From positions 1 to 62,077 of the forward strand of contig DATDYP010000025.1 in the NCBI GenBank assembly GCA_035288985.1: 62,077 nt of DNA. Direction: 5' to 3'. Position 1 is the stretch's first letter. Every line of letters begins with the position of its first letter. The translations under genes and the position numbers were made by a program. The notes below the pieces were generated by a model. It made no database searches and was not told where the DNA came from. It was given only the letters and a program-made list of their open reading frames with translations. The stretch is from Candidatus Nanoarchaeia archaeon. Its GTDB lineage: Archaea; Nanobdellota; Nanobdellia; Woesearchaeales; GW2011-AR9. This document shows, in pieces, positions 1-62,077 of the stretch.

Positions 1-1583
1 TAGCTGGCTGACCAAGTGCCTGAATTATTCACTGCAGTGGCATTAAATCCTGTACCTGAAGCATTATCAAAACTATAGGTGGCATTTCGCACGCCAGTTC
101 CTGCAGCTAGCAATTGAGTATAATCCTTCAGCTGAACGTTAAAACTCTGATTGAAGGAGTTTACACTGAAGTTCTGGCCGTTAAGGGAGCTTTGAACAGT
201 AGCATTAGAAACATTCGGTGCCATCAAATCAACAGTAATTGCAACCGTTACACTCCGGTTGGCATTGTTTGTATTGTTTACTGTATCATTGGCAAAGACC
301 GTAACAGTGTGCGCTCCCTCTACAACGGCGGATATATTAACATTGGCATTCCAGCTTGTTCCGGAACTGTTGGTGGCGCTTATATTAAAGGGAGTTGTGT
401 TAGTGTTAAACATGAAAATAACAGCGCTGACGTTAGAAAGATCAGTTACAGTTGTATTGAATGGCTGCAGACCTCCGCTCAGATTGGCAGTTGCGACAGG
501 ATTATTGATAGTAACAGCAGGACTGACATTTTCTGCCAGAGTGGTGTAATTGCTGAATGAACTGACGTTGAAGGAGAGAATGCCTGCATAAGGATCATAT
601 GTAGTAGCATTGCAAATCGGTACGCTTACGCTATCACAAACGAAGAGACCATTCCTAAAGATTCGAGGCAGACTCTTGTATACCAAACTTCGGATCTGTA
701 TTTCTGCTGTGGTGTTTAAGTTGAGCATTCCTGGGTTGTCTAGCAGCCCCGTTAAATTATTCTGTACGAAGACTGTTTCCCTGATAAGCAAGCTAAGATT
801 TGTTGTTAGATTTGTTTTAGTCCAATTAATCTCTCCAAGTGTATTATTATACTTTAAAGAATTTGTAGTTTGTGTATTTGAGTCTGCAACATCCTGGATT
901 GCCCTTGTTCCTCCTGGGCCATACACGCTGATATTTGTATTGAGAATAAGATTTCCAGTTGAAGTTCCATTGAGAATGATTCCATTGATATTATTCACTA
1001 GTGGCCCGATAGTAATATTGGTATCAATTATGGTATTATTGGATGAATTGAGGAGTTGAATTGCAAAAATATTTGGACCTGTACTACCACTAATTTCTGT
1101 CAGAAAAATACGGGTTCTGCGTATTGTAGAATTGGTGACATTATTAAATACTATGGCCCCACGACTACCTCCATCAAATGCATCAACTATGATGCAATTA
1201 TCTATAGTCACGTGATGAAAACCACTATCTAGATTCTTAGGCGGACCAGTGGCCCCTTCTGCACCAGTATTGTTAATAGCATATCCTGGATCGATAGTCG
1301 CAAATGTAATTTTGAAGTTGTTACAGTCTAATGTAACACTATTATTTAATATGGTAAAACAAGTACTGGTCGAACTAACATCTGCCCCTAAAGTATACGT
1401 TGCTCCTGTTTCATTGAGCTTTTGGCAGCTAAAAATGGTATATGCTGCTTGCGTTGTTATTCCTTCGGTACCTATGACAGCACCAGTGATCCCTCCTTGA
1501 CGAAGGAAAAGTATGCCCCCTACTAATAATATTAGCCCTAGAGCTATTAAACTAGCTAACTCACCCTTTTTTCCAAAGTACAT
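1..1583 (-). CDS. Large cell-surface/S-layer-like glycoprotein (N-terminal membrane anchor, beta-helix-like then Ig-like repeats); runs off the window start
   Basis: Translated by hand from ATG at 1583: MYFGKKGELASLIALGLILLVGGILFLRQGGITGAVI... with no stop to position 1. Very Asn/Thr/Ser-rich with dense N-x-S/T sequons. Absent from the ORF track because no stop falls inside the window. Confidence 0.85.
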   Translation of the reverse strand, partial: MYFGKKGELASLIALGLILLVGGILFLRQGGITGAVIGTEGITTQAAYTIFSCQKLNETGATYTLGADVSSTSTCFTILNNSVTLDCNNFKITFATIDPGYAINNTGAEGATGPPKNLDSGFHHVTIDNCIIVDAFDGGSRGAIVFNNVTNSTIRRTRIFLTEISGSTGPNIFAIQLLNSSNNTIIDTNITIGPLVNNINGIILNGTSTGNLILNTNISVYGPGGTRAIQDVADSNTQTTNSLKYNNTLGEINWTKTNLTTNLSLLIRETVFVQNNLTGLLDNPGMLNLNTTAEIQIRSLVYKSLPRIFRNGLFVCDSVSVPICNATTYDPYAGILSFNVSSFSNYTTLAENVSPAVTINNPVATANLSGGLQPFNTTVTDLSNVSAVIFMFNTNTTPFNISATNSSGTSWNANVNISAVVEGAHTVTVFANDTVNNTNNANRSVTVAITVDLMAPNVSNATVQSSLNGQNFSVNSFNQSFNVQLKDYTQLLAAGTGVRNATYSFDNASGTGFNATAVNNSGTWSAS

Positions 1584-1742
1584 CTACGTTAATGAAAATC
1601 TTTCAATTTATAAATATTTGTTGTTAGCTCTGGTGGGGTTTAGTTCCTGAAAGCAGAATAAATTAATCTCCGACAAAAGTAAATTATAAATAGTAAAAAA
1701 AAAAGAGAAAATCTTATAAATAGACCCTCTTAAGTAGTAAAA

Positions 1743-2480
1743 ATGATACCTGAAAACCTTACAAGAATTATAAGCTCTTTGACTATTATGAGTACCTTAG
1801 CGTGCGGATATGAAGAATTAAAACCAGCACCCAATGATATGGCTACCACCAGTATTACAAGTTCTCAAAGTGTTGGAGGTTACGGTGGTAGTGGTGGAGC
1901 TATGTCTAACGGAGGTTATGGTGGAATTGGTGGTCAAGGTGGCGTTGGTGGTGAAGATTCATGCCCACAAAGTAGAATGTATGAATTAAAATCACAGGAA
2001 AATTGGGGCAGTAGCATAAGTAACGTTGAAAAAGCTGTCAGCCAATTTCCATTAGATATTACAGATGACGGTTATAGTCTTACATTTGAAACAGCAGAAG
2101 ATGTAGTCAGCTTTCTACCTAGTGAAGGTACGCCAACAGAATTAACTCAGTATACTACTAATCCTGCACCAAATACCGCAGGAGGGTCCTTAGGTGGAGA
2201 AGCAGTTGCACTTAAACTTAACCAATGGAACAATAACGCTGTTGCATATGGTGGTTCACCTACTAATCAGAACTATAATAATCCCTTTAATTTTCTTGTT
2301 TTGACTAATACTGGAACAAAATGTGATGGGTGGTTGCTAAGAGATATTGTAACAGCTTCAAGTGAATCTTTGTCAGGCATGCTAAATTATCCTGGTGCTT
2401 ACATAACTCCTGCTGAAGCCAAGGAATGCGCCAAAGCAGCTAATGAAGCATTTCACTATGGTAATTGTAACTTGGAATAA
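1743..2480 (+). CDS. Putative lipoprotein with Gly-rich linker
   Basis: Hydrophobic N-terminus ending STLAC, GGYGG repeats, Cys-containing C-terminal domain; TATA-like TTATAAAT upstream. Confidence 0.6.
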   Translation: MIPENLTRIISSLTIMSTLACGYEELKPAPNDMATTSITSSQSVGGYGGSGGAMSNGGYGGIGGQGGVGGEDSCPQSRMYELKSQENWGSSISNVEKAVSQFPLDITDDGYSLTFETAEDVVSFLPSEGTPTELTQYTTNPAPNTAGGSLGGEAVALKLNQWNNNAVAYGGSPTNQNYNNPFNFLVLTNTGTKCDGWLLRDIVTASSESLSGMLNYPGAYITPAEAKECAKAANEAFHYGNCNLE

Positions 2481-2547
2481 TTTTTTCTGATTAACAACCC
2501 AAATCTTTTTATATAACAATTCCTAATATCGCCACAAGAGAGGGGAA

Positions 2548-5250
2548 TTGATGGATAAAGGTAATTCTAACCGCGAACAGCAGCTTTCAATTAATTATCA
2601 TTCCTTATCAGTAAAAGAGGCTCTTAAAGAACTAAAGTCCTCCGAAAACGGGCTCACCAACCACGAAGCAGAGATGAGACTGCACCAGCATGGTTTCAAT
2701 GAGCTGAAAGGAGAGGAAAGAACACATCCCGTAAGGATATTGCTACAGCAATTCTCAAGCCCGTTAGTGTGGATGCTGCTGGTTGCCTTGGCAATTTCTC
2801 TTTTTCTTGCAATGCGTGAAACAGGAAGTACCACTTTACAGCAATACGCTGATGCGATCGTCATTGGAGCAATCGTGCTGCTCAACTCTGTCCTCGGCTT
2901 TGTACAGGAGTTCAAGGCAGAAAGATCCATCGAAGCCCTGAAAAAGATGGTTTCGCTGAAGGCAAAAGTGCTGCGCAACGGCAAGGAAGCTAAAATTGAC
3001 AGCAAATTTCTGGTTCCCGGCGATATTCTGGTTTTGACAGCAGGCGACAAAGTTCCTGCCGATGCACGGATACTTGAAGCCTATAGCCTTTACACCCAGG
3101 AAAGCTCCTTGACCGGAGAATCTCTTCCCGTAGGTAAATCCATAGAAACCCTCCCAGAAAAAACACCCCTGGCTGACAGAAAAAACATGGTTTACTCCTC
3201 AACAGCGATTCCAAAAGGAAGAGGAAAAGCCCTGATTACCAATATCGGGATGAGCACCGAGGTCGGGAAAATAGCCAAACTGATCAAAGAATCGCCGCAG
3301 GAAGCAACGCCCCTTCAGAAGAAGTTGCGCGATTTAGGAAAGTACCTTATCCTTGCAGTCATCATGATTGTGCTGGTTGTCTTTATCATTAGACTTCTTT
3401 CAGGAGAAAGTCTTGTAGAAACACTTCTCATAGCCATCGCCCTGGCGATTGCGGCGATTCCTGAAGGCCTGCCGGCAGTAATTACTATTTCGCTTGCAGT
3501 TGGTGTGCAGAGGATGAGCCAGCGAAATGCGCTGGTGCGTCACCTGCCGTCAGTTGAAACTCTTGGCAGTGTTAATGTTATCTGCACGGATAAGACCGGC
3601 ACCCTCACCCATGACGAAATGACAGTTACCAAAATCTGGGCCAGCGGCACTGTCTATGATGTAAGCGGCTCTGGCTATGGTACAGAAGGAGCCTTCTATG
3701 TTGACACAAAGCTGGCAGATCCAAAGCCATTGCAGCTGCTCCTCAAAATCGGTTCCCTCTGCAGCGACGCAGTAGTGGAAGACAAAAAAGAGAATAATAA
3801 AGATGGCCAGAAAAATGTTGTTGGCGATCCCACAGAAGCGGCGCTGGTAATAGCAGCAGAAAAAGCCGGCTTTACTAAAAAAGAACTGCAAAAAAACGAG
3901 CCGCGGATAGATGAAATTCCCTTCCTATCAGAACGGAAGATGATGACCACGATCCACAAGGCACCGAAAGGAACCGTTTCCTACACCAAAGGGGCTGCTG
4001 ATGTGGTCATTGAACGATGCAACAGGATTCTTGTCAACGGAACGGTGCAGCGTTTGGATAGAGCGATGAAGAAAGAAGTGTATGCACAGAATGAATTGTT
4101 TGCTAAGGAAGCCTTACGTGTGCTGGGCTTTGCCTACAAGGATACCTTTACTGACTCTGCTTCAGCCGAAAAGGAGATGATTTTTGTCGGCCTTCAAGCT
4201 ATGATCGATCCGCCCAGGAAGGAAGCCAAAAAATCCATCGCTCTCTGCAAGAAAGCGGGCATCAAAGTGATCATGATCACCGGTGATCATCTCGGTACTG
4301 CAAAGGCCATTGCTGAGCAATTAGGCATCGAAGGAAAGGCGGTCAGCGGGCAGGATTTAGAACAGATGCCCAACTTAAAAAAAGAAATTGAAAAAATTGG
4401 CGTTTTTGCACGTGTTAATCCCGAACATAAGCTGCAAATTGTCACAGCCTTAAAAGAGAAAGGATATATTGTTGCCATGACCGGAGACGGGGTCAATGAC
4501 GCGCCAGCGTTGAAGAAAGCAGACATCGGCATCGCCATGGGAAAAACCGGAACTGATGTAGCTAAAGAAGCAGCAGACATGGTTCTTGCTGATGATAATT
4601 TCACTTCCATCGTCAATGCTGTCGAAGAGGGAAGGGGAATTTTTGACACTATCAAAAAATTTGTCAATTATTTGCTCTCCAGCAATCTGGGAGAGATCTT
4701 GGTTATATTCTTTGCCTCAATTCTGCAGCTTCCACTGCCTCTTACCGCCATCCAGATTTTGTGGGTAAATATGATCACTGATGGATTACCGGCAACCGCC
4801 TTAAGTGTTGATCCTCATTCGGCTGGAATCATGGAACGTCCGCCAAAATCGGCGAAAGAAAGCATCCTCTCCAAGGAATTACGGTGGAGCATCATCCTCA
4901 TCGGCTCTTTAATCGGCATTGTCTGTACGGTTTTATTCTGGCTCTACCAGGCCTCTGGGGCGCAAAAAGCAAGAACTATTGTATTTACATCATTAGTCGT
5001 CTTTGAATTAGTACGGCTGCAAACTATTCGTTCAGAGTTCAAGCTCGGGATATTCAGCAATAAATGGCTGATTGCTGCGGTTGCTGCTTCCATCCTACTA
5101 CATCTGCTGACGATTTACACTCCACTCTCTTCATTTTTTAAAACTGTACCGCTAAACCTTGTTGACTGGGCTGTACTGGCTGTGGCAGGCGCGGTACTGT
5201 TCGGCACGTATATGCTAATACAGCTGCTGAGAAGGAAAATAAGGAAATAA
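2548..5250 (+). CDS. P-type cation-transporting ATPase (type II, Ca2+-ATPase-like)
   Basis: TGES, PEGL, DKTGT phosphorylation site, MITGD, GDGVNDAPAL motifs; multiple transmembrane segments. Confidence 0.95.
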   Translation: MMDKGNSNREQQLSINYHSLSVKEALKELKSSENGLTNHEAEMRLHQHGFNELKGEERTHPVRILLQQFSSPLVWMLLVALAISLFLAMRETGSTTLQQYADAIVIGAIVLLNSVLGFVQEFKAERSIEALKKMVSLKAKVLRNGKEAKIDSKFLVPGDILVLTAGDKVPADARILEAYSLYTQESSLTGESLPVGKSIETLPEKTPLADRKNMVYSSTAIPKGRGKALITNIGMSTEVGKIAKLIKESPQEATPLQKKLRDLGKYLILAVIMIVLVVFIIRLLSGESLVETLLIAIALAIAAIPEGLPAVITISLAVGVQRMSQRNALVRHLPSVETLGSVNVICTDKTGTLTHDEMTVTKIWASGTVYDVSGSGYGTEGAFYVDTKLADPKPLQLLLKIGSLCSDAVVEDKKENNKDGQKNVVGDPTEAALVIAAEKAGFTKKELQKNEPRIDEIPFLSERKMMTTIHKAPKGTVSYTKGAADVVIERCNRILVNGTVQRLDRAMKKEVYAQNELFAKEALRVLGFAYKDTFTDSASAEKEMIFVGLQAMIDPPRKEAKKSIALCKKAGIKVIMITGDHLGTAKAIAEQLGIEGKAVSGQDLEQMPNLKKEIEKIGVFARVNPEHKLQIVTALKEKGYIVAMTGDGVNDAPALKKADIGIAMGKTGTDVAKEAADMVLADDNFTSIVNAVEEGRGIFDTIKKFVNYLLSSNLGEILVIFFASILQLPLPLTAIQILWVNMITDGLPATALSVDPHSAGIMERPPKSAKESILSKELRWSIILIGSLIGIVCTVLFWLYQASGAQKARTIVFTSLVVFELVRLQTIRSEFKLGIFSNKWLIAAVAASILLHLLTIYTPLSSFFKTVPLNLVDWAVLAVAGAVLFGTYMLIQLLRRKIRK

Positions 5251-5314
5251 GGAAGAGGATATAATGCAGATTATTGCCAAATAACTTTATATAATTACAA
5301 ACTATACTAAGGAT

Positions 5315-5932
5315 ATGTTAGGGCATTTCTCAGAGGCAGGTGCTTTTGTAGGCAGCTCGCGATTAGCTGAGATTGTCAATGATGCCGGCTGGCAGTTGTA
5401 TGATATCACCCTTCCCTATTATAGAGCCATGCCTTACACCTGGAAGGAAATAAACAAAAGAGGGCCGGTTAAAATATTTTTACAGACGCACCAGTATCTA
5501 TTTATCCCTAAACCTGCTCGTGAGCAAACACTTGAACAAGCTTGTGCTGCTGTCGGTTTTTTGGGGCCTTCCCTGCAGCTTCCTCCCTTAGAAGAACAGG
5601 AAATCGCTTTTGATAAGAGAGGAATGATGGTTCATAGCAGCCCCTCTTGCAAGGGTTGGGGCGGCATGACTATGGAGAAGCAGTTTAGCAGTAGTTATGT
5701 GTATCTCTTTTCACGATTACAATTTCAATCCCACCACCTTATTGCAACCTCACCGCCAGGCTTGTACCGTCCACGGCAGCCGGACGAGAATTTTGACGGA
5801 TCTAATCTTCGCCCGCCAAAAGTAGAGGTCAGCTATAGCAGCAGCATCGATGTATTTGCAGCCCATTTTTCAATACTCACCACAGCTGATTTAGCTTTGG
5901 GTGTTGCGATTTCCGGAAATAAATATAATTAG
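5315..5932 (+). CDS. Hypothetical protein
   Basis: 205-aa ORF with upstream TATA-like TTTATATA; no recognisable motif. Confidence 0.55.
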   Translation: MLGHFSEAGAFVGSSRLAEIVNDAGWQLYDITLPYYRAMPYTWKEINKRGPVKIFLQTHQYLFIPKPAREQTLEQACAAVGFLGPSLQLPPLEEQEIAFDKRGMMVHSSPSCKGWGGMTMEKQFSSSYVYLFSRLQFQSHHLIATSPPGLYRPRQPDENFDGSNLRPPKVEVSYSSSIDVFAAHFSILTTADLALGVAISGNKYN

Positions 5933-5949
5933 AAATAATCATAATTGAA

Positions 5950-6102
5950 ACGCTGAGTATTCCACCACTCTATTGAGTGGTGGTTTGCAAGCAAACCACA
6001 TAATATTTGTGGAATACTTGCGTGCTCAAAATTAGGCTGGGCGGTGAGCAAAGCGAACATGCCATCGGTCTATTGACCGATGGTCCGCCCAGTCCTATTT
6101 TG
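5950..6102. repeat. Two tandem branched palindromes (nested inverted repeats) in the intergenic gap between convergent genes
   Basis: AGTATTCCAC/GTGGAATACT encloses CACTC-TATT-GAGTG and GTGGTTTGC-AA-GCAAACCAC. CTGGGCGG/CCGCCCAG encloses CCATCGGTC-TATT-GACCGATGG. Confidence 0.8.
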
Positions 6103-6117
6103 ACAATGATCTAGGAG

Positions 6118-8625
6118 TCAAAAACTATCCAAACTTTTCTGCTGCAAAATCTTTTTGACTTTCATTTTCCCAACCATTGCATCATCTTTCTCTAGTTCTG
6201 CTTGGATTTCCTTAGCCCGTTCAATAACGTCATCAGGCAGACCGGCCAGTTTTGCTACATGCACGCCATAGCTCTGATCAGTGCCTCCTTCAACCAGCTT
6301 ATGCAGAAAAACAACTTCTCCGTCAACTTCCTTGGCTGCGATATTATAATTTTTGATCCGTTCAAATTTTTCCGCCAGCTTGTTCAGGACATGATAATGT
6401 GTTGCAAACAGTGTTTTTGCTTTTATCGAATTGTAGATATGTTCAGCAACACTCCAGGCGATAGAGACGCCGTCAAAAGTGCTTGTTCCACGGCCAATTT
6501 CGTCGAGGATGATTAAACTACGTTCAGTAGCATTGTGCAGGATGGATGCAGTTTCATTCATCTCTACCATAAAAGTACTTTGCCCAGAACTAAGATCATC
6601 ATACGCTCCAACGCGAGTGAAGATCCGATCCACTATTCCTAGCACAGCTTCCTCAGCAGGAACGAAGGAACCTACCTGCGCCAGTAAAACAATCAAGGCA
6701 GTCTGGCGCATGATCGTACTTTTTCCTGCCATATTCGGGCCGGTAATGACCATCATCTCGTTTTCATGAAGGTAAATGTCGTTTGGAATAAAACGTGACT
6801 CAAAGGTTTCGATAACTGGATGCCGTCCATTTCTGATTTGGATAACTTTCTCATCAACAAGCGCTGGTTTACTATAATTATGCTCCATGGCTGTCTTTGC
6901 GAATGAGACAAGAACATCAAGAACAGCCAGGGTTGCTGCCGTTTCCTGCACTTCACTGGTTTTCTCTGCAATTTTGGCAAGTAATTCTTGAAACAGGGTA
7001 TACTCCAGTACATTGATTTTTTCTTCCGCGCCAAGGATTTTCTCTTCCTCGATCTTCAATTCTTCTGTAACATAGCGTTCGGAATTAGCCGTAGTCTGCT
7101 TCCTGATGTACTGTGAAGGAACAAGATGCACATTTTTTCTGGTAACTTCAATAAAATAACCAAACACTCTTGTATAGCCTATCTTTAAGGTGTTGATGCC
7201 GGTTTTTTCTTTTTCTTTCTCTTCCAGCTCCTGCAGGTAGCGCTTGCTGTTCAGTTTGATATCGCGCAAGGAGTCTAACTCCTGATTAAATCCGCGTTTA
7301 ATGATATTTCCTTCCCTGAGAGTGATGGGAACTTCTTCTTTCAGCGCATTTTTAAGAAGAGAATAAATATCCTGCAACGTCTCCATCTCTGCCAGTCTTG
7401 AAAGGAGCGGGTCATCAAAGGAGGATACCTTCTCCTTTATAGCTGGAAGCTGCTGCAATGACTTTTGTAAAGCTAGTAGATCACGTGGATTCGCATTTCC
7501 GTAGTTGACTCTGCTGATAAGCCGTTCTAGATCATATACGCCTTTAAGAAGGCCAATCAGCTCCTCCCTGCTGATGACGTTCTTATGCAGCACCTCGACA
7601 GCATTCAGCCGAGCTTGGATAGCTTCTTTTTGCAGGAGCGGTTCCTTAAGCCAGCGTTTCAATAATCGCGCGCCCATCACCGTGACAGTCATGTCCAGCA
7701 CCGACAACAAACTGCCCCGGCTTGTGCCATCTTTGATATTTCTCGACAATTCCAAATTGCGCAAGGTGCTGGAATCGAGGAGCATGGTTGTGGAATTATT
7801 GCGCAAAGTTATTTTTTTTAGATGGGTAAGAGAGTTTTTCTGCGTGTCAAGAAGATATTTCAACAGCGCCCCAGATACAGCAAGATTATTCTTCTGTTCC
7901 TCCAAACCGAGAGAATCGAGAGAGGAAAGCGCAAAATGATGGAGCAGAACTTCCCGGGCCTTGTCAACTTTAAAAAAATAATCCTCCAGAGTGTTAAGGA
8001 AACAGCCGCTGTTTTCAATTTTAGAGACAAGCTCAACATTGACGCGAAGACTTTCAGGAATAAGGCATTCGGAAGGATGAAGGCGAGTTATTTCACTCAT
8101 CAGCTGAGCCTGTGAATGAGCTGAGCTGGTCACAAATTCCCCTGTAGAAAGGTCACAGAAAGCAATGAAAAACGCTTCACCAAATGAAGTAACAGCCAGG
8201 ATATAATTGTTTTCCTTTTCCTCCAACAATGAAGATTCGATCACAGTTCCAGGAGTGACAATACGTACTAATCCCCGTTTCACCAGACCTTTTGCTGTTC
8301 TGGGATCTTCCAGCTGTTCAATGATCGCAACTTTGTGTCCTTTCTTGATCAATCTGCCTAGATATGTTTCTAAGGCATGGAACGGAACGCCTGCTAATGG
8401 TGCCTTTTTTTCATTCTTACCCCTGGAGGTGAGGGTTATTTCTAATTCCCTTGAAGCAGTGATAGCATCCCCATAGAACATCTCATAAAAATCACCCATC
8501 CTAAGCATGATTAAGCAGTCAGGATGCGCTCTCTTTGCTTCCAGATACTGCCTCATTCCCGGAGTAAGATGTTCTTCTGGAACATTAAGAATGTTTGTCT
8601 CTACCACTTTTTGGGATAGAATCAA
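6118..8625 (-). CDS. mutS: DNA mismatch repair protein MutS (MutS1)
   Basis: GDFYEMF mismatch-binding motif, Walker A GPNMAGKST, SGQSTFMVEM, LDEIGRGT, SYGVHVAKLAGLP. Confidence 0.97.
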   Translation of the reverse strand: MILSQKVVETNILNVPEEHLTPGMRQYLEAKRAHPDCLIMLRMGDFYEMFYGDAITASRELEITLTSRGKNEKKAPLAGVPFHALETYLGRLIKKGHKVAIIEQLEDPRTAKGLVKRGLVRIVTPGTVIESSLLEEKENNYILAVTSFGEAFFIAFCDLSTGEFVTSSAHSQAQLMSEITRLHPSECLIPESLRVNVELVSKIENSGCFLNTLEDYFFKVDKAREVLLHHFALSSLDSLGLEEQKNNLAVSGALLKYLLDTQKNSLTHLKKITLRNNSTTMLLDSSTLRNLELSRNIKDGTSRGSLLSVLDMTVTVMGARLLKRWLKEPLLQKEAIQARLNAVEVLHKNVISREELIGLLKGVYDLERLISRVNYGNANPRDLLALQKSLQQLPAIKEKVSSFDDPLLSRLAEMETLQDIYSLLKNALKEEVPITLREGNIIKRGFNQELDSLRDIKLNSKRYLQELEEKEKEKTGINTLKIGYTRVFGYFIEVTRKNVHLVPSQYIRKQTTANSERYVTEELKIEEEKILGAEEKINVLEYTLFQELLAKIAEKTSEVQETAATLAVLDVLVSFAKTAMEHNYSKPALVDEKVIQIRNGRHPVIETFESRFIPNDIYLHENEMMVITGPNMAGKSTIMRQTALIVLLAQVGSFVPAEEAVLGIVDRIFTRVGAYDDLSSGQSTFMVEMNETASILHNATERSLIILDEIGRGTSTFDGVSIAWSVAEHIYNSIKAKTLFATHYHVLNKLAEKFERIKNYNIAAKEVDGEVVFLHKLVEGGTDQSYGVHVAKLAGLPDDVIERAKEIQAELEKDDAMVGKMKVKKILQQKSLDSF

Positions 8626-8675
8626 GAGTTTTTTAAGTATTGTTGTGGTAAAAGTGAGATTTATACCCTTCCTTC

Positions 8676-8797
8676 GGCTAATATGAAACCCTCGCCAATT
8701 GGCCAGTGAGCACTATACTATTCGCAAGACAAGCCATGCCCTCCCCCTACAATATTGAAGGCTGGGAGGGTGCGAACGAGAGAGTTTCATATTAGCT
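8676..8797. mobile_element. MITE-like non-autonomous element, 122 bp
   Basis: Perfect 13-bp inverted repeat GCTAATATGAAAC (8677-8689)/GTTTCATATTAGC (8784-8796). Flanking 9-bp direct repeat CCTTCCTTC (8667-8675, 8798-8806). Internal CCCTCCC/GGGAGGG stem. Confidence 0.65.
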
Positions 8798-8841
8798 CCT
8801 TCCTTCATAAAAGATATAAATGATCTGGAGTAGAACAATTT

Positions 8842-9855
8842 ATGATTAAGGGGATTACCAGTATAGCTGTTTCTGCTTTGCTTTCTGCCTGCGCTCCAAC
8901 TTCCACTACCTTTATTGCTTCTGAACCGATACCTGTCTCCAGTTCACCTTTAGAAGAGCGTGTTCCAGTCCAGTACAAAGAAGGAGTGCAAAGAGTTCTG
9001 GAGATCCGCCAGTTTGCCATCGATTCCCTTGGTTTTCACAAAAACAGCAAACATTATACTTGGTTTACCGAAGAGCAAGATCATCAACATACAGTTTCTC
9101 TTTTATCTATAACTGGAAGAACAACCTTGCCTATCTCGAGAGCAGCTAAGGCAGAAAAGCTCCATTTGGACGGCTTGTACAGAGAAGACATTGCCGGGTT
9201 TCTCTATCTAGAATCTGAAAAAGATCCCCTTACCGATGAACAGGAATATTATAACAGGCAGGGATACGACACCTATTGGAGAGCAGTTACGAGTTATCAT
9301 AGCACTGGTGAAGGATTAGGAAGCCCCATCACTCCCGATTTTTTAAAATCTGATTTTGCAAATCAGGTTGAGATCGCCGTCCATGAAATGTGTCATGAGA
9401 ATGTCGAACATAACATCGGTCCTGGTTTTTCAGATGAGTTAGATGACTCTTTTTGTACCTTGGTTGGATATGCAGCCAGGGTAGAATATTTTTCCCAAAA
9501 AAATCTTGATGAGAAACGTGATGCCGCAAAAGACTCTTTTAATGAACTTACAGCTTTCGCGCAGAAATTTAATGAAATTTACGGGAAGCTTACAGAATTA
9601 TACCGACAGGATCTGCCTATCGAAGAAAAAATGAAACAGCGTGAGCGATTATTTGCCGAAATTCAGCCTTTCAGGTCCATGGAGGCAAACAATGCATCAT
9701 TGTGGAGCTGGCATCCTTATTTAGTTCATCATTCCCTGATGAATGAGGCATATAAGGCTCAGGGAAGTGTGATAACTTTTGTTCAAAAGATGAAAGATTG
9801 TCCTGAAGAAGAAGAGCAAGCGCTTAAATATATTAAAGAATTGGCTAAAAAATAA
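8842..9855 (+). CDS. Putative lipoprotein zinc aminopeptidase-like protein
   Basis: Lipobox LLSAC; HEMCH (HExxH) followed by a downstream acidic ligand region, resembling the putative aminopeptidase family. Confidence 0.65.
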   Translation: MIKGITSIAVSALLSACAPTSTTFIASEPIPVSSSPLEERVPVQYKEGVQRVLEIRQFAIDSLGFHKNSKHYTWFTEEQDHQHTVSLLSITGRTTLPISRAAKAEKLHLDGLYREDIAGFLYLESEKDPLTDEQEYYNRQGYDTYWRAVTSYHSTGEGLGSPITPDFLKSDFANQVEIAVHEMCHENVEHNIGPGFSDELDDSFCTLVGYAARVEYFSQKNLDEKRDAAKDSFNELTAFAQKFNEIYGKLTELYRQDLPIEEKMKQRERLFAEIQPFRSMEANNASLWSWHPYLVHHSLMNEAYKAQGSVITFVQKMKDCPEEEEQALKYIKELAKK

Positions 9856-9863
9856 GAAAATAA

Positions 9864-10061
9864 TTAAGCCCGCTTGAATTCAGCAGCTATATCAATCAAA
9901 TCAACATGCCCCATGAAGACCCCACGGCAGCAGTATCTCTCTAGATCTAGGCTGTCCAGGGCTTTCTTTGCCTTCTCGCCTTTTTCTAACAAGGCTCTGT
10001 ATTCTTCCCAGAGATGACCTACTGGTTTTCCACATGAAAAGCATCGTATTGGAATTATCAT
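9864..10061 (-). CDS. rpoN: RNA polymerase subunit N (Rpo10)
   Basis: MIIPIRCFSCGK...RYCCR motifs; true start at 10061 rather than 10172. Confidence 0.96.
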   Translation of the reverse strand: MIIPIRCFSCGKPVGHLWEEYRALLEKGEKAKKALDSLDLERYCCRGVFMGHVDLIDIAAEFKRA

Positions 10062-10065
10062 TGTA

Positions 10066-10464
10066 TCACCTGTATGATTTCTGTCGTTTTGCCCGGGCTT
10101 TGGAATCGTTGGGCTTGCGCGCTTCTTTCCGCCGTATATCAGCGACAAGAAGCAGCCGGTCATATTCCTCAAAAGTTTTCTTTAGTTTTGGCTCGTGCTT
10201 GATGAGAGACCTGGCAATTGCCAGCCTGATTGCATCAGCCTGGCCGTTAACACCGCCACCTTGCGCAAGCACATCGATATCAACATTCTGGGCCATGCTG
10301 CCAGCAAGAAGCAATGGCTCATGGATGCGCAAGCGCAGCATTTCATTCCCATAACTTTCCAGATGCGTACCATTAATCCTGATTTTTCCCTTTCCTTCTG
10401 TAAGAGTTGCTCGCGCTACGGCGCGTTTTCGCTTTCCTTTGGTCTGAATGATGTTTGTTGCCAT
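10066..10464 (-). CDS. rps9: 30S ribosomal protein S9
   Basis: GKRKRAVARA, GGGVNGQADAIR, C-terminal QKSYR. Confidence 0.97.
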   Translation of the reverse strand: MATNIIQTKGKRKRAVARATLTEGKGKIRINGTHLESYGNEMLRLRIHEPLLLAGSMAQNVDIDVLAQGGGVNGQADAIRLAIARSLIKHEPKLKKTFEEYDRLLLVADIRRKEARKPNDSKARAKRQKSYR

Positions 10465-10515
10465 TTTATATTTTGATGTTATATAGTTATGATCATATCT
10501 CTACTGTTGTGATCC

Positions 10516-10950
10516 TTATTTCTGTGGGTATTCCTTAGCTCCTAACTGCTTGCAGACGTCTCCGACAGTCGTGTACTGCAAACTTGGAAGCTTTTCACGG
10601 GATGATTCTTGAAGATGGATCATCTCCTTGCCTGCCAGTTCTGCTGGTAACCGCGCATAGCAGAAGACCTGCTTGAAAGCTTCCTTGCCTCGAGTATATC
10701 TCCAAGGCAGCATGCCTCTGATCGATCGCCTGACAAACTTGTCTGCCAGCCGGGAAAATTTTGCGCTTTTGAGCGGATAACCTTTACGCTCCCGGCGTTG
10801 ATGCTCATGAGCAACGGTGTTTGTTTTTTTCCCGCTGATAATGATCTTTTCACAATTAACAACGTGGACTTCTTCTCCCAGAAGGGCGTCTTTCGCTACT
10901 CGTGCAGCCAATCTTCCCAGTACAATTCCATCCCCATTGTATATTTTCAT
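10516..10950 (-). CDS. rpl13: 50S ribosomal protein L13
   Basis: GRLAARVAKDALLGE, VRRSIRGMLP; operon position. Confidence 0.96.
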   Translation of the reverse strand: MKIYNGDGIVLGRLAARVAKDALLGEEVHVVNCEKIIISGKKTNTVAHEHQRRERKGYPLKSAKFSRLADKFVRRSIRGMLPWRYTRGKEAFKQVFCYARLPAELAGKEMIHLQESSREKLPSLQYTTVGDVCKQLGAKEYPQK

Positions 10951-10951
10951 G

Positions 10952-11311
10952 CTATCCCAAGATCCTCACATTCCTGCCCTCAGGATTTTGCCGAAACAAT
11001 TCCCTAATTGACAGTGTTTTTCCTTTAGCATCTTCAATCTTTCGTTTTGCTTCCAGTGAAAAAGTAAAGGCTGCAACGTCAACCTTCTTAGTGATGTCAC
11101 CCACACTTAACACTTTTCCAGGCACCAGGACAGTTTCCCCGTCTCTGGCAAACTTATTGATCTTATACACATTGACAATCCTTCTCTGCCGGGTAGGCTT
11201 TTGCAGATCATATAATATTCTCTTCCAAAGCTTGCTGTCCTTTGCTTTCTCTTCTAGGTCGAGAAGCAATTGTTGCAATTGGTAGTTTGTCGGACCTGTT
11301 CGTGTACCCAT
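10952..11311 (-). CDS. rpl18e: 50S ribosomal protein L18e
   Basis: TNYQLQQL, RQRRIVNV, VLVPGKVLS; start reassigned to the ATG at 11311. Confidence 0.94.
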   Translation of the reverse strand: MGTRTGPTNYQLQQLLLDLEEKAKDSKLWKRILYDLQKPTRQRRIVNVYKINKFARDGETVLVPGKVLSVGDITKKVDVAAFTFSLEAKRKIEDAKGKTLSIRELFRQNPEGRNVRILG

Positions 11312-11318
11312 TTTGTTG

Positions 11319-12095
11319 TTAGAGCTGTTTCTCCAATTCCTCAACTTTTTCTGCCAGGATCTCGGCGCTTTTCGTGAGCATCTCTTTACAGCTCAATTGC
11401 CCCCAGCTTTCAACCGTGAAAATAAAATTATCAGAGTAGTCTAGCTGTATTCCCTCATCTGCTTCAGCATAGACTTCCAGCAAGAGGGAATCATAGATTT
11501 TATCAGCGACCAATTCAACCTTGTTGTCCTTCACCTTGAAGACACCATCAGTGCAGAGTTCTGCTAGTTTCTGCGGATGCTGTACTTTTCCTACCTTAAC
11601 CAGTGGCTCTCTCTTATATGCAGCCAAGCCCGGCATCCATTTGGCATGATCCTTTCCCTGGCCCATTACAGCGGTCATGGTTAAATCCACTTTTTGTTTT
11701 GACAATAATTTCACAACTGGCATGCCTGCATGGACAAACGTGCACTTCGGATCGGCGCTTTCCGCATCCCCTGCATAGACATATCCTTTCTTGCCTGCCT
11801 TTAGTTTTAGCTGCAGCGTACAGCTAGCGCTTTTCTCATTGATTTCATCTTCACTCTTAGGCAGCCTGTAACTTTTCAAATCTGTTTTTATTGGCAGCAA
11901 CCCTAAGCGCAAGCCCAGCATCTCATCATATAATGCAGAACTGTTCTCCTTGATCTCAAGATCATCAACTGCCAGCGTAGGAACTTCTTCGATGATCAGG
12001 CGACGGATAGTGTTGGCAAACACTTCATTGCTTCCCTTGAGCAGGAATGACAATTTTCCTCTCTTCTTTTCTTCCTTTAGTTTTTCGCATTTCAT
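11319..12095 (-). CDS. rpoD: RNA polymerase subunit D (Rpo3)
   Basis: ANTIRRLIIEEVPTLAV, LYDEMLGLRLGLLP, GKDHAKW. Confidence 0.96.
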   Translation of the reverse strand: MKCEKLKEEKKRGKLSFLLKGSNEVFANTIRRLIIEEVPTLAVDDLEIKENSSALYDEMLGLRLGLLPIKTDLKSYRLPKSEDEINEKSASCTLQLKLKAGKKGYVYAGDAESADPKCTFVHAGMPVVKLLSKQKVDLTMTAVMGQGKDHAKWMPGLAAYKREPLVKVGKVQHPQKLAELCTDGVFKVKDNKVELVADKIYDSLLLEVYAEADEGIQLDYSDNFIFTVESWGQLSCKEMLTKSAEILAEKVEELEKQL

Positions 12096-12143
12096 GGTGT
12101 AGGTTTGTTGATCAAATATAATGTAGTAATGTAGGGGCGAGCA

Positions 12144-12605
12144 TTAAACTCGTCTACCCCGTCTTCCTCCTTTCATCCGGCAGCCGTTGTGCGGCTCAGG
12201 TGTGACTTCTTCAATTTTTCCTATCCGCAAGCCAGTTCGTGATAAGGCTCTTATCGCAGCCTGAGCACCAGGACCGGGATTCTTTGGACCATTATGTCCA
12301 CCTTTTGACCGTACTCTGATGGAAAGGCCATTGATACCCTTTTCCTTGCATATTTCAGACACTTTTTTTGCCGCGCCCATGGCCGCAGTGGGAGAACTTT
12401 CCAGCCTGTCAATCTTGACGATCTGGCCGCCGCTGGAACGGGCAATGGTTTCTGTGCCCGTAATATCGGTCACGGTAATGATAGTGTTATTATAAGATGC
12501 GTAGATGTGAGCAATTCCCCAACGTATCTTAGGATAGTGATGCTGTTTTTCATATTGCGGTTCCTGATGCTGTTTTTCCGCTTCCTCGGGCATTTCTTGT
12601 TTCAT
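12144..12605 (-). CDS. rps11: 30S ribosomal protein S11
   Basis: [33 protein letters not shown]. Confidence 0.97.
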
Positions 12606-13258
12606 ACTTCCAGCACCTCTTCCGGTTCTTCCACATCGCTTACCAAATCGGCAGGATCGGCAGGCTCAGGAGCTTTCTTTGCATCAACTTTTGCTGGTTG
12701 CTTTGCTTCTTCAGCTGCACCGCTTTTTTTCTTTTCTTCCGGAGCCGCAACAATTCGTTCAGGATGCTCCTCATCAGCCAGCGATGATTTCGCCTTGAAA
12801 CTGATCGAGCCTTCCTCAACAAGAGAAACAAGATAAGAAGGCATGGAAATTTCTTTTTCTCCCACCATCAGATGCCGATGGGTGATAAATTGCCGCGCCT
12901 GTTTCATCGATTTGGCCATCCCTTTCCTGAAAACAAGACTCTGCAGACGCCGTTCAAGTATATCTTTCAGCTCCAGCCCGAGAATGTTATCCAACTCTCC
13001 CCCGGCAGAAAGCAGCCCCAGTGCCTGTAATTTCTGCAACACTTGTGCTTTTTCCTTCTCACCCTGCACGGTATGCGTAGCGATAAGTTTTTTAGCGATA
13101 TTCTTGTATTTTTTTAAGAATGAACTGGCGATGAAAATTTCTCTTTTATTATGGAGCCCGTAATCTCTGACCACGACTCGTTCGCTCTCGATGTTTTCCT
13201 TATTCCAGGGGTGCATCGGTGTCCAGTACTTCTTTTTGAGTTTTTTAGGGTCTCCCAT
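12602..13258 (-). CDS. rps4: 30S ribosomal protein S4
   Basis: MGDPKK...[23 protein letters not shown]; low-complexity C-terminal tail. Confidence 0.96.
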
Positions 13259-13282
13259 GGTAAGTCTTTGTTCAATTCAGTA

Positions 13283-13804
13283 TTATTTTTTCTCTTTCTT
13301 TGCTGGCTTTTCAGCTGTTTTCGTCGCGCTCTTCTGAGGAGCAGCTTTCTTGGTTACACCTACTACTTTTCCTTTACTGCGCCTGAAGTTGGATCGCGTT
13401 CTTTGACCACGCACAGGCAAGCCTTTCTGGTGGCGGATACCTCGCAGGGTTTTGATCTTCTTCAGCCGCTTGAGATCATTATCTTTGACAAAATTAAGTG
13501 TTCCGGTAAGAACATGCTGATCAGTTCCTGAATCGTAATCTTTTCGCCGGTTAAGGCTCCAGACAGGAAGGCCGTTCTGCAAGGGATGTTGAGCAACAGC
13601 GTTGAGTCGTGCTACTTCGTCATCAGGAAGATATCCTACCTTGGTATGCTTATCTACCTTCGCTACCGTACAAATCATGTCGGCAAAATTAATGCCAATT
13701 CCTTTAATTTTAGTAAGTGCAAAGCGCGTCTGCATATTGCCTGGAATATCAACATTTGCAACACGGACGATGTGCTTGAAATTTTGTTCTTGTTTTTCTG
13801 CCAT
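13283..13804 (-). CDS. rps13: 30S ribosomal protein S13
   Basis: ALTKIKGIG, LNRRKD, RGIRHQKGLPVRGQRTRSN. Confidence 0.97.
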   Translation of the reverse strand: MAEKQEQNFKHIVRVANVDIPGNMQTRFALTKIKGIGINFADMICTVAKVDKHTKVGYLPDDEVARLNAVAQHPLQNGLPVWSLNRRKDYDSGTDQHVLTGTLNFVKDNDLKRLKKIKTLRGIRHQKGLPVRGQRTRSNFRRSKGKVVGVTKKAAPQKSATKTAEKPAKKEKK

Positions 13805-13932
13805 AGTATAGTGTCCAAGAAATGACGCAATAGCCCTATACGCGTGAACTCGGACTTGATTGAGCTAAAAACTAGGGCTCATTTATAAAGGTTTCTGTTT
13901 GAAGGGCTAAACCCTATCGTTATGGAGAGTTA

Positions 13933-14736
13933 CTAAACATTCTCATACTCAGGCAAATCCAGAGCAACTTCCTCCGGTTTGAGCTCATCTAAACAGTGAA
14001 CTAGCGCTGGTTTAGTTACATCTGTACCTCTGAGTGCTCCTCTCACATCTTCATACACTACCAAAGCTCTCTGCCTGGCAATTTTAATCAATTTATCTTT
14101 AACTTGTTGAGAATTGGTGGAAGGGTCTACATCCCAGTTAACAACATCATCTGCAGCAAGATGGGTAGGATAGATAAACCTCTTATACATCGGAATGACG
14201 GTCATCCTTAGTTGCCGAACAATATGTTCTACCGCCCTGCCGCGCTCTTTGATATCTCTCTCGATTCTTCGAAGCTGGGCTATGAGCGGATCAGTCGTGA
14301 CAAAGAGCTTATGGTCATACAAATTCACGAGACGCTTGCCAACTTCTGCACCTGAATCTGAATAGAGAGCATAATTTCCTTCGACGATGGCAACATCAAG
14401 ATTTTCTGGCACGTCTATCGCTACAGAATCAGCATCATAGGTGTGAGTCTTAAAATTATAAGTCAGATATGAGAACGGCTGCCCATTTTTGAGATCCTGG
14501 GAAAATTTCAACAAGCGTACAAAATCAATGGAAGACGGATGGTCATAATTTTTATCTGGATTGAAACATAGATTGTCCCGCTCCTGTTCTGTCAGATGGC
14601 TAAAATTGTGATAGCAGTCATCAGTAGTAAGGATATGACAGCGCAGTCCCCATTTTTCCAAATGCAGCTGGATAAGATCTGTAATTGTCCCCTTACCGCT
14701 GCCAGAGCCGCCGCCAACTCCTACCAGATAAGTCAT
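13933..14736 (-). CDS. udk: Uridine kinase
   Basis: P-loop GGSGSGKGT, NYDHPSSID, RRIERDIKERGR. Confidence 0.88.
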   Translation of the reverse strand: MTYLVGVGGGSGSGKGTITDLIQLHLEKWGLRCHILTTDDCYHNFSHLTEQERDNLCFNPDKNYDHPSSIDFVRLLKFSQDLKNGQPFSYLTYNFKTHTYDADSVAIDVPENLDVAIVEGNYALYSDSGAEVGKRLVNLYDHKLFVTTDPLIAQLRRIERDIKERGRAVEHIVRQLRMTVIPMYKRFIYPTHLAADDVVNWDVDPSTNSQQVKDKLIKIARQRALVVYEDVRGALRGTDVTKPALVHCLDELKPEEVALDLPEYENV

Positions 14737-14831
14737 GATGAGATGGAAATAATGAGATTATTTAACTATTTCTATCAAAAAGAAGATCTTCTTCCACAAT
14801 CTTTATATTTCATACACTTCCAAGCTTTGTC

Positions 14832-15842
14832 ATGGTTGATTTAGAATTCCTTATTGAAAAAGCAAAAGGCCATGAGATGAATGGCCAATATCTTGAAGCT
14901 GAGATAGTCTACTCGGCAGCAATGGACGAGACCAGACACATAGATCATGGTTCAGAACAAGGTAGGCTTTCAGTGGTACGGTACTTGACATCCTTGCATA
15001 ACCATCGTGGCGTTGCCAGACGAATGCTCAGGCGCTATGACGAAGCTATGGATGACTTTAGGGCTGCTAGAGAACAAGCAGCACCTTTTAACAATGTAGA
15101 CCTGCTCGATGAGATGGCCCATGCCTGCATCAACATGGCTGACGTGCAGAGAGTAGGGTACAATAATCTTCCAGCAGCACATCAGGCTTTGGATGAAGTA
15201 TTACGATACACTAAACCTAGCTCGCTGACGTGCGCCAAGGCTGTAGACCAGCGCGGCTTGGTTCTGGTTGCGGAGAAACGATTTGAAGAAGCAATTCTTC
15301 ATTACAATATTTCCAGAATGTCTTGCGAAGATCTTCTAAGGTCGGATCCGGATAATAAGGACGTACAGCACCGCCTCAGCCAAGTCCTGCTCCATCTCGG
15401 CTTTGCCTATGTCCAGATAGACGATTCCGAATCGCTGGAAAAAGCCTATGAATCACAAGCAGCTGTTATCGATACTCTTGTAAAACTAGGCGATAAGAAT
15501 GGCATTGTCAATGCCGTCAGGACTATAGGACAGATTTCCTTGCGGCGAGGGAATCCTGAAGAAGCTGTGAAGCAATATACTAAGGCACAGGATATTCTTC
15601 AAGCAACTGGTTATGACAGAGCAACTACCATCCTCGGCTTGTATTTGGCGCAGGCTCATCAAGATCTTAGCTTAAAGAATATGAAAACCTTCCGGCAAGG
15701 CCTTGAAGCAGGGCATGTTGCCGAGCAGGATTTTCAGCCTCTGGAAGGGATGGTTAAAGATGTCTACAAGAAAAGCGCTCACACACTTATTGAAGCATAC
15801 ACTGCTGGGATATCACTTTCACCTAAAAAAGAAAAGACATAA
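14832..15842 (+). CDS. Tetratricopeptide-repeat protein
   Basis: Repeated helical patterns such as HNHRGVARRMLRRYDEAM, DQRGLVLVAEKRFEEAI and GQISLRRGNPEEAVKQY. Confidence 0.7.
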   Translation: MVDLEFLIEKAKGHEMNGQYLEAEIVYSAAMDETRHIDHGSEQGRLSVVRYLTSLHNHRGVARRMLRRYDEAMDDFRAAREQAAPFNNVDLLDEMAHACINMADVQRVGYNNLPAAHQALDEVLRYTKPSSLTCAKAVDQRGLVLVAEKRFEEAILHYNISRMSCEDLLRSDPDNKDVQHRLSQVLLHLGFAYVQIDDSESLEKAYESQAAVIDTLVKLGDKNGIVNAVRTIGQISLRRGNPEEAVKQYTKAQDILQATGYDRATTILGLYLAQAHQDLSLKNMKTFRQGLEAGHVAEQDFQPLEGMVKDVYKKSAHTLIEAYTAGISLSPKKEKT

Positions 15843-15848
15843 TTAAGT

Positions 15849-17399
15849 TTATACTACTATTTCTTGACTCTTCTTCTGCCGTTGTTTCTTTCCTTTTTTT
15901 CCTTCCGCTTCCTCTTCCTTATCCTGCAGATGCCGTTTCCATTTAAGGATCGTATAATTTACGGGATTCTTGATTCGAGGACAAAAACTATCCGGCTTGC
16001 AGATGCCAATGCCTCTGTAATATGCTTCATTATTACAATTAGGAGGAAGTCTCTCTCCGGCTTTAAAACTGTGCAATTGCCCTTTGATATACACCTCACG
16101 CAATGGTTCTGGATCGTTTTTTGTATTCCAGGAGTGAAGATAGGCTTCAATTTCCTCCTTGTTCCAACCGATTTTTCCTAAATAGTTCATCAGAATAAAT
16201 ACTCCCCGCTTCTTGCCATCGCTGATCCCTTGCAGCAATAATTTCATGCAGGGCGGAAAGAACTCTTCTCTGATCGGGCTGGTAAGGGTCAGTTCATCAT
16301 ATTCTTTTTTGAGAGGTTCTTTTTCTTCTTCTAATTTCACATCAAAGTCTAAAGCCTGGAGAAGCAATTGTCGTGCACTCTCACTGGATACATTTCTATC
16401 CAGGAAAGTGAACATCGGCATTAGAATACCATCAGGTTTAGCCATCTCTTTCTGAAACTCCATCACTTTTTCCGGATCGATCGGCAGGCTGACTAATCCG
16501 GATTTCTCATGCAAGCTGTACGGCATGCGATAGAGATGTCGTGAAGAGATTAAGACGGTGTCGATCTCCAATATTGATTCTGGATTAAAATTAGAATTAT
16601 ATTCATCAGAACCGCAGGGACAGAGACTTTTTTTATTCTCTATCTTCTCCATTAAGATTCCGCATTTGTCGCATTTTATGAAATTCTTTTGTTCTTTTTC
16701 TCTTTTTTCACATTTCGGACAAATAAACTCAAAAACAGCATCATTTTCAAAATGTATCTTTTTCTTGCAACTACTGCAGCTATTGATAATAAATTCCCTT
16801 TTCCCAAATTTATTATTTAATTCATCTAATGTATAGACATATTTCTCATCAAAGAAAATTTTATTGTCTTTTATAAGATATCTTTTGGTGATAACATCCA
16901 GTAAATATTGTGAAATTTTTTGCGCAGCTATCGGAAATAAATCTTTAGTCTTCTGTCCTGCAATATGTGCAGGAAAAGCTTCAAAAGGAACACCGATATG
17001 GAACCCTTTATTACCCGAAAATTTACAGCTGATGTCCTTAACTCCATTCTCCTTTAGCGCTTTAATAAAAAGGCAGGTAGTCAGTTTAGAAAATTCCCAA
17101 TCAATACAGTCGATATCCAGCACCAGATCCCAGCCCGAACGCAGCTGGTCAAGCTCTTTTTTTGATTTGCTGCTCTCTAAATCCAAAGGGTTTTCCCATA
17201 ACTCCTCGCTGGCATGGAAGGATGTTACACCGCGAAGAGAAAGTTCAAGAATTTCTTTAGGATAGGTAAGAATATCAGGCCGCTTGCCGAATGCATCAAT
17301 ATAACGGAAGCCTATCTCTTTGTTTTTGGCGTGCGCTATGATAGCATCCTGGATATCTTTCCGTTTATAGAAGCGTACGCAAACTCCTTTGTCAAGCAT
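15849..17399 (-). CDS. priS: Fused PriS-PriL DNA primase (DPANN type) with Cys-rich insertion
   Basis: PriS motifs DLVLDID, FSGNKGFH, RHLYRMPYSLH followed by a PriL-CTD-like region with PPC, PPNC and ICKPDSFC. Confidence 0.88.
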   Translation of the reverse strand: MLDKGVCVRFYKRKDIQDAIIAHAKNKEIGFRYIDAFGKRPDILTYPKEILELSLRGVTSFHASEELWENPLDLESSKSKKELDQLRSGWDLVLDIDCIDWEFSKLTTCLFIKALKENGVKDISCKFSGNKGFHIGVPFEAFPAHIAGQKTKDLFPIAAQKISQYLLDVITKRYLIKDNKIFFDEKYVYTLDELNNKFGKREFIINSCSSCKKKIHFENDAVFEFICPKCEKREKEQKNFIKCDKCGILMEKIENKKSLCPCGSDEYNSNFNPESILEIDTVLISSRHLYRMPYSLHEKSGLVSLPIDPEKVMEFQKEMAKPDGILMPMFTFLDRNVSSESARQLLLQALDFDVKLEEEKEPLKKEYDELTLTSPIREEFFPPCMKLLLQGISDGKKRGVFILMNYLGKIGWNKEEIEAYLHSWNTKNDPEPLREVYIKGQLHSFKAGERLPPNCNNEAYYRGIGICKPDSFCPRIKNPVNYTILKWKRHLQDKEEEAEGKKGKKQRQKKSQEIVV

Positions 17400-17503
17400 A
17401 GAACAGTTTAGAAATGAAGGAGTTTAAATGATTTTCTGAGAATATTTTACTTAAAGCTCGGTAGCCTTGTGTTCCGTCTGCGGACGTTTCTGCGGATAAA
17501 TAA

Positions 17504-17869
17504 TCACCTGTTCAACCCCACAAAAGATTCCCTCCGGAGTGAGATAATCTTTAAGGTCGTAAGTTTGGGCGGATTCCGGAAATGTTCAATATACCTTCTA
17601 GCCTGCCATTCATCCTGTTGGTTTTTAATAAGTGCACAGAACCAGTGATATTCCGCAAATCGACCGATATGAACTCCTTTTACTACATCAGCTTTGCCGT
17701 TGACAATTCTACTGTAATCAAATTCTACAGTTTCTTCAAAAGAACGACGCCCACTTCCTTGAAGCTTTCTTGGCATTGATTCAGGCGTAGGAATCACTGA
17801 TTCTAAATCCGGAAAAAATTGTTCGCATCTTTCTAGTTCTGGTTCACAGGCATACAGAGAAAATGCCAA
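17504..17869 (-). CDS. Hypothetical protein
   Basis: 121-aa ORF co-oriented with rpoL and the primase; no motif. Confidence 0.5.
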   Translation of the reverse strand: MAFSLYACEPELERCEQFFPDLESVIPTPESMPRKLQGSGRRSFEETVEFDYSRIVNGKADVVKGVHIGRFAEYHWFCALIKNQQDEWQARRYIEHFRNPPKLTTLKIISLRRESFVGLNR

Positions 17870-17908
17870 ACGCTATCGCCTTGCTTTTCATATTGCACCG
17901 ACATAAAT

Positions 17909-18178
17909 TCAAAAATCAGCAACTTCCTTCCTAAACGCTTCCGCTTTCTTTTTGAGACTGGCGAGAGCGGTCTTTAAAGCCTTTCGCGGCTCTAGATCCT
18001 TTGTTTCCAGCACCATGGTCGGCACGCCAACTAAAGGGTGATCAATACGATAGGTTGCCAGTGTGACACCCTTCACATCCAGCAATTCCTGTTTTAAGGC
18101 ATTGCAGAAGCTGTGCGTTTCTCCTTTCAGCTCAAAAACAAGTTTTGTTTTTGTTTCTTCCAGAACCTTGAATTCCAT
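17909..18178 (-). CDS. rpoL: RNA polymerase subunit L (Rpo11)
   Basis: GETHSFCNAL, ATYRIDHPL. Confidence 0.95.
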   Translation of the reverse strand: MEFKVLEETKTKLVFELKGETHSFCNALKQELLDVKGVTLATYRIDHPLVGVPTMVLETKDLEPRKALKTALASLKKKAEAFRKEVADF

Positions 18179-18279
18179 GGTAGTGGTGAATTTTACGGTT
18201 TTGTTTATAAAGATTTTGGTTTTGCCGGTTCTTTTGCAGGCAAAAATCTAAAAATAGCTTCGTATTATTCCCTTTTCCC

Positions 18280-19440
18280 ATGCTCCAGACAACACAGACT
18301 GCTGAATACAAGGCCTTCAAATACTTGCAGCACTGGCAACGGGAGGACAATCTCGAAAAATTAAAAGCATCTTTTTCTCAGATCAGCCCCTTCTTTTCCT
18401 ATCTTCTGCAAAAAACAGAGCAGCTTTATGCCCAGCTTCCTTTAAGAAAAGACGGACAAAAACCGTTTATCCACCCCTTGAATGTAGTCTTAGCATTGAA
18501 AGATGCCAAGATCAGCGATGAAATAACTCTTTCTGTCGGCCTATTACACGATTACGTAGAAGAGACGGTAGATATCTATCAGCATGAACTTGGCGCTGGC
18601 AAAAAAGAGATTGACATGAACGCGCTGGAAAAGTATGAGGAACGTGTTTTTAGAGAGCTGGAGAAAGACCTTCTGCAGCACGGCGAAACAGCAAAAGTAA
18701 AGACCATCATTGAAGCATTAAAGCTTCTTACCCGGCACAAGCGGGATTTTTACTACCGTTCCATTTCTGCCATCTTTCAATATCCTGACGAAAAAATAAA
18801 AGAAATCGCCATCCCAGTCAAGCTTGCCGACCGGATGCACAACATTCTCAGCATCAATTGTTTTACCGAGCAGGAAAGGATCTACCAATGTTTCAAAAAC
18901 TTGTTTATTCTTAACAATACCAAGAAATACCTATTGGAAAAACCTGAGGAAAGAATTTCCAAGACGACGACAGTTCCATCTACACAGTTATTATTTAAGA
19001 GATGCTCCAAAGCGACCTATGACGCTTTTTTAACCATCTGCCATCTGTGCCTTAGGAAAGGCATCGGCGACATCAAGTCCATGATCCAGCTGGCCTTCAA
19101 GAAATTTGCTCTGGAGAAAGCCGGAGTGTGGGAAGTTACCACAGTCGATCCTGACGAGACTCACCTGATGCGCTTATTCCACGGCGTGGTGCGAAAATAT
19201 GACGCCAGATTGCATCAGGAGTGGACAAAATTTGAGGAGTTGAAAGAGTCTGAGTACGAGTACTGCCGCAGATTCTTTGCTGATTTTAATTTTTCTGAGG
19301 AGCAGATAAAGACGATCATTGATTATAAGGATGCCTATTCGCTGAAAGAAGTTGTTGCGTACCTGTTGTACTTACCGGATTATGTGGTGCACCGGTTTTT
19401 GAGTTCAGACTTGGGCGAGGATGCCAGGATTTGTGGTTAG
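18280..19440 (+). CDS. HD-domain protein, RelA/SpoT hydrolase-like N-terminal domain plus unknown helical C-terminal part
   Basis: RKDGQKPFIHPLNV, GLLHDYVEE, VKLADRMHN. Confidence 0.75.
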   Translation: MLQTTQTAEYKAFKYLQHWQREDNLEKLKASFSQISPFFSYLLQKTEQLYAQLPLRKDGQKPFIHPLNVVLALKDAKISDEITLSVGLLHDYVEETVDIYQHELGAGKKEIDMNALEKYEERVFRELEKDLLQHGETAKVKTIIEALKLLTRHKRDFYYRSISAIFQYPDEKIKEIAIPVKLADRMHNILSINCFTEQERIYQCFKNLFILNNTKKYLLEKPEERISKTTTVPSTQLLFKRCSKATYDAFLTICHLCLRKGIGDIKSMIQLAFKKFALEKAGVWEVTTVDPDETHLMRLFHGVVRKYDARLHQEWTKFEELKESEYEYCRRFFADFNFSEEQIKTIIDYKDAYSLKEVVAYLLYLPDYVVHRFLSSDLGEDARICG

Positions 19441-19446
19441 TTATAA

Positions 19447-20298
19447 TTACTGAATCTCCCTGTAAGTTGGAGTAAAGCCTACATAGGCAAGATCTTCTAA
19501 TCTTTCCGGATCTTCTGTTTTGAGTAACTGCTCCAGATTTTTCAAATATTCCTCATTTCTCACTTTTGCAGTCTTAAATGCTTCTTCTGGCGAGACGATT
19601 CCGTTTTTGTCAGTATCATTTTCTGGATTGTTCATCTCTTCAGAAAAGAACACCGCAAAGGAGTACTCTTTGTTTCCTACTCCTTCCTCACCTTCTTTGG
19701 TGGAAGATACGGCAATGGCTTTATGCTTTATGTTCTTGGTAAATGATTCGGAATAACAACTGTTAACCACGACGAGAATCTCTTCAGATCGATTTCCATC
19801 AAGAATGGTATCAAGATCATAACCTCGCATAGATGAATGGTCATACTCAAAGCCGATTTTTCCCAAAGGCGAGGCGGAACCATGCTGCATAAAGTAAACG
19901 GTGAATCTCTCTTCTGGTCTTATAGTGCTTTCTAGATCGTTAAGGAGCGTCTTGACATTCTCAGCAGTGGCAATATTGTTATAGGAGCCGTTAAATTCCA
20001 TTCCTAATTCTGCAATTTTATCTTTCGTCACCGGATCGTCAAGTACGGGTTTTCCATCATAGTACAAGACAAAAATATTTTCCGGTTTGTAGCCGTTCTT
20101 GAGCAGTTCATGGTAAACTTGTGCGGTGTAAACCCAGAAGGAATTATGAACTAATGATCTTTCCTCATCCCTTATTTCTGCTCCGGTAACAATCACTGCC
20201 TTATCTCCAGGTACAGTACCGTATCCAGGGTAAGTAGATTCGTATCCTAGCACTGCTAATGCTAGAGGAAGAGCCAGAAAATTTTTTTTGAATGTCAT
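19447..20298 (-). CDS. Secreted clan CD cysteine peptidase (C13/legumain-like)
   Basis: Hydrophobic N-terminus; His-Gly in YFMQHGS, catalytic Cys in VNSCYS, DTDKNGIVSPEEAF tail. Confidence 0.7.
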   Translation of the reverse strand: MTFKKNFLALPLALAVLGYESTYPGYGTVPGDKAVIVTGAEIRDEERSLVHNSFWVYTAQVYHELLKNGYKPENIFVLYYDGKPVLDDPVTKDKIAELGMEFNGSYNNIATAENVKTLLNDLESTIRPEERFTVYFMQHGSASPLGKIGFEYDHSSMRGYDLDTILDGNRSEEILVVVNSCYSESFTKNIKHKAIAVSSTKEGEEGVGNKEYSFAVFFSEEMNNPENDTDKNGIVSPEEAFKTAKVRNEEYLKNLEQLLKTEDPERLEDLAYVGFTPTYREIQ

Positions 20299-20363
20299 TT
20301 AGTTTATCTTATTACTGTTACTTTATAAAATCTCCCCTATTAAGTCACTATCTGGTGGCAAAT

Positions 20364-20399
20364 TCATTTCCCAAAAATCTTCTGATAATTCTTCCAGAT
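20364..20399 (-). repeat. Displaced copy of the tatD 3' end (direct repeat of 22535-22570)
   Basis: 35 of 36 nt identical; encodes IWKNYQKIFGK-stop like the tatD terminus. Confidence 0.9.
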
Positions 20400-20472
20400 T
20401 TGGCAGCCAACATTTTTGCTGGAAACATTTAAATATAAACACATATTAAACGTAATAAACATAATATACAAG

Positions 20473-20703
20473 ATGGTAAGCATAACTTTGGCCGTTCCGG
20501 CGGAACTAAAAACAGAAATGGACCAGCATCCAGAAATGAATTGGTCTGAAGTAGCTCGGCAAGCAATAAAAGAAAAGCTGATGCTTCTTTCAAGAATGGA
20601 CCAGCTTCTTTCCAAAAGCAGGTTGACTGAGAAGGATGCTCTGGAGTTAGGTAGAAAAGTTAATAAGGCCGTGGCAAAACGAGTTTTGAAGTCATGGAAT
20701 TAG
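20473..20703 (+). CDS. Ribbon-helix-helix antitoxin (VapB-like)
   Basis: MVSITLAVPAELK...NWSEVARQAI; overlaps the downstream PIN gene; start reassigned to the ATG at 20473. Confidence 0.85.
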   Translation: MVSITLAVPAELKTEMDQHPEMNWSEVARQAIKEKLMLLSRMDQLLSKSRLTEKDALELGRKVNKAVAKRVLKSWN

Positions 20704-21098
20704 TAGTGGATGCAAATGTTTTCTTTTCTGCGTTAATGAGGGATAGCCATACTCGGCATTTTCTTGTTTTTAGCGGGCACACTCTTTACACTTCTGAATT
20801 TGTATTTGGGGAGATTATGAAACACGGAGGCGAAGTTTCTAAGAAAACGCTGCTTTCAGAAGAAGAAATTAAATCTCTTTTGAATGATATTATGGCCTTA
20901 GCGAATATTCGAGTTATTGCCCTATCAGAATATAAAGAATTCATTAAAGCAGCTCAGACAATATGCCCAGATATAGATGATGTCCATTATTTTGCCTTAG
21001 CCATAAAATTGAAGTGTGCAATTTGGAGCAATGATAAAAAGCTGAAAGAACAGGATAAAATAAAAGTGTATGCTAGCCATGAATTAGTGAGATTGTGA
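20694..21098 (+). CDS. vapC: PIN-domain toxin (VapC-like)
   Basis: VVDANVFFSAL, DIDDVHY, IWSNDKKL acidic PIN motifs. Confidence 0.88.
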   Translation: MELVVDANVFFSALMRDSHTRHFLVFSGHTLYTSEFVFGEIMKHGGEVSKKTLLSEEEIKSLLNDIMALANIRVIALSEYKEFIKAAQTICPDIDDVHYFALAIKLKCAIWSNDKKLKEQDKIKVYASHELVRL

Positions 21099-21125
21099 GG
21101 AAAGAGATTTGTAGTTAGAAGAGAT

Positions 21126-22538
21126 TTAGGGTATAGTGATAATATCATCATCTACTTCAGGTTTGATTATTAAGCCTTCATCAATACATTCGTTTAGCAA
21201 TTTAATTATTCTTAAATAAAATTTAGGTGCTATTTTTTTAACATTTTTTATCGAAATATTTTCATCTTCTACTAATTTAAGTAGAGACTCTGCTTCAATA
21301 ATCTCTTGCTCTAATTCTTCGATAGTTGATGATTGTTTTGGAGTTAAAGTTCCTTTTTCTTTTAACAATAATTTTTCAAGGACCATTCTGTATTCAAGTA
21401 AGCCTTCAATTTGTTTTTTTATTTTTTCTTCTCTAAAACATACTCTGAATCTTATATCAAATAATTTCTCTTTAGTTTCATTTAATTCTTGCAATTTTAA
21501 GAAACTTTTAATCTTATATAAAGATGGAAAATGTTCTGAGTTTAGTTCTTCTGGAGTTATATCCGGTTTATGACCTAAAAAATCTAGAATAAATGATATG
21601 AAATTATGGGTTGATATGTTGAATTTTCTAAGTATTGTCTCTTCGTATGGTTTCCATTTATTTTCTTCTAATCTCTTAGATAAGTAATAAGTTATCACAC
21701 CTGCTATAATACTTGCGATAAAACCAAGGATAGCACCTAAAATTAAATTATTCCGATTTGTTCTGTTTTGGGCTGCTTTTGCTTCTTTATCGTTCCAAAA
21801 CCAAATTGTTTTGTCACCATCTCCTTCAAATATGAAGGCCCAACGATAAAATATTTTATCTCCGACATGATAAGGTTCTCTTTTTGATTCTTTAGCATTT
21901 GGGAGAAAACGAGGTATATCTGATTCAGCAGGTAAGACTATGCTGTTTTCTATTTGCTTTTCCTTCATGTTCGGTAAAAATAAGTTTGCAACTTGATAGT
22001 CTCCTTGCTCAAAAATAAAAGTAGGCGTTTTATAATATATAATAATAGCAAATCTCTCTCCAGATGTATTGAATTCTGGATTAAAATGTATTCTGTAATT
22101 GGGGTAATTCTTTAACTCTAATTTTCCGTTACTAACATAATATCTGTTATTGTTGGATGTTGTTAATGTGTAGTTATATTTCTCTAAACAATCTTTCATG
22201 GGAAATCCAGTTTGCCAGTCGAAACCATATTGATTTCCTAATCTACAGATGTTAACTGAAAATTCCTCAATCGGAGCGCTAGTCATTCTTTCCCATGGAT
22301 CAAAAGAGATATCAACCTCTAGATGATTTTTTAAATAATCATCATCAACATAAAGAATAGCGAGTATATTTGACTCAAGATTTCCTTCTAGTGTAATCAA
22401 GTTTGCTCCTTTAATATCTTCAAATCGAAGATATTCACTTTCCTCTGCTACATATATCTCGTATGCTTCTACAGAAAAAGAGAAAAACATAATTAAAATG
22501 ATATAAACAATAAGGGGTTTTTTCATTTTCAATATCAT
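21126..22538 (-). CDS. Membrane-anchored hypothetical protein (signal peptide, extracellular domain, transmembrane helix, cytoplasmic domain)
   Basis: N-terminal hydrophobic stretch, internal LILGAILGFIASIIAGVITYYL; visibly AT-rich; start overlaps the tatD stop. Confidence 0.65.
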   Translation of the reverse strand: MILKMKKPLIVYIILIMFFSFSVEAYEIYVAEESEYLRFEDIKGANLITLEGNLESNILAILYVDDDYLKNHLEVDISFDPWERMTSAPIEEFSVNICRLGNQYGFDWQTGFPMKDCLEKYNYTLTTSNNNRYYVSNGKLELKNYPNYRIHFNPEFNTSGERFAIIIYYKTPTFIFEQGDYQVANLFLPNMKEKQIENSIVLPAESDIPRFLPNAKESKREPYHVGDKIFYRWAFIFEGDGDKTIWFWNDKEAKAAQNRTNRNNLILGAILGFIASIIAGVITYYLSKRLEENKWKPYEETILRKFNISTHNFISFILDFLGHKPDITPEELNSEHFPSLYKIKSFLKLQELNETKEKLFDIRFRVCFREEKIKKQIEGLLEYRMVLEKLLLKEKGTLTPKQSSTIEELEQEIIEAESLLKLVEDENISIKNVKKIAPKFYLRIIKLLNECIDEGLIIKPEVDDDIITIP

Positions 22539-23341
22539 TTCCCAAATATCTTCTGATAATTCTTCCAGATCTGCTCAGCCACTTCTCTCTCAGAAAGTTC
22601 TTTCACTAAAGCTATCTGCTTGATACTCTCAGTCACAAAAGCAGGCTCGTTCATCTGATCTTTGTACGGGCTTAGCCATGGTGAATCAGTTTCGGTCAGC
22701 AGTTGAGTTAATGGCACTTTCTTTACCAAAGTCTGAAAGTTAGACGACTTCACAATACACGGAGGAATAGAAAAATAATGTCCAAGTTCTACCCCTTTGC
22801 TGATCAACGATTTCCGTCCGGAGAAGCAGTGCTGTATGACCGGAATTTCCTGGTTCTTGACCTCTTCTTCCAATATCTGCATACATTCCTCTTCTGCTTT
22901 TCTGGAATGGATGACTAAAGGCTTCTTGACTTTGATAGCAAAGCGGATGATCTTGCGAAAGTTTTCAGCTTGTTGTTGATACGTTTTTTCTTTATCGGCC
23001 CAGTGGAAATCCATGCCCACTTCGCCGATGCAGTGCACTACAGCTTTATTCTTTTCAATGAATTTGAATTCTTCGTTTAGATTGATTGCGCCTTTATGAT
23101 GCGGCAATCCTACACCATCCGGCTGGATTCCAAGAGCGTCTATAGGGTATATTCCTAGACTGGCTTTGATTAGCTTTGGATGTTTTTTTGCTAAAGCAAG
23201 AACTTCCCTATTTGCTTCAGGATTGACGCCCGAAACAACGATCGCTTTCAAGCCCGCTTTCTCTGCGCGCTTAATAACAGCATCGAGCTTGTCTTTGAAA
23301 TAAGCATGGTTCAGATGGCAGTGCACGTCAATGAGATTCAT
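22535..23341 (-). CDS. tatD: TatD-family DNase
   Basis: IDVHCHL, IGEVGMDF, VIHSRKAE, IQHCFSG, LLTETDSP. Confidence 0.94.
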   Translation of the reverse strand: MNLIDVHCHLNHAYFKDKLDAVIKRAEKAGLKAIVVSGVNPEANREVLALAKKHPKLIKASLGIYPIDALGIQPDGVGLPHHKGAINLNEEFKFIEKNKAVVHCIGEVGMDFHWADKEKTYQQQAENFRKIIRFAIKVKKPLVIHSRKAEEECMQILEEEVKNQEIPVIQHCFSGRKSLISKGVELGHYFSIPPCIVKSSNFQTLVKKVPLTQLLTETDSPWLSPYKDQMNEPAFVTESIKQIALVKELSEREVAEQIWKNYQKIFGK

Positions 23342-23493
23342 AACTTATGTGTATTGTGAGGTGATATAAACTTTTCTCTACTGCTGATCTTTATGATATC
23401 ATACTCCTTAAAGGGATGATAACCTCCAGAAATACCAAAAGCAGAAGCTACTTTTTCTAAAAACCTATGCCATACTGTACTTTTTGAAGCCAT
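23338..23493 (-). CDS. Possible small protein, 51 aa (MASKSTVWHRFLEKVASAFGISGGYHPF...)
   Basis: Hand translation; TTTATAAA about 27 nt upstream of the ATG; stop overlaps the tatD ATG. Confidence 0.35.
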   Translation of the reverse strand: MASKSTVWHRFLEKVASAFGISGGYHPFKEYDIIKISSREKFISPHNTHKL

Positions 23494-23547
23494 GGCAATA
23501 TAAGAGTCTTTTTATTTATAAAGTTTACTACTGAATAAGTGTAACAA

Positions 23548-23850
23548 CTACTTCAAACCGCCAAACGCCGCTTCCTCAAGCAAGTCATCTAAAACACGGT
23601 TTAAGACTTCCCGTTCTAGTCTCCGTGAGGGTTTCGCTGTCACATTTCTACGGACATGGTCGTAGTCAGCTTTTCGTTGGGGGTGTGAAAGAACTGCGTA
23701 GGCTTCAGCGATGACTGTAAGGTGCTGCAATGCATGTCCGCTCTGGTCTAAGCTATGTAAAAAAACCTGTTGCCGATAGGTTCTCTCAATCTCTTCTGGT
23801 GATGCGGTATCGTGAATTCCTAGAAGGGCATAAAGGTCTGCCACAATCAA
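23548..23850 (-). CDS. Small J-domain-like protein lacking HPD
   Basis: DLYALLGIHDTASPEEIERTYR, IAEAYAVLSHPQRKADYD; HSLD in place of HPD. Confidence 0.75.
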   Translation of the reverse strand: MIVADLYALLGIHDTASPEEIERTYRQQVFLHSLDQSGHALQHLTVIAEAYAVLSHPQRKADYDHVRRNVTAKPSRRLEREVLNRVLDDLLEEAAFGGLK

Positions 23851-24233
23851 TCAACTCTCACCAGATACTCCAGCGTCAGTGCACGTGCCGGAATGACCGC
23901 TGCTCCCTGAACAGTGAACTTATCCAGCAAATCGGCATGAAAATTAAAGTAATGTTTTTCCCGTTCCCGGCCAGAGAAGACCTGGTAGCGTATGCTGACC
24001 GATTCCCCAGGCCTGCCATGAAAATGTTCCCGGGCAAATTTAGCAGCTTCGGCCGGCATTACCGGTTCCAGATGGTATCTGATCCCATAGACATGCCCAT
24101 GGATGTAAATTCCATCTAACAACGACTTTTCCGTAATTGCTCCAATGAGCACACAAGCAGCTTCCCGAGTGACTGGCAGGTCTGTTTTCTGCTTTCTTCC
24201 GGCGAGAAAGTTACCTATTGTTCGCAGAACCAT
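23847..24233 (-). CDS. Hypothetical protein
   Basis: 128-aa ORF, stop overlaps the next start. Confidence 0.55.
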   Translation of the reverse strand: MVLRTIGNFLAGRKQKTDLPVTREAACVLIGAITEKSLLDGIYIHGHVYGIRYHLEPVMPAEAAKFAREHFHGRPGESVSIRYQVFSGREREKHYFNFHADLLDKFTVQGAAVIPARALTLEYLVRVD

Positions 24234-24330
24234 TGCTAAAAGATACTATAGAGGTTTTTAATATTTTTGTTTTTATATGTTAAAAGGACAGATAGCTCCG
24301 CACTTTTATGAGATCTTGTTATTTTAAAAT

Positions 24331-24960
24331 TTATTCAAGAATACAAATGCTTGAACTGTAAAGAATTCCAGTATGCTTTAATAATCTTCTTTCCAATTCT
24401 TCCGTAGCCTGCTTATCGGATGCATAGTGTCCTGCTCCAAAATTATCAATAACAACATCAGCTATTCCTTGAAGTTCAGGATATTGCCTAAATGCATCTT
24501 CTAAATTGAGATTAATCAACCATATTTTATCTTTGTTTAAGAAAAGTCTACATCTTTCTTGGTAGATTTTAAGTCTTCTTTTAGTTTCTTCCTTCACTGG
24601 AAGAGATTCAGCAAAAAGGAGCATCTCAAGCATTAATTTATAATTTGCTGGATCTATAACTATAGGTTTTTGGAGAGGGTTGTTATGAACTACTGAAGGT
24701 ATAAATTCACCTAATCCAGCTCCAACCTCTACATATAATAACAAAGGATTGATTCTTCTTTCTCCGATTGTATAGTGGTATTCCTTTAGATCGCGCCCAG
24801 TTATCAAAAAATTACCGTGGTCTTCTCGGCGTTCTACAGAAAACATAGCAGGAGTATGATCTACCCACTTAGGATAATCTCTAATCTTTAGTGTATACCC
24901 TTCTCTTTTAGCTTTTATATTAGTCGTGAACGCTTCTCTCCTTTCAACTTCATATCCCAT
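24331..24960 (-). CDS. Hypothetical protein, possible class I SAM-methyltransferase-like fold
   Basis: YVEVGAGLGEF glycine-rich motif, DVVIDNFG; AT-rich. Confidence 0.45.
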   Translation of the reverse strand: MGYEVERREAFTTNIKAKREGYTLKIRDYPKWVDHTPAMFSVERREDHGNFLITGRDLKEYHYTIGERRINPLLLYVEVGAGLGEFIPSVVHNNPLQKPIVIDPANYKLMLEMLLFAESLPVKEETKRRLKIYQERCRLFLNKDKIWLINLNLEDAFRQYPELQGIADVVIDNFGAGHYASDKQATEELERRLLKHTGILYSSSICILE

Positions 24961-25165
24961 AGAATAGGCCCACTCTTCATTGTATTATAAATGTTACCCT
25001 CAAATTGTGACAAAAGATATTTAAATAAAGGACAATCTGATTATAAACATGGATTCCGTCCGCGCTTGTGGAAGTTAAGAAATTCTTGTTCTTTTAGTAG
25101 TTGTTAAGCCATTAACAAATTAAAATTTAATAAAAAAGATAATCACAGCATCACGAGGCAATAAC

Positions 25166-26176
25166 ATGAAACTCAACCAAAATCCAAAAGAAAAACATGT
25201 ACAGTATGCAGTCAGGGAATGTATCACCCTAGAAGGGCATCCGGAAATAAAAGGCTATGATTTTGAACAGCCCTTCAATTTCCAGGAATTCCTAAAAGCC
25301 TATTCATTAACTGGTTTTCAGGCCACTCATCTAGCTCAAGGCATAGAAATTATCAAAGCCATGCGCCGGGAGAAGGCAACAATTTTCCTCAGCTTTACCT
25401 CCAATCAAGTCAGTTCTGGGAATAGAGAGATCATTAAATATTTAGTGAAGCACAGGAAAGTTGATGTACTAGTCACCTCTGCTGGCGGAGTGGAAGAAGA
25501 CATTATCAAGTGCCTTAAGCCATTTGTGCTGGGTAATTTTGATGTCTCTGGTCGAATGATGTTTGAGAATGGCGTGAACAGAACCGGAAATATCTTTGTC
25601 CCTAATGATCGCTTTGCCTTATTTGATGATTTCATGCAGAAGTTCTTCGAGCGGATCTACAAGATTCAGAAAGAGACCGGAAAAGTATTCTGTCCTAAGG
25701 ATTTGATCAAGGAATTAGGTATCGAGATCAATGATGAGAATTCCATTCTCTACTGGGCGGCAAAAAATAATATTCCGATCTTCTGTCCGGGATTGATTGA
25801 TGGTTCTTTAGGAGACCTGATTTACTTCTTCAAGCAAAGCCATCCTGATTTCCTGATTGATGTGACTAAAGAAATGAAAGATATTGTTGATTTAGTATTG
25901 AATTCAGAAAAGACCGGCGCAATTGTCTTAGGCGGCGGCATCAGCAAGCATTTCACCCTTAATGCCAATATTTTTAAGGAAGGGCTTGACTATGCCGTGT
26001 ACGTTAATACAGCACAGGAATATGACGGTTCAGATTCTGGCGCTCGCGTTGAGGAAGCGATCACCTGGGGAAAGATCAAAGTGAATGCGCCTAGTGTGAA
26101 AATTCACTGCGATGCAACGATTGTGTTTCCGTTGTTGGTGGCTGGAGCGTTTGTAAATGCTGAAGAAACTGCGTGA
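25166..26176 (+). CDS. dys: Deoxyhypusine synthase
   Basis: GFQATHL, TSAGGVEEDIIKC, LGGGISKH, DGSDSGARVEEAITWGK. Confidence 0.95.
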   Translation: MKLNQNPKEKHVQYAVRECITLEGHPEIKGYDFEQPFNFQEFLKAYSLTGFQATHLAQGIEIIKAMRREKATIFLSFTSNQVSSGNREIIKYLVKHRKVDVLVTSAGGVEEDIIKCLKPFVLGNFDVSGRMMFENGVNRTGNIFVPNDRFALFDDFMQKFFERIYKIQKETGKVFCPKDLIKELGIEINDENSILYWAAKNNIPIFCPGLIDGSLGDLIYFFKQSHPDFLIDVTKEMKDIVDLVLNSEKTGAIVLGGGISKHFTLNANIFKEGLDYAVYVNTAQEYDGSDSGARVEEAITWGKIKVNAPSVKIHCDATIVFPLLVAGAFVNAEETA

Positions 26177-26906
26177 TTTTGTTACGGGAGAACCAAGAAA
26201 AAGACAGCTAATTGCTACACTTGACGATTTTCTAGCTTCTGCACAAGATAATTCTTTAACAGATGAACAAGCAAAGAAAAATTTAGAGGAAGGTGTAATT
26301 GAGCTTCTCGAATATGGGCGACATTCCTCTAACGGCCTTCTGATTACTGATGATGGTTATTTTCTAACTGCCAAGCATTGCCTTGAAAAACCAGTTCCAG
26401 GAGCAGTTAGATCCTATGATGGAAAGATATACAAGTTAGAGAGATGGTCATTATCGCTTCCAAAATATTTTGGAGTGTTTGATGTCGCTATTGGAAAAGC
26501 AGTCATACCAGAAAAACAAAACAGTAAGAAATATCGCATATGTTCGCTTGGCAAATTTATTTCCCCTTTTACTACTATTCCTTTTAAGAGAGATATTGTA
26601 CGTCTTAGTAGATTGAATCAAGAATTAATTTTTCACCATCAGAAAGTGCTGGATGTAATCACATTAAAGGGATATAATCATCTCCCGGTCGCAATTAGGT
26701 ATCAAGGATATGGTGCTACTGATGAACTACAACCTGGTGAATCTGGTGGGATACTTGCAACTACAGATGCAAGAATCTTGGGTATCCATACGAGCAAACA
26801 GAAAAAATTAGATTGCAATGATTATGCTTGTAATTTTGGGATTAGTATAGATGTGGGGTTGTGGCTTATTTCTCACTACAAAGGTATGCTAGAATCACGC
26901 TTATAA
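26157..26906 (+). CDS. Trypsin-like serine protease (S1) with N-terminal extension
   Basis: Catalytic triad motifs LTAKHC, FDVAI, PGESGG. Confidence 0.75.
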   Translation: MLKKLRDFVTGEPRKRQLIATLDDFLASAQDNSLTDEQAKKNLEEGVIELLEYGRHSSNGLLITDDGYFLTAKHCLEKPVPGAVRSYDGKIYKLERWSLSLPKYFGVFDVAIGKAVIPEKQNSKKYRICSLGKFISPFTTIPFKRDIVRLSRLNQELIFHHQKVLDVITLKGYNHLPVAIRYQGYGATDELQPGESGGILATTDARILGIHTSKQKKLDCNDYACNFGISIDVGLWLISHYKGMLESRL

Positions 26907-26977
26907 TCCCCCCAGACCCAGAAAATTTATAAAGAATTTGCAGTTGATACCTCTACAACTAGAAAAGGTGGTCATTT

Positions 26978-27403
26978 ATGCCAATCATAAAAATAAACAT
27001 ACATAAGTTGAACGCAGAACGAAGCCTAAAAGCCAAGGGCGGGCAAGTGAAGATTAATAATAATGTTTCTATCAAGGATGTTGAAGATATGTCCTTTGCC
27101 CTGGAAGGCAAGAAAGGGCTAAAATTCACTTTTGATTTTACCTGCAATTACGAGCCCGATTTGGGAAAGATAGAAGTGGAAGGCCAAGTATTATTTGTCG
27201 ACGAAACCGCAACAATTGAAAACGTTAAAAAAGCCTGGGAGAAGGGCAAGAAGATCCCTATGGATGTGATGGAGCAGATTGTCAACGGCGCTCTGCACAA
27301 GGGTAATATCCAAGCCATCAAGATCAGCGAGGATGTTAGTCTACCCAGTCCTTTACCCTTGCCGAAAGTCCGGCCTGGATCAGGGAAAGAAGAGAAGGAG
27401 TAA
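26978..27403 (+). CDS. Conserved archaeal hypothetical protein, possibly SecB-like fold
   Basis: KINNNVSIKDVE, FTFDFTCNYEP, LPSPLPLPKV pattern recalled from uncharacterised archaeal proteins; fold is inferred. Confidence 0.5.
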   Translation: MPIIKINIHKLNAERSLKAKGGQVKINNNVSIKDVEDMSFALEGKKGLKFTFDFTCNYEPDLGKIEVEGQVLFVDETATIENVKKAWEKGKKIPMDVMEQIVNGALHKGNIQAIKISEDVSLPSPLPLPKVRPGSGKEEKE

Positions 27404-27515
27404 AAAGGGTTTTTCTTAGCATTTTTAGGACCTTTATGAAGCATAATCTTTATAAAGTAATAAAGCAAAAAATCTCTAGGGGTAGGGGTACCGATCAGTT
27501 ATAAGACCACTAACA

Positions 27516-29801
27516 ATGCCAGAGGAAATCAAACTGAAAGTAATGGAAGCTGTACAGGATGATGTCAATAAGGGCATCGTCAAGATAGATTCCAATTTCA
27601 TGAAACAGATTGAAGTCAATCCAGGCGATATTGTCGAAGTTAAGGGAGAACGAGCAACCGCAGCTATCGTTGACCGTGCTTATCCTGGCGACATCGGCTT
27701 GAATATCATCCGCATGGATGGGAATATCAGGAAAAACAGCCGTACTTCTATTGGTGAGATGGTCACGGTACGAAAAGCGGAAGTGAAACCGGCTGTGAAA
27801 GTGTCCATTGCTCCGGTCAATAAGGGCGTGATGGTCAAAGCCTCTCCAGAACTGTTTAAACAAGGCTTACTGGGAAAGGCACTGATCAAGGGCGACATCG
27901 TTTCCTTAGGAGGACCGCGACGAAGGTCAGCATTCAGAGGAAATGATATTAATGACATCTTCTCTATGATGGAATCACATTTTGCCGGCTATGGCTTTGG
28001 TTCATTGAAGTTTATTGTTGTTGACACCCTGCCGCGCAAGGAAACGGTTGTCGTAACGCCAGAAACAGAAGTTGAATTTAATCCCAAGGCTATCGAGCTG
28101 AAAGAAGAAAGCATCAGTTTAGGGATCAACTATGAAGATATCGGCGGCCTAAGTGAGGAAATCAATAAAGTGAGGGAGATGATCGAGCTGCCGCTGAAAC
28201 ATCCGGAGATTTTTGAAAAGCTGGGCATTGAACCTCCTAAAGGAGTGCTGCTGCACGGCCCGCCGGGAACAGGAAAAACCCTATTAGCAAAAGCAGTTGC
28301 CTCTGAAACAAATGCACATTTTATCTTAATCAACGGTCCGGAAGTGATCTCCAAATTTTATGGCGAATCGGAGGCTAACCTGCGCAAGAAATTTGAAGAA
28401 GCAGAGCAGAATGCACCATCCATCATCTTCTTTGACGAGATTGATGCCATCGCCACAAAACGGGAAGAAACCAGAGGCGATGTTGAGAAACGTGTCGTAG
28501 CACAATTACTAGGCCTGATGGACGGCTTGAAAAGCAGGGGCAAGGTGATTGTCATCGCCGCTACCAACATACCTAATCTTCTTGATGCAGCCTTACGGCG
28601 GCCAGGACGTTTTGACCGGGAAATTGAGATCGGCGTTCCCGACAAGAATGGAAGATTGGATATTTTGAAAATCCATACGCGGAACATGCCTTTGGCAAAA
28701 AATGTCAGCCTTAAAGAAACCGCCAAAGTTACCCATGGCTTTGTAGGAGCGGATTTAAATTCATTAGCTAAAGAAGCAGCCATGATCGTCCTGCGGCGGA
28801 TCTTGCCGCAGTTAAAAGTTGAAGGAGTTGAGGATGGTGAGCCAATCCCAAAAGAGATCCTGGAAAAACTGATGGTGACGCAGAAAGATTTCCTGGAAGC
28901 GTTGAAAGTGGTCAGGCCTTCAGCAATGCGTGAAGTCCTTGTTGAAACTCCGGATGTAGCTTGGACAGATATCGGCGGTTTGGAGGACGTGAAAGAAAGG
29001 TTAAAGGAAGCAGTGGAATTGCCATTGAAAAGGCCGGAAGTGTTCAAGCGCCTGGGCATCAGGCCGCCGCGGGGAATACTATTGTATGGTCCGCCTGGAA
29101 CCGGAAAAACGTTATTGGCAAAAGCGGTAGCCAGGGAAAGTGAAGCTAATTTTATCCTCGTCAATGGTCCGAGCTTGTTAAGCAAATGGGTAGGAGAGTC
29201 TGAAAAGGCAGTCAGGGAAATTTTCCGCAAAGCCAGACAGACCGCGCCAACAATATTGTTCTTTGATGAGATTGATGCTCTCGTTCCGCGGCGGAATTCC
29301 GGGAGCGATGCCAAAGTTAATGAGCGTGTTGTTAACCAGATGCTAACTGAGATGGACGGATTAGAAAGTTTAAATGATGTTGTGATCATCGGTGCAACCA
29401 ACAGACCTGATATTGTTGATCCAGCATTATTGCGGCAAGGGCGTTTTGATCGCGTTATCTTAACACCAGTTGCTGATGAAGAAGGAAGGAAGAAAATATT
29501 TGAGATTTACACCAAGAAAATGCCGGTTGCAGCAGATGTTGATGTGGCTGAATTGGCAGCCAAGACACAGGGCTATGTGGGAGCAGATATTGAAGGAGTC
29601 TGCCGGGAAGCTGGCATGATCGCGCTGCGGGAAAATATAGACAGCAGCAAGATTACCATGGAACATTTCATGAAAGCGTTGGAGATTGTCAATCCTTCCG
29701 TTGACGAAGAAGTTGAGGAAGTGTATGATAAGCTTAAGGATTATTTCAGTTCAGCCAGAGCTAAGGAAATCAAGATTGAGAAAGCGGCTTATTTTGGGTG
29801 A
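27516..29801 (+). CDS. cdc48: Cdc48/VCP-family AAA+ ATPase
   Basis: N-domain plus two AAA modules with GPPGTGKT Walker A, FFDEID Walker B and second region of homology RRPGRFDRE / RQGRFDR. Confidence 0.97.
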
Positions 29802-30553
29802 TGGCAGCAAACAATTCTAGAGTTTTAGCAGTCCTTGCTTCTTCGTTGTTAGGTTGTGGTTCTGACACAGAAACACACGAACAACCATTGATTGTATGTG
29901 TTGATAAAACAAGATACCAGGCAGCAGTTCAGCAATATTATGAAAAATCAAGGGTAGAAGCAGAAGTGCTTCCTCCTGATTGGCCAGCATGGGTGAATGA
30001 TAATTACGATCGTTTTTGTCGCGCTTTTGATCTTACCGAATATAATTCTCAGGTAAAACAAAAAACAGTATCAGTGGTAGTGTTTTATTACAACAATGTT
30101 CCTATCCCTTACAAGAATCCCTGGCCTTCAGAAGAAGAGCATATGGAAGATTTAGAAAAACTATTAGAATTGACCTTTCCAAGCTGGAATTTTGTGGTTG
30201 ATTTTGGAGGGGAGGAATCGTTAGAGAAAATACAAGCTTATGATACCTCTGTATACCTCAATGCCGGAATCAATTTAGGGGGAGCCGGAAGTATCTTTTT
30301 AGATAGGGAAGGAGCGCTTCAACATGAGATGGCGCATGAATTAGGCTTAGAACACCATTATGATGTAATTGAAAATTACGGTAAAGGGATGAATATGGCG
30401 CCTGGTGAAACAAGATGCCTGATGGATATCTCTTCTAACCAATTAGGCAGTCCAGATCGGTTTGCCACCGATATTTCCATGCATATCGATAATGGCGCAA
30501 AAATCAAGGGACTTAAAAAAGAGATTAATGCTCGCTATCCTGATGAATATTAA
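29798..30553 (+). CDS. Putative lipoprotein metzincin-type zinc metalloprotease
   Basis: Lipobox LLGC; [11 protein letters not shown] (HExxHxxGxxH) and Met-turn CLMD. Confidence 0.75.
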
Positions 30554-30574
30554 TAAAAACCTCTCTCTTTATCC

Positions 30575-30914
30575 GTAATACTTTATCTTCTTGAAGTCAA
30601 AGTCGTCGTCTAGGCCTAGTTTTGTAAAATCTACTATGTATACTTTAGTCAAAGTTAAGTTCCGAGCCTATCAAATTCTGTTTTAATATCTAGGCTCAGT
30701 AGATTTTACTGGCCAAGACGACTTTGACTTCTCAATGAGAAAAATAGGGGCAGGCCAGCCAAATCTGGCGAAAATTATTTGTTATTATAACAGTAAAGTT
30801 GATCTTCTTATCAAAGATTTTCGCACCTTAACTATTTCTGACGAATGGTTTAGCAGATTTGGCAACATTGTAGGCCAAGCCCCTATTTTTCTCTTCAGAA
30901 AGCTAAAGTATTAC
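30575..30914. mobile_element. MITE-like element, 340 bp, containing two long nested hairpins
   Basis: Terminal inverted repeats GTAATACTTTA/TAAAGTATTAC, extending to 22 bp with 3 mismatches. 8-bp direct repeat CTTTATCC (30567-30574, 30915-30922). Internal perfect 15-bp stems 30593-30607/30717-30731 and 30737-30751/30879-30893. Confidence 0.7.
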
Positions 30915-30957
30915 CTTTATCCACAATCTTTTTAACTAAAACCCTTATTTTTGCCTT

Positions 30958-31638
30958 ATGAATGGCATAAAGCATCTTGGCATCATTCTGGACGGCAACC
31001 GCAGGTATGCAACAGCAAAAGGCCTGCCGCCCTGGGAAGGGCATAGATTAGGTATAAAGAACGGAAATAAGTTAATCAGCGAGTGGATGGTAGACCTTAA
31101 TATCAAAGAACTGACATTATATCTGTTCTCGATGCAGAATTTTAACAGGGATCCTAAAGAAGTCAAATTCCTTATGAAATTGTTTAAGGAATGGCTAAAA
31201 TCTCTTGATTTTAAGGAATTGAAAAAGAAAGGCATTAAAGTTAATTTTATTGGTAGAATCTATTTGTTCTCTAAAGATATACATTCTTCAATGAAAGAGA
31301 TCATGGAAAAGACTAAGGATAACGAGAATCATATTGTCAATCTGGCCATGGGTTATGGCGGGCAGGAAGAGATTGTTGATGCGGTTAACACTATTTTGAA
31401 GGAGGGAAGATTAAAACAAGTTGATGAGAAAGAATTTTCAAAATATCTTTACCTACAGAGTGAACCTGACATCATCATCAGAACTGGTGGAGCCAGAAGA
31501 ACTTCTAATTTCTTAGTCTGGCAGTCTTGGTATAGTGAATGGTTCTTTACAGAGAAAACCTGGCCGGAATTTACGAAAGAAGATCTGGTTAAAGTGATGG
31601 AAGAATATAAAAAAAGAGAACGAAGGTTTGGGAAGTAA
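30958..31638 (+). CDS. uppS: cis-prenyltransferase (undecaprenyl diphosphate synthase family)
   Basis: IILDGNRRYA, FSMQNFNR, IIRTGG, SNFLVWQSWYSE. Confidence 0.94.
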   Translation: MNGIKHLGIILDGNRRYATAKGLPPWEGHRLGIKNGNKLISEWMVDLNIKELTLYLFSMQNFNRDPKEVKFLMKLFKEWLKSLDFKELKKKGIKVNFIGRIYLFSKDIHSSMKEIMEKTKDNENHIVNLAMGYGGQEEIVDAVNTILKEGRLKQVDEKEFSKYLYLQSEPDIIIRTGGARRTSNFLVWQSWYSEWFFTEKTWPEFTKEDLVKVMEEYKKRERRFGK

Positions 31639-31641
31639 GGT

Positions 31642-32277
31642 ATGCATAAAGTAGAACTAAGTATTCACCATAGAACCTGCTGGGGATCAGAAATAAGCAG
31701 TAAATTCCCGTATCACCAGTTTTCATCAGTAGATTGCAGATGGATAAAAGACCAAGTTGTCCATATTTTACTAGCACGAGGGGATTCATCACAATTTAAG
31801 ATGATTATTGGATATCTCAACAAGAGAAAAGATGTGATGAAAGTGGAATTTCTTAGTGAAGATGACCAGAGTATCTATCTTAGGGTTCTAACCAAGAAAG
31901 ATGAACATACTCCCCAATTTTCCGATTTATTCTTTGAACATCATTGTTTCCCTGTTCTGCCTACTAGATTTGAAGGGAAGTATGAAGTCTGGACGTTGGG
32001 AACAGCCGAAAAGAATAATATTACAGATGTATATAATTTACTGAAAAAGAAACATTCTGTAAAAATAGATTACCTTAAAGAAGAAACAATTCAAAATGCT
32101 CTTACAAAAAAACAAAGAGAAGTTCTAAATTACGCAAAGCATTTTGGGTATTATGAATGGCCAAGGAAAAAAACAGTTACAGACATTTGTATTATAATAA
32201 ATATGCCAAAAACAGTTTTTCTCTCGCATCTGAGAAAAGCCGAGAATAAAATTATGTCTGACTTCTTATCCCGATGA
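31642..32277 (+). CDS. Transcription regulator with C-terminal bacterio-opsin-activator-type HTH
   Basis: LTKKQREVLNYAKHFGYYEWPRK...SHLRKAENKI. Confidence 0.8.
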   Translation: MHKVELSIHHRTCWGSEISSKFPYHQFSSVDCRWIKDQVVHILLARGDSSQFKMIIGYLNKRKDVMKVEFLSEDDQSIYLRVLTKKDEHTPQFSDLFFEHHCFPVLPTRFEGKYEVWTLGTAEKNNITDVYNLLKKKHSVKIDYLKEETIQNALTKKQREVLNYAKHFGYYEWPRKKTVTDICIIINMPKTVFLSHLRKAENKIMSDFLSR

Positions 32278-32310
32278 AAGTAGACCATGGTCTATAGAAA
32301 TTTAATATAG

Positions 32311-32757
32311 ATGTCGGTATTTTTCTCTGCCATGGAGTTTAAACCATTTGAAAATAAGCTTGTAGCAGTCTTGAGTAAGAACATAGAGACAGGTAGAGCT
32401 ATGAATGCTTTGGCTCATATGGCGTTAGGATTAAGCGGAAGTGTTAAAAATAGAGAGGAACTAAGACTACAAGATTATACTGATGCTGACAGAGAAAGAC
32501 ACCCTCAAATTTCAGACATACCATTCATTATTCTTAAAGGAAGCTCTGGTCAGATACGAAACCTACGAAAATCTGCTCTTGAAAATGGTTTGCATTTTAC
32601 TGATTTTACCAATACTATGATTGGAGAGACGTATGTTCAACAACATCAAAATACCCAGAAAACGAGAGAAGAAGACTTGGAGTATTTTGGAATTTGTTTG
32701 TTTGGGAATTGGGGAAAAATTTCTGAACTTACCAAAAAATTTTCGTTATGGAGGTAG
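32311..32757 (+). CDS. DUF2000-like (peptidyl-tRNA hydrolase II-like) protein
   Basis: KLVAVLSKNIETGRAMNALAHMALGL, YTDAD, ISDIPFIILKG. Confidence 0.7.
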   Translation: MSVFFSAMEFKPFENKLVAVLSKNIETGRAMNALAHMALGLSGSVKNREELRLQDYTDADRERHPQISDIPFIILKGSSGQIRNLRKSALENGLHFTDFTNTMIGETYVQQHQNTQKTREEDLEYFGICLFGNWGKISELTKKFSLWR

Positions 32758-32763
32758 AATAAC

Positions 32764-33105
32764 ATGGATCCTGACCTTCGACAACTGATAGACAGCCGGG
32801 AATATAGGGGATTTACTGGCGAAGCTGCTGTAGAAGAAGCATATCAACGAATTTCTGAAAGATATGACCAACCTAGAAACGAATCTGATTTGATTATGAC
32901 TCTTATTAATTCTAATGGATTTAAATCCTTGTTTGAGATGTATTTTGCCCTACATCCAGAAGAAGCTCAACAGATTGTGGACGAGCATAATGCCAGATTT
33001 ACTGGATTACGAGGATGGTTAGAACCGTTTGCATACTTTTGCAATCCAGTTCGTGGTGCAAGATATGAGGCTGCAAGAAGGCAATTAGAAGAGCATAAGG
33101 AATAA
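32764..33105 (+). CDS. Hypothetical protein
   Basis: 113-aa co-oriented ORF. Confidence 0.55.
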   Translation: MDPDLRQLIDSREYRGFTGEAAVEEAYQRISERYDQPRNESDLIMTLINSNGFKSLFEMYFALHPEEAQQIVDEHNARFTGLRGWLEPFAYFCNPVRGARYEAARRQLEEHKE

Positions 33106-33111
33106 AAAAAA

Positions 33112-33900
33112 TTACAACTTACTCCCTAACTCAATTGCCGCCTGCCGCATGTCTCTTGCTTCATAGATTCCTCTGCCAACGATGGCATGGAAACGTTGGC
33201 CAGCTGCCGCTGCTCCTTTTGAAACCTCCCCGCCTTGAGCTACAAAACCAGGAGAGAAGAAGGAAGGATTTTCTATCCCGCCCTGTTCCTCAATGTAGGA
33301 TTTGTAGAGAGCAATTCGCTCCGGCTTATTGCCGGGAACGACAAAGTCTTCCACACCCAATTTTGCTGCAATGAGATACATCATCAGAACACCTTCTGGC
33401 CTGATAAATCCAGTTTGATCGACCATCCCAAGTTGATGGAAGATTGCACTATAATCAGTCTTGACCGTACCATCTTTGTTCCTTTCATTGCTAAAATCAC
33501 CATCCAGATAACGGGCATGAGTCATCTCACCACCTACGATAACACCTAATCCTAGTTCTTGGGCAGTTTTGATCCAACTGTATTCAGTTACCGGACCTGA
33601 TTGAGGAAATAATATTACAGCGTCAATTCCAGATTCCTTCATCTGCTCCAAAATACTGCGAGCGGTGTCTGGGGTGTCTGTTCCCAATTTTTGCCCGTCA
33701 AAGATCAGCGGCTTGCCAGTTTCATATCTTGCGACTTCAACGACCGCATCATAACCAGGCCTTCCTGTTAACGCCGGCCCAATCTTATAGCCGCCAATTA
33801 CATCCAAATCCCCCGTTGCTTTGACAAGCTGTTCAAAAACCTTCAAAGGCACGTCACATGCCGGTATGATACTTCGATCTCGTTCAATTATCTTTCCCAT
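33112..33900 (-). CDS. pyrF: Orotidine 5'-phosphate decarboxylase
   Basis: IPACDV, GGYKIG, IFDGQKLGTDTPDT (DxKxxD-type), PGFVAQGG, IVGRGIY; adjacent to pyrE. Confidence 0.85.
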   Translation of the reverse strand: MGKIIERDRSIIPACDVPLKVFEQLVKATGDLDVIGGYKIGPALTGRPGYDAVVEVARYETGKPLIFDGQKLGTDTPDTARSILEQMKESGIDAVILFPQSGPVTEYSWIKTAQELGLGVIVGGEMTHARYLDGDFSNERNKDGTVKTDYSAIFHQLGMVDQTGFIRPEGVLMMYLIAAKLGVEDFVVPGNKPERIALYKSYIEEQGGIENPSFFSPGFVAQGGEVSKGAAAAGQRFHAIVGRGIYEARDMRQAAIELGSKL

Positions 33901-33902
33901 TT

Positions 33903-34631
33903 TTATTCACCTAAATGTATCGGTTCAACACCATATTGTCTAAATTCAGCTTCAACTTTATCAGCAATATCACGTCCTGGCTGCAATTTCTGATATGCTA
34001 GCGGCAATAGATCAAGAGCATTGCTGAGCGATCTATATGGAACATTCATGCGTGCTAGAGCTCTCCGAACACTTAAACCATCATCACGCAGTTCCATGCG
34101 ATTAGTAAGGCCGATAGCAGCAACGACAGGTACCCCATCATTCCTAAGACGTTCTATTTCATCAATTAAGGAACCTCCAGTGGTAGTGACATCTTCCAGA
34201 ACAAGAGTTGGTCCTTTAGGCACCCCGCCTATATAATGTCTATCTTCCGGTCTGCCATGATCTTTTGGCTTGCTCCGCCTCAACGTCAGCTTATCGCTTC
34301 CAAAATCATATTCTGGTGATCGTTTAGCTAGTTCGACTTTTGTGAAGGCAGCAAGAAACGTCGCTCCGTCAGGAACACCATAAATATACTGTGCTTTGAT
34401 ACCATAGTCACTGATATAATCTGTGATAAAATCTGCAACATGAGTTGCCAGAACGCCAAGCGTAAACACATCAGTAGTAGCTTCCCGCCAATTGACATAC
34501 CAATTAGACTGCCGTCCTGATTTAAGCGTAACCGGCTCTTCAAAAAAACCAATCACACCTCGATCCAGAACAAAATTGTTAAATCTCTCTTGATTGAATC
34601 TTCGCATGTTCAAAACCCCCATTTCCAGCAT
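33903..34631 (-). CDS. pyrE: Orotate phosphoribosyltransferase
   Basis: LKSGRQSNWY, KPKDHG, PRPP-binding LVLEDVTTTGGS. Confidence 0.88.
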   Translation of the reverse strand: MLEMGVLNMRRFNQERFNNFVLDRGVIGFFEEPVTLKSGRQSNWYVNWREATTDVFTLGVLATHVADFITDYISDYGIKAQYIYGVPDGATFLAAFTKVELAKRSPEYDFGSDKLTLRRSKPKDHGRPEDRHYIGGVPKGPTLVLEDVTTTGGSLIDEIERLRNDGVPVVAAIGLTNRMELRDDGLSVRRALARMNVPYRSLSNALDLLPLAYQKLQPGRDIADKVEAEFRQYGVEPIHLGE

Positions 34632-34716
34632 TCCAACAAGAACTCTTTAATAAATGTTTTGAATTATCCACTTAACCACAACAATCCATATAAATGCCTT
34701 TTTGTACTGAAAACAG

Positions 34717-36519
34717 ATGTCTGCAATACACCTTCTCGATGAAGATCTGATCAATAAGATTGCCGCAGGAGAGGTAGTTGAACGCCCGGCTTCAGTAGTA
34801 AAAGAGATAGTAGAAAATTCCCTGGATGCCCAGGCGACGAAGATAGATGTAGAAATACAAGATTCCGGCAAGAAGCTGATAAAAGTAAGTGATAACGGCG
34901 AAGGGATGAGCAAAGAAGATGTCTTAAAATCCGTCCTCAGGCATGCTACCAGCAAGATCCAGTCCGTGGAAGAATTATTTTCCATCACCACTCTCGGCTT
35001 TCGCGGCGAAGCCCTGGCCAGCATCGCAGCCGTATCACAACTTTCTATTACTTCAAAACAGAAAGGAAAACTAGAAGGGTTTACTATGGTACTAGAAAAC
35101 GGAGGTATCATCAATTCTGGAATCGCTGCAGCAGAAGAAGGTACAACTGTAGAAGTTCGTAATCTCTTTTTCAATACACCAGCAAGAAAAAAATTTCTCA
35201 AGACCGATGCCGTGGAGTTGCGGCATATCATTGATGTGGTCATTAACTACGCTCTAGCCAACCCGAAAGTTTCTTTCAAACTAACACACGAAGGGCACAC
35301 GCTGCTGCATTCGCCTGCTGTTGCTGATGCACGGAGCAATATTGCTTCTATCTACGGGATACAGCTGGCCAAGGAATTGCTGGAAGTGCAGTATCAAGAT
35401 GAGTTTGTAAAAATTAACGGCTTCATCGCCAAACCGTATCAAGTCAGGAATGATAAAACCCAGCAAGTTCTGTTGGTCAATAAAAGATGGGTCAAAAATA
35501 ATGACATCACCAAGGCTGTTTACGACGGCTATCATTCCATGTTGTTTGTGAATAAGCATCCTGTTTTTGTCTTGAATCTGGATCTTGATCCGCAGAAGAT
35601 TGACGTCAATGTCCATCCGCAGAAATCTGAAATCAAGATTGAACAGAAAGAACTGGTGATAAAGGCCGTAACTACGGCTGTTAACCAGACCTTGAGGAAG
35701 CATAACCTTATCCCGGTATTGGATGTTGAGTTTGAACAGCAAACCAGTTTTGGCATCCCTGCACAAAAGAAGGTAGAAAAACCTGCCTACAAATATCAGT
35801 TTGAAAAAGCCCAGCAGACCATGTTTGTGCGGGAAGAAGCCTTGCCATTGCAGGAAGCAGAGGAAGATAAAGAAGTATATCAGGAGCAGGAACCAGTAAT
35901 CATCCCGGAACAGGAAGCTGCTGCAGAAAGAACTGAAACATCAGCAATTCCAGCATTAAAAATTCTCGGACAGGTGCACAAGACCTTTTTCGTAGCCGAA
36001 ACGCCGGGAGGGATGATGTGTATCGATCAGCATGCTGCCCATGAACGGGTCTTGTATGAGCAGTTTATGAAGCAGTACATGAACAAGCAGATTGAGGTCC
36101 AGCATCTGCTGCAGGGCGAAATGATGGAATTTTCTCCGGCAGAGAAAATACTAGTAATGGAAAGAAAGGCAGAGCTAGAACGATACGGCTTCAGGCTGGA
36201 AGAGTTTGGCGACAATGCTTTTGTCCTTAAGACAGTGCCGTCATTGCTAGGCAGGATACAGCCGGCAGAAATAACCTACGAAATAGTCAACAAGCTGCAG
36301 CAGGAGAAAGGTTCATTACAGGAGATACAGGAAGAGATCATCACCAGGATGGCCTGTCGTGCTGCAGTGATGGCTGGAGAAGTTCTAAGCATTTTTCAAA
36401 TTAATGCCATCTTAGATGATCTGTCGTTGTGCCAACATCCCTATACCTGCCCGCATGGACGCCCGACTATGATCAAGACCTCGTATGAGGAGTTGGAGAA
36501 GAAGTTTAAACGGAAGTAA
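34717..36519 (+). CDS. mutL: DNA mismatch repair endonuclease MutL
   Basis: KIAAGEVVERPASVVKE, DNGEG, TLGFRGEALASI, DVNVHPQK, endonuclease motifs DQHAAHERVLYE and CPHGRP. Confidence 0.97.
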   Translation: MSAIHLLDEDLINKIAAGEVVERPASVVKEIVENSLDAQATKIDVEIQDSGKKLIKVSDNGEGMSKEDVLKSVLRHATSKIQSVEELFSITTLGFRGEALASIAAVSQLSITSKQKGKLEGFTMVLENGGIINSGIAAAEEGTTVEVRNLFFNTPARKKFLKTDAVELRHIIDVVINYALANPKVSFKLTHEGHTLLHSPAVADARSNIASIYGIQLAKELLEVQYQDEFVKINGFIAKPYQVRNDKTQQVLLVNKRWVKNNDITKAVYDGYHSMLFVNKHPVFVLNLDLDPQKIDVNVHPQKSEIKIEQKELVIKAVTTAVNQTLRKHNLIPVLDVEFEQQTSFGIPAQKKVEKPAYKYQFEKAQQTMFVREEALPLQEAEEDKEVYQEQEPVIIPEQEAAAERTETSAIPALKILGQVHKTFFVAETPGGMMCIDQHAAHERVLYEQFMKQYMNKQIEVQHLLQGEMMEFSPAEKILVMERKAELERYGFRLEEFGDNAFVLKTVPSLLGRIQPAEITYEIVNKLQQEKGSLQEIQEEIITRMACRAAVMAGEVLSIFQINAILDDLSLCQHPYTCPHGRPTMIKTSYEELEKKFKRK

Positions 36520-36549
36520 GGCCGTGGGATTAGACAAAAAACTCTTAAT

Positions 36550-37233
36550 TTATTTCTCACCAACCGCATACCCTTTTGGAACTTCTACATCTTCAGTCTT
36601 CACCGAATTTAAACCGAGCTGAGTGAAGGAATGCTCCTCGCCAGAACCTTCAACCACATACTTCATCGTTAATCCAGAAAACTTGTCCAGATTGATTGTG
36701 GTAGTCCCATAAGCAACGATCATCGTTTTACGCTGTTCGATCAACTCATCCCCTCTGATAACTGCATCGGCAGGAATTCCTTGCGACAAGAGATGCGGCA
36801 AATATGGTAGATCCTCAGTAGAATAGGCAATAGGATAAATTTTTAACCTCAAGCCTTCGCAGGCAACACTCAACGATTCACAGACTGCAAACGCTGTCTT
36901 TTCTATCGGATCAAGATACACAGTATCATATGATAACATCTTGCTCACTCTCACAGGGGTAGAATATTCCTTCTTGATTTTCCCCTTGTAATAAAATACT
37001 AAATATCCACTGGAAGCTATAGAAGTTGTTTTCTTGTAGAAATACCTGTAATTGTCAGCGGTCTTGCTTTTTTCCACCAGTTCTGCTATGGCTGGATCCA
37101 GCTTAAGTTGCTCGACAATGATTGGCTTTTCGGTGATTTCACTCGGCAACGGTTCAGGAGGCGATTCCTGAACTGGTACACAGGCTGTAAGCATAAGAAT
37201 GGATAAGATACATCCAATAATCACCAGCTTCAT
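36550..37233 (-). CDS. Putative lipoprotein (LolA-like/outer-surface beta protein, function unknown)
   Basis: MKLVIIGCILSILMLTAC lipobox; start reassigned to the ATG at 37233. Confidence 0.6.
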   Translation of the reverse strand: MKLVIIGCILSILMLTACVPVQESPPEPLPSEITEKPIIVEQLKLDPAIAELVEKSKTADNYRYFYKKTTSIASSGYLVFYYKGKIKKEYSTPVRVSKMLSYDTVYLDPIEKTAFAVCESLSVACEGLRLKIYPIAYSTEDLPYLPHLLSQGIPADAVIRGDELIEQRKTMIVAYGTTTINLDKFSGLTMKYVVEGSGEEHSFTQLGLNSVKTEDVEVPKGYAVGEK

Positions 37234-37317
37234 AGGCAGAAAGAAATACAAAATACTATTTAAAGCTATTCTTCACCCACCGCAAACTATTTTAACCCTT
37301 ACGTTTTCCAATAAGAT

Positions 37318-37947
37318 ATGAAAATCATCCTTGTCGGCCCTCCGGGAAGCGGGAAGGGAACCATCTCCGAACGACTGGAAAAGGACTTTAAGCTGAAACA
37401 TCTTTCTGCTGGGGAATTGCTGCGGGAAGAGGTAAAAAAAGACACCACCATCGGCAGGGATATCAAAAACCTTATTGAGAAAGGAAACTTAGTTCCCGAT
37501 CAATTGGTAGTAGAGATCATCAAGCTGGAAGTAAAGGGGAAGGATAATTATATCCTGGACGGCTTCCCTCGATCACTGAAACAGGCCGAGGCAATTGATA
37601 ATATGAACATTAGCACGGTCATTTATGTTGAGGTTCCGGAGAATGTCATTGTAGAACGCCTCTCCGGACGACGGGTATGCGCAACAGGAGTGCATGGCTA
37701 CCATCTCAAATACCTCCCTCCCAAAAAACCAGGTGTCTGCGATCATGATGGAACAAAACTTACCATGCGGAAGGACGACGCTCCAGAGATTGTCAAGGAG
37801 CGCTTCAGAGTCTACTATAAGACTACCCAGCCGCTGATCAAATATTACAGCCAAAAAGGGCTTCTAGCAACAGTTGACGGTACTCTTGCTCCAGAGCAGG
37901 TTTATGCTTCGGTAAAAAAGATTATCTTACTACAGAAAAAAAAATAA
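37318..37947 (+). CDS. adk: Adenylate kinase (bacterial type with LID)
   Basis: GPPGSGKGT, YILDGFPR, RLSGRRVC, RKDD. Confidence 0.94.
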   Translation: MKIILVGPPGSGKGTISERLEKDFKLKHLSAGELLREEVKKDTTIGRDIKNLIEKGNLVPDQLVVEIIKLEVKGKDNYILDGFPRSLKQAEAIDNMNISTVIYVEVPENVIVERLSGRRVCATGVHGYHLKYLPPKKPGVCDHDGTKLTMRKDDAPEIVKERFRVYYKTTQPLIKYYSQKGLLATVDGTLAPEQVYASVKKIILLQKKK

Positions 37948-37973
37948 GAGAACAAATAAAAAATCGGTGAACG

Positions 37974-38345
37974 ATGACAACTCAAGTGCTTGCAGCAATT
38001 GGCTTCCTGCTCTCAGCTTATGCTTTCTACGTCAAGATAAGGGCAGGAAAATCAAAATCATATAAACCATTATGCGATATCAAGAAAAATATCTCCTGCA
38101 CAAAGGCCTTTACCAGCAAGTATGGAAGCATAGCAGTTCTTCCCAATCCAGTGTATGGGATGGTGTTTTACCTTCTGCTGTTCATAATCCATGAACACCG
38201 GGTGCTGTTATACTTAAGCACCGTCGCAATGCTGGGAACGATCTATTTGGCTTACTTATCCTACATCAAACAACAGAATTACTGCCTCGTCTGCAGTGGT
38301 ATTTATGTAGTCAATATATTACTGTTTCTAGTCAATCTATTCTAA
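37974..38345 (+). CDS. Vitamin K epoxide reductase (VKOR) family protein
   Basis: CDIKKNISC loop, LPNPVYG, active-site CLVC, four transmembrane segments. Confidence 0.85.
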   Translation: MTTQVLAAIGFLLSAYAFYVKIRAGKSKSYKPLCDIKKNISCTKAFTSKYGSIAVLPNPVYGMVFYLLLFIIHEHRVLLYLSTVAMLGTIYLAYLSYIKQQNYCLVCSGIYVVNILLFLVNLF

Positions 38346-39110
38346 AAACACCAAGCCCAGCATTAAGAGAATACCCATAATTAAGGCAATGATATGCCAG
38401 AAAGATTCCTTCCAGCCGCAGTTCTTGTGCAGTTCCGGGATGAGGTTTGCGCCAGCGATGTAGATGAATCCTCCAGCAGCAAAGGGAAGGATAAAATGGA
38501 TGAATTGTTCGCCTTTCGCTCCCAGAAGTAAACCGACAACAGCGCCGACAATGGCAACAGCTGCAGAAAGAAAATTGAACAGCACAGCTTTGCTTTTAGA
38601 GTAGCCAGCATACAACAACACACCAAAATCAGCAATTTCCTGAGGAACTTCATGCAAGATAACAGCAATAGTAGTAGCAATCCCTGCCGGAACACTCACT
38701 AAGTAGGCTCCAGCAATGACCAAACCGTCAAGAAAATTGTGCAGCCCGTCACCAGCCAGGTTAAGAATTCCAATATGATGCTTATGCGGTTCATGCAGTA
38801 AAGGATAACTATGTTTGTGATGTGGAGTTCCACAATGATGCGCATGGATGAATTTCTCAACAATGAAAAACGCCAGCACGCCGCCAAGAACTGACAAGGC
38901 TACCGGTATTCCAAATCCCTGCTCTTCCACCGCTTCTGGAAGGAGATGCAGAAAAGCGCCGCCCAGCAATGTGCCTGCAGAAACACTCACCATGACCAGA
39001 AGCATCTTGCTGAGCTTCTGCTTTGTCAGAATCAGAGAGACCACTCCTACTAACGAGACTAAGGAAACGATGATGACGCTTATTATCGCATAGATTGAAT
39101 TCAGATCCAT
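38337..39110 (-). CDS. ZIP-family zinc transporter
   Basis: HLLPEA, His-rich loop, LHNFLDG, LHEVPQEIADF. Confidence 0.93.
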   Translation of the reverse strand: MDLNSIYAIISVIIVSLVSLVGVVSLILTKQKLSKMLLVMVSVSAGTLLGGAFLHLLPEAVEEQGFGIPVALSVLGGVLAFFIVEKFIHAHHCGTPHHKHSYPLLHEPHKHHIGILNLAGDGLHNFLDGLVIAGAYLVSVPAGIATTIAVILHEVPQEIADFGVLLYAGYSKSKAVLFNFLSAAVAIVGAVVGLLLGAKGEQFIHFILPFAAGGFIYIAGANLIPELHKNCGWKESFWHIIALIMGILLMLGLVFLE

Positions 39111-39171
39111 GCCAGAAGTAAAAAAGACAGTCTTTATAAATATTATTGATTCTCATTATCAATAAAAGGGA

Positions 39172-40074
39172 TTAAATTATAGTTTGCGAATGTTCATGCG
39201 CTGGACATCCCACTTGTCCTACCGGACTGAAAGGAATTCCGTCCTCGTACATCATTGCTTCTACAGTGTGCTGGAAACTATGAGCGACCGAAGGATTGTA
39301 ACGGAAAATAGGAGAATGTGTTACAAGGCGCACATGGGTTTCTGAGTCGTAGCCATTTTTAATGTCTGTCTGGGTAAGCCTCCGAGCTGACAACTCCAGG
39401 TCGTATTTGCTGCCCATAACAAGCAAGGAATTAGGTTGATTCTCAAAAACAACATCAAGATTACCATCAAGGCTCTCCTCTATTTTGTCAAAGAGTTTAG
39501 GAAAATCATCTTCATGCAAAAGATAACTTGGTCCTGACTGCCTCCGATATAATGTGCTAAGACTCATGGCGCCAAGAGCCATGGGAAAGCCCAGTACTAC
39601 TCCGACAAGGTGAGTTGCGGCATTTTCCAATGATACAACAGCAGCATTAACATATGCACCTAATCCAGCTTCCACAGCAGTTCCTGAAACTACACAAGAT
39701 GATTCGTTTATTACAACTGCTGCAAGCATGTCAGTGCCAGCAATCTTTTTATCGGCATTTCTTGCCGCAGTATATACGTGTACAGCGCCATAAATCAGCC
39801 CGCTGCTTAAGCCCAGGACAGTTCCAGATATTTGCGGATTTACTTCAACTATTTCTGCCGCTCTTAAGCCTGCTGCTATCAGTTCACCAGAAAATTCTCC
39901 AACAGTACAGGCACCATAACATCCTAACTCCATGGAAACATTGCTGCCAAGCTCCCGCTTAAAAGCCTGCCATCTGGTCAATTCCTGGCGTTTTCCATTA
40001 AGAGCATCTGCGAGATCATCTAAAGTGCAAGGATGTCGTATCTGATTCATTTTACCACTCACCTTGAATAACAT
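39172..40074 (-). CDS. Hypothetical protein with Gly/Ala-rich hydrophobic helices
   Basis: 300-aa ORF, no known motif. Confidence 0.55.
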   Translation of the reverse strand: MLFKVSGKMNQIRHPCTLDDLADALNGKRQELTRWQAFKRELGSNVSMELGCYGACTVGEFSGELIAAGLRAAEIVEVNPQISGTVLGLSSGLIYGAVHVYTAARNADKKIAGTDMLAAVVINESSCVVSGTAVEAGLGAYVNAAVVSLENAATHLVGVVLGFPMALGAMSLSTLYRRQSGPSYLLHEDDFPKLFDKIEESLDGNLDVVFENQPNSLLVMGSKYDLELSARRLTQTDIKNGYDSETHVRLVTHSPIFRYNPSVAHSFQHTVEAMMYEDGIPFSPVGQVGCPAHEHSQTII

Positions 40075-40107
40075 TTATAAAGATTATTGAGAATTCTTAT
40101 CAATTAG

Positions 40108-40467
40108 ATGAAACGAGAGACCAAGCAGAAACAGATAATTCTGGGGGAAATAACAGCGCTTAGTTCCTTCTTTAACGCAGAAGAATTACATCAAAAGGTT
40201 TCCCAGAATAATCCAAAAATAGGAATCGCCACCGTCTATCGTTTTCTGAACGATTTGGCAGCCAAAGGAGAAATCCATTCCTTCCTCTGCGACAGAAGGA
40301 CAATCTATTCCAACAGCAAAAAGAACCACTGCCACTTCACCTGCGAGAGATGCGGGGAGCGGAAGCACATTGATATCAGAAAACTAGACTTTCTAGATAA
40401 GCAGGTGGATGGAGAGGTTTGTCATTTCCAGATTGATGTGACGGGAGTTTGTAAGAAGTGTAGGTGA
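40108..40467 (+). CDS. fur: Fur-family metalloregulator (probably Zur)
   Basis: IGIATVYRFL, HCHFTCERC, CKKC; close to the ZIP transporter. Confidence 0.9.
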   Translation: MKRETKQKQIILGEITALSSFFNAEELHQKVSQNNPKIGIATVYRFLNDLAAKGEIHSFLCDRRTIYSNSKKNHCHFTCERCGERKHIDIRKLDFLDKQVDGEVCHFQIDVTGVCKKCR

Positions 40468-40500
40468 GGGGTTATAAAATAGATTCTATTTGTGTTAATT

Positions 40501-41514
40501 TTACCCAACCATCCTTTTTACGACCATCGTCGCATAACTCCCTTTTCCTAAAGTAAAACTAATCTTCACTTTTTTCTTTCCGAGATTCAATTCATCGTTT
40601 GTTTTCCTTCCGATCCTCATCTCTTTCACCGCAACAAAAACATTCCGCAATTCCCCTTCTAAACTTAATTCTGGAATCTGCTTGATCACAAAATCAGAAT
40701 GAGCAAGCTGTTCTTCTTTAAGTATTGTATTTATGATCTCCTGAACATCTTTTTCAAAATCAGATTTGCCAAAACCGAGTAAAGGAATCTTCAAATCCTG
40801 AAACCGTTCCGCGTCAGTCACAAAGATAAAATCCCCTTCAGAATAAGGAACAATTTTCAAAACTTTCCCTTTTTTATTCAAATATTCTGCAACAGTCTTA
40901 TTCCACAGATAACTCTGATAAGCATTGACATACATCCGTAATAGCCGGAGAGGCAGCTTCTTCAAGGCACCGACATAATCTTTAGGCTTTTCCTCTAAAT
41001 ATCTCTTAACCTTAAAATCATCGATCAAAGAAGTGGCCTGGGCAAAGTCTTTCTTTACTAAATTCCTTCCGATCAGTACATTATGTTTAGAAAACCGTTG
41101 TTCGTCAAAATAATTTTCCACCAGAGAAGTTTTCTCAATCGTTTCATCTTCAATATTTCTGATAGTGATCTCAAAATGATTCCCTTCCAAGTCTCCCAAT
41201 GATATCGGTTTATTCCCGTAACCAAGAAAATCTACTGAAACATTGGGTATATCTACCTGTTCCACTCGTTCTTTCTTTACCCCAGCGACAGAAATAACCT
41301 GCTTGGTTACCGCTTGTTTATCCTTGCTGCCGGCAAAGCCGATATCTTTTTCTTTCACCCCTAACCTTCGCGCCAGCTCCTTGACTGCATCGAGAGTATT
41401 TCTTCCTCTCTTGGTAAGCCAGAAATAAGAATACCTTCCTTGCGGAGAAGTTTCCACTGCCGGAAGCTCGGTGACAACAAAATCTTCAGGAAGCTGTTTG
41501 AGTTGGTATGCCAT
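40501..41514 (-). CDS. truD: tRNA pseudouridine(13) synthase
   Basis: PEDFVVTE, GFAGSKDKQAVTKQ, GNHFEITIR, NYFDEQRFS, FTLGKGSYAT. Confidence 0.94.
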   Translation of the reverse strand: MAYQLKQLPEDFVVTELPAVETSPQGRYSYFWLTKRGRNTLDAVKELARRLGVKEKDIGFAGSKDKQAVTKQVISVAGVKKERVEQVDIPNVSVDFLGYGNKPISLGDLEGNHFEITIRNIEDETIEKTSLVENYFDEQRFSKHNVLIGRNLVKKDFAQATSLIDDFKVKRYLEEKPKDYVGALKKLPLRLLRMYVNAYQSYLWNKTVAEYLNKKGKVLKIVPYSEGDFIFVTDAERFQDLKIPLLGFGKSDFEKDVQEIINTILKEEQLAHSDFVIKQIPELSLEGELRNVFVAVKEMRIGRKTNDELNLGKKKVKISFTLGKGSYATMVVKRMVG

Positions 41515-42490
41515 TATTCCAGTTGTAATTTCGTACTCTTCCTTCTAAAAGAGCGGTGTCGTCAAATGCGGCTTCATAACCTTGCCGCTGCGGCAAAAAT
41601 CCCATGATCGGTTCTATATGAGCTTGGTTTAGACGCCGTAGCCTGGTTTTTTCACCGAATTGAACAAGCAGTAAAGTTCTGTTCAGCAGCTTCATATACA
41701 AGCCTACAGCCTGCTGCGAAACTACTGGAAAAGGCAGAAAGGTAAGCGGGTTTTTATTGCCTCCTTTCAGCTTCGCTTCTGCAATAGCATAAGCAGCAGC
41801 TATTTCATGAGCTTCAATGTATTCGATCAAGCTTGGTTCAGGACTGTTTTCTCTGGTATAACGCAATCCCCGGAATACTTTGCTTTCTACACCTAACTCC
41901 TTGCTGGCAAAACTATAAGGGATAAGATATTCTGAAATTGATGTTGGAAAATACACCTGAATACTCTGGATTTTAAAACGATGCCTAGCATGATGCTCCC
42001 TTCTGGAAGGAGTGCTGACTAAATAGGAGCCGCCTTCAGCACGAACCCTGCGTGCGTTGTCATATGTCCCTTCTACTTTTATATCAGCACCTGGAAGTGT
42101 AGGTCCATAAGCAAGAATACGAGCTGCTTCCAAAAGCTCTACCAAAGGGACACGCCGAGTAACCCGATCCTGGCCTTGTAGCGGCCTGAAAGAGTATCCG
42201 CACAAGTAAGGATTGATTTTTAGCTGCGGATTGGTGAGGGCTTCCCTAAACAGATCTAATGGTCTTTTTCCAAAAAGAGAACTTCTACTCAAAGTGAGGG
42301 TCTCACCATGCTTCAAGAATTTAGCAGTCCAGAAGCGAGGATAAAAAACAGTTTCAGGTATGACTGCATATTGATGGGGTTGTAACCCTTCTAATCCGGC
42401 GATGATTCTTCTTTCTAACAAAAGAGGTTCTTTCCCTTCCCTAATCTCCGCAGGTGTCGGTCTTGCAAAAAACTGTTTCTTCTCATCCAT
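41486..42490 (-). CDS. Hypothetical protein
   Basis: 334-aa ORF in an operon-like arrangement with truD. Confidence 0.6.
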   Translation of the reverse strand: MDEKKQFFARPTPAEIREGKEPLLLERRIIAGLEGLQPHQYAVIPETVFYPRFWTAKFLKHGETLTLSRSSLFGKRPLDLFREALTNPQLKINPYLCGYSFRPLQGQDRVTRRVPLVELLEAARILAYGPTLPGADIKVEGTYDNARRVRAEGGSYLVSTPSRREHHARHRFKIQSIQVYFPTSISEYLIPYSFASKELGVESKVFRGLRYTRENSPEPSLIEYIEAHEIAAAYAIAEAKLKGGNKNPLTFLPFPVVSQQAVGLYMKLLNRTLLLVQFGEKTRLRRLNQAHIEPIMGFLPQRQGYEAAFDDTALLEGRVRNYNWNNGIPTQTAS

Positions 42491-42518
42491 GGTTATACTG
42501 CAGAATATAGGTCTGCTT

Positions 42519-43031
42519 TTAAAATTTCACTTCCAAATAAACAACTTTTGCATCTTCCGGATTGTCAAAAAAGACCATATTTTTACAGTTCCTGAAAAAA
42601 GAAAATGCCCGGCCTTGATTTTCTTTTATTTTTTGTTCATCAACCCTAACCGCATTAAAGCCCTTCCCTTTCTGTTCAATACCTAGCACAAAGCCAGCTT
42701 TCCCTAACCACAGATGAAATTTATGTGGGGCTTTAAATTCAGAATGATTCAGGCTGTTTGATCCGGCTTCGTTGAGGAAATAAGCCACTTCATCTTCCTT
42801 ATTTTGTTCCAGCCAATTATAAAGATCATATTTATTGGACAGAATAACGCCATATTCTTCATTCAGAAGATCCACAATTGCCCACTTGGCATTACCGTAT
42901 CTAGCAATAACCTCATCAGAAATTAAATGCGAGCGCGGCTCTTCTGGTTCATATATTGGTAACTCCTGATAACTAGAACAGTCAATATTTCCCAATGCCT
43001 GCTGAAGGGTTTTGCTGAAATGAAGCACCAT
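42519..43031 (-). CDS. Degenerate GHKL/HATPase_c-like protein
   Basis: N-box-like NEAGSNSLNH, G1-like EQKGKGF (canonical DxGxG), QGRAF. Confidence 0.5.
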   Translation of the reverse strand: MVLHFSKTLQQALGNIDCSSYQELPIYEPEEPRSHLISDEVIARYGNAKWAIVDLLNEEYGVILSNKYDLYNWLEQNKEDEVAYFLNEAGSNSLNHSEFKAPHKFHLWLGKAGFVLGIEQKGKGFNAVRVDEQKIKENQGRAFSFFRNCKNMVFFDNPEDAKVVYLEVKF

Positions 43032-43103
43032 AAAATTAAGATTCCTTTATTTCTTTTAAAAACTTGCCCAGAAGAAAGATTATTAAACAAATAATATTTA
43101 CTC

Positions 43104-43850
43104 TTGAGTATGAAAAAAGAGTTAGGGCTTTTGTTATGTTTAATAATGGTACTGGGATGCTCTGAACAGCAATCTTTTGATACAGTCACCCCAGAACAAC
43201 CAGCAAATTCTTTGTCTGAAGAGACTAATGATGATCTCCGCTTTATCGTTGCCAATCCGCTAGAACTTTCCCAGATCCAAAGGATGTCCACGTTTCGGAG
43301 TTGTATCGGCCATGATTATAGTGGCTTAAATACTGACGGAGAAAAGGAAACCTTGCGCTCCATGAAACATTACCTTGAACCACTTCCCTCCTTAATCGGC
43401 ATAGATCAAATTAAGATTTTCGCGCCCTTTGAGGGGAAAGTTGTCGAAATTCTGGATGGACCGCCGGGCAAAGCAATATATATCTCTGCCAAGGCCGCTC
43501 CCAGCTGGAAATTTATTTTCTTCCATGCTGATATTATGCCTGGACTACAAGAAGGGGCTACTGTTAAAGCGGGTCAATTACTCGGCCATGCTTCTCCAGG
43601 GATCTCAGCTAATTTTGATATCGGTTTAAAACAGTTTAGCTGGAAGGGCCAGGTTTTCGATTCGCCATTTATGCACATGGCTAATTCAATTTTAGAGGAG
43701 TACGCTGCAAACGGCATTACCCCAGAAAATATTATTTTCTCCAAAGAAGCGAGGGATGCTGAACCCTGTCCGGTTGAAGGAACTAAGAATGGTGATGCGC
43801 TCTTTACCGGTTATAGAGATCAAGATTTTGTAGCGCTCTATGAACGCTAA
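43104..43850 (+). CDS. Putative lipoprotein with M23/LytM-like fold
   Basis: Lipobox VLGC; IFAPFEGKVV, FIFFHAD and ATVKAGQLLGHA resemble M23 strands; canonical HxH absent. Confidence 0.55.
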   Translation: MSMKKELGLLLCLIMVLGCSEQQSFDTVTPEQPANSLSEETNDDLRFIVANPLELSQIQRMSTFRSCIGHDYSGLNTDGEKETLRSMKHYLEPLPSLIGIDQIKIFAPFEGKVVEILDGPPGKAIYISAKAAPSWKFIFFHADIMPGLQEGATVKAGQLLGHASPGISANFDIGLKQFSWKGQVFDSPFMHMANSILEEYAANGITPENIIFSKEARDAEPCPVEGTKNGDALFTGYRDQDFVALYER

Positions 43851-43888
43851 ATAGCAACAATTATAAATTCATAAAAAGTACTACAGCT

Positions 43889-43951
43889 ATGAAGAAGGTG
43901 ATTTATATTGTGGTAGGAATCATCATTTTTTCATAGGCTGTGAACACTAAC
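43889..43951 (+). pseudogene. Truncated lipoprotein signal-peptide stub MKKVIYIVVGIIIFFIGCEH
   Basis: Promoter and start region 43856-43902 matches 45234-45280 at 40 of 47 nt. Confidence 0.65.
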
Positions 43952-43969
43952 TTTATATATTCTCATTAA

Positions 43970-45193
43970 TTGATAAAGAGAGTGAGAGATGTTAAAGAAA
44001 AAGAGGCGATAGGAAGAAACATCTGGAAATTTGGGTTATATAATTTTATAGATCACATTAGAATGATCTGGATGATTAAAACTCTTTTTCTTCTATGGTT
44101 GGGATTTAATTTCAGCAACATAAGTATATATGAATCTATTTTAGCTTTTGTAATCTTCTTGTTTGAAGTCCCCTTAGGGGCTTTAGCAGATTTTATAGGT
44201 AAAAGAAAAGCACTCATTATTTCTGCAGTTCTGCATGGTCTTGGGTTTATGTTAATGGGAATAATGAATGCCCCTTTGCATTATTATTTTATTGCCATAA
44301 TCATGGGCTTAGCGTTCTCTTTCTTTTCTGGTTCTGATGTTGCCTTACTTTATGATTCATTAAAAAGAGTAAATCGAGAGAAAGAGTATAAGAGAATAAG
44401 GGGAAGAATTAATGCAATTGGGCATGTTGGCTTAGTAATTGGTGTTTTTGTAGGACCGGCCCTCTATTTAATGAATCCAAAACTGGGTTTTCTTTCTAAT
44501 GGAGCAATATACTTTTTAGGAGCAATAGTTCTAATGACCATGAAGGAACCATATCAATGCCCCCATAAATTTACAATTAAGAAACATTGGCAACAAACAA
44601 TTGATGGCTTAACATTTTCTTTCAAACATATTCAAGTAAGGTGGGTGATCTTTTACTTTTTTCTGGGACATATTATCTACGAATTGGTTTTTACATTTTT
44701 TCAGCAACCAGTATTAACAAATGTAGGGATAGCCGTTGAGTTTTTTGGGATATTTTTTGCGAGCATGATTGGGATAAGAGCAATAGGTGCTTATTTTGCA
44801 GATTACATTGAAAAATTTCTACAAGAAAATATTACATTACTATTTGTTCTGTTAAGTCATGTTGCTATCTTGTGGTTCTTAGCAAGTGGGAACTTATTTG
44901 TAGTTGTCCCCTTCATCGGCCTGTTGTATTTCATTTATGGTTTTGAAGATGTGATACTAGAAGATTACATTAATGCGCATATCTCTTCAAATAAACGGGC
45001 CACCGTCCTCTCTGTCCAAAGTATGTTTCATAATGCAATGATGATATTTATCTTCGTTGTCGTAGGTAAAGCTATTGATATTTTTTCAATGGGAACAACT
45101 TTACGATATGCTTCAATGCTGCTGCTATTATTCACTTTTATTCTGTTTATGTATAAGAGAGGGTTAACTATAAAGAATAAGCTCCAAGCTTAG
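43970..45193 (+). CDS. MFS transporter
   Basis: EVPLGALADFIGKRK MFS motif A, FSGSDVALLYDSL, about 12 hydrophobic segments; AT-rich. Confidence 0.9.
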   Translation: MIKRVRDVKEKEAIGRNIWKFGLYNFIDHIRMIWMIKTLFLLWLGFNFSNISIYESILAFVIFLFEVPLGALADFIGKRKALIISAVLHGLGFMLMGIMNAPLHYYFIAIIMGLAFSFFSGSDVALLYDSLKRVNREKEYKRIRGRINAIGHVGLVIGVFVGPALYLMNPKLGFLSNGAIYFLGAIVLMTMKEPYQCPHKFTIKKHWQQTIDGLTFSFKHIQVRWVIFYFFLGHIIYELVFTFFQQPVLTNVGIAVEFFGIFFASMIGIRAIGAYFADYIEKFLQENITLLFVLLSHVAILWFLASGNLFVVVPFIGLLYFIYGFEDVILEDYINAHISSNKRATVLSVQSMFHNAMMIFIFVVVGKAIDIFSMGTTLRYASMLLLLFTFILFMYKRGLTIKNKLQA

Positions 45194-45266
45194 TTTAATT
45201 CTAATACTCTGAAAATCAAAAACTGAAAATAATAACAATTATAAACTCATAAAAACTACTAACCCT

Positions 45267-46493
45267 ATGAAAAAAGTGATAGTATTTCTTTTATTCTTAG
45301 TTTTGATTATGGTAGGTTGCGTTCAACAACCAGAAGAAACTAAATCGGATAACCAACCAGTAACTGAAGAAGCAATACCTGAACCTGCTGAAGATTCTTT
45401 AACAGATGATGCAGAAGGATATGACCCAGAGAAAGAACTATCTGTAGAAGAACGGCACTGGAAGAGAGTATTTGCTAAAGCATTTGAAACAGCTGAATGT
45501 CCTGAGCCTCGTGATCCGAGTAGTTTGCCAGAGGGGTATTATAAGGGTCCAATGATAGATACACATATCCATCTACAAAACTTACCGGGCGGTGCGCCAG
45601 GATTCCCTGATGATTACTATACGGGAGATAATTTAGGAATAAAGCGCAGCATGGATGAATGGGTTTGTATGATCAATGTTGAAGGCACTAAACAAGTGTG
45701 GGGTTTCTTTCCAGTTGCTGAGCCTATAGTGCAAGAATCTGTAGACGTAGTTAAGATGACTTTAGAAAAATATCCTAATCTTTTTGTCCCTTTTATCAAT
45801 CCGCCAGGCCAGGTTGAAGCTACAGTCGCTGCAGAAGAACTGGAGATGATGTTAAATTTGGAACACGGATTATTCAAAGGTTATGGTGAAATAGGTTTAT
45901 ATGGAAATCCTAATTCTCCGCCACTTTCACCAACTTCTACAATATTGATGGGAATTTATCCAGTAATCGAGAAGCATAAATTAGTTGTCTATTTCCATCT
46001 TGGCGAGGGTCAAAAAGAATCATATCAGGATGTTGCTAGAGCAAATCCAAATATTACTTTTGTTTTCCATGGGGGTAATTTGTTTGATATCAGTAAGACT
46101 CAAGCAGGTATATCGCATGATGAAAAAGTTTTAGTGCTTATAGAAGAATTACTTTACAATAATCCAAATATTTATTATACGGTGAATGAACTTTATGGAG
46201 GGGATTGGTTATTAGAGCCAGGCAGAAGCAAAGAGAAATTTTTAGAAAATTTTGCGGATTATGAAGCTTTACTTGAGATCGATCTTCCCATGTGGAAATG
46301 GTTTATTGAAAGACATCCGGATCAAGTGTTATGGGGCACAGATAGGGGAGGTCCAGCTATTTGGGATAAAGATCCTGAGGTTGCATTGACTTTGAATAAT
46401 TATACCCGTGTATTTATTGACAGGCTTGATCCTGCTGTTCAGGAAAATTTTGCCTATAAGAATGCAGAAAGAATAGTGGGAAAAATACAATAA
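45267..46493 (+). CDS. Putative lipoprotein amidohydrolase (TIM-barrel metallohydrolase)
   Basis: Lipobox MVGC; IDTHIH, GYGEIGLY, YFHL, WGTD. Confidence 0.75.
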   Translation: MKKVIVFLLFLVLIMVGCVQQPEETKSDNQPVTEEAIPEPAEDSLTDDAEGYDPEKELSVEERHWKRVFAKAFETAECPEPRDPSSLPEGYYKGPMIDTHIHLQNLPGGAPGFPDDYYTGDNLGIKRSMDEWVCMINVEGTKQVWGFFPVAEPIVQESVDVVKMTLEKYPNLFVPFINPPGQVEATVAAEELEMMLNLEHGLFKGYGEIGLYGNPNSPPLSPTSTILMGIYPVIEKHKLVVYFHLGEGQKESYQDVARANPNITFVFHGGNLFDISKTQAGISHDEKVLVLIEELLYNNPNIYYTVNELYGGDWLLEPGRSKEKFLENFADYEALLEIDLPMWKWFIERHPDQVLWGTDRGGPAIWDKDPEVALTLNNYTRVFIDRLDPAVQENFAYKNAERIVGKIQ

Positions 46494-46494
46494 C

Positions 46495-47760
46495 ATGAAA
46501 ATAATGATAGTTCTATTTTTGCTCGGAGTAATTTTTTTAAGCAGCTGCTCTATTAGTGAACAGATCCAGGAAAACAAAGAAATAATTGAGAATATTGATA
46601 TTGAGCCTAAAGAGGAGGCAGTTGTCCAGAAACCTGCTGAACTAGAAAATGAATCTCAAATCATTCTTGAACCTGAACAGCCAGAAATAATTCTTTCTCC
46701 TGAAGAACAACTCTGGCGAAAAAGAATAGAAAAAGCCCTAGCACCAACTCCTTGTCCAGATATTGTTAAATTAGAATACCCTGCCTCTTATTACCACGGC
46801 CCCTTAATTGATACACATCTACATATTCCTTCAATACCTGATTGGTCAGCTGAAGAGGAAGAAGATTTGCCAACCGATCAGGCACCAGAAGGCAGGTTCG
46901 GTGGTCCACAAGCACTTCTGGGCTGGAATGTAAAAATGAGTGAGATTGCCTGTACCTTACAACGTGAAGGTACGCACAACAATTTTGCCTTCTTCCCTGC
47001 TTACGAAGGAGAAATCTCTCTCTATCAGCTTGAGATCTGGAAGAGAACTATGCAAGAATATCCAGATCAGTTTACTCCTTTCATCATGTCTTCCGGAAAT
47101 GATGATGATCCTAATGGCTTCCCAACTGTTGATGCTGATACTCTGAAAGAAATGCTGGCTGTTTACCCTGGTTTGTTTGACGGCTACGGTGAAATAGGTT
47201 TGTACGCTCGTGAAAATGGCGGATCTCCAGAACTTCCTCCTGATTCCAAGAGACTTTTAGAGATTTATCCCCTTATCAAAGAAAACAACTTAGTTATCTA
47301 CTTCCATCTTGGCGACGGCCATAAAGATAATTTTGAAAAAGTCTTGAAACAATATCCAGATATTACCTTCATCTGGCATGGAGACCAACTCACTGTAGAT
47401 GAGGTTAAGAACATACTCAGTAAATATCCTAATGCTTACTACGGAATCGATGAATTTTTTGGCGGGGAAAGAGAGATTTTTGAACTTTATGTAGGGAAAA
47501 GTAAAGAAGAGTATCTGAAAGCAGCCAATACCAAGTTTGATAAGATTATCCAGCAAGCGATAAGTCACTGGAAATCCCTAATTGAACAGTATCCTGATCA
47601 AGTTATTTGGGGTACTGATCGCGGCGATGCAGTGTGGAATTACGACCAGGATGTAGGGCAAATGCAGGTGAAAATTGCAAGAGCTTTTATCGGAAAGCTT
47701 GATCCTGTAGTGCAAGAAAAGTTTGCCTATAAGAATGCAGAACGATTATTAAAAGAATAG
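46495..47760 (+). CDS. Putative lipoprotein amidohydrolase, tandem paralog
   Basis: Lipobox LSSC; IDTHLH, GYGEIGLY, YFHL, IWHG, WGTD; C-terminus nearly identical to the upstream gene. Confidence 0.75.
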   Translation: MKIMIVLFLLGVIFLSSCSISEQIQENKEIIENIDIEPKEEAVVQKPAELENESQIILEPEQPEIILSPEEQLWRKRIEKALAPTPCPDIVKLEYPASYYHGPLIDTHLHIPSIPDWSAEEEEDLPTDQAPEGRFGGPQALLGWNVKMSEIACTLQREGTHNNFAFFPAYEGEISLYQLEIWKRTMQEYPDQFTPFIMSSGNDDDPNGFPTVDADTLKEMLAVYPGLFDGYGEIGLYARENGGSPELPPDSKRLLEIYPLIKENNLVIYFHLGDGHKDNFEKVLKQYPDITFIWHGDQLTVDEVKNILSKYPNAYYGIDEFFGGEREIFELYVGKSKEEYLKAANTKFDKIIQQAISHWKSLIEQYPDQVIWGTDRGDAVWNYDQDVGQMQVKIARAFIGKLDPVVQEKFAYKNAERLLKE

Positions 47761-47796
47761 AGCAAGATTTTTAAAACAGAATAAGAATTATCTTCT

Positions 47797-48930
47797 ATGC
47801 AATACCAAGTCATTTCCTTTTACAAATATGTAGCAGTACAAAACCCTGAAGAATTACGAGATTCACTTAGAAAATACTGCCAAGACCAGCAAATTCTAGG
47901 AAGGATCCTGGTTGGAAAAGAAGGCATCAATGGAGCCGTTTCCGGAAAAAAAGAACAAATACAACTATTCAAACAATTTCTTAAAGGAAATTCTCTATTT
48001 ACCGGGATGACGTTCCGAGAACAGGACTATCATCAAAATACTTATCACAAATTAGTTATTCGGGTAAGAGATGAAATCTGCGCCTTCGGAGCAGAGGTCA
48101 ATGTAGCCAAGAACAAAGGACAGCATCTTTCACCGCAGAAACTCAAAGGATGGTATGAACAGAACAAAGATTTTGTGATTGTTGATGCGCGAAATGAGCA
48201 TGAGTTTGAAGTTGGCAGATTCAAGAATGCAGTTAATCTTAATATTAAGAATTTTAGAGAATTTCCTGCAACGGTACAAAAATTAGAGGCAATAAAAAAC
48301 AAAAAGATAGTTCTCTACTGCACAGGCGGCATCCGCTGCGAGAAAGCCTCTGCTTACTTGAAAGAGCAAGGATTTCCTGAAGTGTATCAAGTGGAAGGCG
48401 GGATTATAAATTATGTTAATCAATACCCAAACACTTTCTGGGAAGGCGGTTTGTTCGTCTTTGATGACCGCTTAGTTTCTGATGTAGCAAGCCCGATTAC
48501 GTTCTGCAAACATTGCCAGAAAGACTGTGAACAGTACGTAAACTGCCACAATCTAGACTGCGATAAACTTACAATAATGTGTGGTGAATGCCAACATAGG
48601 ATGAATAACACCTGTTCTGAAGAATGTAAGACTGCACCTAGACAAAGAAAAATCAGAAACACAAAAGAAGATAGGAAAGTAATAGGTGTCGTGGAAAACT
48701 ATTATCCTAAATCTAAAGTAGCATTGATTAAAACTATTGAGCCTATTCTTCTCAACACCAACATTTCTTTTTATGGAAAAACGACAGAAAACGTCTTTGA
48801 GAGAATAACTGAAATGAGGGATGATAGTGGCAATGAAATTACTATGGCGGAAGCAGAACAATATATAACTATCCCTATCAAAGAAAAAATTAGAAAGAAT
48901 GATAAAGTTCTTGTAGAGGCGAGGATATGA
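47797..48930 (+). CDS. trhO: Oxygen-dependent tRNA uridine(34) hydroxylase-like rhodanese protein with extra C-terminal beta-barrel
   Basis: ISFYKY, GRILVGKEGINGAVSG, DARNEHEFEVGRF, LYCTGGIRCEKAS, GGIINY, FVFDDR, NCHNLDC. Confidence 0.85.
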   Translation: MQYQVISFYKYVAVQNPEELRDSLRKYCQDQQILGRILVGKEGINGAVSGKKEQIQLFKQFLKGNSLFTGMTFREQDYHQNTYHKLVIRVRDEICAFGAEVNVAKNKGQHLSPQKLKGWYEQNKDFVIVDARNEHEFEVGRFKNAVNLNIKNFREFPATVQKLEAIKNKKIVLYCTGGIRCEKASAYLKEQGFPEVYQVEGGIINYVNQYPNTFWEGGLFVFDDRLVSDVASPITFCKHCQKDCEQYVNCHNLDCDKLTIMCGECQHRMNNTCSEECKTAPRQRKIRNTKEDRKVIGVVENYYPKSKVALIKTIEPILLNTNISFYGKTTENVFERITEMRDDSGNEITMAEAEQYITIPIKEKIRKNDKVLVEARI

Positions 48931-49502
48931 AGAAAAGGCTCATTGGATTAGCAGCCCTGCTCGCTGCTTGTTCACCACAGAAAGAAATCCTAACCCCGCC
49001 AGTAATACCAGAAATAAAATTAGAAGAAAGAACGGCACCTGAAGTTGATCCAGAACCTCTGGAAGAGAAGGAGAAAGTATCACCTCACAACGAATACCGC
49101 AACTTAGGAGAACAATGCGGCCAAATCCAGCTGGAAAGAGGGACGTATCCAGTAAAGAAGGAGGGCTGGGATGCCATATATACGGTACAGACTTGGGATT
49201 CTGGAAAAAATTGCTACCTTGCTCTATCAAACCCAGAGCTTTCGGTTGAAATGAGGGATGACGACTGTGATAATACGATCGATCGCATAGGCGTAGAAGA
49301 ATACCCCCTCGTAGAATACCGTATCGGTCTTCGCGGAGACCGCATCGACCTTAGTCTTGACCGTGCTGCATTATCGAGGCTTGGTTACACAAAGCCTTTT
49401 GACAAGATCCTTGAAGAAGCGCAGCAATTTGCCTGTCCGGAAAACAAAAGACACTTAGAAGAATATCTTTTGAAAAGAGTCCTAGAAATTGGGAATAAAT
49501 AA
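48927..49502 (+). CDS. Putative lipoprotein
   Basis: MKKRLIGLAALLAAC lipobox. Confidence 0.6.
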   Translation: MKKRLIGLAALLAACSPQKEILTPPVIPEIKLEERTAPEVDPEPLEEKEKVSPHNEYRNLGEQCGQIQLERGTYPVKKEGWDAIYTVQTWDSGKNCYLALSNPELSVEMRDDDCDNTIDRIGVEEYPLVEYRIGLRGDRIDLSLDRAALSRLGYTKPFDKILEEAQQFACPENKRHLEEYLLKRVLEIGNK

Positions 49503-49524
49503 AAATAAGAAAATAACTCCTTAC

Positions 49525-49959
49525 CTACGGCAAAAAGCTCAATCCGCCTACAATCGCTCCCATCAACAGCAAGTTCACCAAATCATAGGCTGTATTAAGA
49601 AAGTATAAATTCCAGGACTTACCCTCCCAGAAAACGCTGCCTAAAGATTTAGTAGCTACAAAGCCTAGCCAGATCAAAGCTCCAACAAGTGCACCACCCA
49701 AAGCATTCCATAAAACTGGGGTTGCTCCGGTAATGTCTACAAAATCTTTAACTAGAAAAGCTAAAACAGCCGCTGTCACCAGTGAAGCCACAAAACTCAT
49801 CGAATACGTTTTAGCCATGCCTTTCTGCTTGGCTTTCTCCATATCCTTCTCAGTAAACTTCATCAAAGCCATCCATTTCTTGCCAAATAAAGGCCCATAC
49901 CACAAAAAGCCCAAGGCATGGGATACCACAGCTGCAATTAAAACTTCCAAGTATACCAT
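49525..49959 (-). CDS. DUF1761-like membrane protein
   Basis: LGFLWYGPLFGKKWMAL, four transmembrane segments, FLNTAYDLV. Confidence 0.8.
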   Translation of the reverse strand: MVYLEVLIAAVVSHALGFLWYGPLFGKKWMALMKFTEKDMEKAKQKGMAKTYSMSFVASLVTAAVLAFLVKDFVDITGATPVLWNALGGALVGALIWLGFVATKSLGSVFWEGKSWNLYFLNTAYDLVNLLLMGAIVGGLSFLP

Positions 49960-50074
49960 CTTTTATCACGCTCCAGATATTTTTGATGATAGAGGAAGAG
50001 AAGTGTTATAAGTCTTTCTCTACCAGCCTTCTCTTAGAAAGATTTATAAGTCTGCTTTTTATCACCACTAGAAA

Positions 50075-50683
50075 ATGACGGAAGATTCTCAAGAGGCCAT
50101 AGGACTCGGGACTCGCTTCTCTGACGAGTACAGAAAACACTATAGTAAGATCTACTCCCAGCTGATGCGAAAAACCGGAAACAAGACTGTGGCTGAAGAT
50201 TTAACCCAAGAAACATTCAGGAAGGCATTTGAAAGTCTTAACACCTTCAGAGAGGGAGCTAGTTTTGGCACCTGGCTCTATGGCATAGCCCATAATGTTG
50301 CTCTCGATTATTTCCGAGACAGAAGGATGCAATCAGCATTTTATAATGGAGCTATGGAAGGTCTGCGGCAAAAAGACGGTCATCACAGAAGTTCTGATGA
50401 AAAAAGTCAACGCTGGTTCCTGGGCGGGCTGGAGCAGGTTCTTGCCGTTGTCAGCAGCACTCCTGAACAGGATGCAATAACCTGCGAGGAAGTTGCTGAA
50501 GCACGGAAATATATCATGACAGCTCTTTCTGAAAAGCTGCGACATGCATACTCACTGCATCTTCAAGGATATACTGATCGGGAAATTGCAGAACAGCTTG
50601 GAATGAAAGAACAGGCAGTAACGACACGAATCAGCAGGGCACGACAGCAACTTCGCAACTACCACCAGGAGCAGTCAGCATGA
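50075..50683 (+). CDS. ECF-type sigma-70-family protein
   Basis: Region 2 AEDLTQETFRKAF...SFGTWLYGIAHNVALDYFR; region 4 HTH GYTDREIAEQLGMKEQAVTTRISRARQQLR. Confidence 0.85.
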   Translation: MTEDSQEAIGLGTRFSDEYRKHYSKIYSQLMRKTGNKTVAEDLTQETFRKAFESLNTFREGASFGTWLYGIAHNVALDYFRDRRMQSAFYNGAMEGLRQKDGHHRSSDEKSQRWFLGGLEQVLAVVSSTPEQDAITCEEVAEARKYIMTALSEKLRHAYSLHLQGYTDREIAEQLGMKEQAVTTRISRARQQLRNYHQEQSA

Positions 50684-51228
50684 AACAAACCATCATCGCA
50701 CGTCTTCAACAACTTGAACAGAAATCGATCAAAAGAGGCATACCTATCCTTGGCTCGCAAAAAGGCGCCTGGCTATTGCAGCAAGTGCAAAAACTGAAAC
50801 CAAAACGTATTCTGGAATTAGGAACTGCTAACGGCTATAGTGGCTGCATTCTAGGCAGTGAAGGAGCTGACCTAACAACCGTTGAAATTGATGACAAGAT
50901 CGCTGAAGAAGCAGTTGTGAATTTTGCTGCCTTTGATATCAAAGCGAACATCATCCTTGGCGATGGCGTGGAAATCGTAGGTGATCTGGCCAGGCAAAAA
51001 AAAGAGTATTATGATCTCATTTTTATTGACTTCTCAAAAAAGAATTATATCAAAGTCCTGGAACAGTGCATCAAACTGGTTCGACAAGACGGCTTGATCA
51101 TCGCTGACAATATCAGTTTTGAAAACTGCCAAGATTTCAAAGAAGCAGTGCTTGCACATCCAAAGCTGGAAACAGAAATCATCAGCATCAAAGACGGGCT
51201 GAGCTGCAGCCGAAAGAGAGAGGTATGA
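50680..51228 (+). CDS. Class I O-methyltransferase (TrmR/YrrM-like)
   Basis: GIPIL, KRILELGTANGYSG, DLIFID, GLIIADN. Confidence 0.8.
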   Translation: MKQTIIARLQQLEQKSIKRGIPILGSQKGAWLLQQVQKLKPKRILELGTANGYSGCILGSEGADLTTVEIDDKIAEEAVVNFAAFDIKANIILGDGVEIVGDLARQKKEYYDLIFIDFSKKNYIKVLEQCIKLVRQDGLIIADNISFENCQDFKEAVLAHPKLETEIISIKDGLSCSRKREV

Positions 51229-51923
51229 ATAAGAATACAATAAGCATGCTGGTTTTTCTTGCAGGATGCGCAGAAACACCCCTTCCTACCCCACCAACAC
51301 CGGAAGTCATCATTCCTGAACGTATTGTCACTAATAAAGATTTAAAGCAGGAACCTACAGACGTTCTTGCACAACAGATCTTCCATGATCTTGAGCATTT
51401 GACAACAGGTGACGAAGCGGGAGTACGACTGATCAAACATTATAATGTTGATACAGAAAAGTGGGAAGAAAAACCAGTCTATCAACTGCAAAGATCAGCG
51501 GTGAAGCTCCCTTCTTATCACTCAGATATCATCGTTTCAGTAAGGGATGTTTATCACGACGGAACAACAGACTTAGAAATCAGAAGAGTTGCTAAAAAGG
51601 AGATCAGAGTCTACCGCGATCTTCCGCCATTCGGCACCCTGGATTCATATGAAGAATGCCGCCGAAGACCGTATCATGTCGTGGTTTGTGTCGGCCAATC
51701 CTGTTCGGGAAGTGATAAAACAGAATACTTCGCCTGCAACGGCAAGGAAATCAGCCCAAAAGTGAAAGAAGCCTTCAACACCCTGGTTGCCCGCGTCCAT
51801 AACAGCCTGAATGAAGCAACTCCTCTGGATAAGCAGGATTATCATTACATGGAACTGGAGTTTATCTTAGAAAGGAGTGAGGCGGTAATTAATCTTGCTG
51901 GAACCAAGAGTCCGTATAAGTGA
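51225..51923 (+). CDS. Putative lipoprotein
   Basis: MNKNTISMLVFLAGC lipobox followed by a Pro-rich linker. Confidence 0.6.
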   Translation: MNKNTISMLVFLAGCAETPLPTPPTPEVIIPERIVTNKDLKQEPTDVLAQQIFHDLEHLTTGDEAGVRLIKHYNVDTEKWEEKPVYQLQRSAVKLPSYHSDIIVSVRDVYHDGTTDLEIRRVAKKEIRVYRDLPPFGTLDSYEECRRRPYHVVVCVGQSCSGSDKTEYFACNGKEISPKVKEAFNTLVARVHNSLNEATPLDKQDYHYMELEFILERSEAVINLAGTKSPYK

Positions 51924-51964
51924 CTGGATCGTAGACATCAGGAATAAAGACAAAAATTGGGCTG

Positions 51965-52933
51965 TTAAAGATATTGATAATAGACTTCAAAGAATTTTCG
52001 ATACGTTTCTTTTGCTTTTTCTATTCCGAATCTTAGTAAAGGGATATAACGATCTGTGTCTGCTGATTGTAAGGCTTTGATATATTTATTACGATGAGTA
52101 TTCCTGATAATGATAGGATAATATCCTTTTCTGATCAAGATGTGATTTAAGAGCATTCTACCCACTCTTCCATTTCCATCTGCAAAAGGATGAATCTGCT
52201 CAAATTTATGATGAAACCTAAATGCCAATTCTAAAGGATAAACCTTATTTTCCGTTTCCCAGTACCATTTTAAAAGATTCTTAATCTCCCGAGAAACATT
52301 CTCTGGAGCAGTTAATGTAATAGCTCTGCCTAAAATAATATTCGGCAATTTTTTATAGCCAACGCGCTCATCAACGTTTTTCATAAGCTTCTTATGCAGT
52401 TCAATAATAAATTCTTCCGTTATTTCCTTCTTCGAGTCAAATAACTTTGAAAAAATTTCATAAGAATTTTTGGCATCATAAACTTCTCTCAGATCAGCAG
52501 AAGCGACTATTTTATTCTCAAAAACAATTTCAGAAAAGTTCTTTAGAGTGAGGGAATTGCCCTCCAAGGCGTTTGATTCAAACACGAAATTAGCCACGAA
52601 TCTTTTTTTAACGTCTTCCCAATCTTTTTTATTCAATGCTCTTCGAATTTCTTTATATTTTAGGTTCATTTCTTCGATCTTTTTTATTTCTTCAATAGTA
52701 AGGGGGAAGTCCAAAGAATACTTTTTTTTAGCGTCTGCTACTAAAAAGGAAACAATTTTTTTATCTAGTTCTAAGGCAAATTTTTTCTTTTCTTTCTCAA
52801 TTTGTTCTGGAGATATTCCTGATTTTTTCCCCAAGAACTTGCTGATTTTGTGCACTTTCTTTCCGATCCGGATAGATTTATCTAAGTAAAGGTAAACCTC
52901 TCCCTTTGCCTTTCGTTTCTGGATAAAGACCAT
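51965..52933 (-). CDS. Fic-domain protein
   Basis: Catalytic HPFADGNGRVGR and inhibitory-helix-like ESNALEGN. Confidence 0.92.
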   Translation of the reverse strand: MVFIQKRKAKGEVYLYLDKSIRIGKKVHKISKFLGKKSGISPEQIEKEKKKFALELDKKIVSFLVADAKKKYSLDFPLTIEEIKKIEEMNLKYKEIRRALNKKDWEDVKKRFVANFVFESNALEGNSLTLKNFSEIVFENKIVASADLREVYDAKNSYEIFSKLFDSKKEITEEFIIELHKKLMKNVDERVGYKKLPNIILGRAITLTAPENVSREIKNLLKWYWETENKVYPLELAFRFHHKFEQIHPFADGNGRVGRMLLNHILIRKGYYPIIIRNTHRNKYIKALQSADTDRYIPLLRFGIEKAKETYRKFFEVYYQYL

Positions 52934-52940
52934 ACCAGCA

Positions 52941-52986
52941 GTTATACCTACATATATTTAAATCCTTCGTTTATTGTAGGTATAAC
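52941..52986. promoter_or_regulatory. Inverted-repeat operator candidate flanking the Fic gene TATA box
   Basis: GTTATACCTACA (52941-52952)/TGTAGGTATAAC (52975-52986) around ATATTTAAAT. Confidence 0.55.
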
Positions 52987-53002
52987 CAGGTGCTGCAAGA
53001 CT

Positions 53003-53096
53003 TATACTAAAGGATTGAAATTTTCGAACAAAATTTCCCTCCTTTATATATACAAAGGGCTTAAATTTTCTTCGAAAATTTATGTCCTTTGGTATA
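53003..53096. repeat. Long imperfect hairpin
   Basis: AAATTTTCGAA (53018-53028)/TTCGAAAATTT (53071-53081) plus outer TATAC/GTATA and inner CCTTT/AAAGG. Confidence 0.7.
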
Positions 53097-53171
53097 TTAC
53101 AAAAATGTCATACCTACTACATTAATGCAACACTTTTCTTTTTCCATCTGCAATAAACACCATAATACACC

Positions 53172-53323
53172 GGCTCTGTAGAAAGCCTTAAAAAAGTCGC
53201 CTTGGCCGCTCGGTTCGTGCTTCTAAATAAGTATCTTCTCGCAGGAAGCACCAATAATATCTGCAAGCAGTGGATGCTCTCACTTCGCCTTAAGGCCCAG
53301 GCGGCGACTTTTTCTACAGAGCC
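53172..53323. mobile_element. MITE-like element, 152 bp
   Basis: Perfect 13-bp terminal inverted repeat GGCTCTGTAGAAA/TTTCTACAGAGCC; 9-bp direct repeat TAATACACC (53163-53171, 53324-53332); internal AAAAGTCGCC/GGCGACTTTT stem. Confidence 0.75.
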
Positions 53324-53330
53324 TAATACA

Positions 53331-53350
53331 CCACAATCTTTAAATATAAT
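53331..53350 (+). promoter_or_regulatory. BRE/TATA promoter of the aro leader and operon
   Basis: CCACAATC-TTTAAATA with an ATG 30 nt after the box start. Confidence 0.7.
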
Positions 53351-53368
53351 TCTGCATTTCACATCCAA

Positions 53369-53422
53369 ATGGTCCACAGCAGCAGGAAGAACTGGACTGC
53401 TTTTCTCTACTATTTTTATTAG
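53369..53422 (+). CDS. Aromatic-rich leader peptide MVHSSRKNWTAFLYYFY (candidate attenuator)
   Basis: Six of the last nine sense codons are Trp/Phe/Tyr; directly upstream of DAHP synthase-tyrA-pheA; overlaps a long RNA stem. Confidence 0.75.
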   Translation: MVHSSRKNWTAFLYYFY

Positions 53423-53493
53423 TTTTGGGTTCGTCAGACATTACGGATCCTGAAAAAAGGAAATAGAGAAAAAGCTATACTGAAACAGCGAGG

Positions 53494-54384
53494 ATGAAAA
53501 TGAGACAGGAAGCCAAACTTGCAAAAACCATACCAACAGGAAAGGAATACTGGCTTGTAGCCAGGGAAAGCAGGGACGAGTTCAGAAACAACTTAGACAC
53601 GGTCTCATTCACGATCGGCAATGTAACCGTATCACAGCACAGACCGCTGATCATTGCCGGGCCTTGTGCAGTACATTCACGAGAACAGACTCTTGCCATT
53701 GCCCAACACGTTAAAGAAGCTGGCGCAGACATGCTGCGCGGAGGAGCCTATAAGCCCAGAACATCTCCTTATGCTTTCCAAGGCTTAGAAGAAGAGGGAC
53801 TGAAAATACTTGCGGAAGCACGGGAGCTAACCGGACTACCTATCGTTACAGAAGTTATGGACCCGCGTTTAGTCGAGTTAGTCGGCCAGTACACCGATGT
53901 GCTGCAGATCGGCGCGCGAAACATGCAGAATTTTCCACTCCTGCGGGAAGTAGGAAAATATGCCGCACAACATCAAAAGGGAATATTGCTAAAAACAGGA
54001 TTGATGCCTAAGCTAAAGGAAGTCCTCTGCGCAGCAGAATATCTCGCTCATGAAGGGGCAGAAAAAATCATCATCTGTGAACGAGGCATTTCCCTAACTA
54101 CTGGCGATACGAGAAACACGCCCCACCCCAGTTTTGTACGCGAACTGCGGCAGGCGACCTTCCTTCCTGTCATCGGTGATCCCAGCCATTCTACGGGAGA
54201 TCGGGAATTGGTGGAACATACTTCAGACATGTATCTGGCAGCCAAAGCAAATGGACTGTTAATTGACGTCATCCGCGATGATGAGCCTGATGTCATTAAC
54301 GGGCATCCGGTCTGTGACTATAAACAGGGATTGCCTGCCAGCCGGTTTAAAGCATACCTCAACTCGCTCAGGAAAGAGAAATAA
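53494..54384 (+). CDS. aroF: DAHP synthase, class I-beta, without a full N-terminal ACT domain
   Basis: IIAGPC, RGGAYKPRTSP, QIGARNMQN, CERGI, DPSHSTG; GAGG upstream suggests a start at 53500. Confidence 0.9.
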   Translation: MKMRQEAKLAKTIPTGKEYWLVARESRDEFRNNLDTVSFTIGNVTVSQHRPLIIAGPCAVHSREQTLAIAQHVKEAGADMLRGGAYKPRTSPYAFQGLEEEGLKILAEARELTGLPIVTEVMDPRLVELVGQYTDVLQIGARNMQNFPLLREVGKYAAQHQKGILLKTGLMPKLKEVLCAAEYLAHEGAEKIIICERGISLTTGDTRNTPHPSFVRELRQATFLPVIGDPSHSTGDRELVEHTSDMYLAAKANGLLIDVIRDDEPDVINGHPVCDYKQGLPASRFKAYLNSLRKEK

Positions 54385-54385
54385 A

Positions 54386-55429
54386 ATGAGTCTAGAAAAA
54401 ATCAGAACAGAACTTGATGCGATAGATAAGTCAATCCTGGAATTGCTGGCAAAACGCTTTTCTTTCTGCAAAGACGTCAGCGATTACAAAAAAAAGAACA
54501 AGCTTAAAGTGAAAGATTCTACAAGAGAGGAGGAGATCATCAACGACAGGATCAAAATCTTCTCCGAGCTAGGATATGATGAACCAGAGTTTATTACTGC
54601 ATTATTTACCTTAATTTTAGAAAAGTCACGGGAAAAGATCGCAACCTACTCCTCGGAATCAGAACCAGAACGTAAGGGAAAGAAAAAAACAATCTCCATC
54701 ATCGGAGGAGGGGGAAAGATGGGCTCTTTATTTGCAGAAGAGTTCAGGAAACACGGGCATACTGTGCTTATCTCCAACAAAGAAAAGACCAATTCGGTTG
54801 AACTGGCACAGAAAGGCGATCTTGTTATTGTTACAGTTCCTTTGGAGAAGACAGAAAAAGTTCTAACAGAGATCATCCCGCATCTCCGAAAAGAAGCCTT
54901 GCTGACTGATTTTACATCAATAAAAGAACGACCTTTAGAGATTATGAAAACGGCTGCATCAAATGTGGTGGGAGGACATCCCTTGTTCGGTCCAACGACA
55001 AGCTTTGAAGATAAATGTTTCATCCTCTGTCCTGGGAAAGGTGATTTTAGCTGGTATAAACAATTGCTGCAATCCCTAAACCTTACTGTCATCGAACTCT
55101 CTGCTGAAGAGCACGACAAAACCATGGCCGTGATCCAAAGCTTAACTCATTTCTCCAATCTTGCCTTAGCCTCTACGCTGCAGAAGCTTGGATTTAAAAA
55201 AACGTTTTCCACACCCACCTATGCATTAAAAATGGAATCTATCCAAAAAATGTTCTCCCAGGATGCAGAGCTGTTCGCAGAGATCCAGTTTGCAAATGCA
55301 CATTCGCAAGAAACTATCATCAGCTACCTTGCTGCGGTGCACGAACTGCATCAATGCCTCCTCTCAGGCAACAAAGAGGAGTTTGAACGTCTCTTCGAAA
55401 GCACAAAACAGCATCTACAAAAAAAGTAA
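54386..55429 (+). CDS. tyrA: Chorismate mutase / prephenate dehydrogenase fusion
   Basis: LEKIRTELDAIDKSILELLAKR (chorismate mutase), IIGGGGKMG, DFTSIK, GGHPLFGP, HDKTMAVIQSLTH; start reassigned to 54386. Confidence 0.9.
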   Translation: MSLEKIRTELDAIDKSILELLAKRFSFCKDVSDYKKKNKLKVKDSTREEEIINDRIKIFSELGYDEPEFITALFTLILEKSREKIATYSSESEPERKGKKKTISIIGGGGKMGSLFAEEFRKHGHTVLISNKEKTNSVELAQKGDLVIVTVPLEKTEKVLTEIIPHLRKEALLTDFTSIKERPLEIMKTAASNVVGGHPLFGPTTSFEDKCFILCPGKGDFSWYKQLLQSLNLTVIELSAEEHDKTMAVIQSLTHFSNLALASTLQKLGFKKTFSTPTYALKMESIQKMFSQDAELFAEIQFANAHSQETIISYLAAVHELHQCLLSGNKEEFERLFESTKQHLQKK

Positions 55430-55439
55430 CCAGACCAAG

Positions 55440-56243
55440 ATGATCAAGACCATCGCCATCCTCGGGCCAGAATACAGTTTCTCCCATCTAGCAGGCCTGA
55501 AACTATTTCCGGAAGGGAAATTTTTGTTCTGTAACAGGATAGAAGACATCTTCAAGACCATAACGAGAGCAGATACAACTGCAGATGAAACACTTGGGAT
55601 GGTCCCTTTAGAAAATATGCTGCAGGGAACGGTGCGGGAAACGCTGATGTCCCTGCTAAACTATCAAGTCAAGATCCACAAAAGCTGCAGTGTTCCTATC
55701 CATCATTGCCTGGCTGCTAAAAGTGTGGGATTTACAACTATTGCTTCACATGCACAGGCGCTGGCACAATGCGCGCGCTTTCTGGAAGGAAAGAAAACTG
55801 TCGAACAGGTCAGTACCTCAAAAGCGATGCAGGCAGCAACAGAAGACAATACCCTGGCTGCCATCGGCTCCAGAGAAGCAGCACAATATTACGGACTAAC
55901 AGTGCTGCAGGACAATATCGAAGACAATCATGATAATGTGACACGATTTGTGGTCATTTCTGCTGAACCATGCCCGGATAAGGGTGCAAGAACCAGCCTG
56001 ATGGTGCATCCTAAAGAAGACCGTCCTGGACTATTGTTCACGATCCTAGCGCCCTTTGCGACACAGGGAATTAACTTAACCAAGATCGAGTCCCTGCCTT
56101 CAGGAAAAAAACTTGGTGAGTATATTTTTTATATTGAGATCGCTGGAAATAGTAGTGAGCTAAAAGTGAAATCGGCTATTGATTTTCTCAAAAACAGCGC
56201 GGAAGTCTATTCTTTTGGGTCGTATGATGTGGTGGAGATGTGA
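55440..56243 (+). CDS. pheA: Prephenate dehydratase
   Basis: ILGPEYSFS, VPLENMLQG, SHAQALAQC, NVTRF, C-terminal ACT NLTKIESLP; start reassigned to 55440. Confidence 0.9.
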   Translation: MIKTIAILGPEYSFSHLAGLKLFPEGKFLFCNRIEDIFKTITRADTTADETLGMVPLENMLQGTVRETLMSLLNYQVKIHKSCSVPIHHCLAAKSVGFTTIASHAQALAQCARFLEGKKTVEQVSTSKAMQAATEDNTLAAIGSREAAQYYGLTVLQDNIEDNHDNVTRFVVISAEPCPDKGARTSLMVHPKEDRPGLLFTILAPFATQGINLTKIESLPSGKKLGEYIFYIEIAGNSSELKVKSAIDFLKNSAEVYSFGSYDVVEM

Positions 56244-56275
56244 GCAAAACATTCTTCATAAAAACTCAAAAAACC

Positions 56276-56419
56276 GTACGTATTTAGTTAGTAGGCCAAG
56301 GGTGAATTTTGCTAAGCTTTAGTGACAGGAACAGAAGTGAAAATTATCGATAACAAATCTGTTTACCAACTATTTATCATCAAATTTTCACCAAAATTCA
56401 CGGCCAACTAAATACGTAC
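56276..56419. mobile_element. MITE-like palindromic element, 144 bp
   Basis: Perfect 14-bp inverted repeat GTACGTATTTAGTT/AACTAAATACGTAC; near-direct repeat AAAAAACC/AAAAAGCC; inner GTGAATTTTG/CAAAATTCAC and GTGAAAATT/AATTTTCAC stems. Confidence 0.6.
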
Positions 56420-56466
56420 AAAAAGCCACAATATTTATATTGTCCTGCCCCTTTAGTAGCTCTATA

Positions 56467-57429
56467 ATGCCTGTGCTTTCTGATCTGAAGAAGAGCCTGG
56501 AAAAAATCTGCCTTGCCGGGCTGGTCAGCCTTACTTCCTGCACGCCAGGAGAATTTAAAGTCGTCCGGCTCAATAATGCTCCTACTTATGATGAAGTGAC
56601 TTCTCAAGAAGATATCAGGGAAGTTCCATTTGCATACTGGAATGCAGCCGATCTTAGAGGCGATACGCCAAATCTGTTTGAGTTTATTTCAGCAGCAACA
56701 TCCCAGCAGCGCGCAGATTCTGTAGGAACATATTTCAGAGAACAGGGTCTTGGCATCATCGGCTTGGGGGAAGTGGATTACGACGATACCGCCAAGACCG
56801 GGTTTCGGGATCAGGCTATAGATATAGCAGCAGCCATGAATTCTCCCTATGATTATGTAGTTGTAGATCAGTACATGGTCTCGCGTCTCTTCCCCTGGAC
56901 AACCGGCAATGGCATGGTCTTACAATATCCAGCTAAAGTTGTCCATCGGCATCTTTTTGGAGAGGATGAGCCGTTCGATAGCAGGCTGGGGCACCTCTTC
57001 AAGGATTTTATTCACGTTAAAATAAAAGTAGGAAAACGGGAGCTGGATGTAATTCTATCCCACCTTGATGATGAAGACAACTTGACCTTCTCAAGAAGGA
57101 GGGACGAACTTGAAAAAATATTGGCGTATGCTGCAAAGGTAAAGCAGGAGAATGAACATGCCTACATTGCCTTCATGGCCGATGCTAATGCAGTACAGGA
57201 CAGCAGCGAGATGAGGAGAGTGTTGACCCACGGCCTGTTCCATCCTCCCGAAAGAAACTATGGAATTCCAACCCACCGCTCCCACAACCCGACAATGGGG
57301 ATAAGCCATGTTTTTGTCACGCAGAACATGGAGATACAGGATTACGACAGGTTCTGCCCTCAAGATAACAAAGGAGAATACATTTCTGATCATTGCGGCG
57401 TGAAGGGAGTATTTGTGTTTAAAGATTAA
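56467..57429 (+). CDS. Putative lipoprotein of the endonuclease/exonuclease/phosphatase (EEP) superfamily
   Basis: LTSC lipobox; YWN, GLGEVD, SHL, MADAN, ISDH motifs. Confidence 0.75.
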   Translation: MPVLSDLKKSLEKICLAGLVSLTSCTPGEFKVVRLNNAPTYDEVTSQEDIREVPFAYWNAADLRGDTPNLFEFISAATSQQRADSVGTYFREQGLGIIGLGEVDYDDTAKTGFRDQAIDIAAAMNSPYDYVVVDQYMVSRLFPWTTGNGMVLQYPAKVVHRHLFGEDEPFDSRLGHLFKDFIHVKIKVGKRELDVILSHLDDEDNLTFSRRRDELEKILAYAAKVKQENEHAYIAFMADANAVQDSSEMRRVLTHGLFHPPERNYGIPTHRSHNPTMGISHVFVTQNMEIQDYDRFCPQDNKGEYISDHCGVKGVFVFKD

Positions 57430-57498
57430 TCAGGACAGTAGTCATCAAGACGCAGTCACACAATAATTAAATACTACCTTCTTCTGAAAGGACGGCGT

Positions 57499-59172
57499 AT
57501 GTCACGCGCCCAAATTATGAAGGATTATTTCAAGCAGAACTTCTTCTACGATCTTAAAGCAGGTTTCATTACGGCAGTTGTTGCTCTTCCTTTAGCTTTA
57601 GCTTTTGCCATAGCTTCCGGCGTTCCTCCAGTTATGGGGTTGTATACTGCCGTGGTGGCGGGAATTTTAGCCTCGCTCCTGGGCGGATCAGTTTTTTCCA
57701 TCACCGGCCCGACAGGAGCGATGGTAGTGCTTATCCTTAGCACGGTTTCCAAATTTGGGCTTGAAGGATTGTTACTGGCCGGCTTCTTTGCAGGAGTATT
57801 CCAAATCATTTTTGGCTTGATGAAAGTAGGAAAAGTAGTCAAGTATTTGCCTCTGCCCCTTATTTCCGGATTCACTGCCGGGATTGGCGCGATTATCTTC
57901 ATTGGACAGATTGGAAATTTTCTGGGTGTTTCATTAGAGCCGAAAGAGCATGTCTGGGAGACGCTGGGGCAGATTTTCCTCCATCTCCCCGATCTAAAAG
58001 CAGCTGCGGTGGTTGTAACTTTAGGAACAGTCTTATTGCTGGTATTCCTGCCCAAACTTCTGGCGAAAAGCAGATACACCAGAAACATTCCTGCTTCCAT
58101 TGTTGCCTTAGTTCTGTTTACAGTCGCAGCCGCAGTTTTGGCCTTAAATGTGCCTATCGTTGGAGAGATCCCGCAAGGCCTGCCATCGCTAAGTGTTCCA
58201 AATTTTTCATGGGAATTGATCAAAAATATACTTCCTGCCTCAGTTACCATCGCTTTATTGGGAGCCATTGAAGCCTTGCTCTGCGCAGTGGTATGCGATG
58301 GCATGACCTCTACCAAGCATAACAGTAACCGAGAATTGGTATCCCAAGGAGTTGTAAATGTGATTATGCCTTTCTTTGGCGGCATGGCCGCTACTGCAGC
58401 AATTGCCAGGAGCGCGGTTAATATCCGGGAAGGGGCAAAGACACGATATGCAGGAGTATTTCACGGCTTATTTTTGATGAGCACCCTTTTATTTCTCGGC
58501 CCTTTGGCAGAAGAAATTCCCAGAGCTTTTTTAGCCGGTGTGTTGATGGTAGTTTCCGTGAAGATGATCGACATTCAGGAATTTAAGACCATCCTTCGAT
58601 TAAGTAAACTGGATGCCATGGTCTTCTTGGTTACGTTTGGCTTAACCGTAGTGACGGATTTAGTGGTTGCCGTGCAGGTCGGCATGGTCTTGGCAATTTT
58701 GTTGTTATTTATCCGCCTTACAGAAGGTATCGAGATAAGCCACATGGAGCAATATCCCAAGACAAACCAGATCAACCAGCTCATAAATAATAATCCTTTA
58801 TTGAAAGAAAAAGTGAGCGTCTATACAATCAACGGCCCCTTCTTCTTTGGTGCCATGAATGTTTTTGAGCATAAGTTGAATGAACATCTCCAGATTAAGA
58901 AGTCTGTGATCATTTTACGCATGAAATACGTGCCCTTCATTGACAGCACCGGAGTGGTACGGCTAGCCAGTTTTATCAGGAAGCTGGAAAAGCAAGGGAG
59001 CACAGTTCTATTGAGCAACCTCCATGAGAATGTAAAAAAGGTCTTACTCAAAGACCGAGAATTCCAAGCGCTAATGAAAGGAGAACATAAGAAACAATTC
59101 CGCCTGTTTGAGAACACGCCTGAAGCCTTGGAGTATGTGGAAAAGGAATTGTTGACAGAAGAGAAGAAGTGA
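57499..59172 (+). CDS. sulP: SulP/SLC26 anion permease with STAS domain
   Basis: DLKAGFITAVVALPLALAFAI, GLYTAVV, ITGPTGA, AIARSAVN, STAS FIDSTG. Confidence 0.94.
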   Translation: MSRAQIMKDYFKQNFFYDLKAGFITAVVALPLALAFAIASGVPPVMGLYTAVVAGILASLLGGSVFSITGPTGAMVVLILSTVSKFGLEGLLLAGFFAGVFQIIFGLMKVGKVVKYLPLPLISGFTAGIGAIIFIGQIGNFLGVSLEPKEHVWETLGQIFLHLPDLKAAAVVVTLGTVLLLVFLPKLLAKSRYTRNIPASIVALVLFTVAAAVLALNVPIVGEIPQGLPSLSVPNFSWELIKNILPASVTIALLGAIEALLCAVVCDGMTSTKHNSNRELVSQGVVNVIMPFFGGMAATAAIARSAVNIREGAKTRYAGVFHGLFLMSTLLFLGPLAEEIPRAFLAGVLMVVSVKMIDIQEFKTILRLSKLDAMVFLVTFGLTVVTDLVVAVQVGMVLAILLLFIRLTEGIEISHMEQYPKTNQINQLINNNPLLKEKVSVYTINGPFFFGAMNVFEHKLNEHLQIKKSVIILRMKYVPFIDSTGVVRLASFIRKLEKQGSTVLLSNLHENVKKVLLKDREFQALMKGEHKKQFRLFENTPEALEYVEKELLTEEKK

Positions 59173-59182
59173 GATAACTTTT

Positions 59183-59893
59183 CTACTCAACACTAAAATG
59201 TGCCACATTTGCGGCGATGAGCCTGGCATGATGCGCGACCGTTTCTAAACTATGTAGCAAAGTATAATCAACAAATATGCCTTGCGGATTGTTCTTTAGG
59301 TCATCAGCAATTTTGGTGACAGCAGGTAATACATCAAGAGCATATCTCTTATAACGTGGAATTTGCTGCGGAGTACCGATGAGGAAATTCTCTGCAAATT
59401 CAGACACTATATATCTAAATGATCCCTCATCTCCAGGATGCCCGTGACAATCTGCGCTTACGGCATAATCTATAGCAAAATTCCAGAGCTTCTCGAAGTA
59501 AGGCATCTCCGGCACCCAGCTGGCGGCATCGCAGACCACTTCACCGCCTAGATTGTATATTTTTATTTCTGCCGGCGTAGGGTAATGCCGATTCAGTTTT
59601 TCTATATCAGCATTAACATGGAAAGCCATATCGGAATATTTTTCAACTCCTCTCTCCCGCAGCTGAGCTAGAAAGACGGCAAGGAGGTAAAGGTTTCGTT
59701 CCGTGGTTAAATAATGTTGTAGTCCACTTCCTTGTATTCTCATTTTATTGCCAGACTTGTACACTAAGTGTTCTACTAAATTTTTATTAGACTTGCCAAA
59801 CCTTTTCAGATCAGTATCCAGTTTTCTTCCGTATGAACAGAATTCAATCTCTTTATTGCGGATCAATTCTTCAAGTGAAGGGTCTGCCGGCAT
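59183..59893 (-). CDS. Hypothetical protein
   Basis: Start reassigned to the ATG at 59893 (MPADPSLEE) to avoid overlap with asnS. Confidence 0.55.
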   Translation of the reverse strand: MPADPSLEELIRNKEIEFCSYGRKLDTDLKRFGKSNKNLVEHLVYKSGNKMRIQGSGLQHYLTTERNLYLLAVFLAQLRERGVEKYSDMAFHVNADIEKLNRHYPTPAEIKIYNLGGEVVCDAASWVPEMPYFEKLWNFAIDYAVSADCHGHPGDEGSFRYIVSEFAENFLIGTPQQIPRYKRYALDVLPAVTKIADDLKNNPQGIFVDYTLLHSLETVAHHARLIAANVAHFSVE

Positions 59894-59924
59894 AGTGGTA
59901 GGAAAAGAAAAGAAGTATTTAAAG

Positions 59925-61229
59925 TTACGGCTTATACCGTTCCATCGTCCTTGGGAAAGGAATCGCATCTTTGACCGTTTCCAAGCCGCAGATCCAGGCA
60001 ATCAATCGTTCTACACCCAGGCCAAAGCCGCCGTGTGGAACACTGCCATATCTTCGAGTATCTAAGTAAAATTCATATTGCGAGGGATCTTCTCCTTGTG
60101 CAAGCAAACGTTTCTTAATCTTCTCCAGATCATGCTCACGATGCGAGCCGCCGACAATTTCTCCATATCCCTCTGGAGCCAGCACATCACAGCCCTGCAC
60201 TGTTTTCGGATTCTTAGGATCTTCAGTCATGTAAAATGCCTTGACCACCTTAGGGTAATGGGTAACTATGACCGGCACGTCATATAATTTAGTCAATTTC
60301 TCTTCTTCGATCGTGCGCAAGTCTTTTCCCCATTGCACTTTCATCTTGCATTTCTGATCTAAGATTTTAAGAGCGTCATCATAGGTCATGCGCACAAATG
60401 GTTTTTTCATGACCGGCTCCAGCTTTTTCAGATCACGCTGCAATACTTCCAGCTCTGCCTGATGCTTTTCGAGAACTTTTCGTACGACATGCTTAATCAG
60501 GCCTTCGGCATGATCCTGAATGTCCTTAAAGTCAGCCCAAGCCATTTCCATCTCCGCATGCCAGTACTCTGTCAGATGCCGGGAGGTTTTGCTTTTCTCG
60601 GCTCGAAAGCTAGGTGAAATAGTATAAATCTTCTCCAAGGCAAAAATGGCTGGTTCGGCATACAACTGCCAGGTTTGTCCTAAAAAGACATCCTTCTTGC
60701 CGAAGTAATCGACACTGAATAATTCAGCTCCACCTTCGCACTGCACGGCCTGAAAAATAGGGGAGTGATATTCATAAAACCCTTGCCCGCGGAAATAGTC
60801 ATGAATAGCATTGAAGACTGTACTGCGAATTTTAAGGATGGCAATCATTCTCTGGCTGCGCAGCCATAAATGCCTGTTGTCAGCCAGAAATTCGATGGAC
60901 TGATCTTTTCCGATGGGATAGTTCTCGCTTACTCCAACAATAGTGTAAGACTCAACCTGAATTTCATACCCTGTTGGTGCACGTTCATCTTTCTTTATCT
61001 GTCCGCTGATTTCCAGAGAGGCTTCAACCTGTAAATGATCAATTTCTTCCCACATCTTTCCGAATTTCTCGCGTTCAAAAATGCATTGGATGGTGCTGCT
61101 GGAATCACGCAAGACGATGAACTTGAACTTATTACTGCCCCGTTGGCGGTGGATCCAGCCTCTAACTGAAACCTTGCCGGAACCTTTGTTCATCGCTTCT
61201 AGGATGGACAGATATTGAGCCATAACCAA
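59925..61229 (-). CDS. asnS: Asparagine--tRNA ligase
   Basis: OB-fold VSVRGWI, NRHLWLR, FRAEKSKTSRHLTEYW, EIVGGSHRE, GSVPHGGFGLGVERL. Confidence 0.85.
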   Translation of the reverse strand: MVMAQYLSILEAMNKGSGKVSVRGWIHRQRGSNKFKFIVLRDSSSTIQCIFEREKFGKMWEEIDHLQVEASLEISGQIKKDERAPTGYEIQVESYTIVGVSENYPIGKDQSIEFLADNRHLWLRSQRMIAILKIRSTVFNAIHDYFRGQGFYEYHSPIFQAVQCEGGAELFSVDYFGKKDVFLGQTWQLYAEPAIFALEKIYTISPSFRAEKSKTSRHLTEYWHAEMEMAWADFKDIQDHAEGLIKHVVRKVLEKHQAELEVLQRDLKKLEPVMKKPFVRMTYDDALKILDQKCKMKVQWGKDLRTIEEEKLTKLYDVPVIVTHYPKVVKAFYMTEDPKNPKTVQGCDVLAPEGYGEIVGGSHREHDLEKIKKRLLAQGEDPSQYEFYLDTRRYGSVPHGGFGLGVERLIAWICGLETVKDAIPFPRTMERYKP

Positions 61230-61276
61230 CGTAAATAACGGGAAGATATAAAAATGTTTTTGTCTTTCTGTCTTTT

Positions 61277-61684
61277 ATGGAAGAAACTGAGAGCCCACAG
61301 TTAGAATGGATGACTCTATTTTCTTGCAATCTTACCGAAATAAGGGAATTTTACCAGTCTTTGCTAGGTGTAGAGTTTACGGAAGAGCAGCATGATCGTA
61401 CTCCAGTCCATTATTCTTACCAAGCTGCTGGTTTGCTGATAGAATTATATCCTCTCCACAACAAAGCTAGTAAACAAGACGCGCCTGGCTCAACCAACAC
61501 TTCAGAGGCAGGATCAGTTATGGCTCTTGGTTTTTCAGTCTCTGACTTGGAAGGAGTTGTAAAAAGGATGGATAGTTATGTAATTGCCCCAATCACGCAA
61601 CGACCTTACGGTCGGGTCGCTTTCCTGAAAGACCCTGATGGGAGAAAGATCACTCTTCGTGAAAGGATAAAAGAGCAAAAATAG
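61277..61684 (+). CDS. VOC/glyoxalase-family protein
   Basis: FYQSLLG, HYS, LGFSVSDL, FLKDPDGRKI. Confidence 0.8.
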   Translation: MEETESPQLEWMTLFSCNLTEIREFYQSLLGVEFTEEQHDRTPVHYSYQAAGLLIELYPLHNKASKQDAPGSTNTSEAGSVMALGFSVSDLEGVVKRMDSYVIAPITQRPYGRVAFLKDPDGRKITLRERIKEQK

Positions 61685-61693
61685 AGTCCAAAC

Positions 61694-62077
61694 TCAAATT
61701 TTCTGAACCGCTTCTTTATGGACTGCCACTGCTCTTCCTGAAGGATCGGCCATCCCTTGGAAAGCTTTGCTCCAGCGATAGGCAGTAGGGGTAGAGCAAG
61801 CGATGGACGGACCATACTCAACCGTCAGAGCTGCTTCTGCACTCGGAAAGAATTCTTCAAAAATACTTCTGTAGAGATACCCTTCTTTAGTTGCTGGCGG
61901 CTGTACAGGGAATCGCTCCGCTGCTTTCACCATCATCTCATCTGAGATTTTTTCCTGAGCATATGCTTTCAGAGAGTCTATCCAGCTATAGCCAACACCA
62001 TCAGAGAACTGTTCTTTCTGACGCCAAAGCACTGACTCTGGCAAGAATCCTTCAAAGGCTTTGCGAAGAACATATTT
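61694..62077 (-). CDS. asnB: Asparagine synthetase B (glutamine-hydrolysing), C-terminal part; runs off the window end
   Basis: KYVLRKAF, WRQKEQFSDGVGYSWID, ACST, DPSGRAV. Confidence 0.92.
   Translation of the reverse strand, partial: KYVLRKAFEGFLPESVLWRQKEQFSDGVGYSWIDSLKAYAQEKISDEMMVKAAERFPVQPPATKEGYLYRSIFEEFFPSAEAALTVEYGPSIACSTPTAYRWSKAFQGMADPSGRAVAVHKEAVQKI

Follow-up and report, generated by a model that had tools for sequence, protein, structure and literature searches.

Short, non-coding, multi-copy elements that lie between genes, form long hairpins and can influence neighbouring transcription have been described as Correia elements (Neisseria), ERIC and BOX. Correia elements duplicate TA. 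REPINs, the hairpin repeats associated with RAYT, share a conserved tetranucleotide and have neither inverted ends nor a target duplication. Two eukaryotic retroelements, Ty3 and TRE5-A of Dictyostelium, insert beside Pol III genes at a set distance from a complex of TBP and a TFIIB-like factor (TFIIIB). Among bacterial-type transposons, the single-ORF relatives of IS66 constitute the ISBst12 group, whose ends start with GTAA, include ...T(C/T)AGC and are flanked by an 8-bp duplication. An experimentally active member of this group, ISDge4 of Deinococcus geothermalis, has the ends GTGACTACTCAGCA and GTAACTGCTCAGCA, a 449-aa transposase and an 8-bp repeat (PMC12898284). DDE elements of the TnGBS/ISLre2 type insert upstream of sigma-A promoters (PMC3942029), and the wider TnGBS/ISLre2/ISKra4 group of Mutator-like transposons does so at a fixed short distance that leaves the promoter intact (PMC3942029).

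The DNA analyzed here is a stretch of 62,077 nucleotides (the window) from a DPANN (Woesearchaeota) archaeon with an assembly of 989 kb, 42% G+C, that is 79% complete. At 30575-30914 the window carries a 340-bp element that is best explained as a MITE with ends of the IS66/ISBst12 branch, captured clamp hairpins and a preference for sites upstream of promoters, and we consider this explanation, taken as a whole, to be probable. The kind of element is known. Its variant features are a two-module clamp cargo that is shared with other MITE families and a fixed position just upstream of archaeal TATA boxes.

The window MITE has the general properties of the Correia, ERIC and BOX elements listed above, but its ends and duplication differ from those of Correia elements, and, unlike all three, its interior can be divided into two modules, which are found outside the MITE and in other MITE families as well. 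It shares the end motifs and the 8-bp duplication of the ISBst12 group, and its partner IS likewise has a single DDE transposase of ~445 aa without the classic IS66 tnpA/tnpB; in contrast to that group, the window MITE has no transposase and a DPANN host, and the partner ISs carry an extra DUF2080 gene. As with the TnGBS/ISLre2 elements, the distance upstream of the promoter is short and fixed and the promoter would be left intact. However, those elements belong to another transposase superfamily and use bacterial sigma-70 promoters, whereas here the promoter is of the archaeal TATA type, there is no orientation bias, and the targeting is deduced from surviving copies only. Ty3 and TRE5-A provide an analogy only; they are eukaryotic retroelements, and their contact with host factors has been demonstrated. 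We found no archaeal case of promoter-upstream insertion at a fixed distance in the literature searched, and no literature report of promoter-adjacent insertion for the ISBst12 group.

Layout and copies of the 340-bp element

The element is bounded by two exact copies of the 8-bp target-site duplication CTTTATCC, at 30567-30574 on the left and 30915-30922 on the right. Directly inside these are the 22-nt terminal inverted repeats, GTAATACTTTATCTTCTTGAAG on the left (30575-30596, plus strand) and GTAATACTTTAGCTTTCTGAAG, read as the reverse complement, on the right (30893-30914, minus strand). Both ends open with GTAATAC..., and they are identical at 19 of 22 positions. The interior has no conserved ORF and consists of two long hairpins. 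In each, an outer stem is followed by a GGCC that pairs with a second GGCC, and AA comes directly after the second. Hairpin 1 (30593-30731) is a GGCC-clamp module of the B2 type with perfect stems of 15 bp (GAAGTCAAAGTCGTC/GACGACTTTGACTTC), 12 bp (GTAAAATCTACT/AGTAGATTTTAC) and 7 bp, and its parts run in the order outer stem, GTCTA, GGCC ... GGCC, AA, outer stem. Hairpin 2 (30737-30893) is a GGCC-clamp module of a second type with perfect stems of 15 bp (GAGAAAAATAGGGGC/GCCCCTATTTTTCTC), 10 bp (GCCAAATCTG/CAGATTTGGC) and about 8 bp. An earlier note on this DNA had described an element of about 340 bp with terminal inverted repeats, an exact 8-bp duplication and two long hairpins with these stem lengths and the GGCC/GGCC-AA pairing, and every one of these observations holds. 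The comparison with shuffled sequence that the note had proposed gave a minimum free energy for the plus strand of -123 kcal/mol against -68.7 ± 5.2 kcal/mol in dinucleotide shuffles (z = -10.5), and the minus strand folds equally well (z = -10.9).

The only reading frame of note is a 66-aa ORF on the plus strand (30735-30935) that lies within hairpin 2 and crosses the right end of the element. It gave no family match in a profile search and is interrupted by stop codons in both other genomic copies, which rules out a small protein gene and agrees with the earlier judgment that the ORF was spurious.

The genome contains three copies of the element. Besides the window copy on contig C25, there is one at C15:38067-38402 that is 94% identical to it and has its own duplication, TTCATAAC, and one at C18:11864-12174 that is 81% identical with a decayed duplication, GGAAATCA/GAAAACCA. 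In four independent metagenome runs, from groundwater and soil, contigs cross both junctions between flank and element, and the read depth within the element is 2-5x the depth of the flanks, as expected of a repeat. These data show that the element is not an assembly artefact: the collapsed repeat that the earlier note had named as something that would refute its reading is ruled out, and the probability that either this or the small protein gene is correct is negligible. Loose ends in the metagenome runs represent further insertion sites outside this assembly. We did not detect an empty allele of the insertion site, for which the note had suggested a search. The four DNA runs contained no joints, and a 22-mer of the joined flanks matched one metagenome contig, which is unrelated and a chance match. 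By every sequence-level criterion save a demonstrated empty site, the 340-bp element is confirmed as a MITE: it has no transposase gene, it has terminal inverted repeats, its target-site duplications (TSDs) are specific to each copy, and its copies are dispersed. That it is non-autonomous, as had been proposed, follows from the lack of a conserved ORF, the three copies with separate 8-bp duplications and the dozens of TSD-flanked relatives.

The end family and its autonomous partner

The absence of related ends anywhere else would have told against the reading in the earlier note, and such ends proved to be abundant. When up to 3 mismatches are allowed, six related genomes have 23, 21, 16, 11, 6 and 4 occurrences of the end pattern GTAATACTTTAGCTTTCTG, and a seventh has one; the reversed-pattern control gave 0 matches. 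The elements between these ends in the related genomes are 46-368 bp long and non-coding, and at least 14 of 21 have a perfect 8-bp TSD (for example AGACATCG, TTTTCACC, TGTTTTGG and GTAGAAAA). A scan of public genomes yielded 41 more TSD-flanked element spans of 40-700 bp, some of them nested or tandem. The same ends delimit elements of 46-524 bp in related Woesearchaeota genera, in Planctomycetota and in other bacteria. The exact 22-nt end pattern is present in many public Woesearchaeota genomes and also in Planctomycetota, Phycisphaerae, Omnitrophota and Hydrogenedentota, where it again bounds short elements with 8-bp duplications. A search of papers for the end sequence returned unrelated primers only.

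The interiors vary between genomes that have the same ends. The common form in one genome (G020) is a single long hairpin of 165 bp. Because the interiors differ while the ends stay the same, the ends are the conserved part that defines mobility, and the cargo is exchangeable.

A complete IS of 1564 bp with ends of this family is located at 134-1697 of the public contig JAHITE010000029.1 (L122). Its ends are GTAATACTTTAGCTCTCTGAAG and, as the reverse complement, GTAATACTTTAGTATTCTGGAGG; the first is identical to the right end of the window MITE at 21 of 22 positions, and the left end of the MITE belongs to the same end family. The IS encodes a 46-aa DUF2080 "transposase-associated" protein (NF033496, 55.7 bits, cut-off 22) and a 443-aa IS66-family transposase (NF033517 equivalog, 202 bits, cut-off 180; PF03050, 100 bits). 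The contig is labelled Omnitrophota (bacterial), and a TATA-like box in its flank is spaced as in the archaeal copies. In a genome of the sister genus (G008), three contigs stop exactly 140 bp inside an identical, multi-copy IS whose first 22 nt are the same as the right end of the window MITE (22/22). Inward from these 22 nt, the IS continues through TATA-like boxes and a small hairpin to an ATG, and the 140-nt IS end is homologous to the left end of the L122 IS. A sister IS of 1526 bp with diverged ends, GTATGTGCATAGCT, was identified in a genome (G019) of the same taxonomic family as the window genome, and it encodes a DUF2080-like ORF and a 450-aa IS66 transposase.

An IS66 transposase was not found in the window genome itself (0 candidates with PF03050 in the 79%-complete assembly). 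Multi-copy ISs are often missing from binned genomes. The metagenomes that hold this genome contain abundant fragmentary contigs that are 80-90% identical to the L122 transposase gene. The 8-bp flanks of the two full-length ISs (L122 and G019) do not match, and this may reflect chimeric short metagenome contigs across a multi-copy IS. Among 120 public loci, no TSD-flanked pair of ends was found 0.7-6 kb apart. The ORFs that lie between paired ends in four genomes (G016, G037, G020 and G003) were rejected as transposases, as they encode a Mur ligase, TrmB and nucleotidyltransferase/HEPN proteins. The classic IS66 of genome G030, which opens with GTAAGCG, was also ruled out as the partner by its ends, GTAAGCGTCAAATA.

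The earlier note had assigned the ends to the IS66 family from the GTAA start and the 8-bp duplications, and the L122 IS backs this directly, through its NF033517 score of 202 bits and the 21/22 match of its end. Many MITEs of this end family carry GTAATACTTCAGCA, which may be compared with the ends of ISDge4. These sequence likenesses support placing the ends of the window MITE in the ISBst12 group within the IS66 family; the partner IS has DUF2080 as an accessory gene. By analogy with the IS66 family, a transposase supplied in trans would bind the 22-nt ends and integrate the element by an 8-bp staggered cut.

Insertion position beside TATA boxes

The neighbours in the window include a CDC48-type AAA ATPase, an HTH_10 regulator and an undecaprenyl-diphosphate synthase. 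Immediately upstream of the element is a 251-aa ORF (29798-30553, plus strand) that has no family match and whose stop codon is 13 nt before the duplicated target. On the other side, the uppS gene of the undecaprenyl-diphosphate synthase family (30958-31638, plus strand; PF01255, 1.9e-72) reads away from the MITE. The putative uppS core promoter, assigned by spacing, begins directly after the right duplication and consists of the 6-nt spacer ACAATC at the position expected of a BRE and the TATA-like box TTTTTAAC (30923-30936, plus strand). There are 21 nt between the box and the uppS ATG, and the start codon is 35 nt beyond the right duplication. The window copy would therefore sit between the 251-aa ORF and the uppS promoter, with the promoter presumably intact.

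The flanks of the other TSD-bounded elements have the same organization. Within a few nucleotides of the duplication, on one of its sides, is an A/T-rich box of the TTTAWA type, and the order outward from the MITE is the TSD, 5-6 nt at the position expected of a BRE (GAAAC, ATAAAC, GAAAG and similar), the TATA box, ~22 nt and an ATG. An outward-reading ORF starts 18-47 nt past the TSD (mostly 34-39) in most of the 28 sites examined, and this spacing fits leaderless archaeal mRNAs. On the far side there is often the stop codon of the preceding gene, at 0-13 nt, or else another TATA box that is divergent from the first. The orientation of the element with respect to the promoter varies, with the right end nearest in the window copy and the left end nearest in the C15 and C18 copies. 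Gene orientation rules out a MITE placed between a TATA box and its start site, as the promoter reads away from the MITE.

The position was evaluated with 36 non-redundant archaeal sites and 20,000 random intergenic sites of the window genome. A 7-mer made up entirely of A/T, with its end 3-7 nt from the TSD, was present at 23 of the 36 sites (64%) compared to 12.3% of the random sites (binomial p = 5e-13), and one at 5-6 nt was present at 17 of 36 (47%) compared to 5.2%. A TATA-box distance peak was not found at 13 bacterial sites with the same ends. It is unusual for MITEs to lie on the promoter-sparing side of archaeal TATA boxes at so constant a distance, 5-6 nt.

The same kind of position is occupied by MITEs with other ends. 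Type B modules, eight of which are resolved in the assembly, have the ends GGCTCTGTAGAAA and 9-bp duplications; one is at 53172-53323 of the window (minus strand) with the duplication GGTGTATTA at 53163-53171 and 53324-53332. Type C modules, present in three copies, have the ends GTACGTATTTAG and 8-bp duplications, and one is at 56276-56419 of the window (plus strand) with the duplication AAAAAACC/AAAAAGCC. Type B and type C MITEs share the position and have different ends, and this points to a host-side cause (for example DNA bent by TBP/TFB) or to selection rather than to a peculiarity of one transposase.

Selection by itself could produce such a pattern if the elements insert anywhere and a very compact genome tolerates only those that fall into the little dispensable sequence separating a stop codon from the promoter that follows. 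The nearby stop codons or paired divergent TATA boxes at many sites, and the three MITE families with different ends at one kind of position, are what survival of this sort would leave behind. It does not account for the difference between the observed sites and random intergenic sites of the same genome, and several sites abut the box even though the 140 nt on the far side contain no ORF. The duplicated 8-mers also have no strong consensus, and one 8-mer in genome G016 was hit twice, leaving two tandem MITEs separated by the same GTTTTTGA. Survival alone as the origin of the promoter adjacency is possible, if doubtful. The preferred explanation is that insertions probably do favour the upstream edge of the core promoter and that selection where spacers are very short probably sharpened the pattern; purifying selection in such spacers could account for part of the constant distance to the TATA box. 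Insertion in Woesearchaeota would accordingly be non-random, with the duplicated 8-mer 5-6 nt from a TATA-like box that, at the sites checked, appears to belong to a gene reading away from the element. The MITE would come to lie just upstream of the core promoter, often only a few nucleotides past the stop codon of the gene before it.

GGCC-clamp modules as cargo

The layout common to the two hairpins was used to scan the genome for an outer stem of at least 9 bp, 0-8 nt, GGCC ... GGCC-AA and the outer stem again. This layout was present at 23 of the 318 GGCCAA sites of the genome, compared to 0 in the reversed-arm control and 0-1 with other tetranucleotide cores. Hairpin 1 is homologous to the stand-alone module C5:12182-12300, one of three stand-alone B2 copies, with 70% identity over 136 nt, and the core of the type B MITE at 53172-53323 belongs to the same clamp family as hairpin 1. 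Hairpin 2 is homologous to the stand-alone modules C15:673-827 and C16:25896-26050. The clamp end GGCCAAGRCGACTTT was found in five other genera of the taxonomic family, and a MITE in G020 (contig C58) with the same IS66-type ends and a 7/8 duplication carries a module of the hairpin-1 type alone. Truncated right halves that contain hairpin 2 are present in G016. Judged by these homologies, the 340-bp element is a composite of IS66-type ends and two captured modules rather than a set of remnants of an IS interior. The structured cargo suggested in the earlier note was therefore correct, and the interior would have arisen by capture of two GGCC-clamp modules and not by deletion within an IS.

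The pairing of the modules is maintained while their sequences change. In the five copies of the hairpin-2 type, 13 of 27 consensus pairs have compensatory changes, and nothing but the GGCC/GGCC helix and the AA is the same throughout. In the set comprising B, B2 and hairpin 1, a C-G stem pair is replaced by U-A in 6 of 13 sequences, and in the inner stem of type B, tandem G.A/A.G pairs interchange with Watson-Crick pairs. The hairpins would thus be kept by compensatory substitutions on both strands. These changes might instead be unselected products of quasi-palindrome correction, in which template switching between the arms during replication restores the pairing of a functionless selfish cargo. 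The strand-symmetric pairing without a G.U bias and the free variation of the cargo among genomes with the same ends are consistent with such a process. The invariant GGCC/GGCC-AA core and a fixed loop asymmetry, however, persist across unrelated stems, which mutation alone would not maintain, and we regard correction without selection as unlikely.

The clamp module could also be a functional structured RNA, such as a protein-binding RNA, a processed small RNA or a cis-acting mRNA element, with the MITE as its vehicle and the promoter adjacency ensuring that the RNA is made. Conservation of the GGCC...GGCC-AA core in four unrelated stem contexts, the 23 modules against none in the control, the many compensatory pairs and the exchange of type-B G.A/A.G pairs with Watson-Crick pairs are all in line with an RNA. 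On the other hand, the two strands of 22 modules fold equally, with summed minimum free energies of -1043 and -1052 kcal/mol and 61 and 70 G.U pairs, the adjoining promoter reads away from the element at the sites examined, and the element occurs in either orientation. No Rfam family was found in the window at the gathering threshold, where the sub-threshold hits were long miRNA-precursor hairpins only, and neither ARAGORN nor Rfam gave a match to the clamp modules. The layout does not fit a pre-tRNA, a split or permuted tRNA, a BHB intron, a box C/D or H/ACA RNA, or a TnpB/IscB guide RNA. A bulge-helix-bulge motif has two 3-nt bulges on opposite strands with a 4-bp helix between them. The GGCC helix of the clamp does have 4 bp, but the 3' AA faces 1-6 nt and the 5' bulge is 1-7 nt. 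A K-turn has a 3-nt bulge directly before tandem G.A/A.G pairs; in the clamp, the bulge-adjacent UG, UA, UC or AU face AA, and the tandem G.A pairs of type B are not adjacent to the bulge. A structured RNA as the reason for the module is unlikely. A REPIN-like repeat moved by a Y1 (RAYT/IS200-type) transposase would share the long hairpin with a conserved tetranucleotide and the lack of clear duplications at some stand-alone modules, but is very improbable given the inverted ends, the 8-bp duplications and the absence of PF01797 (Y1 transposase) from this genome. GGCC as a restriction-avoidance signal was also rejected, as the ~2030 GGCC sites of the genome equal the expectation from base composition.

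The equal folding and G.U content of the two strands, and the occurrence of either orientation relative to the promoter, favour a strand-neutral role. Our best guess is that the hairpins of the MITE have a structural role of this kind, either in the formation of a DNA or ssDNA hairpin or cruciform or as a bidirectional transcription stop, made of a hairpin plus T5, that separates the upstream gene from the promoter; a dedicated small RNA seems less likely. Hairpin 2 and type B have an A5...T5 outer stem that places a T5 run after the stem on either strand. Hairpin 1, type C and the stand-alone modules have no such T5 run, which makes the idea of a transcription stop weak. The clamp is a modular hairpin whose GGCC/GGCC-AA core does not vary, and its recurrence in three MITE families and as free copies points to a structure-specific partner.

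The presence of the same 22-nt ends in Archaea and in bacteria of the Planctomycetota type suggests that this IS lineage has been exchanged between the two domains. We tentatively suggest, as a possibility that goes beyond the explanation favoured above, that in Woesearchaeota IS66/ISBst12-DUF2080 elements, together with their MITEs and two or more further MITE families, are steered to the upstream edge of promoters occupied by TBP/TFB, and that the clamp is a module which moves on its own, is selected for its structure and passes from one MITE family to another, for example as a bidirectional stop or a protein-binding site. Such steering would be the archaeal equivalent of the targeting seen with TnGBS and sigma-A or with Ty3 and TFIIIB. 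If the position reflects true targeting, these elements would provide a simple system for how a DDE transposase reads the archaeal pre-initiation complex, and the targeting would explain how many repeats are tolerated in the very compact genomes of DPANN archaea.

Further clamp elements in the window and genome

Two other families of MITEs carrying the GGCC clamp, a hairpin module in which GGCC pairs with GGCC-AA between outer stems, are represented in the window. The type B MITE lies on the minus strand at 53163–53332, duplications included; its ends are GGCTCTGTAGAAA and TTTCTACAGAGCC, and it is flanked by a perfect 9-bp duplication, GGTGTATTA. Its GGCC-clamp core contains tandem G.A pairs, and a TATA-like box (TTATATTTAAAG) is located 5 nt from the element. 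The 5′ arm of this MITE was found at 11 loci in the host genome assembly, and contigs are broken at several of them. The type C MITE occupies positions 56268–56427 of the plus strand, duplications included, with ends GTACGTATTTAG and the duplication AAAAAACC/AAAAAGCC. Further type C copies on contigs C12 (20407–20545) and C21 (12818–13014) have perfect 8-bp duplications, TGAAAAAG and GTTTAGGT, respectively. The type C ends loosely resemble those of the 1526-bp IS66-type sister element of the related genome G019 (GTATGTGCATAGCT).

Clamp modules also stand alone at C5:12182–12300, C13:20514–20712, C22:1590–1733, C15:673–827, and C16:25896–26050. Inverted transposon ends and target duplications are not recognizable at any of these five modules. 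In the second copy of the type A (IS66-type) MITE, hairpin 1 (C15:38253–38379) has a 15-bp outer stem in which one T-A pair is replaced by a G.G mismatch, both sides having changed; it would be odd for two independent changes to have struck a single pair.

tRNA genes of the host genome

Although the 989 kb assembly has normal T-loop sequences in more than 20 locations, ARAGORN recognized only about 8 tRNA genes in it. Non-canonical or multiple introns seem to interrupt most tRNA genes of this genome.

Repeated insertion at promoter-proximal sites

A tandem pair of different MITEs with type A ends is found in the related genome G016 (locus L050, C2:10540–11060). The 8-mer GTTTTTGA occurs three times, between the two MITEs and on either side of the pair; one target beside a TATA box has been used twice. 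At about 7510–7560 of CAZIUU010000014.1 (L119), a type B-like end (GGCTTAGTAGAAAGTC) directly follows a type A MITE; different MITE families cluster at the same promoter-proximal spot.

Distribution of the IS66-type ends

The complete insertion sequence is carried by the 2273-bp contig JAHITE010000029.1 (L122), filed under an Omnitrophota MAG. On the left side of the insertion sequence, a TATA-like box (TATATAAAG) is followed by 5 nt and a further 8 nt, which matches the layout of the archaeal sites. This contig may be mis-binned archaeal DNA. MITEs of 109–325 bp with the same 22-nt ends and 8-bp duplications are found among public loci L075–L184 in contigs of Planctomycetota, Phycisphaerae, Thermoguttaceae, Hydrogenedentota, and Elusimicrobia, including contigs of 0.5–7.9 Mb. 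The insertion sequence lineage with these ends appears to be common to Bacteria and DPANN Archaea.

Follow-up and report, generated by a model that had tools for sequence, protein, structure and literature searches.

Inside the window, by which we mean the whole stretch of 62,077 nucleotides that was analysed, three insertions hold four copies of a GGCC-clamped module (c1 to c4), with c1 and c2 sharing one composite element. Each insertion is bounded by a short direct repeat and adjoined by a BRE-like spacer and a TATA-like box; genes begin downstream of the composite MITE (ATG at 30958) and of the c4 MITE (ATG at 56467). The features, in order along the window, are as follows.

30567..30574, no strand: left target-site duplication of the composite MITE, CTTTATCC, by direct reading (8-mer repeated at 30915-30922)
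30575..30914, plus strand: composite MITE of 340 bp holding c1 and c2, with terminal inverted repeats GTAATACTTTA... / ...TAAAGTATTAC
30593..30731, minus strand (the family's common orientation, "B"): module c1, with outer stem GAAGTCAAAGTCGTC, then GGCC clamp, inner helix P2 and hairpin P3
30737..30893, plus strand (orientation B): module c2, with outer stem GAGAAAAATAGGGGC, then GGCC clamp
30915..30922, no strand: right target-site duplication of the composite MITE, CTTTATCC, by direct reading
30923..30936, plus strand: spacer ACAATC (6 nt, BRE-like) and TATA-like box TTTTTAAC, by direct reading and the ORF list
53163..53171, no strand: left target-site duplication of the c3 MITE, TAATACACC
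53172..53323, plus strand: subfamily-1 MITE (c3) of 152 bp, with ends GGCTCTGTAGAAA... / ...TTTCTACAGAGCC
53191..53313, plus strand (minus in the initial annotation): module c3, with outer stem AAAAAGTCGCC, GGCC clamp, P2 and P3
53324..53332, no strand: right target-site duplication of the c3 MITE, TAATACACC
53333..53348, plus strand: spacer ACAATC (6 nt, BRE-like) and TATA box TTTAAATATA, beside the c3 MITE
56268..56275, no strand: left target-site duplication of the c4 MITE, AAAAAACC, one mismatch to the right copy
56276..56419, minus strand (orientation B): c4-type MITE of 144 bp, whose module outer stem GTACGTATTTAGTT doubles as terminal inverted repeat
56420..56427, no strand: right target-site duplication of the c4 MITE, AAAAAGCC
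56428..56441, plus strand: spacer of 5-6 nt (ACAAT/A) and TATA box (A)TTTATAT(T), beside the c4 MITE

Direct reading of the sequence bears out the four modules reported by the initial annotation, in both position and architecture, together with the homology of c1 and c3 and the compensatory change of a T-A to a C-G pair between them (GTCGTC/GACGAC versus GTCGCC/GGCGAC). Module c2 is the best match to our covariance model R1 (92.9 bits), and c3, in which P2 carries tandem mismatches and P3 is GTGCTTC/GAAGCAC, scores 81.4 bits against the same model. Across the 989-kb genome of this DPANN archaeon there are at least 32 copies. The GGCC-clamped pattern greatly exceeds chance: scanning the whole genome for a perfect stem of at least 9 bp, 0 to 8 nt, GGCC, 40 to 400 nt, GGCC, 0 to 8 nt and the complementary stem gave 26 matches, against 0-3 for each of 11 other palindromic 4-mers, and about 32 true copies once one mismatch was tolerated. 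Of the GGCC/AA junction proposed in the initial annotation, the clamp is nearly invariant, while the AA 3' of the second GGCC is not universal (TA, TT, A or nothing also occur); even the clamp is not strictly fixed, as one copy in a distant family (L205) has a compensated CGCC...GGCG. The family matches no Rfam entry, with no match on the window to Rfam 15 at gathering score and, at E up to 10 over three regions, only chance miRNA and snoRNA matches far below threshold. Scanning wider genome contigs for a 14-nt junction word returned chance matches in GC-rich bacteria, the word being too unspecific.

The modules are the interiors of ordinary-looking MITEs, and are neither autonomous structured elements nor free-standing RNA genes. 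The elements that bear them are short (120-340 bp), multi-copy and lack a long ORF of their own, and they end in terminal inverted repeats (GGCTCTGTAG..., GGCTTGTCCAG..., GTACGTATTT..., GTAATACTTT..., GACACTGTT...). Direct repeats of 8-9 bp with 0-1 mismatch flank them at 25 sites by script, and at more by eye, and differ from copy to copy (e.g. TAATACACC at c3, AAAACCTAC on contig C23, TCTTTAACC on C13, CTTTATCC at c1+c2, and CTTTTTCA and ACCTAAAC at sisters of c4); terminal inverted repeats and direct repeats flank copies in other genera too. The whole 340-bp composite recurs on two other contigs, C15 (94-95% identity) and C18 (81%), each time with a duplication of its own (8/8 on C15, 6/8 on C18). 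Sister copies of c4 with perfect 8-bp duplications lie on C12 and C21, and c4-type copies occur elsewhere, six in genome G007 and several in G014. The undescribed family of structured RNA or ssDNA elements that had been postulated is thus real, multi-copy and absent from Rfam, but it is not autonomous and sits inside MITEs.

Nor is the replacement of stems between copies, noted in the initial annotation, a random one: each stem type is a sequence-conserved subfamily that is also present in other genera, and the subfamilies differ in their termini (GGCTCTGTAG, GGCTTGTCCAG, GACACTGTT, GGCACAATCC, GTACGTATTT, GTAATACTTT). The earlier view that shape and not sequence is conserved holds between subfamilies, all of which have the fold in common, but not within them, where copies are 70-97% identical across genera; the relatives compared all lie outside the genus.

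MITE ends match those of autonomous IS5-family ISs of ~890-1020 bp that reside both here and in related DPANN (Woesearchaeota-type) genomes; the match spans 17-20 nt for a same-order genome and the first 12 nt for this one. The L180 IS ends GGCTCTGTAGAAAATCTCCA and GGCTCTGTAGAAAAAGTATT equal the left end (over 20 nt) and the right end (over 17 nt) of subfamily-1 MITEs, and the L143 IS carries GGCTTGTCCAGAA, the subfamily-2 terminal repeat; L185, L186 and L189 are further autonomous ISs that share MITE ends, and only the termini types GGCTCTGTAG and GGCTTGTCCAG have autonomous partners found. Their ORFs match DDE_Tnp_1 (PF01609; E 6.5e-12) and their proteins the NCBIfam IS5 model NF033579 (transpos_IS5_2; E 1e-27 to 3e-42), one of the five above the curated cut-off. 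In this genome the IS copies are broken at contig ends (C3, C10, C15). One and the same IS left end (GGCTCTGTAGAATTGC...) closes both C3 and C15, so at least two copies exist; C10:1-200 holds a transposase C-terminus plus ...TTTCTACAGAGCC, and the duplication AGCACATAA is common to the end of C3 and the start of C10. The assembly contains no complete autonomous IS and no long multi-copy repeat; judged by the shared ends, the MITEs would most likely be mobilised in trans by an IS5-family DDE transposase. That PF01609 and the MITEs co-occur among relatives is suggestive at most. An ISL3 partner, guessed from similar end sequences, was discarded, PF01610 being absent from 41 of 41 relatives.

ISs and MITEs also share a target, in which the duplication is followed by 6 A-rich, BRE-like nucleotides and then a TATA box. 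TATA-like octamers lie 5-7 nt past the duplication at 22 of 25 MITE sites (p = 3e-16) and 7 of 8 IS sites (p = 8e-6), compared with 14% of random intergenic positions at that spacing. Our literature search returned no description of a prokaryotic DNA transposon homing to a fixed position beside an archaeal core promoter.

The fold of the GGCC-clamped core is under selection or constraint, because subfamilies conserve their own sequences across genera yet share the clamp and the fold. Pairing is preserved in every one of about nine unrelated outer stems. P2, the inner helix beside GGCC, covaries strongly: 69 cells changed on both sides versus 21 in shuffles, none of 500 shuffles equalling the observed value, and both sides changed in 9 of 10 pairs; compensatory changes also occur inside one subfamily (the G007 copies). 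The conservation of this fold shows selection in these MITEs for more than transposase binding. A point against DDE mobilisation is that the core is so elaborate and asymmetric, keeping unpaired motifs and tandem mismatches in a way that no result here accounts for.

For the terminal repeats, duplications, shared ends, target rule and core covariation observed here, the explanation we consider probable is that the modules are the cores of IS5-type-mobilised MITEs parked before TATA boxes, with the fold kept by selection in cis. An IS5-family DDE transposase would move the MITEs through their shared ends, making staggered target cuts of 8-9 bp, and the transposition machinery picks a very precise target, the duplicated 8-9 bp lying directly upstream of the BRE-like stretch and TATA box. 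As the duplication abuts these elements, an insertion comes to rest in front of a promoter that is left intact and points away from it. The clamp and stems would be kept by selection for the element's own spread, presumably through a requirement in cis for a cruciform or for a fold of single-stranded DNA or RNA, e.g. to join the two ends, and not through reading of GGCC by the transposase. The 4-bp clamp may stay constant because so short a loop-flanked helix would tolerate no single changes.

Recognition of the GGCC/AA junction by the mobilising enzyme, as first suggested, is unlikely: the GGCC module is absent from the partner ISs that share the MITE termini, so the junction is probably not read by the transposase. 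A wider version, in which ssDNA or RNA hairpins are moved by a GGCC/AA-reading enzyme, whether HUH (Y1) as in REP/REPIN or IS200/IS605 or a reverse transcriptase, could appeal to the junction as the only near-invariant feature across subfamilies and to bulged bases that resemble the strand-choice bases of attC sites and IS608 hairpins. We regard it as very improbable and largely refuted: duplications of 8-9 bp combined with terminal inverted repeats are characteristic of DDE cut-and-paste elements, the ISs that share the MITE ends obey the same target rule without the module, one copy replaces GGCC by the compensated CGCC/GGCG, and Y1_Tnp (PF01797) is absent from this genome (G000) and from G001, G004 and G037, all of which bear the MITEs. 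The initial annotation had also looked to genes inside longer copies, and none lies between GGCC-clamped ends in this genome or at the transposase loci. Hardly credible is a splicing-endonuclease substrate, a relaxed bulge-helix-bulge with GGCC:GGCC as its 4-bp central helix that would yield circular RNAs or permuted tRNAs. It would fit a 4-bp helix between unpaired nucleotides in a lineage rich in tRNA introns, and ARAGORN finds only 8 tRNAs in the genome; the bulges, however, are of 1-2 nt and 4-9 nt and often on the same strand, instead of 3+3 on opposite strands, and circularised interiors hold no tRNA. The idea that the ~32 elements are the genome's missing permuted tRNAs was rejected, as 8192 trimmed interiors, doubled and passed to ARAGORN, gave 0 tRNAs; T-loop motifs reveal ordinary, intron-rich tRNAs elsewhere in the genome.

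A functionless fold, in which each subfamily arose when one arm was duplicated in inverted orientation (a fold-back) and the common architecture descends from one ancestral MITE, strikes us as quite unlikely. Fold-back MITEs are common, and the stems within a copy are nearly perfectly Watson-Crick with hardly any wobble, as in freshly copied arms. Independent drift of the arms over the divergence between subfamilies would nevertheless have abolished pairing, and the account is opposed by the compensatory double changes inside one subfamily and by asymmetries common to subfamilies with unrelated stems (TT versus CAGGC, nothing versus CTTAA). We take more seriously, as possible if doubtful, that the core is a functional hairpin RNA of ~120 nt carried by the MITE, its fold kept for RNA function or processing. 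Such an RNA would be made by divergent transcription from the symmetric TATA box or by read-through from an upstream gene, its ends paired by the outer stem and its synthesis terminated at the T-run after the stem. In subfamilies 1, 2 and c2 a T5-6 run comes immediately after the outer stem, and in subfamilies 1 and 2 that stem begins 24-25 nt from the TATA edge, near the expected archaeal start site, but the distance is not fixed and spans 14 to 35 nt when subfamilies are compared. The MITEs favour one orientation with respect to the neighbouring TATA by roughly 3-4 to 1, unpaired motifs are kept from genus to genus within a subfamily while the loop of P3 is free to vary, and besides the asymmetric bulges the tandem mismatches read as sheared G.A pairs (5'-CGAG/3'-GAGC) on one strand only. 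Against an RNA, neither strand is consistently more stable (17 copies favour one, 15 the other) and G.T versus A.C counts single out neither; P2 is almost free of G.U pairs (1 of 322 cells), which is unusual for an RNA helix, and there is no Rfam relative.

Our preferred reading, of DDE-mobilised MITEs whose fold is selected in cis, leaves room for a bolder combination: small DPANN IS5-family transposons and their MITEs would integrate with single-base precision upstream of BRE/TATA by recognising the TBP/TFB-bound promoter, in the manner of Ty3, and the GGCC core would be a ~120-nt structured RNA made by divergent transcription from the captured promoter, the MITE thereby spreading an RNA gene. 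This conjunction we judge unlikely. If the target rule holds, it would be the first clear case we know of in which a prokaryotic DNA transposon homes to a fixed position beside an archaeal core promoter. It would lend itself to probing TBP/TFB-DNA architecture, and would account for the persistence of mobile DNA in ~1 Mb genomes with almost no spare sequence. Whether the conserved fold acts as DNA or as RNA bears on what lets MITEs out-compete their parents. In annotation, the family accounts for many "structured intergenic RNAs" and contig breaks, and for some apparent promoter-upstream motifs, in Woesearchaeota-type genomes.

Several known systems resemble these elements in part. Integron attC sites (R''/R' boxes AAC/GTT, in cassette arrays beside intI) differ by anatomy, the copies here being scattered, flanked by duplications and promoter-adjoining, with no cassette array in the window. 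REP/BIME/REPIN elements (RAYT, Y1 HUH) are likewise intergenic hairpins of conserved shape with doublets and nested arrangements; they and IS200/IS605, however, make no target-site duplication and need Y1, whereas here duplications are present and Y1 is absent. Among the hairpin-forming bacterial MITEs, Correia/NEMIS of Neisseria, enterobacterial ERIC/IRU and pneumococcal BOX/RUP are similar as intergenic imperfect palindromes of 100-150 bp that are RNA-foldable, conserve structure and can affect neighbouring genes; Correia elements make a TA duplication, and for the three groups we know of no GGCC-type clamp and no targeting at a fixed promoter distance. IS5-derived prokaryotic MITEs are close in being small, non-coding, intergenic and present in many copies, with ends copied from an IS and duplications of 8-9 bp (IS903, of the IS5 family, makes a 9-bp duplication and has an 18-bp end, GGCTTTGTTGAATAAATC); unlike them, subfamilies with different termini here share a covarying internal fold that is absent from the parent ISs, and insertion is placed to the base relative to a TATA box. 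For that placement the parallel lies with promoter-targeted integration in eukaryotes by Ty3 (and Ty1, Tf1 and Dictyostelium TRE): Ty3-type targeting also places integration at a set, short spacing from a promoter occupied by TBP and a TFIIB-like factor, and likewise gives the element a "safe haven" in front of genes where the genome is compact, but it belongs to retroelements whose integrases are tethered by protein contacts, where here a DDE IS and its MITEs follow a comparable rule in an archaeon.

The window holds four GGCC-clamped modules, all intergenic, which direct reading places at the following positions and whose sequence is exactly as the initial annotation had claimed, with an outer stem enclosing two GGCC tetramers and inner stems:

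30593-30731: module c1
30737-30893: module c2
53192-53312, minus strand: module c3
56276-56419: module c4

From the outside inwards, the fold of each module comprises, on either strand, an outer stem, a small internal loop, the clamp (a 4-bp GGCC:GGCC helix), a second loop and inner helices. The surrounding genome (989 kb, 32 contigs, 42.6% G+C), of which the window forms contig C25, was scanned for the pattern stem (perfect, 9 bp or longer) / 0-8 nt / GGCC / 40-400 nt / GGCC / 0-8 nt / complementary stem, which gave 26 matches; when GGCC was replaced in turn by eleven other palindromic tetramers, each yielded 0-3 matches. Once one stem mismatch is permitted, about 32 genuine copies are present, with about nine stem types (AAAAAGTCGCC, AAAGCCGCCC, CAAAGTCGTC, AATGAATGACGGC, GTGAGTGATGGC, AAATAGGGGC, AAAATACTGGC, GGCAGGTAGC and GTACGTATTTAGTT). 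Aligned in a common orientation (orientation B, the reverse complement of that in which the modules were first read), the copies have common parts that go beyond GGCC: an inner helix, P2, that adjoins the clamp on its inner side; the P3 hairpin, in which a stem of 7-9 bp carries a free loop; unpaired bases that are conserved (CTACCAATA, CAATAATATCT, CCTTAACTAT or CTGTTCCTGTCAC); then a motif of a few bases (CTTACGAAAAG, TGCAAGCA or GACTAAAGT); and the 3' strand of P2. The modules match no Rfam family, in keeping with the proposal that they were undescribed. Across the 989 kb, ARAGORN reports only 8 tRNA genes while many good T-arm/acceptor ends are present, a low count consistent with tRNA genes broken by several introns.

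Flanking sequence in orientation B reveals that the repeat unit is larger than the module and runs past it on both sides. The outer ends are GGCTCTGTAGAAA ... CTACAGAGCC in subfamily 1 and GGCTTGTCCAGAA ... CTGGACAAACC in subfamily 2, and both are bracketed by direct repeats whose sequence varies from copy to copy (TAATACACC at c3, AAAACCTAC on C23, ACTAAATCC on C15, TCTTTAACC on C13). A script identified 25 sites, spread over this genome and four others, where paired repeats of 8 or 9 nt that differ at no more than one position adjoin ends with 6 or more of 10 terminal bases inverted. For elements of the c4 type the terminus is the outer stem itself and the duplications are of 8 bp (CTTTTTCA, ACCTAAAC, and AAAAAACC/AAAAAGCC at c4), and c1 and c2 prove to be two modules within a single 340-bp element at 30575-30914 (termini GTAATACTTTA/TAAAGTATTAC, duplication CTTTATCC), the whole of which is found again on C15 (TTCATAAC) and C18. 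Terminal inverted repeats with variable 8-9 bp duplications characterise DDE-type transposition, and the elements are therefore MITEs, of which the module is the core.

Several further arrangements were seen around these elements. An 86-codon open frame that is almost certainly no gene crosses the entire c3 MITE (53117-53377, minus strand). A second repeat of about 58 nt with two hairpins (CACACAAAGTGACAACGATCACTTTGGTGCACCAATAAAGTCGTTGCTTTATTGTGTG) is nested, in both orientations, inside several GGCC-clamp MITEs (positions 58-115 of locus L007 on contig C12; C5:47201, C20:80, C21:13696, C26:18281) and also stands free (C12:31386, C16:11707, C27:5231); it looks like a nested mobile double-hairpin element. 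On C15, outside the window, two near-identical subfamily-2 MITEs (9359-9510 and 12544-12695) lie in direct orientation with about 3 kb of genes between them, an arrangement that may reflect either a recent duplication or a unit resembling a composite transposon.

The probable autonomous partner belongs to the IS5 family. A DDE_Tnp_1 transposase was found in 20 of 41 relatives, and one such locus, in relative G001 (L143:1752-2745), is a 933-bp IS ending in GGCTTGTCCAGAA, the subfamily-2 terminus. No clean duplication is visible at this IS; its transposase frame reads through the right end into the start of an apparent Nudix hydrolase gene, so that the insertion appears to lie in the gene's 5' end or right beside it. 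A search with a related transposase against 201 genomes of the order, in which matches were scanned for terminal repeats and duplications, recovered eight clean ISs of 885-1019 bp, and IS reading frames match the NCBIfam IS5-family model NF033579. The ends of one IS (L180; GGCTCTGTAGAAAATCTCCA and GGCTCTGTAGAAAAAGTATT) are identical to the left (GGCTCTGTAGAAAATCTCC, 20 nt) and right (GGCTCTGTAGAAAAAGTCGCC, 17 nt) ends of the subfamily-1 MITE, which explains the MITE's 6-nt asymmetric loop. In the present genome the resident IS is fragmented, because the assembly breaks in repeats: many contigs end (C3, C15, C21, C26) or start (C10, C12, C20) within IS or MITE copies. C10 opens with the final ~60 codons of such a transposase, after which comes ...TTTCTACAGAGCC, the ends of C3 and C15 carry an identical IS left end (GGCTCTGTAGAATTGC...), and since the 9-bp duplication AGCACATAA is common to the C3 end and the C10 start, these two are probably joined via one IS copy. 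An ISL3 transposase, considered as a partner, was ruled out, with none in the 41 relatives. The suggestion of an HUH nuclease as mobiliser likewise finds no support, as Y1 (HUH) transposases are absent from this genome (G000) and from the MITE-bearing relatives G001, G004 and G037.

Insertion is closely tied to promoters. On the right flank of most copies in orientation B, the 8-9 nt duplication is followed by six A-rich nucleotides, a TATA box, about 25 nt and an ATG whose gene points away from the MITE, and the order of duplication, 6 nt and TATA recurs at MITEs of other genera. All eight autonomous ISs have a TATA-like box 6 nt past the duplication on one side, with an ATG ~18-27 nt after it in six; the IS copy in this genome also fits (AGCACATAA, then AAAAGC, then TTTATATAA). 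Scoring at most two mismatches to TTTAWATA, starting 5-7 nt past the duplication on either side, 22/25 MITE sites and 7/8 IS sites passed, relative to 14.1% of 20,000 random intergenic positions (binomial p = 3e-16 and 8e-6, respectively). The 6-nt spacer matches the composition of an archaeal BRE, and the element therefore sits directly upstream of an intact BRE/TATA. With respect to the promoter, MITEs show an overall orientation bias of roughly 3-4 to 1 that is not absolute (c4 is one reversed case, and the 340-bp composite is seen both ways). In this genome, ~17 of 24 cases have the element in the gap that separates the stop codon of a co-directional gene from the promoter that follows. 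None of the ISs examined contains a GGCC module, and because they follow the same rule, target choice is a property of the transposition machinery and not of the GGCC core.

A covariance model (R1) built from 23 copies finds the copies in this genome at 37-93 bits. When 151 genomes sampled evenly across the order were searched with it, the module turned up in only three others, of which one belongs to the same family and two belong to different families. By BLAST, the MITEs are present in 21 of 61 genomes from the GTDB family to which this one belongs. The R1 sampling and BLAST counts together show that the module family occurs mainly in a single GTDB family of Woesearchaeota-type DPANN archaea and sporadically elsewhere. 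The ends of subfamily 1 are 89-97% conserved in two other genera, where the interiors that we read resemble C23_16094, another subfamily-1 copy of this genome, and the remaining subfamilies match over their full length in further genera (70-82%). The view that copies keep their shape while replacing their stems thus does not hold within a subfamily, where sequence is kept across genera (70-97%).

Several observations count as evidence that pairing is under selection. In a MAFFT alignment made without reference to structure, the cells of the clamp and P2 are paired in 84.8% of cases, versus 67.7% in shuffles, and 69 are changed on both sides, versus 21; sliding the partner gives 6-20 such changes, and none of 500 shuffles attains the count seen, which bears out the covariation expected of the module fold. 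The outer stems are of unrelated sequence and all paired, and c4-type stems vary between this genome (GTGAATTTTG/CAAAATTCAC), G007 (GTCAATTTTG/CAAAATTGAC and GTCAATTCTG/CAGAATTGAC) and G014 (GTTAATTAG/CTAATTAAC). At one locus in a distant family (L205, G111:C140), the clamp is CGCC/GGCG in place of GGCC/GGCC. This sole compensated clamp change seen favours a structural 4-bp helix and, with the ISs that lack the module, argues against the earlier idea of a protein that reads the GGCC junction.

As to what the fold is for, our best reading, of moderate confidence, is that the fold is required in cis for spread of the element: a fold-back or cruciform may join both ends for a transposase supplied in trans, and the clamp would remain constant because so short a helix cannot drift. 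The main rival is that the fold serves an RNA function. Indications of which molecule folds point both ways. Wobble pairs are nearly absent from P2, which looks more DNA-like than RNA-like; isolated mismatches on strand B are G.T in 68 cases versus A.C in 45. The P2 of four subfamilies retains tandem mismatches, which are Y.Y on strand B and 5'-CGAG/3'-GAGC (of the sheared G.A type) on the opposite strand A, and fold energies show no general preference: strand A does better in subfamily 2, and strand B does so in the types c2, c4 and AATG.

As MITEs of the IS5 family, these elements are of a known kind. Two features, neither of which we found described in the searchable literature, make them distinctive: a conserved, covarying, asymmetric core that the subfamilies share although their termini differ, and that the parent ISs lack, and a base-precise insertion upstream of BRE/TATA by ISs and MITEs alike.

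Follow-up and report, generated by a model that had tools for sequence, protein, structure and literature searches.

The window, a stretch of 62,077 nt from Candidatus Nanoarchaeia archaeon (DATDYP010000025.1) that was analysed at its full length, carries four elements with TIRs and TSDs, starting at 8676, 30575, 53172 and 56276. At 4/4 of them, the TATA box began exactly 6 nt beyond the end of the TSD. No Rfam family matched anywhere in the window. The elements and their promoter-side flanks are as follows.

8676..8797, no strand assigned: MITE E4, 122 bp, TIR GGCTAATATGAAACCC; the genome holds ca. 9 more copies
8798..8820, + strand: right flank of E4, 9-bp TSD CCTTCCTTC (8798-8806; left copy 8667-8675), BRE-like ATAAAA, TATA box GATATAAA (8813-8820)
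30575..30914, no strand assigned: MITE E1, 340 bp, TIR GTAATACTTTA, two internal GGCC-clamp modules; three copies in the genome
30915..30936, + strand: right flank of E1, 8-bp TSD CTTTATCC (30915-30922; left copy 30567-30574), BRE ACAATC (30923-30928), TATA box TTTTTAAC (30929-30936)
53172..53323, no strand assigned: MITE E2, 152 bp, TIR GGCTCTGTAGAAA; a non-autonomous relative of the IS5-family IS at contig ends of this genome
53324..53346, + strand: right flank of E2, 9-bp TSD TAATACACC (53324-53332; left copy 53163-53171), BRE ACAATC (53333-53338), TATA box TTTAAATA (53339-53346)
56276..56419, no strand assigned: MITE E3, 144 bp, TIR GTACGTATTTAGTTAG
56420..56441, + strand: right flank of E3, 8-bp TSD AAAAAGCC (56420-56427), BRE ACAATA (56428-56433), TATA box TTTATATT (56434-56441)

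The left TSD copy of E3, AAAAAACC (56268-56275), has one mismatch to the right copy. The initial annotation had placed three elements directly beside a BRE/TATA-like box ahead of the next gene and a TATA-like box next to the element at 8676 as well; every coordinate of the former was correct, and the latter box was found at 8813 behind ATAAAA. The promoter of E1 is followed by uppS (ATG at 30958), that of E2 by a leaderless 17-codon ORF (ATG at 53370) upstream of the DAHP synthase operon, and those of E3 and E4 by genes starting at 56467 and 8842, respectively, the last 29 nt from the TATA start. The starts are leaderless, with the ATG 29-33 nt from the start of the TATA box; in the survey of the organism's own genome, ATG ORFs were located 29-31 nt beyond such TATA boxes, and the ORFs are directed away from the element. 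Since the stop codon of the gene upstream of E1 ends at 30553, the spacer before insertion was 21 nt.

MITE families and their autonomous relatives

These are true MITEs that have TIRs and TSDs of 8, 9 or 15 bp. TIRs of 11-16 nt, which meet the MITE criterion, were present in the families E1 to E5 and FAM4, and each MITE family comprised ca. 3-13 dispersed copies of 120-400 bp, too short for a transposase gene. The length of the TSD was fixed in each family (8 bp in E1, E3 and E2b, 9 bp in E2, E4 and E5, and 15 bp in FAM4), and its sequence differed between copies. The TIRs of this genome recur in many other genera, that of E3 in 64 of 114 genomes of the taxonomic family. The long repeats of the genome were also considered as transposons and rejected, as they proved to be RHS/YD toxin cassettes and genes for surface proteins instead of ISs.

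For the 9-bp families, mobilisation is by small IS5-family (DDE_Tnp_1) ISs, with no parent found for E4. One such IS (L129; 885 bp) has a 9-bp TSD, an 11.7-bit TATA box at offset 6 and the termini of E5, and a related IS (L124) has the same termini as E2. An autonomous E2-type IS also occurs in the organism's own genome at the ends of contigs C3, C15 and C10, and this genome's own IS5-like IS is located between the end of C3 and the start of C10 with the TSD AGCACATAA followed by AAAAGC and TTTATATA. The two IS5-type transposases matched PF01609 (DDE_Tnp_1) with 58.4 and 50.4 bits (cut-off 23) and, as their top match by a wide margin, NCBIfam NF033579 with 138.5 and 125.7 bits (cut-off 140).

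The 15-bp family owes its mobility to an IS481-family (rve) IS, represented by an autonomous copy of 940 bp (L241) which shares its termini, T(G/C)T(G/A)TTATC, with FAM4. Its transposase matched NF033577 with 198.6 bits over profile positions 2-283 of 284 (cut-off 224), PF00665 with 53 bits and rve_3 with 45.7 bits, together with weak matches to HTH_28/29. This IS and its MITEs had an exact 15-bp TSD in three copies, and a TATA box lay 21-23 nt from the IS end at 8 of 26 single ends (P ≈ 2e-8). The promoter-side boundary of the IS481 type is 7 nt from the TATA box, as compared to 6 nt for the IS5 type.

No autonomous element with matching termini was found for E1, E3 or E4, nor was the parent transposase of the families with an 8-bp TSD (E1, E3 and E2b). 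IS66 was considered as the parent of the 8-bp families ending in GTA and rejected, its transposases being present in 6 of 61 relatives with no matching termini found. The candidate long E3 pairs were rejected as the E3 parent, too, and proved to be solo ends or micro-MITEs of 49-54 nt.

Position and ownership of the target motif

Among the complete (paired) elements of six MITE families in the organism's own genome, 18 of 26 (69%) had the promoter at offset 6, where 1.8% would be expected if insertion were uniform outside genes and core promoters. The excess was significant with the 22 elements outside the window (binomial P ≈ 1e-19). When single element ends were counted, a strong TATA box (≥7 bits; intergenic background of 0.0054 per position) was located exactly 6 nt past the TSD at 14 of 62 ends genome-wide, 13 of them among the 54 non-window ends. 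In other genera of the same taxonomic family, a TATA box exactly at offset 6 was found at 29 of 83 ends (P ≈ 3e-42). The promoter bias which had been suspected from the window copies thus extends to the copies genome-wide. The promoter was seen at either side of the element with no orientation bias toward it, and element orientation is random.

These values also bear on the possibility that insertion is random or only AT-biased, with survivors left in the neutral gap between the upstream gene and the BRE, so that the pattern would reflect purifying selection without any targeting. Several pre-insertion spacers from stop codon to BRE are only 8-21 nt, including that of E1, and leave little local neutral space. 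However, the expected 1.8% already refers to non-coding, non-core-promoter placements, the excess remains highly significant even if the neutral space was overestimated ten-fold, and many insertions abut the BRE despite a free spacer of 40-250 nt. Single-nucleotide precision is beyond what selection can give, and young multi-copy ISs that break the assemblies follow the same rule. Survival without targeting is largely refuted and must be regarded as very improbable. Since selection has acted on all copies seen, some selective sharpening of the distribution is not excluded.

The promoter profile of the genome consists of a BRE, (A/C)(A/G)AAA, at -7 to -3 and a TATA box, TTTATAAA, 30-35 nt before the starts. 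The targeted promoters were indistinguishable from generic ones at each position from -15 to -1. The general target reads TSD-N6-TTTAWAWA; its N6 corresponds to the A-rich BRE and varies among copies of one family (ACAATC, CATAAA, CAAAGG, AAAATA and others). The string CCACAATMTTT, reported as shared by three window copies, is present in them; the exact ACAATMTTT is not general and corresponds to the BRE and the start of the TATA box of this organism. Because the motif is located outside the TSD, is variable and resembles ordinary promoters, it belongs to the target, as the initial annotation had proposed.

The 11-mer common to three window copies could alternatively be taken as part of the element itself, either a promoter facing outward or an extended conserved terminus, or as a set of chance matches in the window. 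Against this, the motif lies beyond the TSD, differs among copies of one family, occurs at either element end and is always at the canonical distance from the host start codon, and chance matches are excluded by the statistics above. We consider this explanation refuted and its probability negligible.

ATAAAMAC in the left flank, also pointed out earlier, was found in all three elements, but genome-wide the non-promoter side had no significant motif (Mann-Whitney p = 0.07). A symmetric target, with a TATA box on both sides or ATAAAMAC as the left half, was rejected for lack of genome-wide support.

No empty allele was found when contigs encoding uppS, DAHP synthase, two E2-flanking genes and the IS-adjacent Fpg gene were searched; the contigs recovered for these genes carried the same insertions or ended inside the insertion. 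According to the contig scan of genomes, DAHP synthase is a bacterial-type gene without close relatives, and in a metagenome scan for empty alleles the closest match had an amino-acid identity of only 59%. The sequence before insertion is therefore an inference that rests on the TSDs alone.

The promoter-proximal strand transfer occurs between -7 and -6 from the first base of the TATA box, that is, at the upstream edge of the BRE, and one base farther from the TATA box in the IS481 type. The 8-15 bp duplicated lie upstream of the strand-transfer point, and the BRE, the TATA box and the leaderless start are kept intact. Promoter-targeted integration, the inference originally drawn from the window, is supported by a motif that belongs to the target and occurs on either side of the element, by starts 29-33 nt downstream, and by an excess at offset 6 that selection for harmless sites does not explain. 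The pattern is nucleotide-precise in at least six MITE families and two transposase superfamilies, in a groundwater DPANN-type archaeon and its relatives, and we found no report of promoter-aimed integration in archaea in the literature.

A possible landmark and comparison with known systems

That a mechanism of some kind directs these elements to promoters is highly probable; that a TBP/TFB complex is the landmark is about as likely as not, in the absence of experimental or occupancy evidence for TBP/TFB, and the data do not separate it from the naked DNA sequence. The most likely inference is that the landmark would be a promoter to which TBP and TFB are bound and which they bend, and that the transposases would not each read a sequence of their own. 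The transpososome may then attack the DNA where it first becomes accessible, on the upstream side of this complex. Such integration would resemble that of Ty3 next to TFIIIB and that of TnGBS/ISLre2 at a distance of 15-17 bp ahead of the -35 box, and such a border could offer the elements a harmless landing site in genomes of 1-1.5 Mb that are ca. 85-90% coding. An external landmark is suggested by the one-sided target, the other flank being without a motif, and a palindromic target is usual for symmetric transpososomes such as that of IS903 (WTTYA-N9-TRAAW; PMC2577343). It is also suggested by the lack of any difference between targeted and generic promoters, and by the nearly common boundary (offsets 6 and 7) of two transposase families that are unrelated to each other and cut with staggers of 9 and 15 bp; the 8-bp families, for which no transposase has been identified, have the promoter-proximal boundary in common with them. 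Guidance by TFB/TBP, for which the initial annotation had invoked the Ty3/TFIIIB analogy, fits the data and is somewhat favoured because the target is one-sided and the boundary of the IS5 and IS481 families is nearly common, although it was not directly tested. Since the IS481-type boundary is at 7 and not 6 nt, the boundaries are similar and not identical, which counts against a TBP/TFB landmark.

It also remains possible, if doubtful, that each transposase has itself evolved to recognise the sequence, shape or flexibility of the A-rich BRE and TATA box without any host protein. The target information consists of the BRE and TATA box only, and the IS5- and IS481-type transposases (ca. 270-300 aa) have no extra domain able to dock on TFB or TBP and thus nothing to spare for protein contacts. 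The one-base difference in offset fits independent rulers, and IS903 recognises TRAAW in the 5 bp next to its duplication, which resembles the RAAA core of the BRE here (PMC2577343). However, the target is strictly one-sided while those of known direct-readout DDE transposases are palindromic, the same specificity would have been acquired independently at least twice and probably three times, and the TATA match of the targeted promoters is not stronger than average (p = 0.66). A more far-reaching reading, that the promoter occupied by TBP and TFB is a beacon on which at least two unrelated transposase families, and probably a third, have converged across a whole DPANN family, remains tentative (probability roughly 0.4).

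Promoter-directed integration is textbook knowledge for the eukaryotic retroelements Ty1, Ty3 and Tf1 and is known for a few bacterial Mutator-like elements. If a TBP/TFB beacon exists, these elements would represent among archaeal DNA transposons what Ty3/TFIIIB represents in yeast, each MITE copy would mark, like a fossil, a promoter that had been occupied, and the transposases would be natural reagents for promoter-proximal insertion, which might be developed into tools. Archaeal TBP/TFB is a simplified homologue of the eukaryotic machinery, and, given a transposase that docks at its border, the choice between tethering and DNA shape would be testable with three purified proteins. Promoter targeting would explain why a high load of MITEs can be tolerated in DPANN genomes, which are very compact, and the copies provide a sequence-based map of functional promoters in unculturable organisms.

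As to their transposases, the IS5-type elements resemble IS903 in being small single-ORF ISs of ca. 0.9-1 kb with DDE_Tnp_1, GGCT termini and a 9-bp TSD. In both, the target is governed by the bases flanking the duplication and not by the duplication itself; unlike IS903, whose flanking bases form the palindrome given above and are not promoter-specific (PMC2577343), there is one informative flank here with a full BRE/TATA 6 nt away. The IS481-type elements share with their family an HTH and rve core, TGT termini, a length of ca. 0.95 kb and long duplications, here of 15 bp. Duplications of the IS481 family range from 4 to 15 bp in ISfinder, and, to our knowledge, no promoter targeting has been described for this family.

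The bacterial TnGBS, ISLre2 and ISKra4 elements (p-MULT 3/4 Mutator-like DDE) insert 15-17 bp upstream of the sigma-A -35 box and leave the promoter intact, and both orientations occur among the insertions of members whose inverted repeats are symmetric (PMC3942029). The DDE elements described here likewise insert at a fixed distance upstream of a core promoter and in both orientations, an analogous and not homologous behaviour, with 14-15 bp from element end to TATA box (22 bp in the IS481 type) as compared to the 15-17 bp to the -35 box. Unlike these systems of sigma-70-type promoters, the hosts are archaea and the target is the BRE/TATA, the transposases are of the IS5 (DDE_Tnp_1) and IS481 (rve) families, and most copies are non-coding MITEs.

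Finally, Ty3 is tethered by TFIIIB, which comprises TBP and Brf1, a paralogue of TFB/TFIIB. This yeast element is directed to Pol III start sites (PMC6673722). It belongs to the LTR retrotransposons, has an integrase of the retroviral type and inserts on the start-site side, whereas the elements here are DNA transposons inserting upstream of the BRE, and protein tethering has not been demonstrated for them, the sequence data giving a one-sided target at the BRE border. As with Ty3, integration is nucleotide-precise, would take place at the border of a TBP-containing complex if the landmark model holds, and provides a safe haven where the genome is compact; the homologue of the Ty3 landmark in archaea is, moreover, the TBP/TFB pair.

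Elements beside core promoters

Four TIR/TSD elements, each a member of a MITE family, lie in the window, which is contig C25 of its genome; the coordinates assigned to them in the initial annotation were exact, and all are bona fide elements.

Elements of the window and the sequences that follow them
E4, 8676-8797: 9-bp TSD CCTTCCTTC; BRE-like ATAAAA; TATA GATATAAA from 8813; next ATG at 8842
E1, 30575-30914: 8-bp TSD CTTTATCC; BRE-like ACAATC; TATA TTTTTAAC from 30929; ATG of uppS at 30958
E2, 53172-53323: 9-bp TSD TAATACACC; BRE-like ACAATC; TATA TTTAAATA from 53339; ATG of a 17-codon ORF at 53370
E3, 56276-56419: 8-bp TSD AAAAARCC; BRE-like ACAATA; TATA TTTATATT from 56434; next ATG at 56467

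In all four, six bases separate the right-hand TSD from a TATA-like octamer, and an ATG lies 29-33 nt beyond the TATA start. BLAST of the whole genome (989 kb, 32 contigs, 79% complete), whose proteins have identical counterparts in aquifer groundwater metagenome assemblies, found 3 copies of E1, ca. 13 of E2, 3 of E3 and 9 of E4, and the TSD sequence was not constant among copies. These families are mobile and multi-copy. No Rfam family matched in the window, and self-comparison of the genome revealed twelve or more families of short repeats.

Further families of the same genome
E5: TIR GGCTCTGTCCTGAAT; 9-bp TSD
E2b: TGGYTTGTCCAGAA; 8-bp TSD
FAM4: TIR TGTGTTATCTCG; 15-bp TSD

Inside E1, E2, E2b and E3, whose TIRs differ, lies a common structured module of variable core, 'stem-GGCC ... 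GGCC-AA-stem' (window 30592-30900, 53190-53310 and 56290-56410), around which MITEs with different ends may be built; in some E2 copies there is an additional hairpin of ca. 57 nt. The 94-nt double-hairpin repeat FAM7 (window 53003-53096; 4 copies, TATA/TA boundaries), to which FAM8 is related, appears to belong to another class of element, one that targets TA. Long repeats in this genome are duplicated RHS/YD-repeat toxin cassettes (C11:1361-10680 and C26:208-9549), whose C-terminal tips vary and which include small putative immunity genes.

The 17-codon ORF beside E2 (53370-53423, MVHSSRKNWTAFLYYFY) is leaderless and rich in Trp/Phe/Tyr codons, begins 31 nt beyond the TATA box and may encode a leader peptide. 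Genes for DAHP synthase, chorismate mutase/prephenate dehydrogenase and prephenate dehydratase lie downstream. The DAHP synthase (53494-54384) is of bacterial type, and its best genome hits (49-51% identical) are nearly all bacteria, plus two Micrarchaeota MAGs, which suggests that the aro operon may have been acquired horizontally.

A promoter profile was derived by expectation-maximisation over 624 upstream regions from crude ORF calls, which served as gene calls throughout. It comprised a BRE, (A/C)(A/G)AAA, at -7 to -3 and a TATA box, TTTATAAA, at 0 to +7, the start of which peaked 30-35 nt ahead of start codons, indicating leaderless transcripts. In the light of this profile, the CCACAATMTTT of the initial annotation consists of C-rich positions -8/-7, an A-rich BRE and the first Ts of the TATA box.

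We aligned 62 element ends of six families on the outer TSD edge and counted the offset from there to the first base of the TATA box. A strong TATA box (at least 7 bits) was found at exactly offset 6 in 14 of the 62 ends and at 5, 7 or 8 nt in another 6, while any other offset had one in at most 2; the intergenic background was 0.0054 per position. Since 13 of the 14 ends are outside the window, this test is independent of the copies that prompted the hypothesis. Per complete element, a TATA box of at least 5 bits stood on one side at offset 6 in 18/26 and at offset 5-6 in 21/26. ATG ORFs directed away from the element begin 29-31 nt downstream of the offset-6 boxes, which are real promoters. 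The window copy of FAM7 lies ca. 40 nt from the TATA box of a Fic gene, outside the offset-6 rule.

Targeting, selection and the origin of the motif

Every insertion analysed has survived selection, and the pattern might reflect selection alone. Insertion was accordingly simulated at all placements that touch no ORF, repeat or core promoter (taken from the BRE to the start codon), and offset 6 was expected in 1.8% and offset 5-6 in 3.1% of placements. Among 22 non-window elements, 14 were at offset 6 (P = 1e-19) and 17 at offset 5-6 (P = 4e-22). Before insertion, some spacers measured only 8-21 nt, but many others offered 40-250 nt of free sequence, and there the elements abut the BRE nonetheless. 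Selection alone cannot produce this precision, and the promoter-targeted integration proposed initially is supported.

The motif lies outside the TSD, and the six bases and TATA octamer differ among copies within one family. Compared with 352 generic promoters, targeted promoters showed no statistical difference at any position from -15 to -1 and equal TATA strength; C at -7 was slightly commoner (14/22 vs 39%, p = 0.08). The orientation of the element relative to the promoter was random (E4, 4:3; E5, 3:3). The motif is thus a property of the target, as had been inferred. ATAAAMAC, noted in left flanks, is present in the three window elements concerned but is not a general feature, because the flank opposite the promoter carries no motif genome-wide. 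No empty allele was recovered among contigs encoding genes beside insertions.

Autonomous parents and related genomes

No DDE_Tnp_1 or IS66 gene was found in the assembled part of the genome, and no autonomous parents of E1, E3 and E4 were found. Relatives have complete ISs sharing MITE termini: L124 (996 bp, TIR GGCTCTGTAGAATTGC, 9-bp TSD) and L129 (885 bp, TIR GGCTCTGTCCTGAATCT identical to that of E5, 9-bp TSD), the latter with an 11.7-bit TATA box at offset 6. Their transposases (ca. 270-300 aa) match PF01609, score 138.5 and 125.7 bits with NF033579 (cut-off 140) and, judged by these matches, are IS5-family enzymes. An IS5-like IS is present in the window's genome at the ends of contigs: C3 and C15 stop 140 nt into it, at the transposase N-terminus, and C10 begins with its last 200 nt. 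The C3 end and C10 start have the TSD AGCACATAA in common, followed by AAAAGC-TTTATATA and, 31 nt later, an Fpg gene.

This IS has a TATA-like box 16 nt inside its end (GGCTCTGTAGAATTGC, then TTTTTAAA), as has the IS5-like IS of locus L243 in a relative (G056:C21:39150-39535); the layout mirrors that found at the targets, where a TATA box stands 15 nt from the element end. At L243, an IS481-like IS lies 8 nt outside the IS5-like IS end and 24 nt from this internal TATA-like box. An E2 copy at the C26 right end and C12 left end (L214, 880-1215), which a 65-kb public scaffold connects, is flanked by 9-mers that do not match as a TSD (GCGAGGAAA vs CTACTGATA), with divergent promoters exactly 6 nt past both; this fits recombination of two promoter-docked copies or intramolecular transposition, and a scaffolding artefact is not excluded.

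FAM4 MITEs derive from L241, a 940-bp IS whose 287-aa protein (HTH plus rve) is IS481-like (NF033577, 198.6 bits; cut-off 224) and whose type has an exact 15-bp TSD in three copies. In 8/26 single ends, the distance between the IS end and a TATA box was 21-23 nt (P = 2e-8), with a mode of 22 (15 + 7). The promoter-proximal cuts of IS5 (9-bp stagger) and IS481 (15-bp stagger), which are unrelated superfamilies, therefore lie no more than one base apart, and the 8-bp families, whose transposase is unidentified, share this placement. A ca. 165-nt repeat without TIRs or TSD (window 5944-6108, GTCAAAATAGGACT...GGTGGAATACTCAGCGT, at least 6 copies), a fragment of which is embedded in some FAM4 MITEs, stops in several copies directly at a T/A-rich, TATA-like stretch.

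MITEs bearing the same TIRs are found in many further genera of the taxonomic family; the E3 TIR is present in 64/114 genomes, with up to ca. 78 ends per genome. Ends were counted when a TATA box scoring 5 bits or more stood at offset 6 precisely, with the profile of the window's genome as the model.

Ends at offset 6 in relatives
E2-like: 6/18
E3-like: 16/38
E2b-like: 4/21
E1-like: 3/6
Pooled: 29/83 (background 0.0064, P = 3e-42)

As at most one end per element faces the promoter, 29/83 ends correspond to ca. 70% of elements. Micro-MITEs of 49-54 nt, hardly more than two E3-type TIRs, were also seen (G014:C37:1518-1566 and 3823-3876).

Landmark and comparison with known systems

The elements integrate at the upstream edge of the BRE, on one side and in either orientation, and spare the promoter. 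The landmark would be the sharply bent promoter bound by TBP/TFB, an inferred and plausible reading without biochemical data, to which we give about even odds (ca. 0.5). It is favoured because the target holds no information beyond an ordinary promoter, and because unrelated enzymes share a boundary, as expected if that border is steric or structural. The main rival, direct readout of DNA by the transposase, is a serious possibility that we hold with less confidence: IS903-type enzymes read TRAAW beside the duplication, a motif similar to RAAA, the core of the BRE, and the IS5- and IS481-type offsets differ by one base, as would suit independent rulers. However, direct reading of DNA by a symmetric transpososome should yield a palindromic target, as in IS903 (WTTYA-N9-TRAAW; PMC2577343), whereas the target here is one-sided, which again favours the TBP/TFB landmark.

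The initial observation is confirmed and generalised to further families, genera and autonomous ISs. We found no report of promoter-targeted IS/MITE insertion in archaea in searches of full-text papers or in recent surveys of archaeal ISs and of prokaryotic MITEs. The closest published case is that of the Mutator-like TnGBS/ISLre2/ISKra4 elements, whose insertions lie 15-17 bp ahead of the -35 box in sigma-A promoters and, for members whose IRs are symmetric, occur in either orientation (PMC3942029). The only archaeal remark there, that ISH6 duplicates an AT-rich motif, concerns a different situation. Ty3/TFIIIB (PMC6673722) is the closest mechanistic analogy, and the elements described here represent a new archaeal variant of a target selection already known elsewhere.

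What the first reader, a model, noticed from the sequence alone, without database searches (positions are those of the whole stretch)
47797..51228. Candidate bacterial ho5U to mo5U wobble-modification pathway in an archaeon
Seen: a trhO-like gene and, about 1.8 kb downstream, an O-methyltransferase with TrmR/YrrM-like GIPIL and LELGTANGYS. Established: in Bacillus, TrhO or TrhP makes 5-hydroxyuridine at tRNA position 34 and TrmR methylates it; to my knowledge xo5U34 is not a recognised archaeal modification, and TrhO needs O2. Inference: this archaeon may expand wobble decoding the bacterial way and experiences oxygen.
Basis: partly seen in the sequence, partly recalled or inferred. Interest (0 to 1): 0.65.

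Follow-up and report, generated by a model that had tools for sequence, protein, structure and literature searches.

The report
Archaeal TrhO plus TrmR-like methyltransferase pair
A tiny DPANN (Woesearchaeales) archaeon carries the two enzymes that bacteria use to turn the wobble uridine of tRNA into 5-methoxyuridine, both in altered forms and linked as an operon in many relatives, so this "bacterial" tRNA modification probably also exists in archaea, though nobody has measured it.

Summary
Both genes are real and sit on an archaeal (Woesearchaeales, DPANN) contig.

**Hydroxylase (47797-48930).** This is a TrhO orthologue. It scores above NCBIfam's curated cut-off, has an intact CTGGIRC catalytic loop, and its model matches the B. 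subtilis TrhO-tRNA structure. It also carries an extra C-terminal beta-barrel that is the C-domain of TrhP-type U32 proteins.

**Methyltransferase (50680-51228).** This is a minimal 182-aa cation-dependent O-methyltransferase.
- Its four best solved relatives are TrmR-type.
- In trees its clade nests inside the TrmR-like radiation (99/98 support), away from generic catechol/CCoA-type enzymes.
- It has lost TrmR's 22-residue tRNA-binding loop (R178/R181) and Arg86/Arg90.

**Linkage.**
- In 34 of 76 related loci TrhO lies just upstream on the same strand; in 14 the gap is 37 nt or less, or the genes overlap.
- 62% of genomes with the methyltransferase have TrhO, against 11% in the order.
- 27 of 28 of the remaining genomes have a U32 protein.

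**Weaknesses.**
- A complete TrhO+/OMT+ genome keeps all three Ala and all three Pro isoacceptors.
- Oxygen exposure was not established.
- No chemistry exists for this system.

**Verdict.** A probable archaeal ho5U-to-mo5U pathway in a new structural variant. Confidence is about 0.6.

The parts
47768..47776 (+). TATA-like box (TTTTTAAAA) about 21-29 nt upstream of the trhO ATG; suggests an archaeal promoter and a leaderless or short-leader mRNA
   Evidence: Read directly from the sequence. Not tested further.
47797..48930 (+). trhO-like gene, 377 aa: tRNA uridine(34) hydroxylase homologue with an added C-terminal domain
   Evidence: NF001133 TrhO 257 bits against a cut-off of 170. PDB 9j5o 'tRNA uridine(34) hydroxylase' E 4e-62. 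AF2 model pLDDT 85. Foldseek hit to 9j5o (B. subtilis TrhO with tRNA-Ala) E 1e-30.
47803..48078 (+). UPF0176_N (acylphosphatase-like) domain, residues 3-94, including the conserved basic strand K85/R89/R91
   Evidence: Pfam PF17773 E 2.6e-26. K85 and R91 are invariant in 20 homologues.
48133..48414 (+). Rhodanese domain, residues 113-206
   Evidence: Pfam PF00581 E 4e-16.
48319..48339 (+). Active-site loop C175-T-G-G-I-R180-C181 (CXGGXR motif)
   Evidence: C175, T176, G177, G178, R180 and C181 are invariant in alignment A2. The equivalent E. coli residues C200, T201, G203 and R205 are essential (PMC6599085).
48442..48630 (+). Cys-rich Rhodanese_C domain, residues 216-278
   Evidence: Pfam PF12368 E 1.4e-15. 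Seven invariant Cys between positions 237 and 277.
48673..48915 (+). Extra C-terminal beta-barrel, residues 293-373: U32-peptidase (TrhP-type) C-terminal domain fused to TrhO
   Evidence: Pfam PF16325 E 1.2e-4, below the cut-off, but precomputed on most homologues. All-beta in the model. Foldseek to 4he6/4he5, the C-terminal domain of a Geobacillus U32 peptidase: E 1e-7, TM(target) 0.89-0.92.
48927..49502 (+). 191-aa lipoprotein-like ORF whose start overlaps the trhO stop by 4 nt; no family match
   Evidence: It did not appear among the sixteen largest neighbour clusters.
49525..49959 (-). DUF1761 membrane protein on the opposite strand, separating the trhO unit from the sigma-OMT unit
   Evidence: Pfam PF08570 E 1.9e-30. 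Found between trhO and the OMT in 9 related loci.
50043..50049 (+). TATA-like box (TTTATAA) 26-32 nt upstream of the sigma-like gene's ATG; likely promoter of the sigma-OMT-ORF232 unit
   Evidence: Read from the sequence.
50075..50683 (+). ECF sigma-70-like gene (regions 2 and 4) whose stop overlaps the OMT start by 4 nt
   Evidence: Pfam Sigma70_r2 E 1.7e-17 and r4_2 E 1e-10. TIGR02937 83 bits against 42.9. Homologues lie directly upstream of the OMT in 8-11 related loci.
50680..51228 (+). Minimal TrmR-like SAM-dependent O-methyltransferase, 182 aa; candidate ho5U34 methyltransferase
   Evidence: Pfam Methyltransf_3. Family profile against PDB: 5zw3 TrmR 98 bits, 8k1f 93, 3ntv 85, 2gpy 80, next best 69. 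Nested in the TrmR-like clade at 99/98 support. AF2 pLDDT 95.
50737..50751 (+). GIPIL (residues 20-24), equivalent to the TrmR H34-V35-P36 loop that contacts U34
   Evidence: Alignment to 5zw3. I21, P22 and I23 are invariant. TrmR paper.
50812..50841 (+). SAM-binding motif LELGTANGYS (residues 45-54)
   Evidence: Nine of its ten positions are invariant in 34 homologues (T49 is nearly so). Aligns to TrmR's LEIGTAIGYS with G62/S68.
51028..51111 (+). Metal/catalytic residues D117, K120, D143 and N144 (TrmR D133, K136, D159, N160). TrmR's tRNA-binding loop would follow N144 but is replaced by 4 residues (ISFE)
51225..51923 (+). 232-aa lipoprotein-like ORF whose start overlaps the OMT stop by 4 nt; no family match

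Best explanation
The window belongs to a Woesearchaeales (DPANN, phylum Nanoarchaeota) archaeon. Gene 47797-48930 encodes a true TrhO-family rhodanese-type RNA hydroxylase. It has acquired the C-terminal beta-barrel of TrhP-type U32 proteins, the other, O2-independent bacterial ho5U34 enzyme. Gene 50680-51228 encodes a stripped-down member of the TrmR-like radiation of cation-dependent O-methyltransferases. It keeps the SAM site, the metal triad and the catalytic Lys, but has lost TrmR's 22-residue tRNA-clamping loop. The most likely mechanism has two steps. First, TrhO hydroxylates C5 of the wobble uridine (U34) of tRNAs that read four-codon (NYN) boxes, using O2 as in E. coli. Second, the methyltransferase uses SAM to convert ho5U34 to 5-methoxyuridine (mo5U34), as B. 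subtilis TrmR does. The ancestral arrangement in this lineage is a two-gene trhO-OMT operon; in this genome it has been split by inserted genes. Relatives that lack TrhO may supply ho5U through a TrhP-like U32 protein. Shown here: family membership, catalytic residues, fold, phylogenetic position, conserved linkage and co-occurrence. Inferred: tRNA U34 as the substrate, mo5U as the product, dependence on O2, and any role of the added C-domain in tRNA binding.
For: TrhO:
- NF001133 scores 257 bits against a cut-off of 170.
- PDB 9j5o E 4e-62 and 4f67 E 3e-55.
- The CTGGIRC loop is invariant, and these residues are essential in E. coli.
- Foldseek hits the TrhO-tRNA-Ala complex at E 1e-30 and the U32 C-domain 4he6 at TM 0.9.

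Methyltransferase:
- The four best PDB matches are all TrmR-type, and the family profile widens the gap (98/93/85/80 bits against 69 or less).
- In a careful ML tree the short clade (100/100) nests in the long-loop TrmR-like clade (99/98), apart from LW-G-type OMTs and a COMT (quick tree).
- D117, K120, D143 and N144 are retained.

Linkage:
- TrhO is the commonest neighbour of the OMT: 34 of 76 loci, always upstream on the same strand. Fourteen have gaps of -4 to 37 nt.
- This holds down to the deepest branch of the subclade, P0248, where the genes overlap by 14 nt, and in a 3.4-kb contig.

Co-occurrence:
- 46 of 74 OMT+ genomes have TrhO, against 27 of 251 in the order (Fisher p 3e-18, not corrected for phylogeny).
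- 27 of 28 TrhO-less OMT+ genomes have a U32 protein, against about 50% background. One same-family example scores 460 bits full-length on the TrhP model.

Other:
- No true CmoB in the family, only partial hits of 38 bits or less.
- Both units have archaeal TATA boxes.
- TrhO occurs in 61 of 401 genomes of the phylum.
Against: - The OMT lacks every residue the TrmR paper lists as TrmR-specific for tRNA binding. R86 and R90 are Ile, and the 164-185 loop with R178/R181 is deleted. How it would hold tRNA is unknown.
- 28 of 74 OMT+ genomes, including a closed 1.3-Mb genome, have no TrhO.
- Most TrhO+ genomes of the order have no close OMT.
- In this window the two genes lie in separate transcription units.
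- A sister subclade of short OMTs sits next to dCMP-deaminase/MazG-like genes, not TrhO, so the clade may not have one substrate.
- No isoacceptor loss is seen in a complete TrhO+/OMT+ genome.
- No Fe/Mn SOD was found in this genome, and many Woesearchaeota are regarded as anaerobes.
- The structure search does not separate TrmR from other class I OMTs.
- There are no nucleoside-level or expression data.
Confidence: 0.6

Rival explanations
1. TrhO makes ho5U34 in tRNA, but the short O-methyltransferase acts on something else, such as a free 5-hydroxypyrimidine nucleotide, another small molecule or a protein. On this view the linkage reflects shared regulation or inherited synteny, and ho5U itself is the final modification.
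For: - TrmR's tRNA-binding loop and Arg residues are missing.
- 38% of OMT+ genomes lack TrhO.
- Most TrhO+ genomes lack a close OMT.
- The sister short subclade lies beside dCMP-deaminase/MazG-like nucleotide-metabolism genes.
- The fold is indistinguishable from small-molecule OMTs.
Against: - Operonic coupling with gaps of -4 to 37 nt occurs in 14 loci, across 47-62% TrhO identity.
- TrhO is by far the commonest neighbour.
- TrhO is enriched six-fold in OMT+ genomes.
- Nearly all TrhO-less OMT+ genomes have a U32 protein.
- The clade is nested among TrmR-type enzymes.
- A 1-Mb symbiont genome is unlikely to keep a secondary-metabolite OMT.
Confidence: 0.17
2. The pair modifies a different RNA target, for example a uridine or cytidine in rRNA or another tRNA position. 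The added U32 C-domain would redirect the hydroxylase, and the OMT would methylate the resulting 5-hydroxypyrimidine.
For: - The domain architecture differs from all characterised TrhOs.
- U32 proteins also hydroxylate rRNA: RlhA makes ho5C2501 (PMC6599085).
- This genome's own U32 protein has an RlhA-like architecture, U32 plus DUF3656.
- The OMT lacks the anticodon-stem-loop contacts of TrmR.
Against: - The TrhO core, including the basic beta-strand and the catalytic loop, is conserved.
- The core superposes on the tRNA-bound B. subtilis enzyme.
- The fused domain is the TrhP/YrrO type (PF16325, 4he6), not the RlhA DUF3656 type.
- No methylated 5-hydroxypyrimidine is known in rRNA (my own knowledge).
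Confidence: 0.13
3. The two genes are non-functional or functionally unrelated imports from bacteria. On this view the first is a rhodanese sulfurtransferase and the second a generic catechol-type OMT, and they sit near each other by chance or because the assembly is chimeric.
For: - NCBI names the homologues 'rhodanese-related sulfurtransferase' and 'class I SAM-dependent methyltransferase'.
- The neighbourhood holds other bacterial-looking genes, namely an ECF sigma gene and lipoprotein-like ORFs.
Against: - Both proteins are strongly conserved across many genomes; the 34 aligned OMT homologues share 58-72% identity with the window's protein.
- Both have intact active sites.
- The pair occurs in a closed archaeal chromosome, CP010425.1.
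- GC content is uniform across the contig and genome.
- Archaeal promoters precede both units.
- The linkage statistics argue against chance.
Confidence: 0.04

Closest known systems
TrhO (E. coli YceA, B. subtilis YbfQ; PDB 9J5O, 4F67): O2-dependent tRNA U34 5-hydroxylase
   Same: Same three-domain core (UPF0176_N, rhodanese, Cys-rich Rhodanese_C). Same CTGGIRC catalytic loop with all residues shown essential in E. coli. About 36-40% identity. The predicted fold superposes on the tRNA-bound enzyme.
   Different: Archaeal host. It has an extra roughly 85-residue C-terminal beta-barrel of the U32-peptidase C-terminal type, which none of the characterised bacterial TrhOs I compared carries. Activity and O2 dependence are untested.
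TrmR (B. subtilis YrrM; PDB 5ZW3/5ZW4) and other TrmR-type entries (8K1F, 3NTV, 2GPY): SAM-dependent ho5U34 to mo5U34 methyltransferase
   Same: Methyltransf_3 fold, SAM motif, and the Asp/Asp/Asn metal triad plus Lys. The (V/I)PI loop that contacts U34 is kept. These are the best sequence matches, the clade is nested in the TrmR-like radiation, and the gene is linked to a ho5U hydroxylase gene (in B. subtilis, yrrM-yrrN-yrrO).
   Different: 182 aa rather than about 217. The 22-residue loop that becomes ordered on tRNA binding (R178, R181) is deleted, and Arg86/Arg90 are Ile. About 30% identity. It is linked to trhO rather than to trhP1/trhP2.
TrhP / YrrO (peptidase U32 family) and its C-terminal domain (Pfam PF16325; PDB 4HE5/4HE6)
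   Same: The added C-terminal domain of the archaeal TrhO has this fold (TM 0.9) and a weak PF16325 match. U32 proteins, one with a full-length TrhP-like match, are present in nearly all relatives that have the OMT but lack TrhO.
   Different: Here the domain is attached to the oxygen-dependent rhodanese enzyme, not to a U32 catalytic domain. This genome's own U32 protein has the RlhA-like (DUF3656) architecture.
CmoA/CmoB pathway (cmo5U34 of Gram-negative bacteria)
   Same: It also elaborates ho5U34.
   Different: No CmoB orthologue was found in this genome or in 40 family members, only generic SAM-fold hits of 38 bits or less. A methoxy end product is therefore more likely than an oxyacetate one.

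Membership tests
TrhO (NCBIfam NF001133, UPF0176) | Score above the curated equivalog cut-off | tested here: met
   257 bits against a cut-off of 170.
TrhO (NCBIfam NF001133, UPF0176) | UPF0176_N + rhodanese + Rhodanese_C architecture | tested here: met
   All three Pfam domains are above their cut-offs.
TrhO (NCBIfam NF001133, UPF0176) | CXGGXR active-site loop with the Cys, Thr, second Gly and Arg that are essential in E. coli (C200, T201, G203, R205) | tested here: met
   C175-T-G-G-I-R180 is invariant in 20 homologues. Essentiality comes from PMC6599085.
TrhO (NCBIfam NF001133, UPF0176) | Basic beta-sheet surface needed for tRNA (E. coli K112, R114) | tested here: inconclusive
   A conserved basic strand HKLVxRVR is present, with K85 and R91 invariant. 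I did not make a residue-exact alignment to E. coli.
TrhO (NCBIfam NF001133, UPF0176) | Fold equivalent to tRNA-bound TrhO | tested here: met
   Foldseek to 9j5o_A: E 1.3e-30, TM(target) 0.71.
TrhO (NCBIfam NF001133, UPF0176) | O2-dependent formation of ho5U34 in tRNA | not testable with these tools
   Needs biochemistry or nucleoside mass spectrometry.
TrmR (tRNA ho5U34 O-methyltransferase, subgroup of Pfam PF01596) | Methyltransf_3 fold with the SAM motif and the Asp/Asp/Asn metal site plus Lys | tested here: met
   PF01596 E 8e-19. D117, K120, D143 and N144 align to TrmR D133, K136, D159 and N160.
TrmR (tRNA ho5U34 O-methyltransferase, subgroup of Pfam PF01596) | Closer to TrmR-type proteins than to other PF01596 members (score and phylogeny) | tested here: met
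   The four top PDB hits are all TrmR-type. The clade is nested in the TrmR-like clade at 99/98 support. Caveat: the tree's taxa were chosen by similarity to the query, and most carry no names.
TrmR (tRNA ho5U34 O-methyltransferase, subgroup of Pfam PF01596) | Arg86 and Arg90, said to be conserved specifically in TrmR orthologues | tested here: not met
   Both are Ile in the window protein and hydrophobic or variable across its family. These Arg are also not universal among other TrmR-type entries: 8k1f has Ile86 and 3ntv has Met90.
TrmR (tRNA ho5U34 O-methyltransferase, subgroup of Pfam PF01596) | tRNA-binding loop 164-185 with Arg178 and Arg181 | tested here: not met
   The loop is replaced by 4 residues (ISFE). 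Long-loop relatives have 21-24 residues rich in Arg/Lys/His.
TrmR (tRNA ho5U34 O-methyltransferase, subgroup of Pfam PF01596) | Genomic association with a ho5U34 hydroxylase gene | tested here: met
   TrhO lies upstream on the same strand in 34 of 76 loci. 46 of 74 genomes are TrhO+. 27 of 28 of the rest have a U32 protein.
TrmR (tRNA ho5U34 O-methyltransferase, subgroup of Pfam PF01596) | SAM-dependent methylation of ho5U34 to mo5U34 | not testable with these tools
   Needs an enzyme assay or complementation.
Peptidase U32 C-terminal domain (Pfam PF16325), as in TrhP/YrrO | Sequence match above Pfam's gathering score | tested here: inconclusive
   22.6 bits against a cut-off of 28.2 in the window protein. 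The domain is precomputed on most homologues.
Peptidase U32 C-terminal domain (Pfam PF16325), as in TrhP/YrrO | Same fold as the solved domain | tested here: met
   Foldseek to 4he6/4he5: E 1e-7 to 2e-7, TM(target) 0.89-0.92 over 81-89 columns.
CmoB (Pfam PF08003) | Full-length match in the genome | tested here: not met
   Only partial hits of 24-38 bits to profile positions about 101-265 of 315, in the window's genome and in 13 of the 40 family members searched.

The most novel reading that the evidence does not exclude
Woesearchaeales and other Nanoarchaeota run a genuine archaeal xo5U34 wobble system built as a two-protein machine. The TrhP-type C-domain fused to TrhO would provide the tRNA grip that the loop-less methyltransferase has lost, so hydroxylase and methyltransferase would act as a complex on the same bound tRNA. 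Closely related lineages would swap the O2-dependent TrhO for a TrhP-like U32 enzyme according to their oxygen niche. That would make the gene pair a genomic marker of oxygen exposure in uncultured DPANN archaea.
Probability: 0.15. Interest if true: 0.78.

Novelty: new variant of a known kind. Interest (0 to 1): 0.6.

Why it matters
xo5U34 modifications (ho5U, mo5U, cmo5U) are textbook bacterial wobble modifications. The discovery paper and a later review assign TrhO homologues to bacteria and eukaryotes only. I found no paper linking TrhO to DPANN archaea.

A conserved trhO-OMT operon, present in about 15% of sampled Nanoarchaeota genomes, would extend this decoding chemistry to Archaea.

It would also show two new protein solutions: a TrhO/TrhP-domain chimera, and a minimal TrmR lacking its tRNA loop.

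The idea is directly testable by complementing existing E. coli and B. subtilis mutants.

If TrhO is as O2-dependent as in E. coli, the TrhO-versus-TrhP-like alternation among close relatives would give a handle on oxygen exposure in organisms that cannot yet be grown.

Tried and rejected
1. **tRNA gene set of the window's genome.** Only 13 Rfam tRNA hits and 7-8 ARAGORN calls were found. The MAG is 79% complete and most tRNAs carry introns, so it cannot be used to test for isoacceptor loss. I used the closed relative AR15 (TrhO+/OMT+) and a closed TrhO-less control instead. ARAGORN anticodon calls for intron-bearing genes were often implausible. Only the Ala and Pro boxes are securely complete, and they show no loss.
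2. **Foldseek of the OMT model.** All class I OMTs score alike (SafC, Leptospira OMT, TrmR, norbelladine OMT). It does not discriminate.
3. **pI and charge of the OMT.** Uninformative, because TrmR fragments are acidic too.
4. **Oxygen markers.** The genome has no Fe/Mn SOD. I did not search other markers, and notes on the genome held nothing relevant.
6. **Names of nearest long-loop and deep short-clade proteins.** Almost none carry names, so the donor lineage is unresolved.
7. **Contamination or chimera.** Rejected. GC is uniform, synteny with archaeal genes holds in many MAGs, and the pair occurs in a closed chromosome.
8. **Papers for PDB 8K1F and 9J5O.** None found in the library.

Full report
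**Observation**

The two ORFs exist as described: 47797-48930 (+, 377 aa) and 50680-51228 (+, 182 aa), 1,749 nt apart. The quoted motifs GIPIL and LELGTANGYS are at residues 20-24 and 45-54 of the second protein. Most of their positions are invariant among 34 homologues.

Several genes lie between the two:
- a 191-aa lipoprotein-like ORF whose start overlaps the trhO stop;
- an opposite-strand DUF1761 gene;
- an ECF sigma-70-like gene whose stop overlaps the methyltransferase start.

In this genome the two genes therefore belong to different transcription units. Each unit is preceded by an archaeal-looking TATA box 21-32 nt before a start codon.

**Host**

- The contig carries the archaeal S13-S4-S11-RpoD cluster, Cdc48 and TruD.
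- The 0.99-Mb, 32-contig genome is 79% complete and has an archaeal SSU rRNA and uniform GC.
- Homologues of both proteins are named Woesearchaeota, Nanoarchaeota or Nanoarchaeia.

'An archaeon' is correct: a DPANN archaeon of the order Woesearchaeales. A chimeric assembly is excluded. The same gene pair lies in many MAGs with the same archaeal neighbours, and in the closed chromosome CP010425.1.

**The hydroxylase**

The protein passes NCBIfam's equivalog model for oxygen-dependent TrhO (257 bits, cut-off 170). It has the UPF0176_N, rhodanese and Rhodanese_C domains. It matches PDB 9j5o (tRNA uridine(34) hydroxylase) at E 4e-62.

The CXGGXR loop is C175-T-G-G-I-R180-C181 and is invariant in 20 homologues. 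The corresponding E. coli residues C200, T201, G203 and R205 are essential (PMC6599085).

An AlphaFold model (pLDDT 85) superposes on the cryo-EM structure of B. subtilis TrhO bound to tRNA-Ala (E 1e-30).

Residues about 293-373 form an extra all-beta domain.
- Pfam's Peptidase_U32_C model matches weakly (E 1.2e-4, below cut-off).
- That domain is precomputed on most homologues.
- Foldseek places it on the crystal structures of the C-terminal domain of a Geobacillus U32 peptidase (4he6/4he5; TM 0.89-0.92, E 1e-7).

U32 proteins with this C-terminal motif are TrhP/YrrO, the O2-independent ho5U34 enzymes. The archaeal protein is therefore a TrhO with a TrhP-type appendage.

**The methyltransferase**

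It is a Methyltransf_3 protein.

*Sequence ranking.* Against the PDB its best matches are B. subtilis YrrM/TrmR (5zw3), 2gpy, 8k1f ('tRNA 5-hydroxyuridine methyltransferase') and 3ntv. Norbelladine and catechol OMTs come only after these. With a profile of 34 family members the gap widens: 98, 93, 85 and 80 bits against 69 or less.

*Representative library.* A profile search of 1.84 billion representatives returned first about 30 short proteins like the query. After these came mostly proteins with a 21-24-residue basic loop like TrmR's.

*Trees.*
- In a quick ML tree the short clade is sister to the long-loop clade that holds all four TrmR-type PDB chains (joint support 98).
- In a careful tree on 62 sequences the short clade (100/100) is nested inside the long-loop TrmR-like clade (99/98). 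It is separate from LW-G-type OMTs and a COMT.
- Caveat: taxa were picked by similarity to the query and most are unnamed.

*What is kept.* The protein retains the SAM motif, the metal triad and the Lys (D117, K120, D143, N144).

*What is lost.* It lacks what the TrmR paper identifies as the tRNA grip. Arg86 and Arg90 are Ile. The 164-185 loop, which becomes ordered on tRNA binding and carries Arg178/Arg181, is replaced by four residues.

It is therefore a derived, minimal relative of TrmR and not a canonical member. Structure search cannot separate it from other class I OMTs.

**Linkage**

I fetched 80 loci encoding relatives from species-representative genomes. Of the 80 loci, 76 have an OMT at 48-68% identity, and almost all of those are from Woesearchaeota or Nanoarchaeota MAGs.

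An unbiased clustering of all ORFs within 5 kb showed TrhO as by far the commonest neighbour. It occurs in 34 of 76 loci, always upstream and on the same strand.

| Gap between trhO and the OMT | Loci |
|---|---|
| -4 to 37 nt (operonic) | 14 |
| 200-1,086 nt | 9 |
| 1.3-3.9 kb | 11 |

(Gap counts.)

Direct adjacency dominates among the more divergent members. It is also seen in a 3.4-kb contig and at the deepest branch of the subclade (14-nt overlap, archaeal ribosomal context). The ancestral state therefore looks like a bicistronic trhO-OMT operon. The window's lineage has insertions: the sigma-like gene, DUF1761 and the lipoprotein-like ORFs.

**Co-occurrence**

- TrhO is in 27 of 251 genomes sampled from the order and 61 of 401 from the phylum, including other orders. 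It is absent from the four model archaea among the controls.
- Among the 40 OMT+ genomes without an adjacent TrhO that I searched, 12 have it elsewhere. In total 46 of 74 OMT+ genomes (62%) have TrhO, against an 11% background (Fisher p 3e-18, not phylogeny-corrected).
- Of the 28 OMT+ genomes without TrhO, 27 have a peptidase-U32 protein, against about 50% in TrhO-less genomes of the order.
- In one member of the window's own family that protein aligns full-length to the TrhP model (460 bits, cut-off 534) and has the U32_C domain. Others are more divergent.

This mirrors the bacterial logic in which TrmR works downstream of either TrhO or TrhP, but it is correlative. The window genome's own U32 protein has the RlhA-like U32+DUF3656 architecture. 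No real CmoB exists in the family, which favours a methoxy end product.

*Isoacceptor loss.* The window genome yields only 13 tRNA hits, so I used closed genomes. AR15 (TrhO+/OMT+) has 36 Rfam tRNA hits, and among the securely called ones are:
- Ala GGC, CGC and UGC;
- Pro GGG, CGG and UGG;
- Thr GGU, with a less certain CGU call.

A TrhO-less control looks similar. There is thus no sign that G34/C34 isoacceptors were lost.

'Experiences oxygen' rests only on the E. coli mechanism.

*Sister subclade.* A sister subclade of short OMTs is not next to TrhO but next to dCMP-deaminase/MazG-like genes. Substrate uniformity across the whole short clade cannot be assumed.

**Literature**

- The discovery paper reports trhO orthologues 'in bacteria and eukaryotes' and never mentions archaea.
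- A 2020 review assigns ho5U to domains B and E.
- None of the 20 best-ranked papers in a search combining TrhO, mo5U and xo5U with DPANN terms held both TrhO and a DPANN term.
- Earlier AI notes of this scan record similar trhO-OMT pairs in other archaeal and bacterial genomes. I treat these as leads only. They suggest the trhO/PF01596 pairing recurs widely, which tempers the novelty of the pairing itself.

**Verdict**

The pathway reading is the best explanation (about 0.6), on four grounds:
- orthology of TrhO;
- TrmR-clade membership of the OMT;
- conserved operonic linkage;
- co-occurrence with a hydroxylase.

It is a new variant: an archaeal host, a TrhO fused to a TrhP-type C-domain, and a loop-less TrmR relative. 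The mode of tRNA recognition by the OMT, the decoding consequence and the oxygen inference remain open, and there is no chemical evidence.

Noticed in passing
window 50075-50683 (+): An intact-looking ECF sigma-70 family gene (regions 2 and 4) lies in an archaeon. It has a TATA box 26-32 nt upstream, and its stop overlaps the OMT start. Homologues at 23-38% identity sit in the same position, directly upstream of the OMT, in 8-11 related Woesearchaeal loci. What a sigma factor does without a bacterial RNA polymerase is unexplained.
   Followed up: partly
window 48673-48915 (TrhO residues 293-373): A domain fusion joins the C-terminal beta-barrel of TrhP-type U32 proteins to the O2-dependent TrhO. 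Within the order and phylum, TrhO reading frames of about 260-330 aa (apparently no C-domain) and about 366-404 aa (with it) both occur.
   Followed up: partly
G000 contig C18:15821-18028 (-): A 735-aa peptidase-U32 protein has a U32 + DUF3656 (collagenase-like) architecture, as in the rRNA ho5C hydroxylase RlhA. U32 proteins are in about half of the Woesearchaeales genomes sampled, as about 400-450-aa and about 600-820-aa forms.
   Followed up: partly
L144:3386-4791 and L145:194-1351: A sister subclade of short OMTs (37-39% identity to the window's) lies next to a two-domain dCMP/cytidine-deaminase-like gene, and in one case a MazG-like gene, instead of TrhO. This hints at a different, possibly nucleotide-level, substrate. 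One record is labelled Acidobacteriota.
   Followed up: no
G000 whole genome; G251 (CP010425.1): Very few tRNA genes are detectable in the window's genome: 13 by Rfam and 7-8 by ARAGORN. Most hits are 85-150 nt long, which implies introns. ARAGORN's anticodon calls for these are often implausible (e.g. 'Ser aga', 'Stop tta').
   Followed up: partly
G247:C4:21647-22174 (same family as the window's genome): The OMT orthologue (63% identity) has one in-frame TGA. That genome lacks TrhO but has a TrhP-like U32 protein. This could be a pseudogene, a sequencing error or recoding.
   Followed up: no
window 48927-49502 and 51225-51923 (+): Two ORFs with no family match have N-termini like bacterial lipoprotein signals (…LLAACS…, …FLAGCA…). 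The start of each overlaps the stop of the preceding gene (trhO, OMT) by 4 nt.
   Followed up: no
window 45267-46493 and 46495-47760 (+): Tandem paralogous amidohydrolase-2 genes with lipoprotein-like signal peptides lie immediately upstream of trhO.
   Followed up: no
window 6118-8625 (-) and 34717-36519 (+): Bacterial-type MutS and MutL mismatch-repair genes are present in this DPANN archaeon.
   Followed up: no
window 51965-52933 (-): A Fic/DOC-family protein (related to 'mobile mystery protein B') lies just downstream of the OMT unit.
   Followed up: no
loci L020, L022, L024, L025 and others: Many MAG records that carry this Woesearchaeal gene pair and its archaeal neighbours are titled 'uncultured Methanosarcinales archaeon'. 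These are probably mislabelled bins.
   Followed up: no
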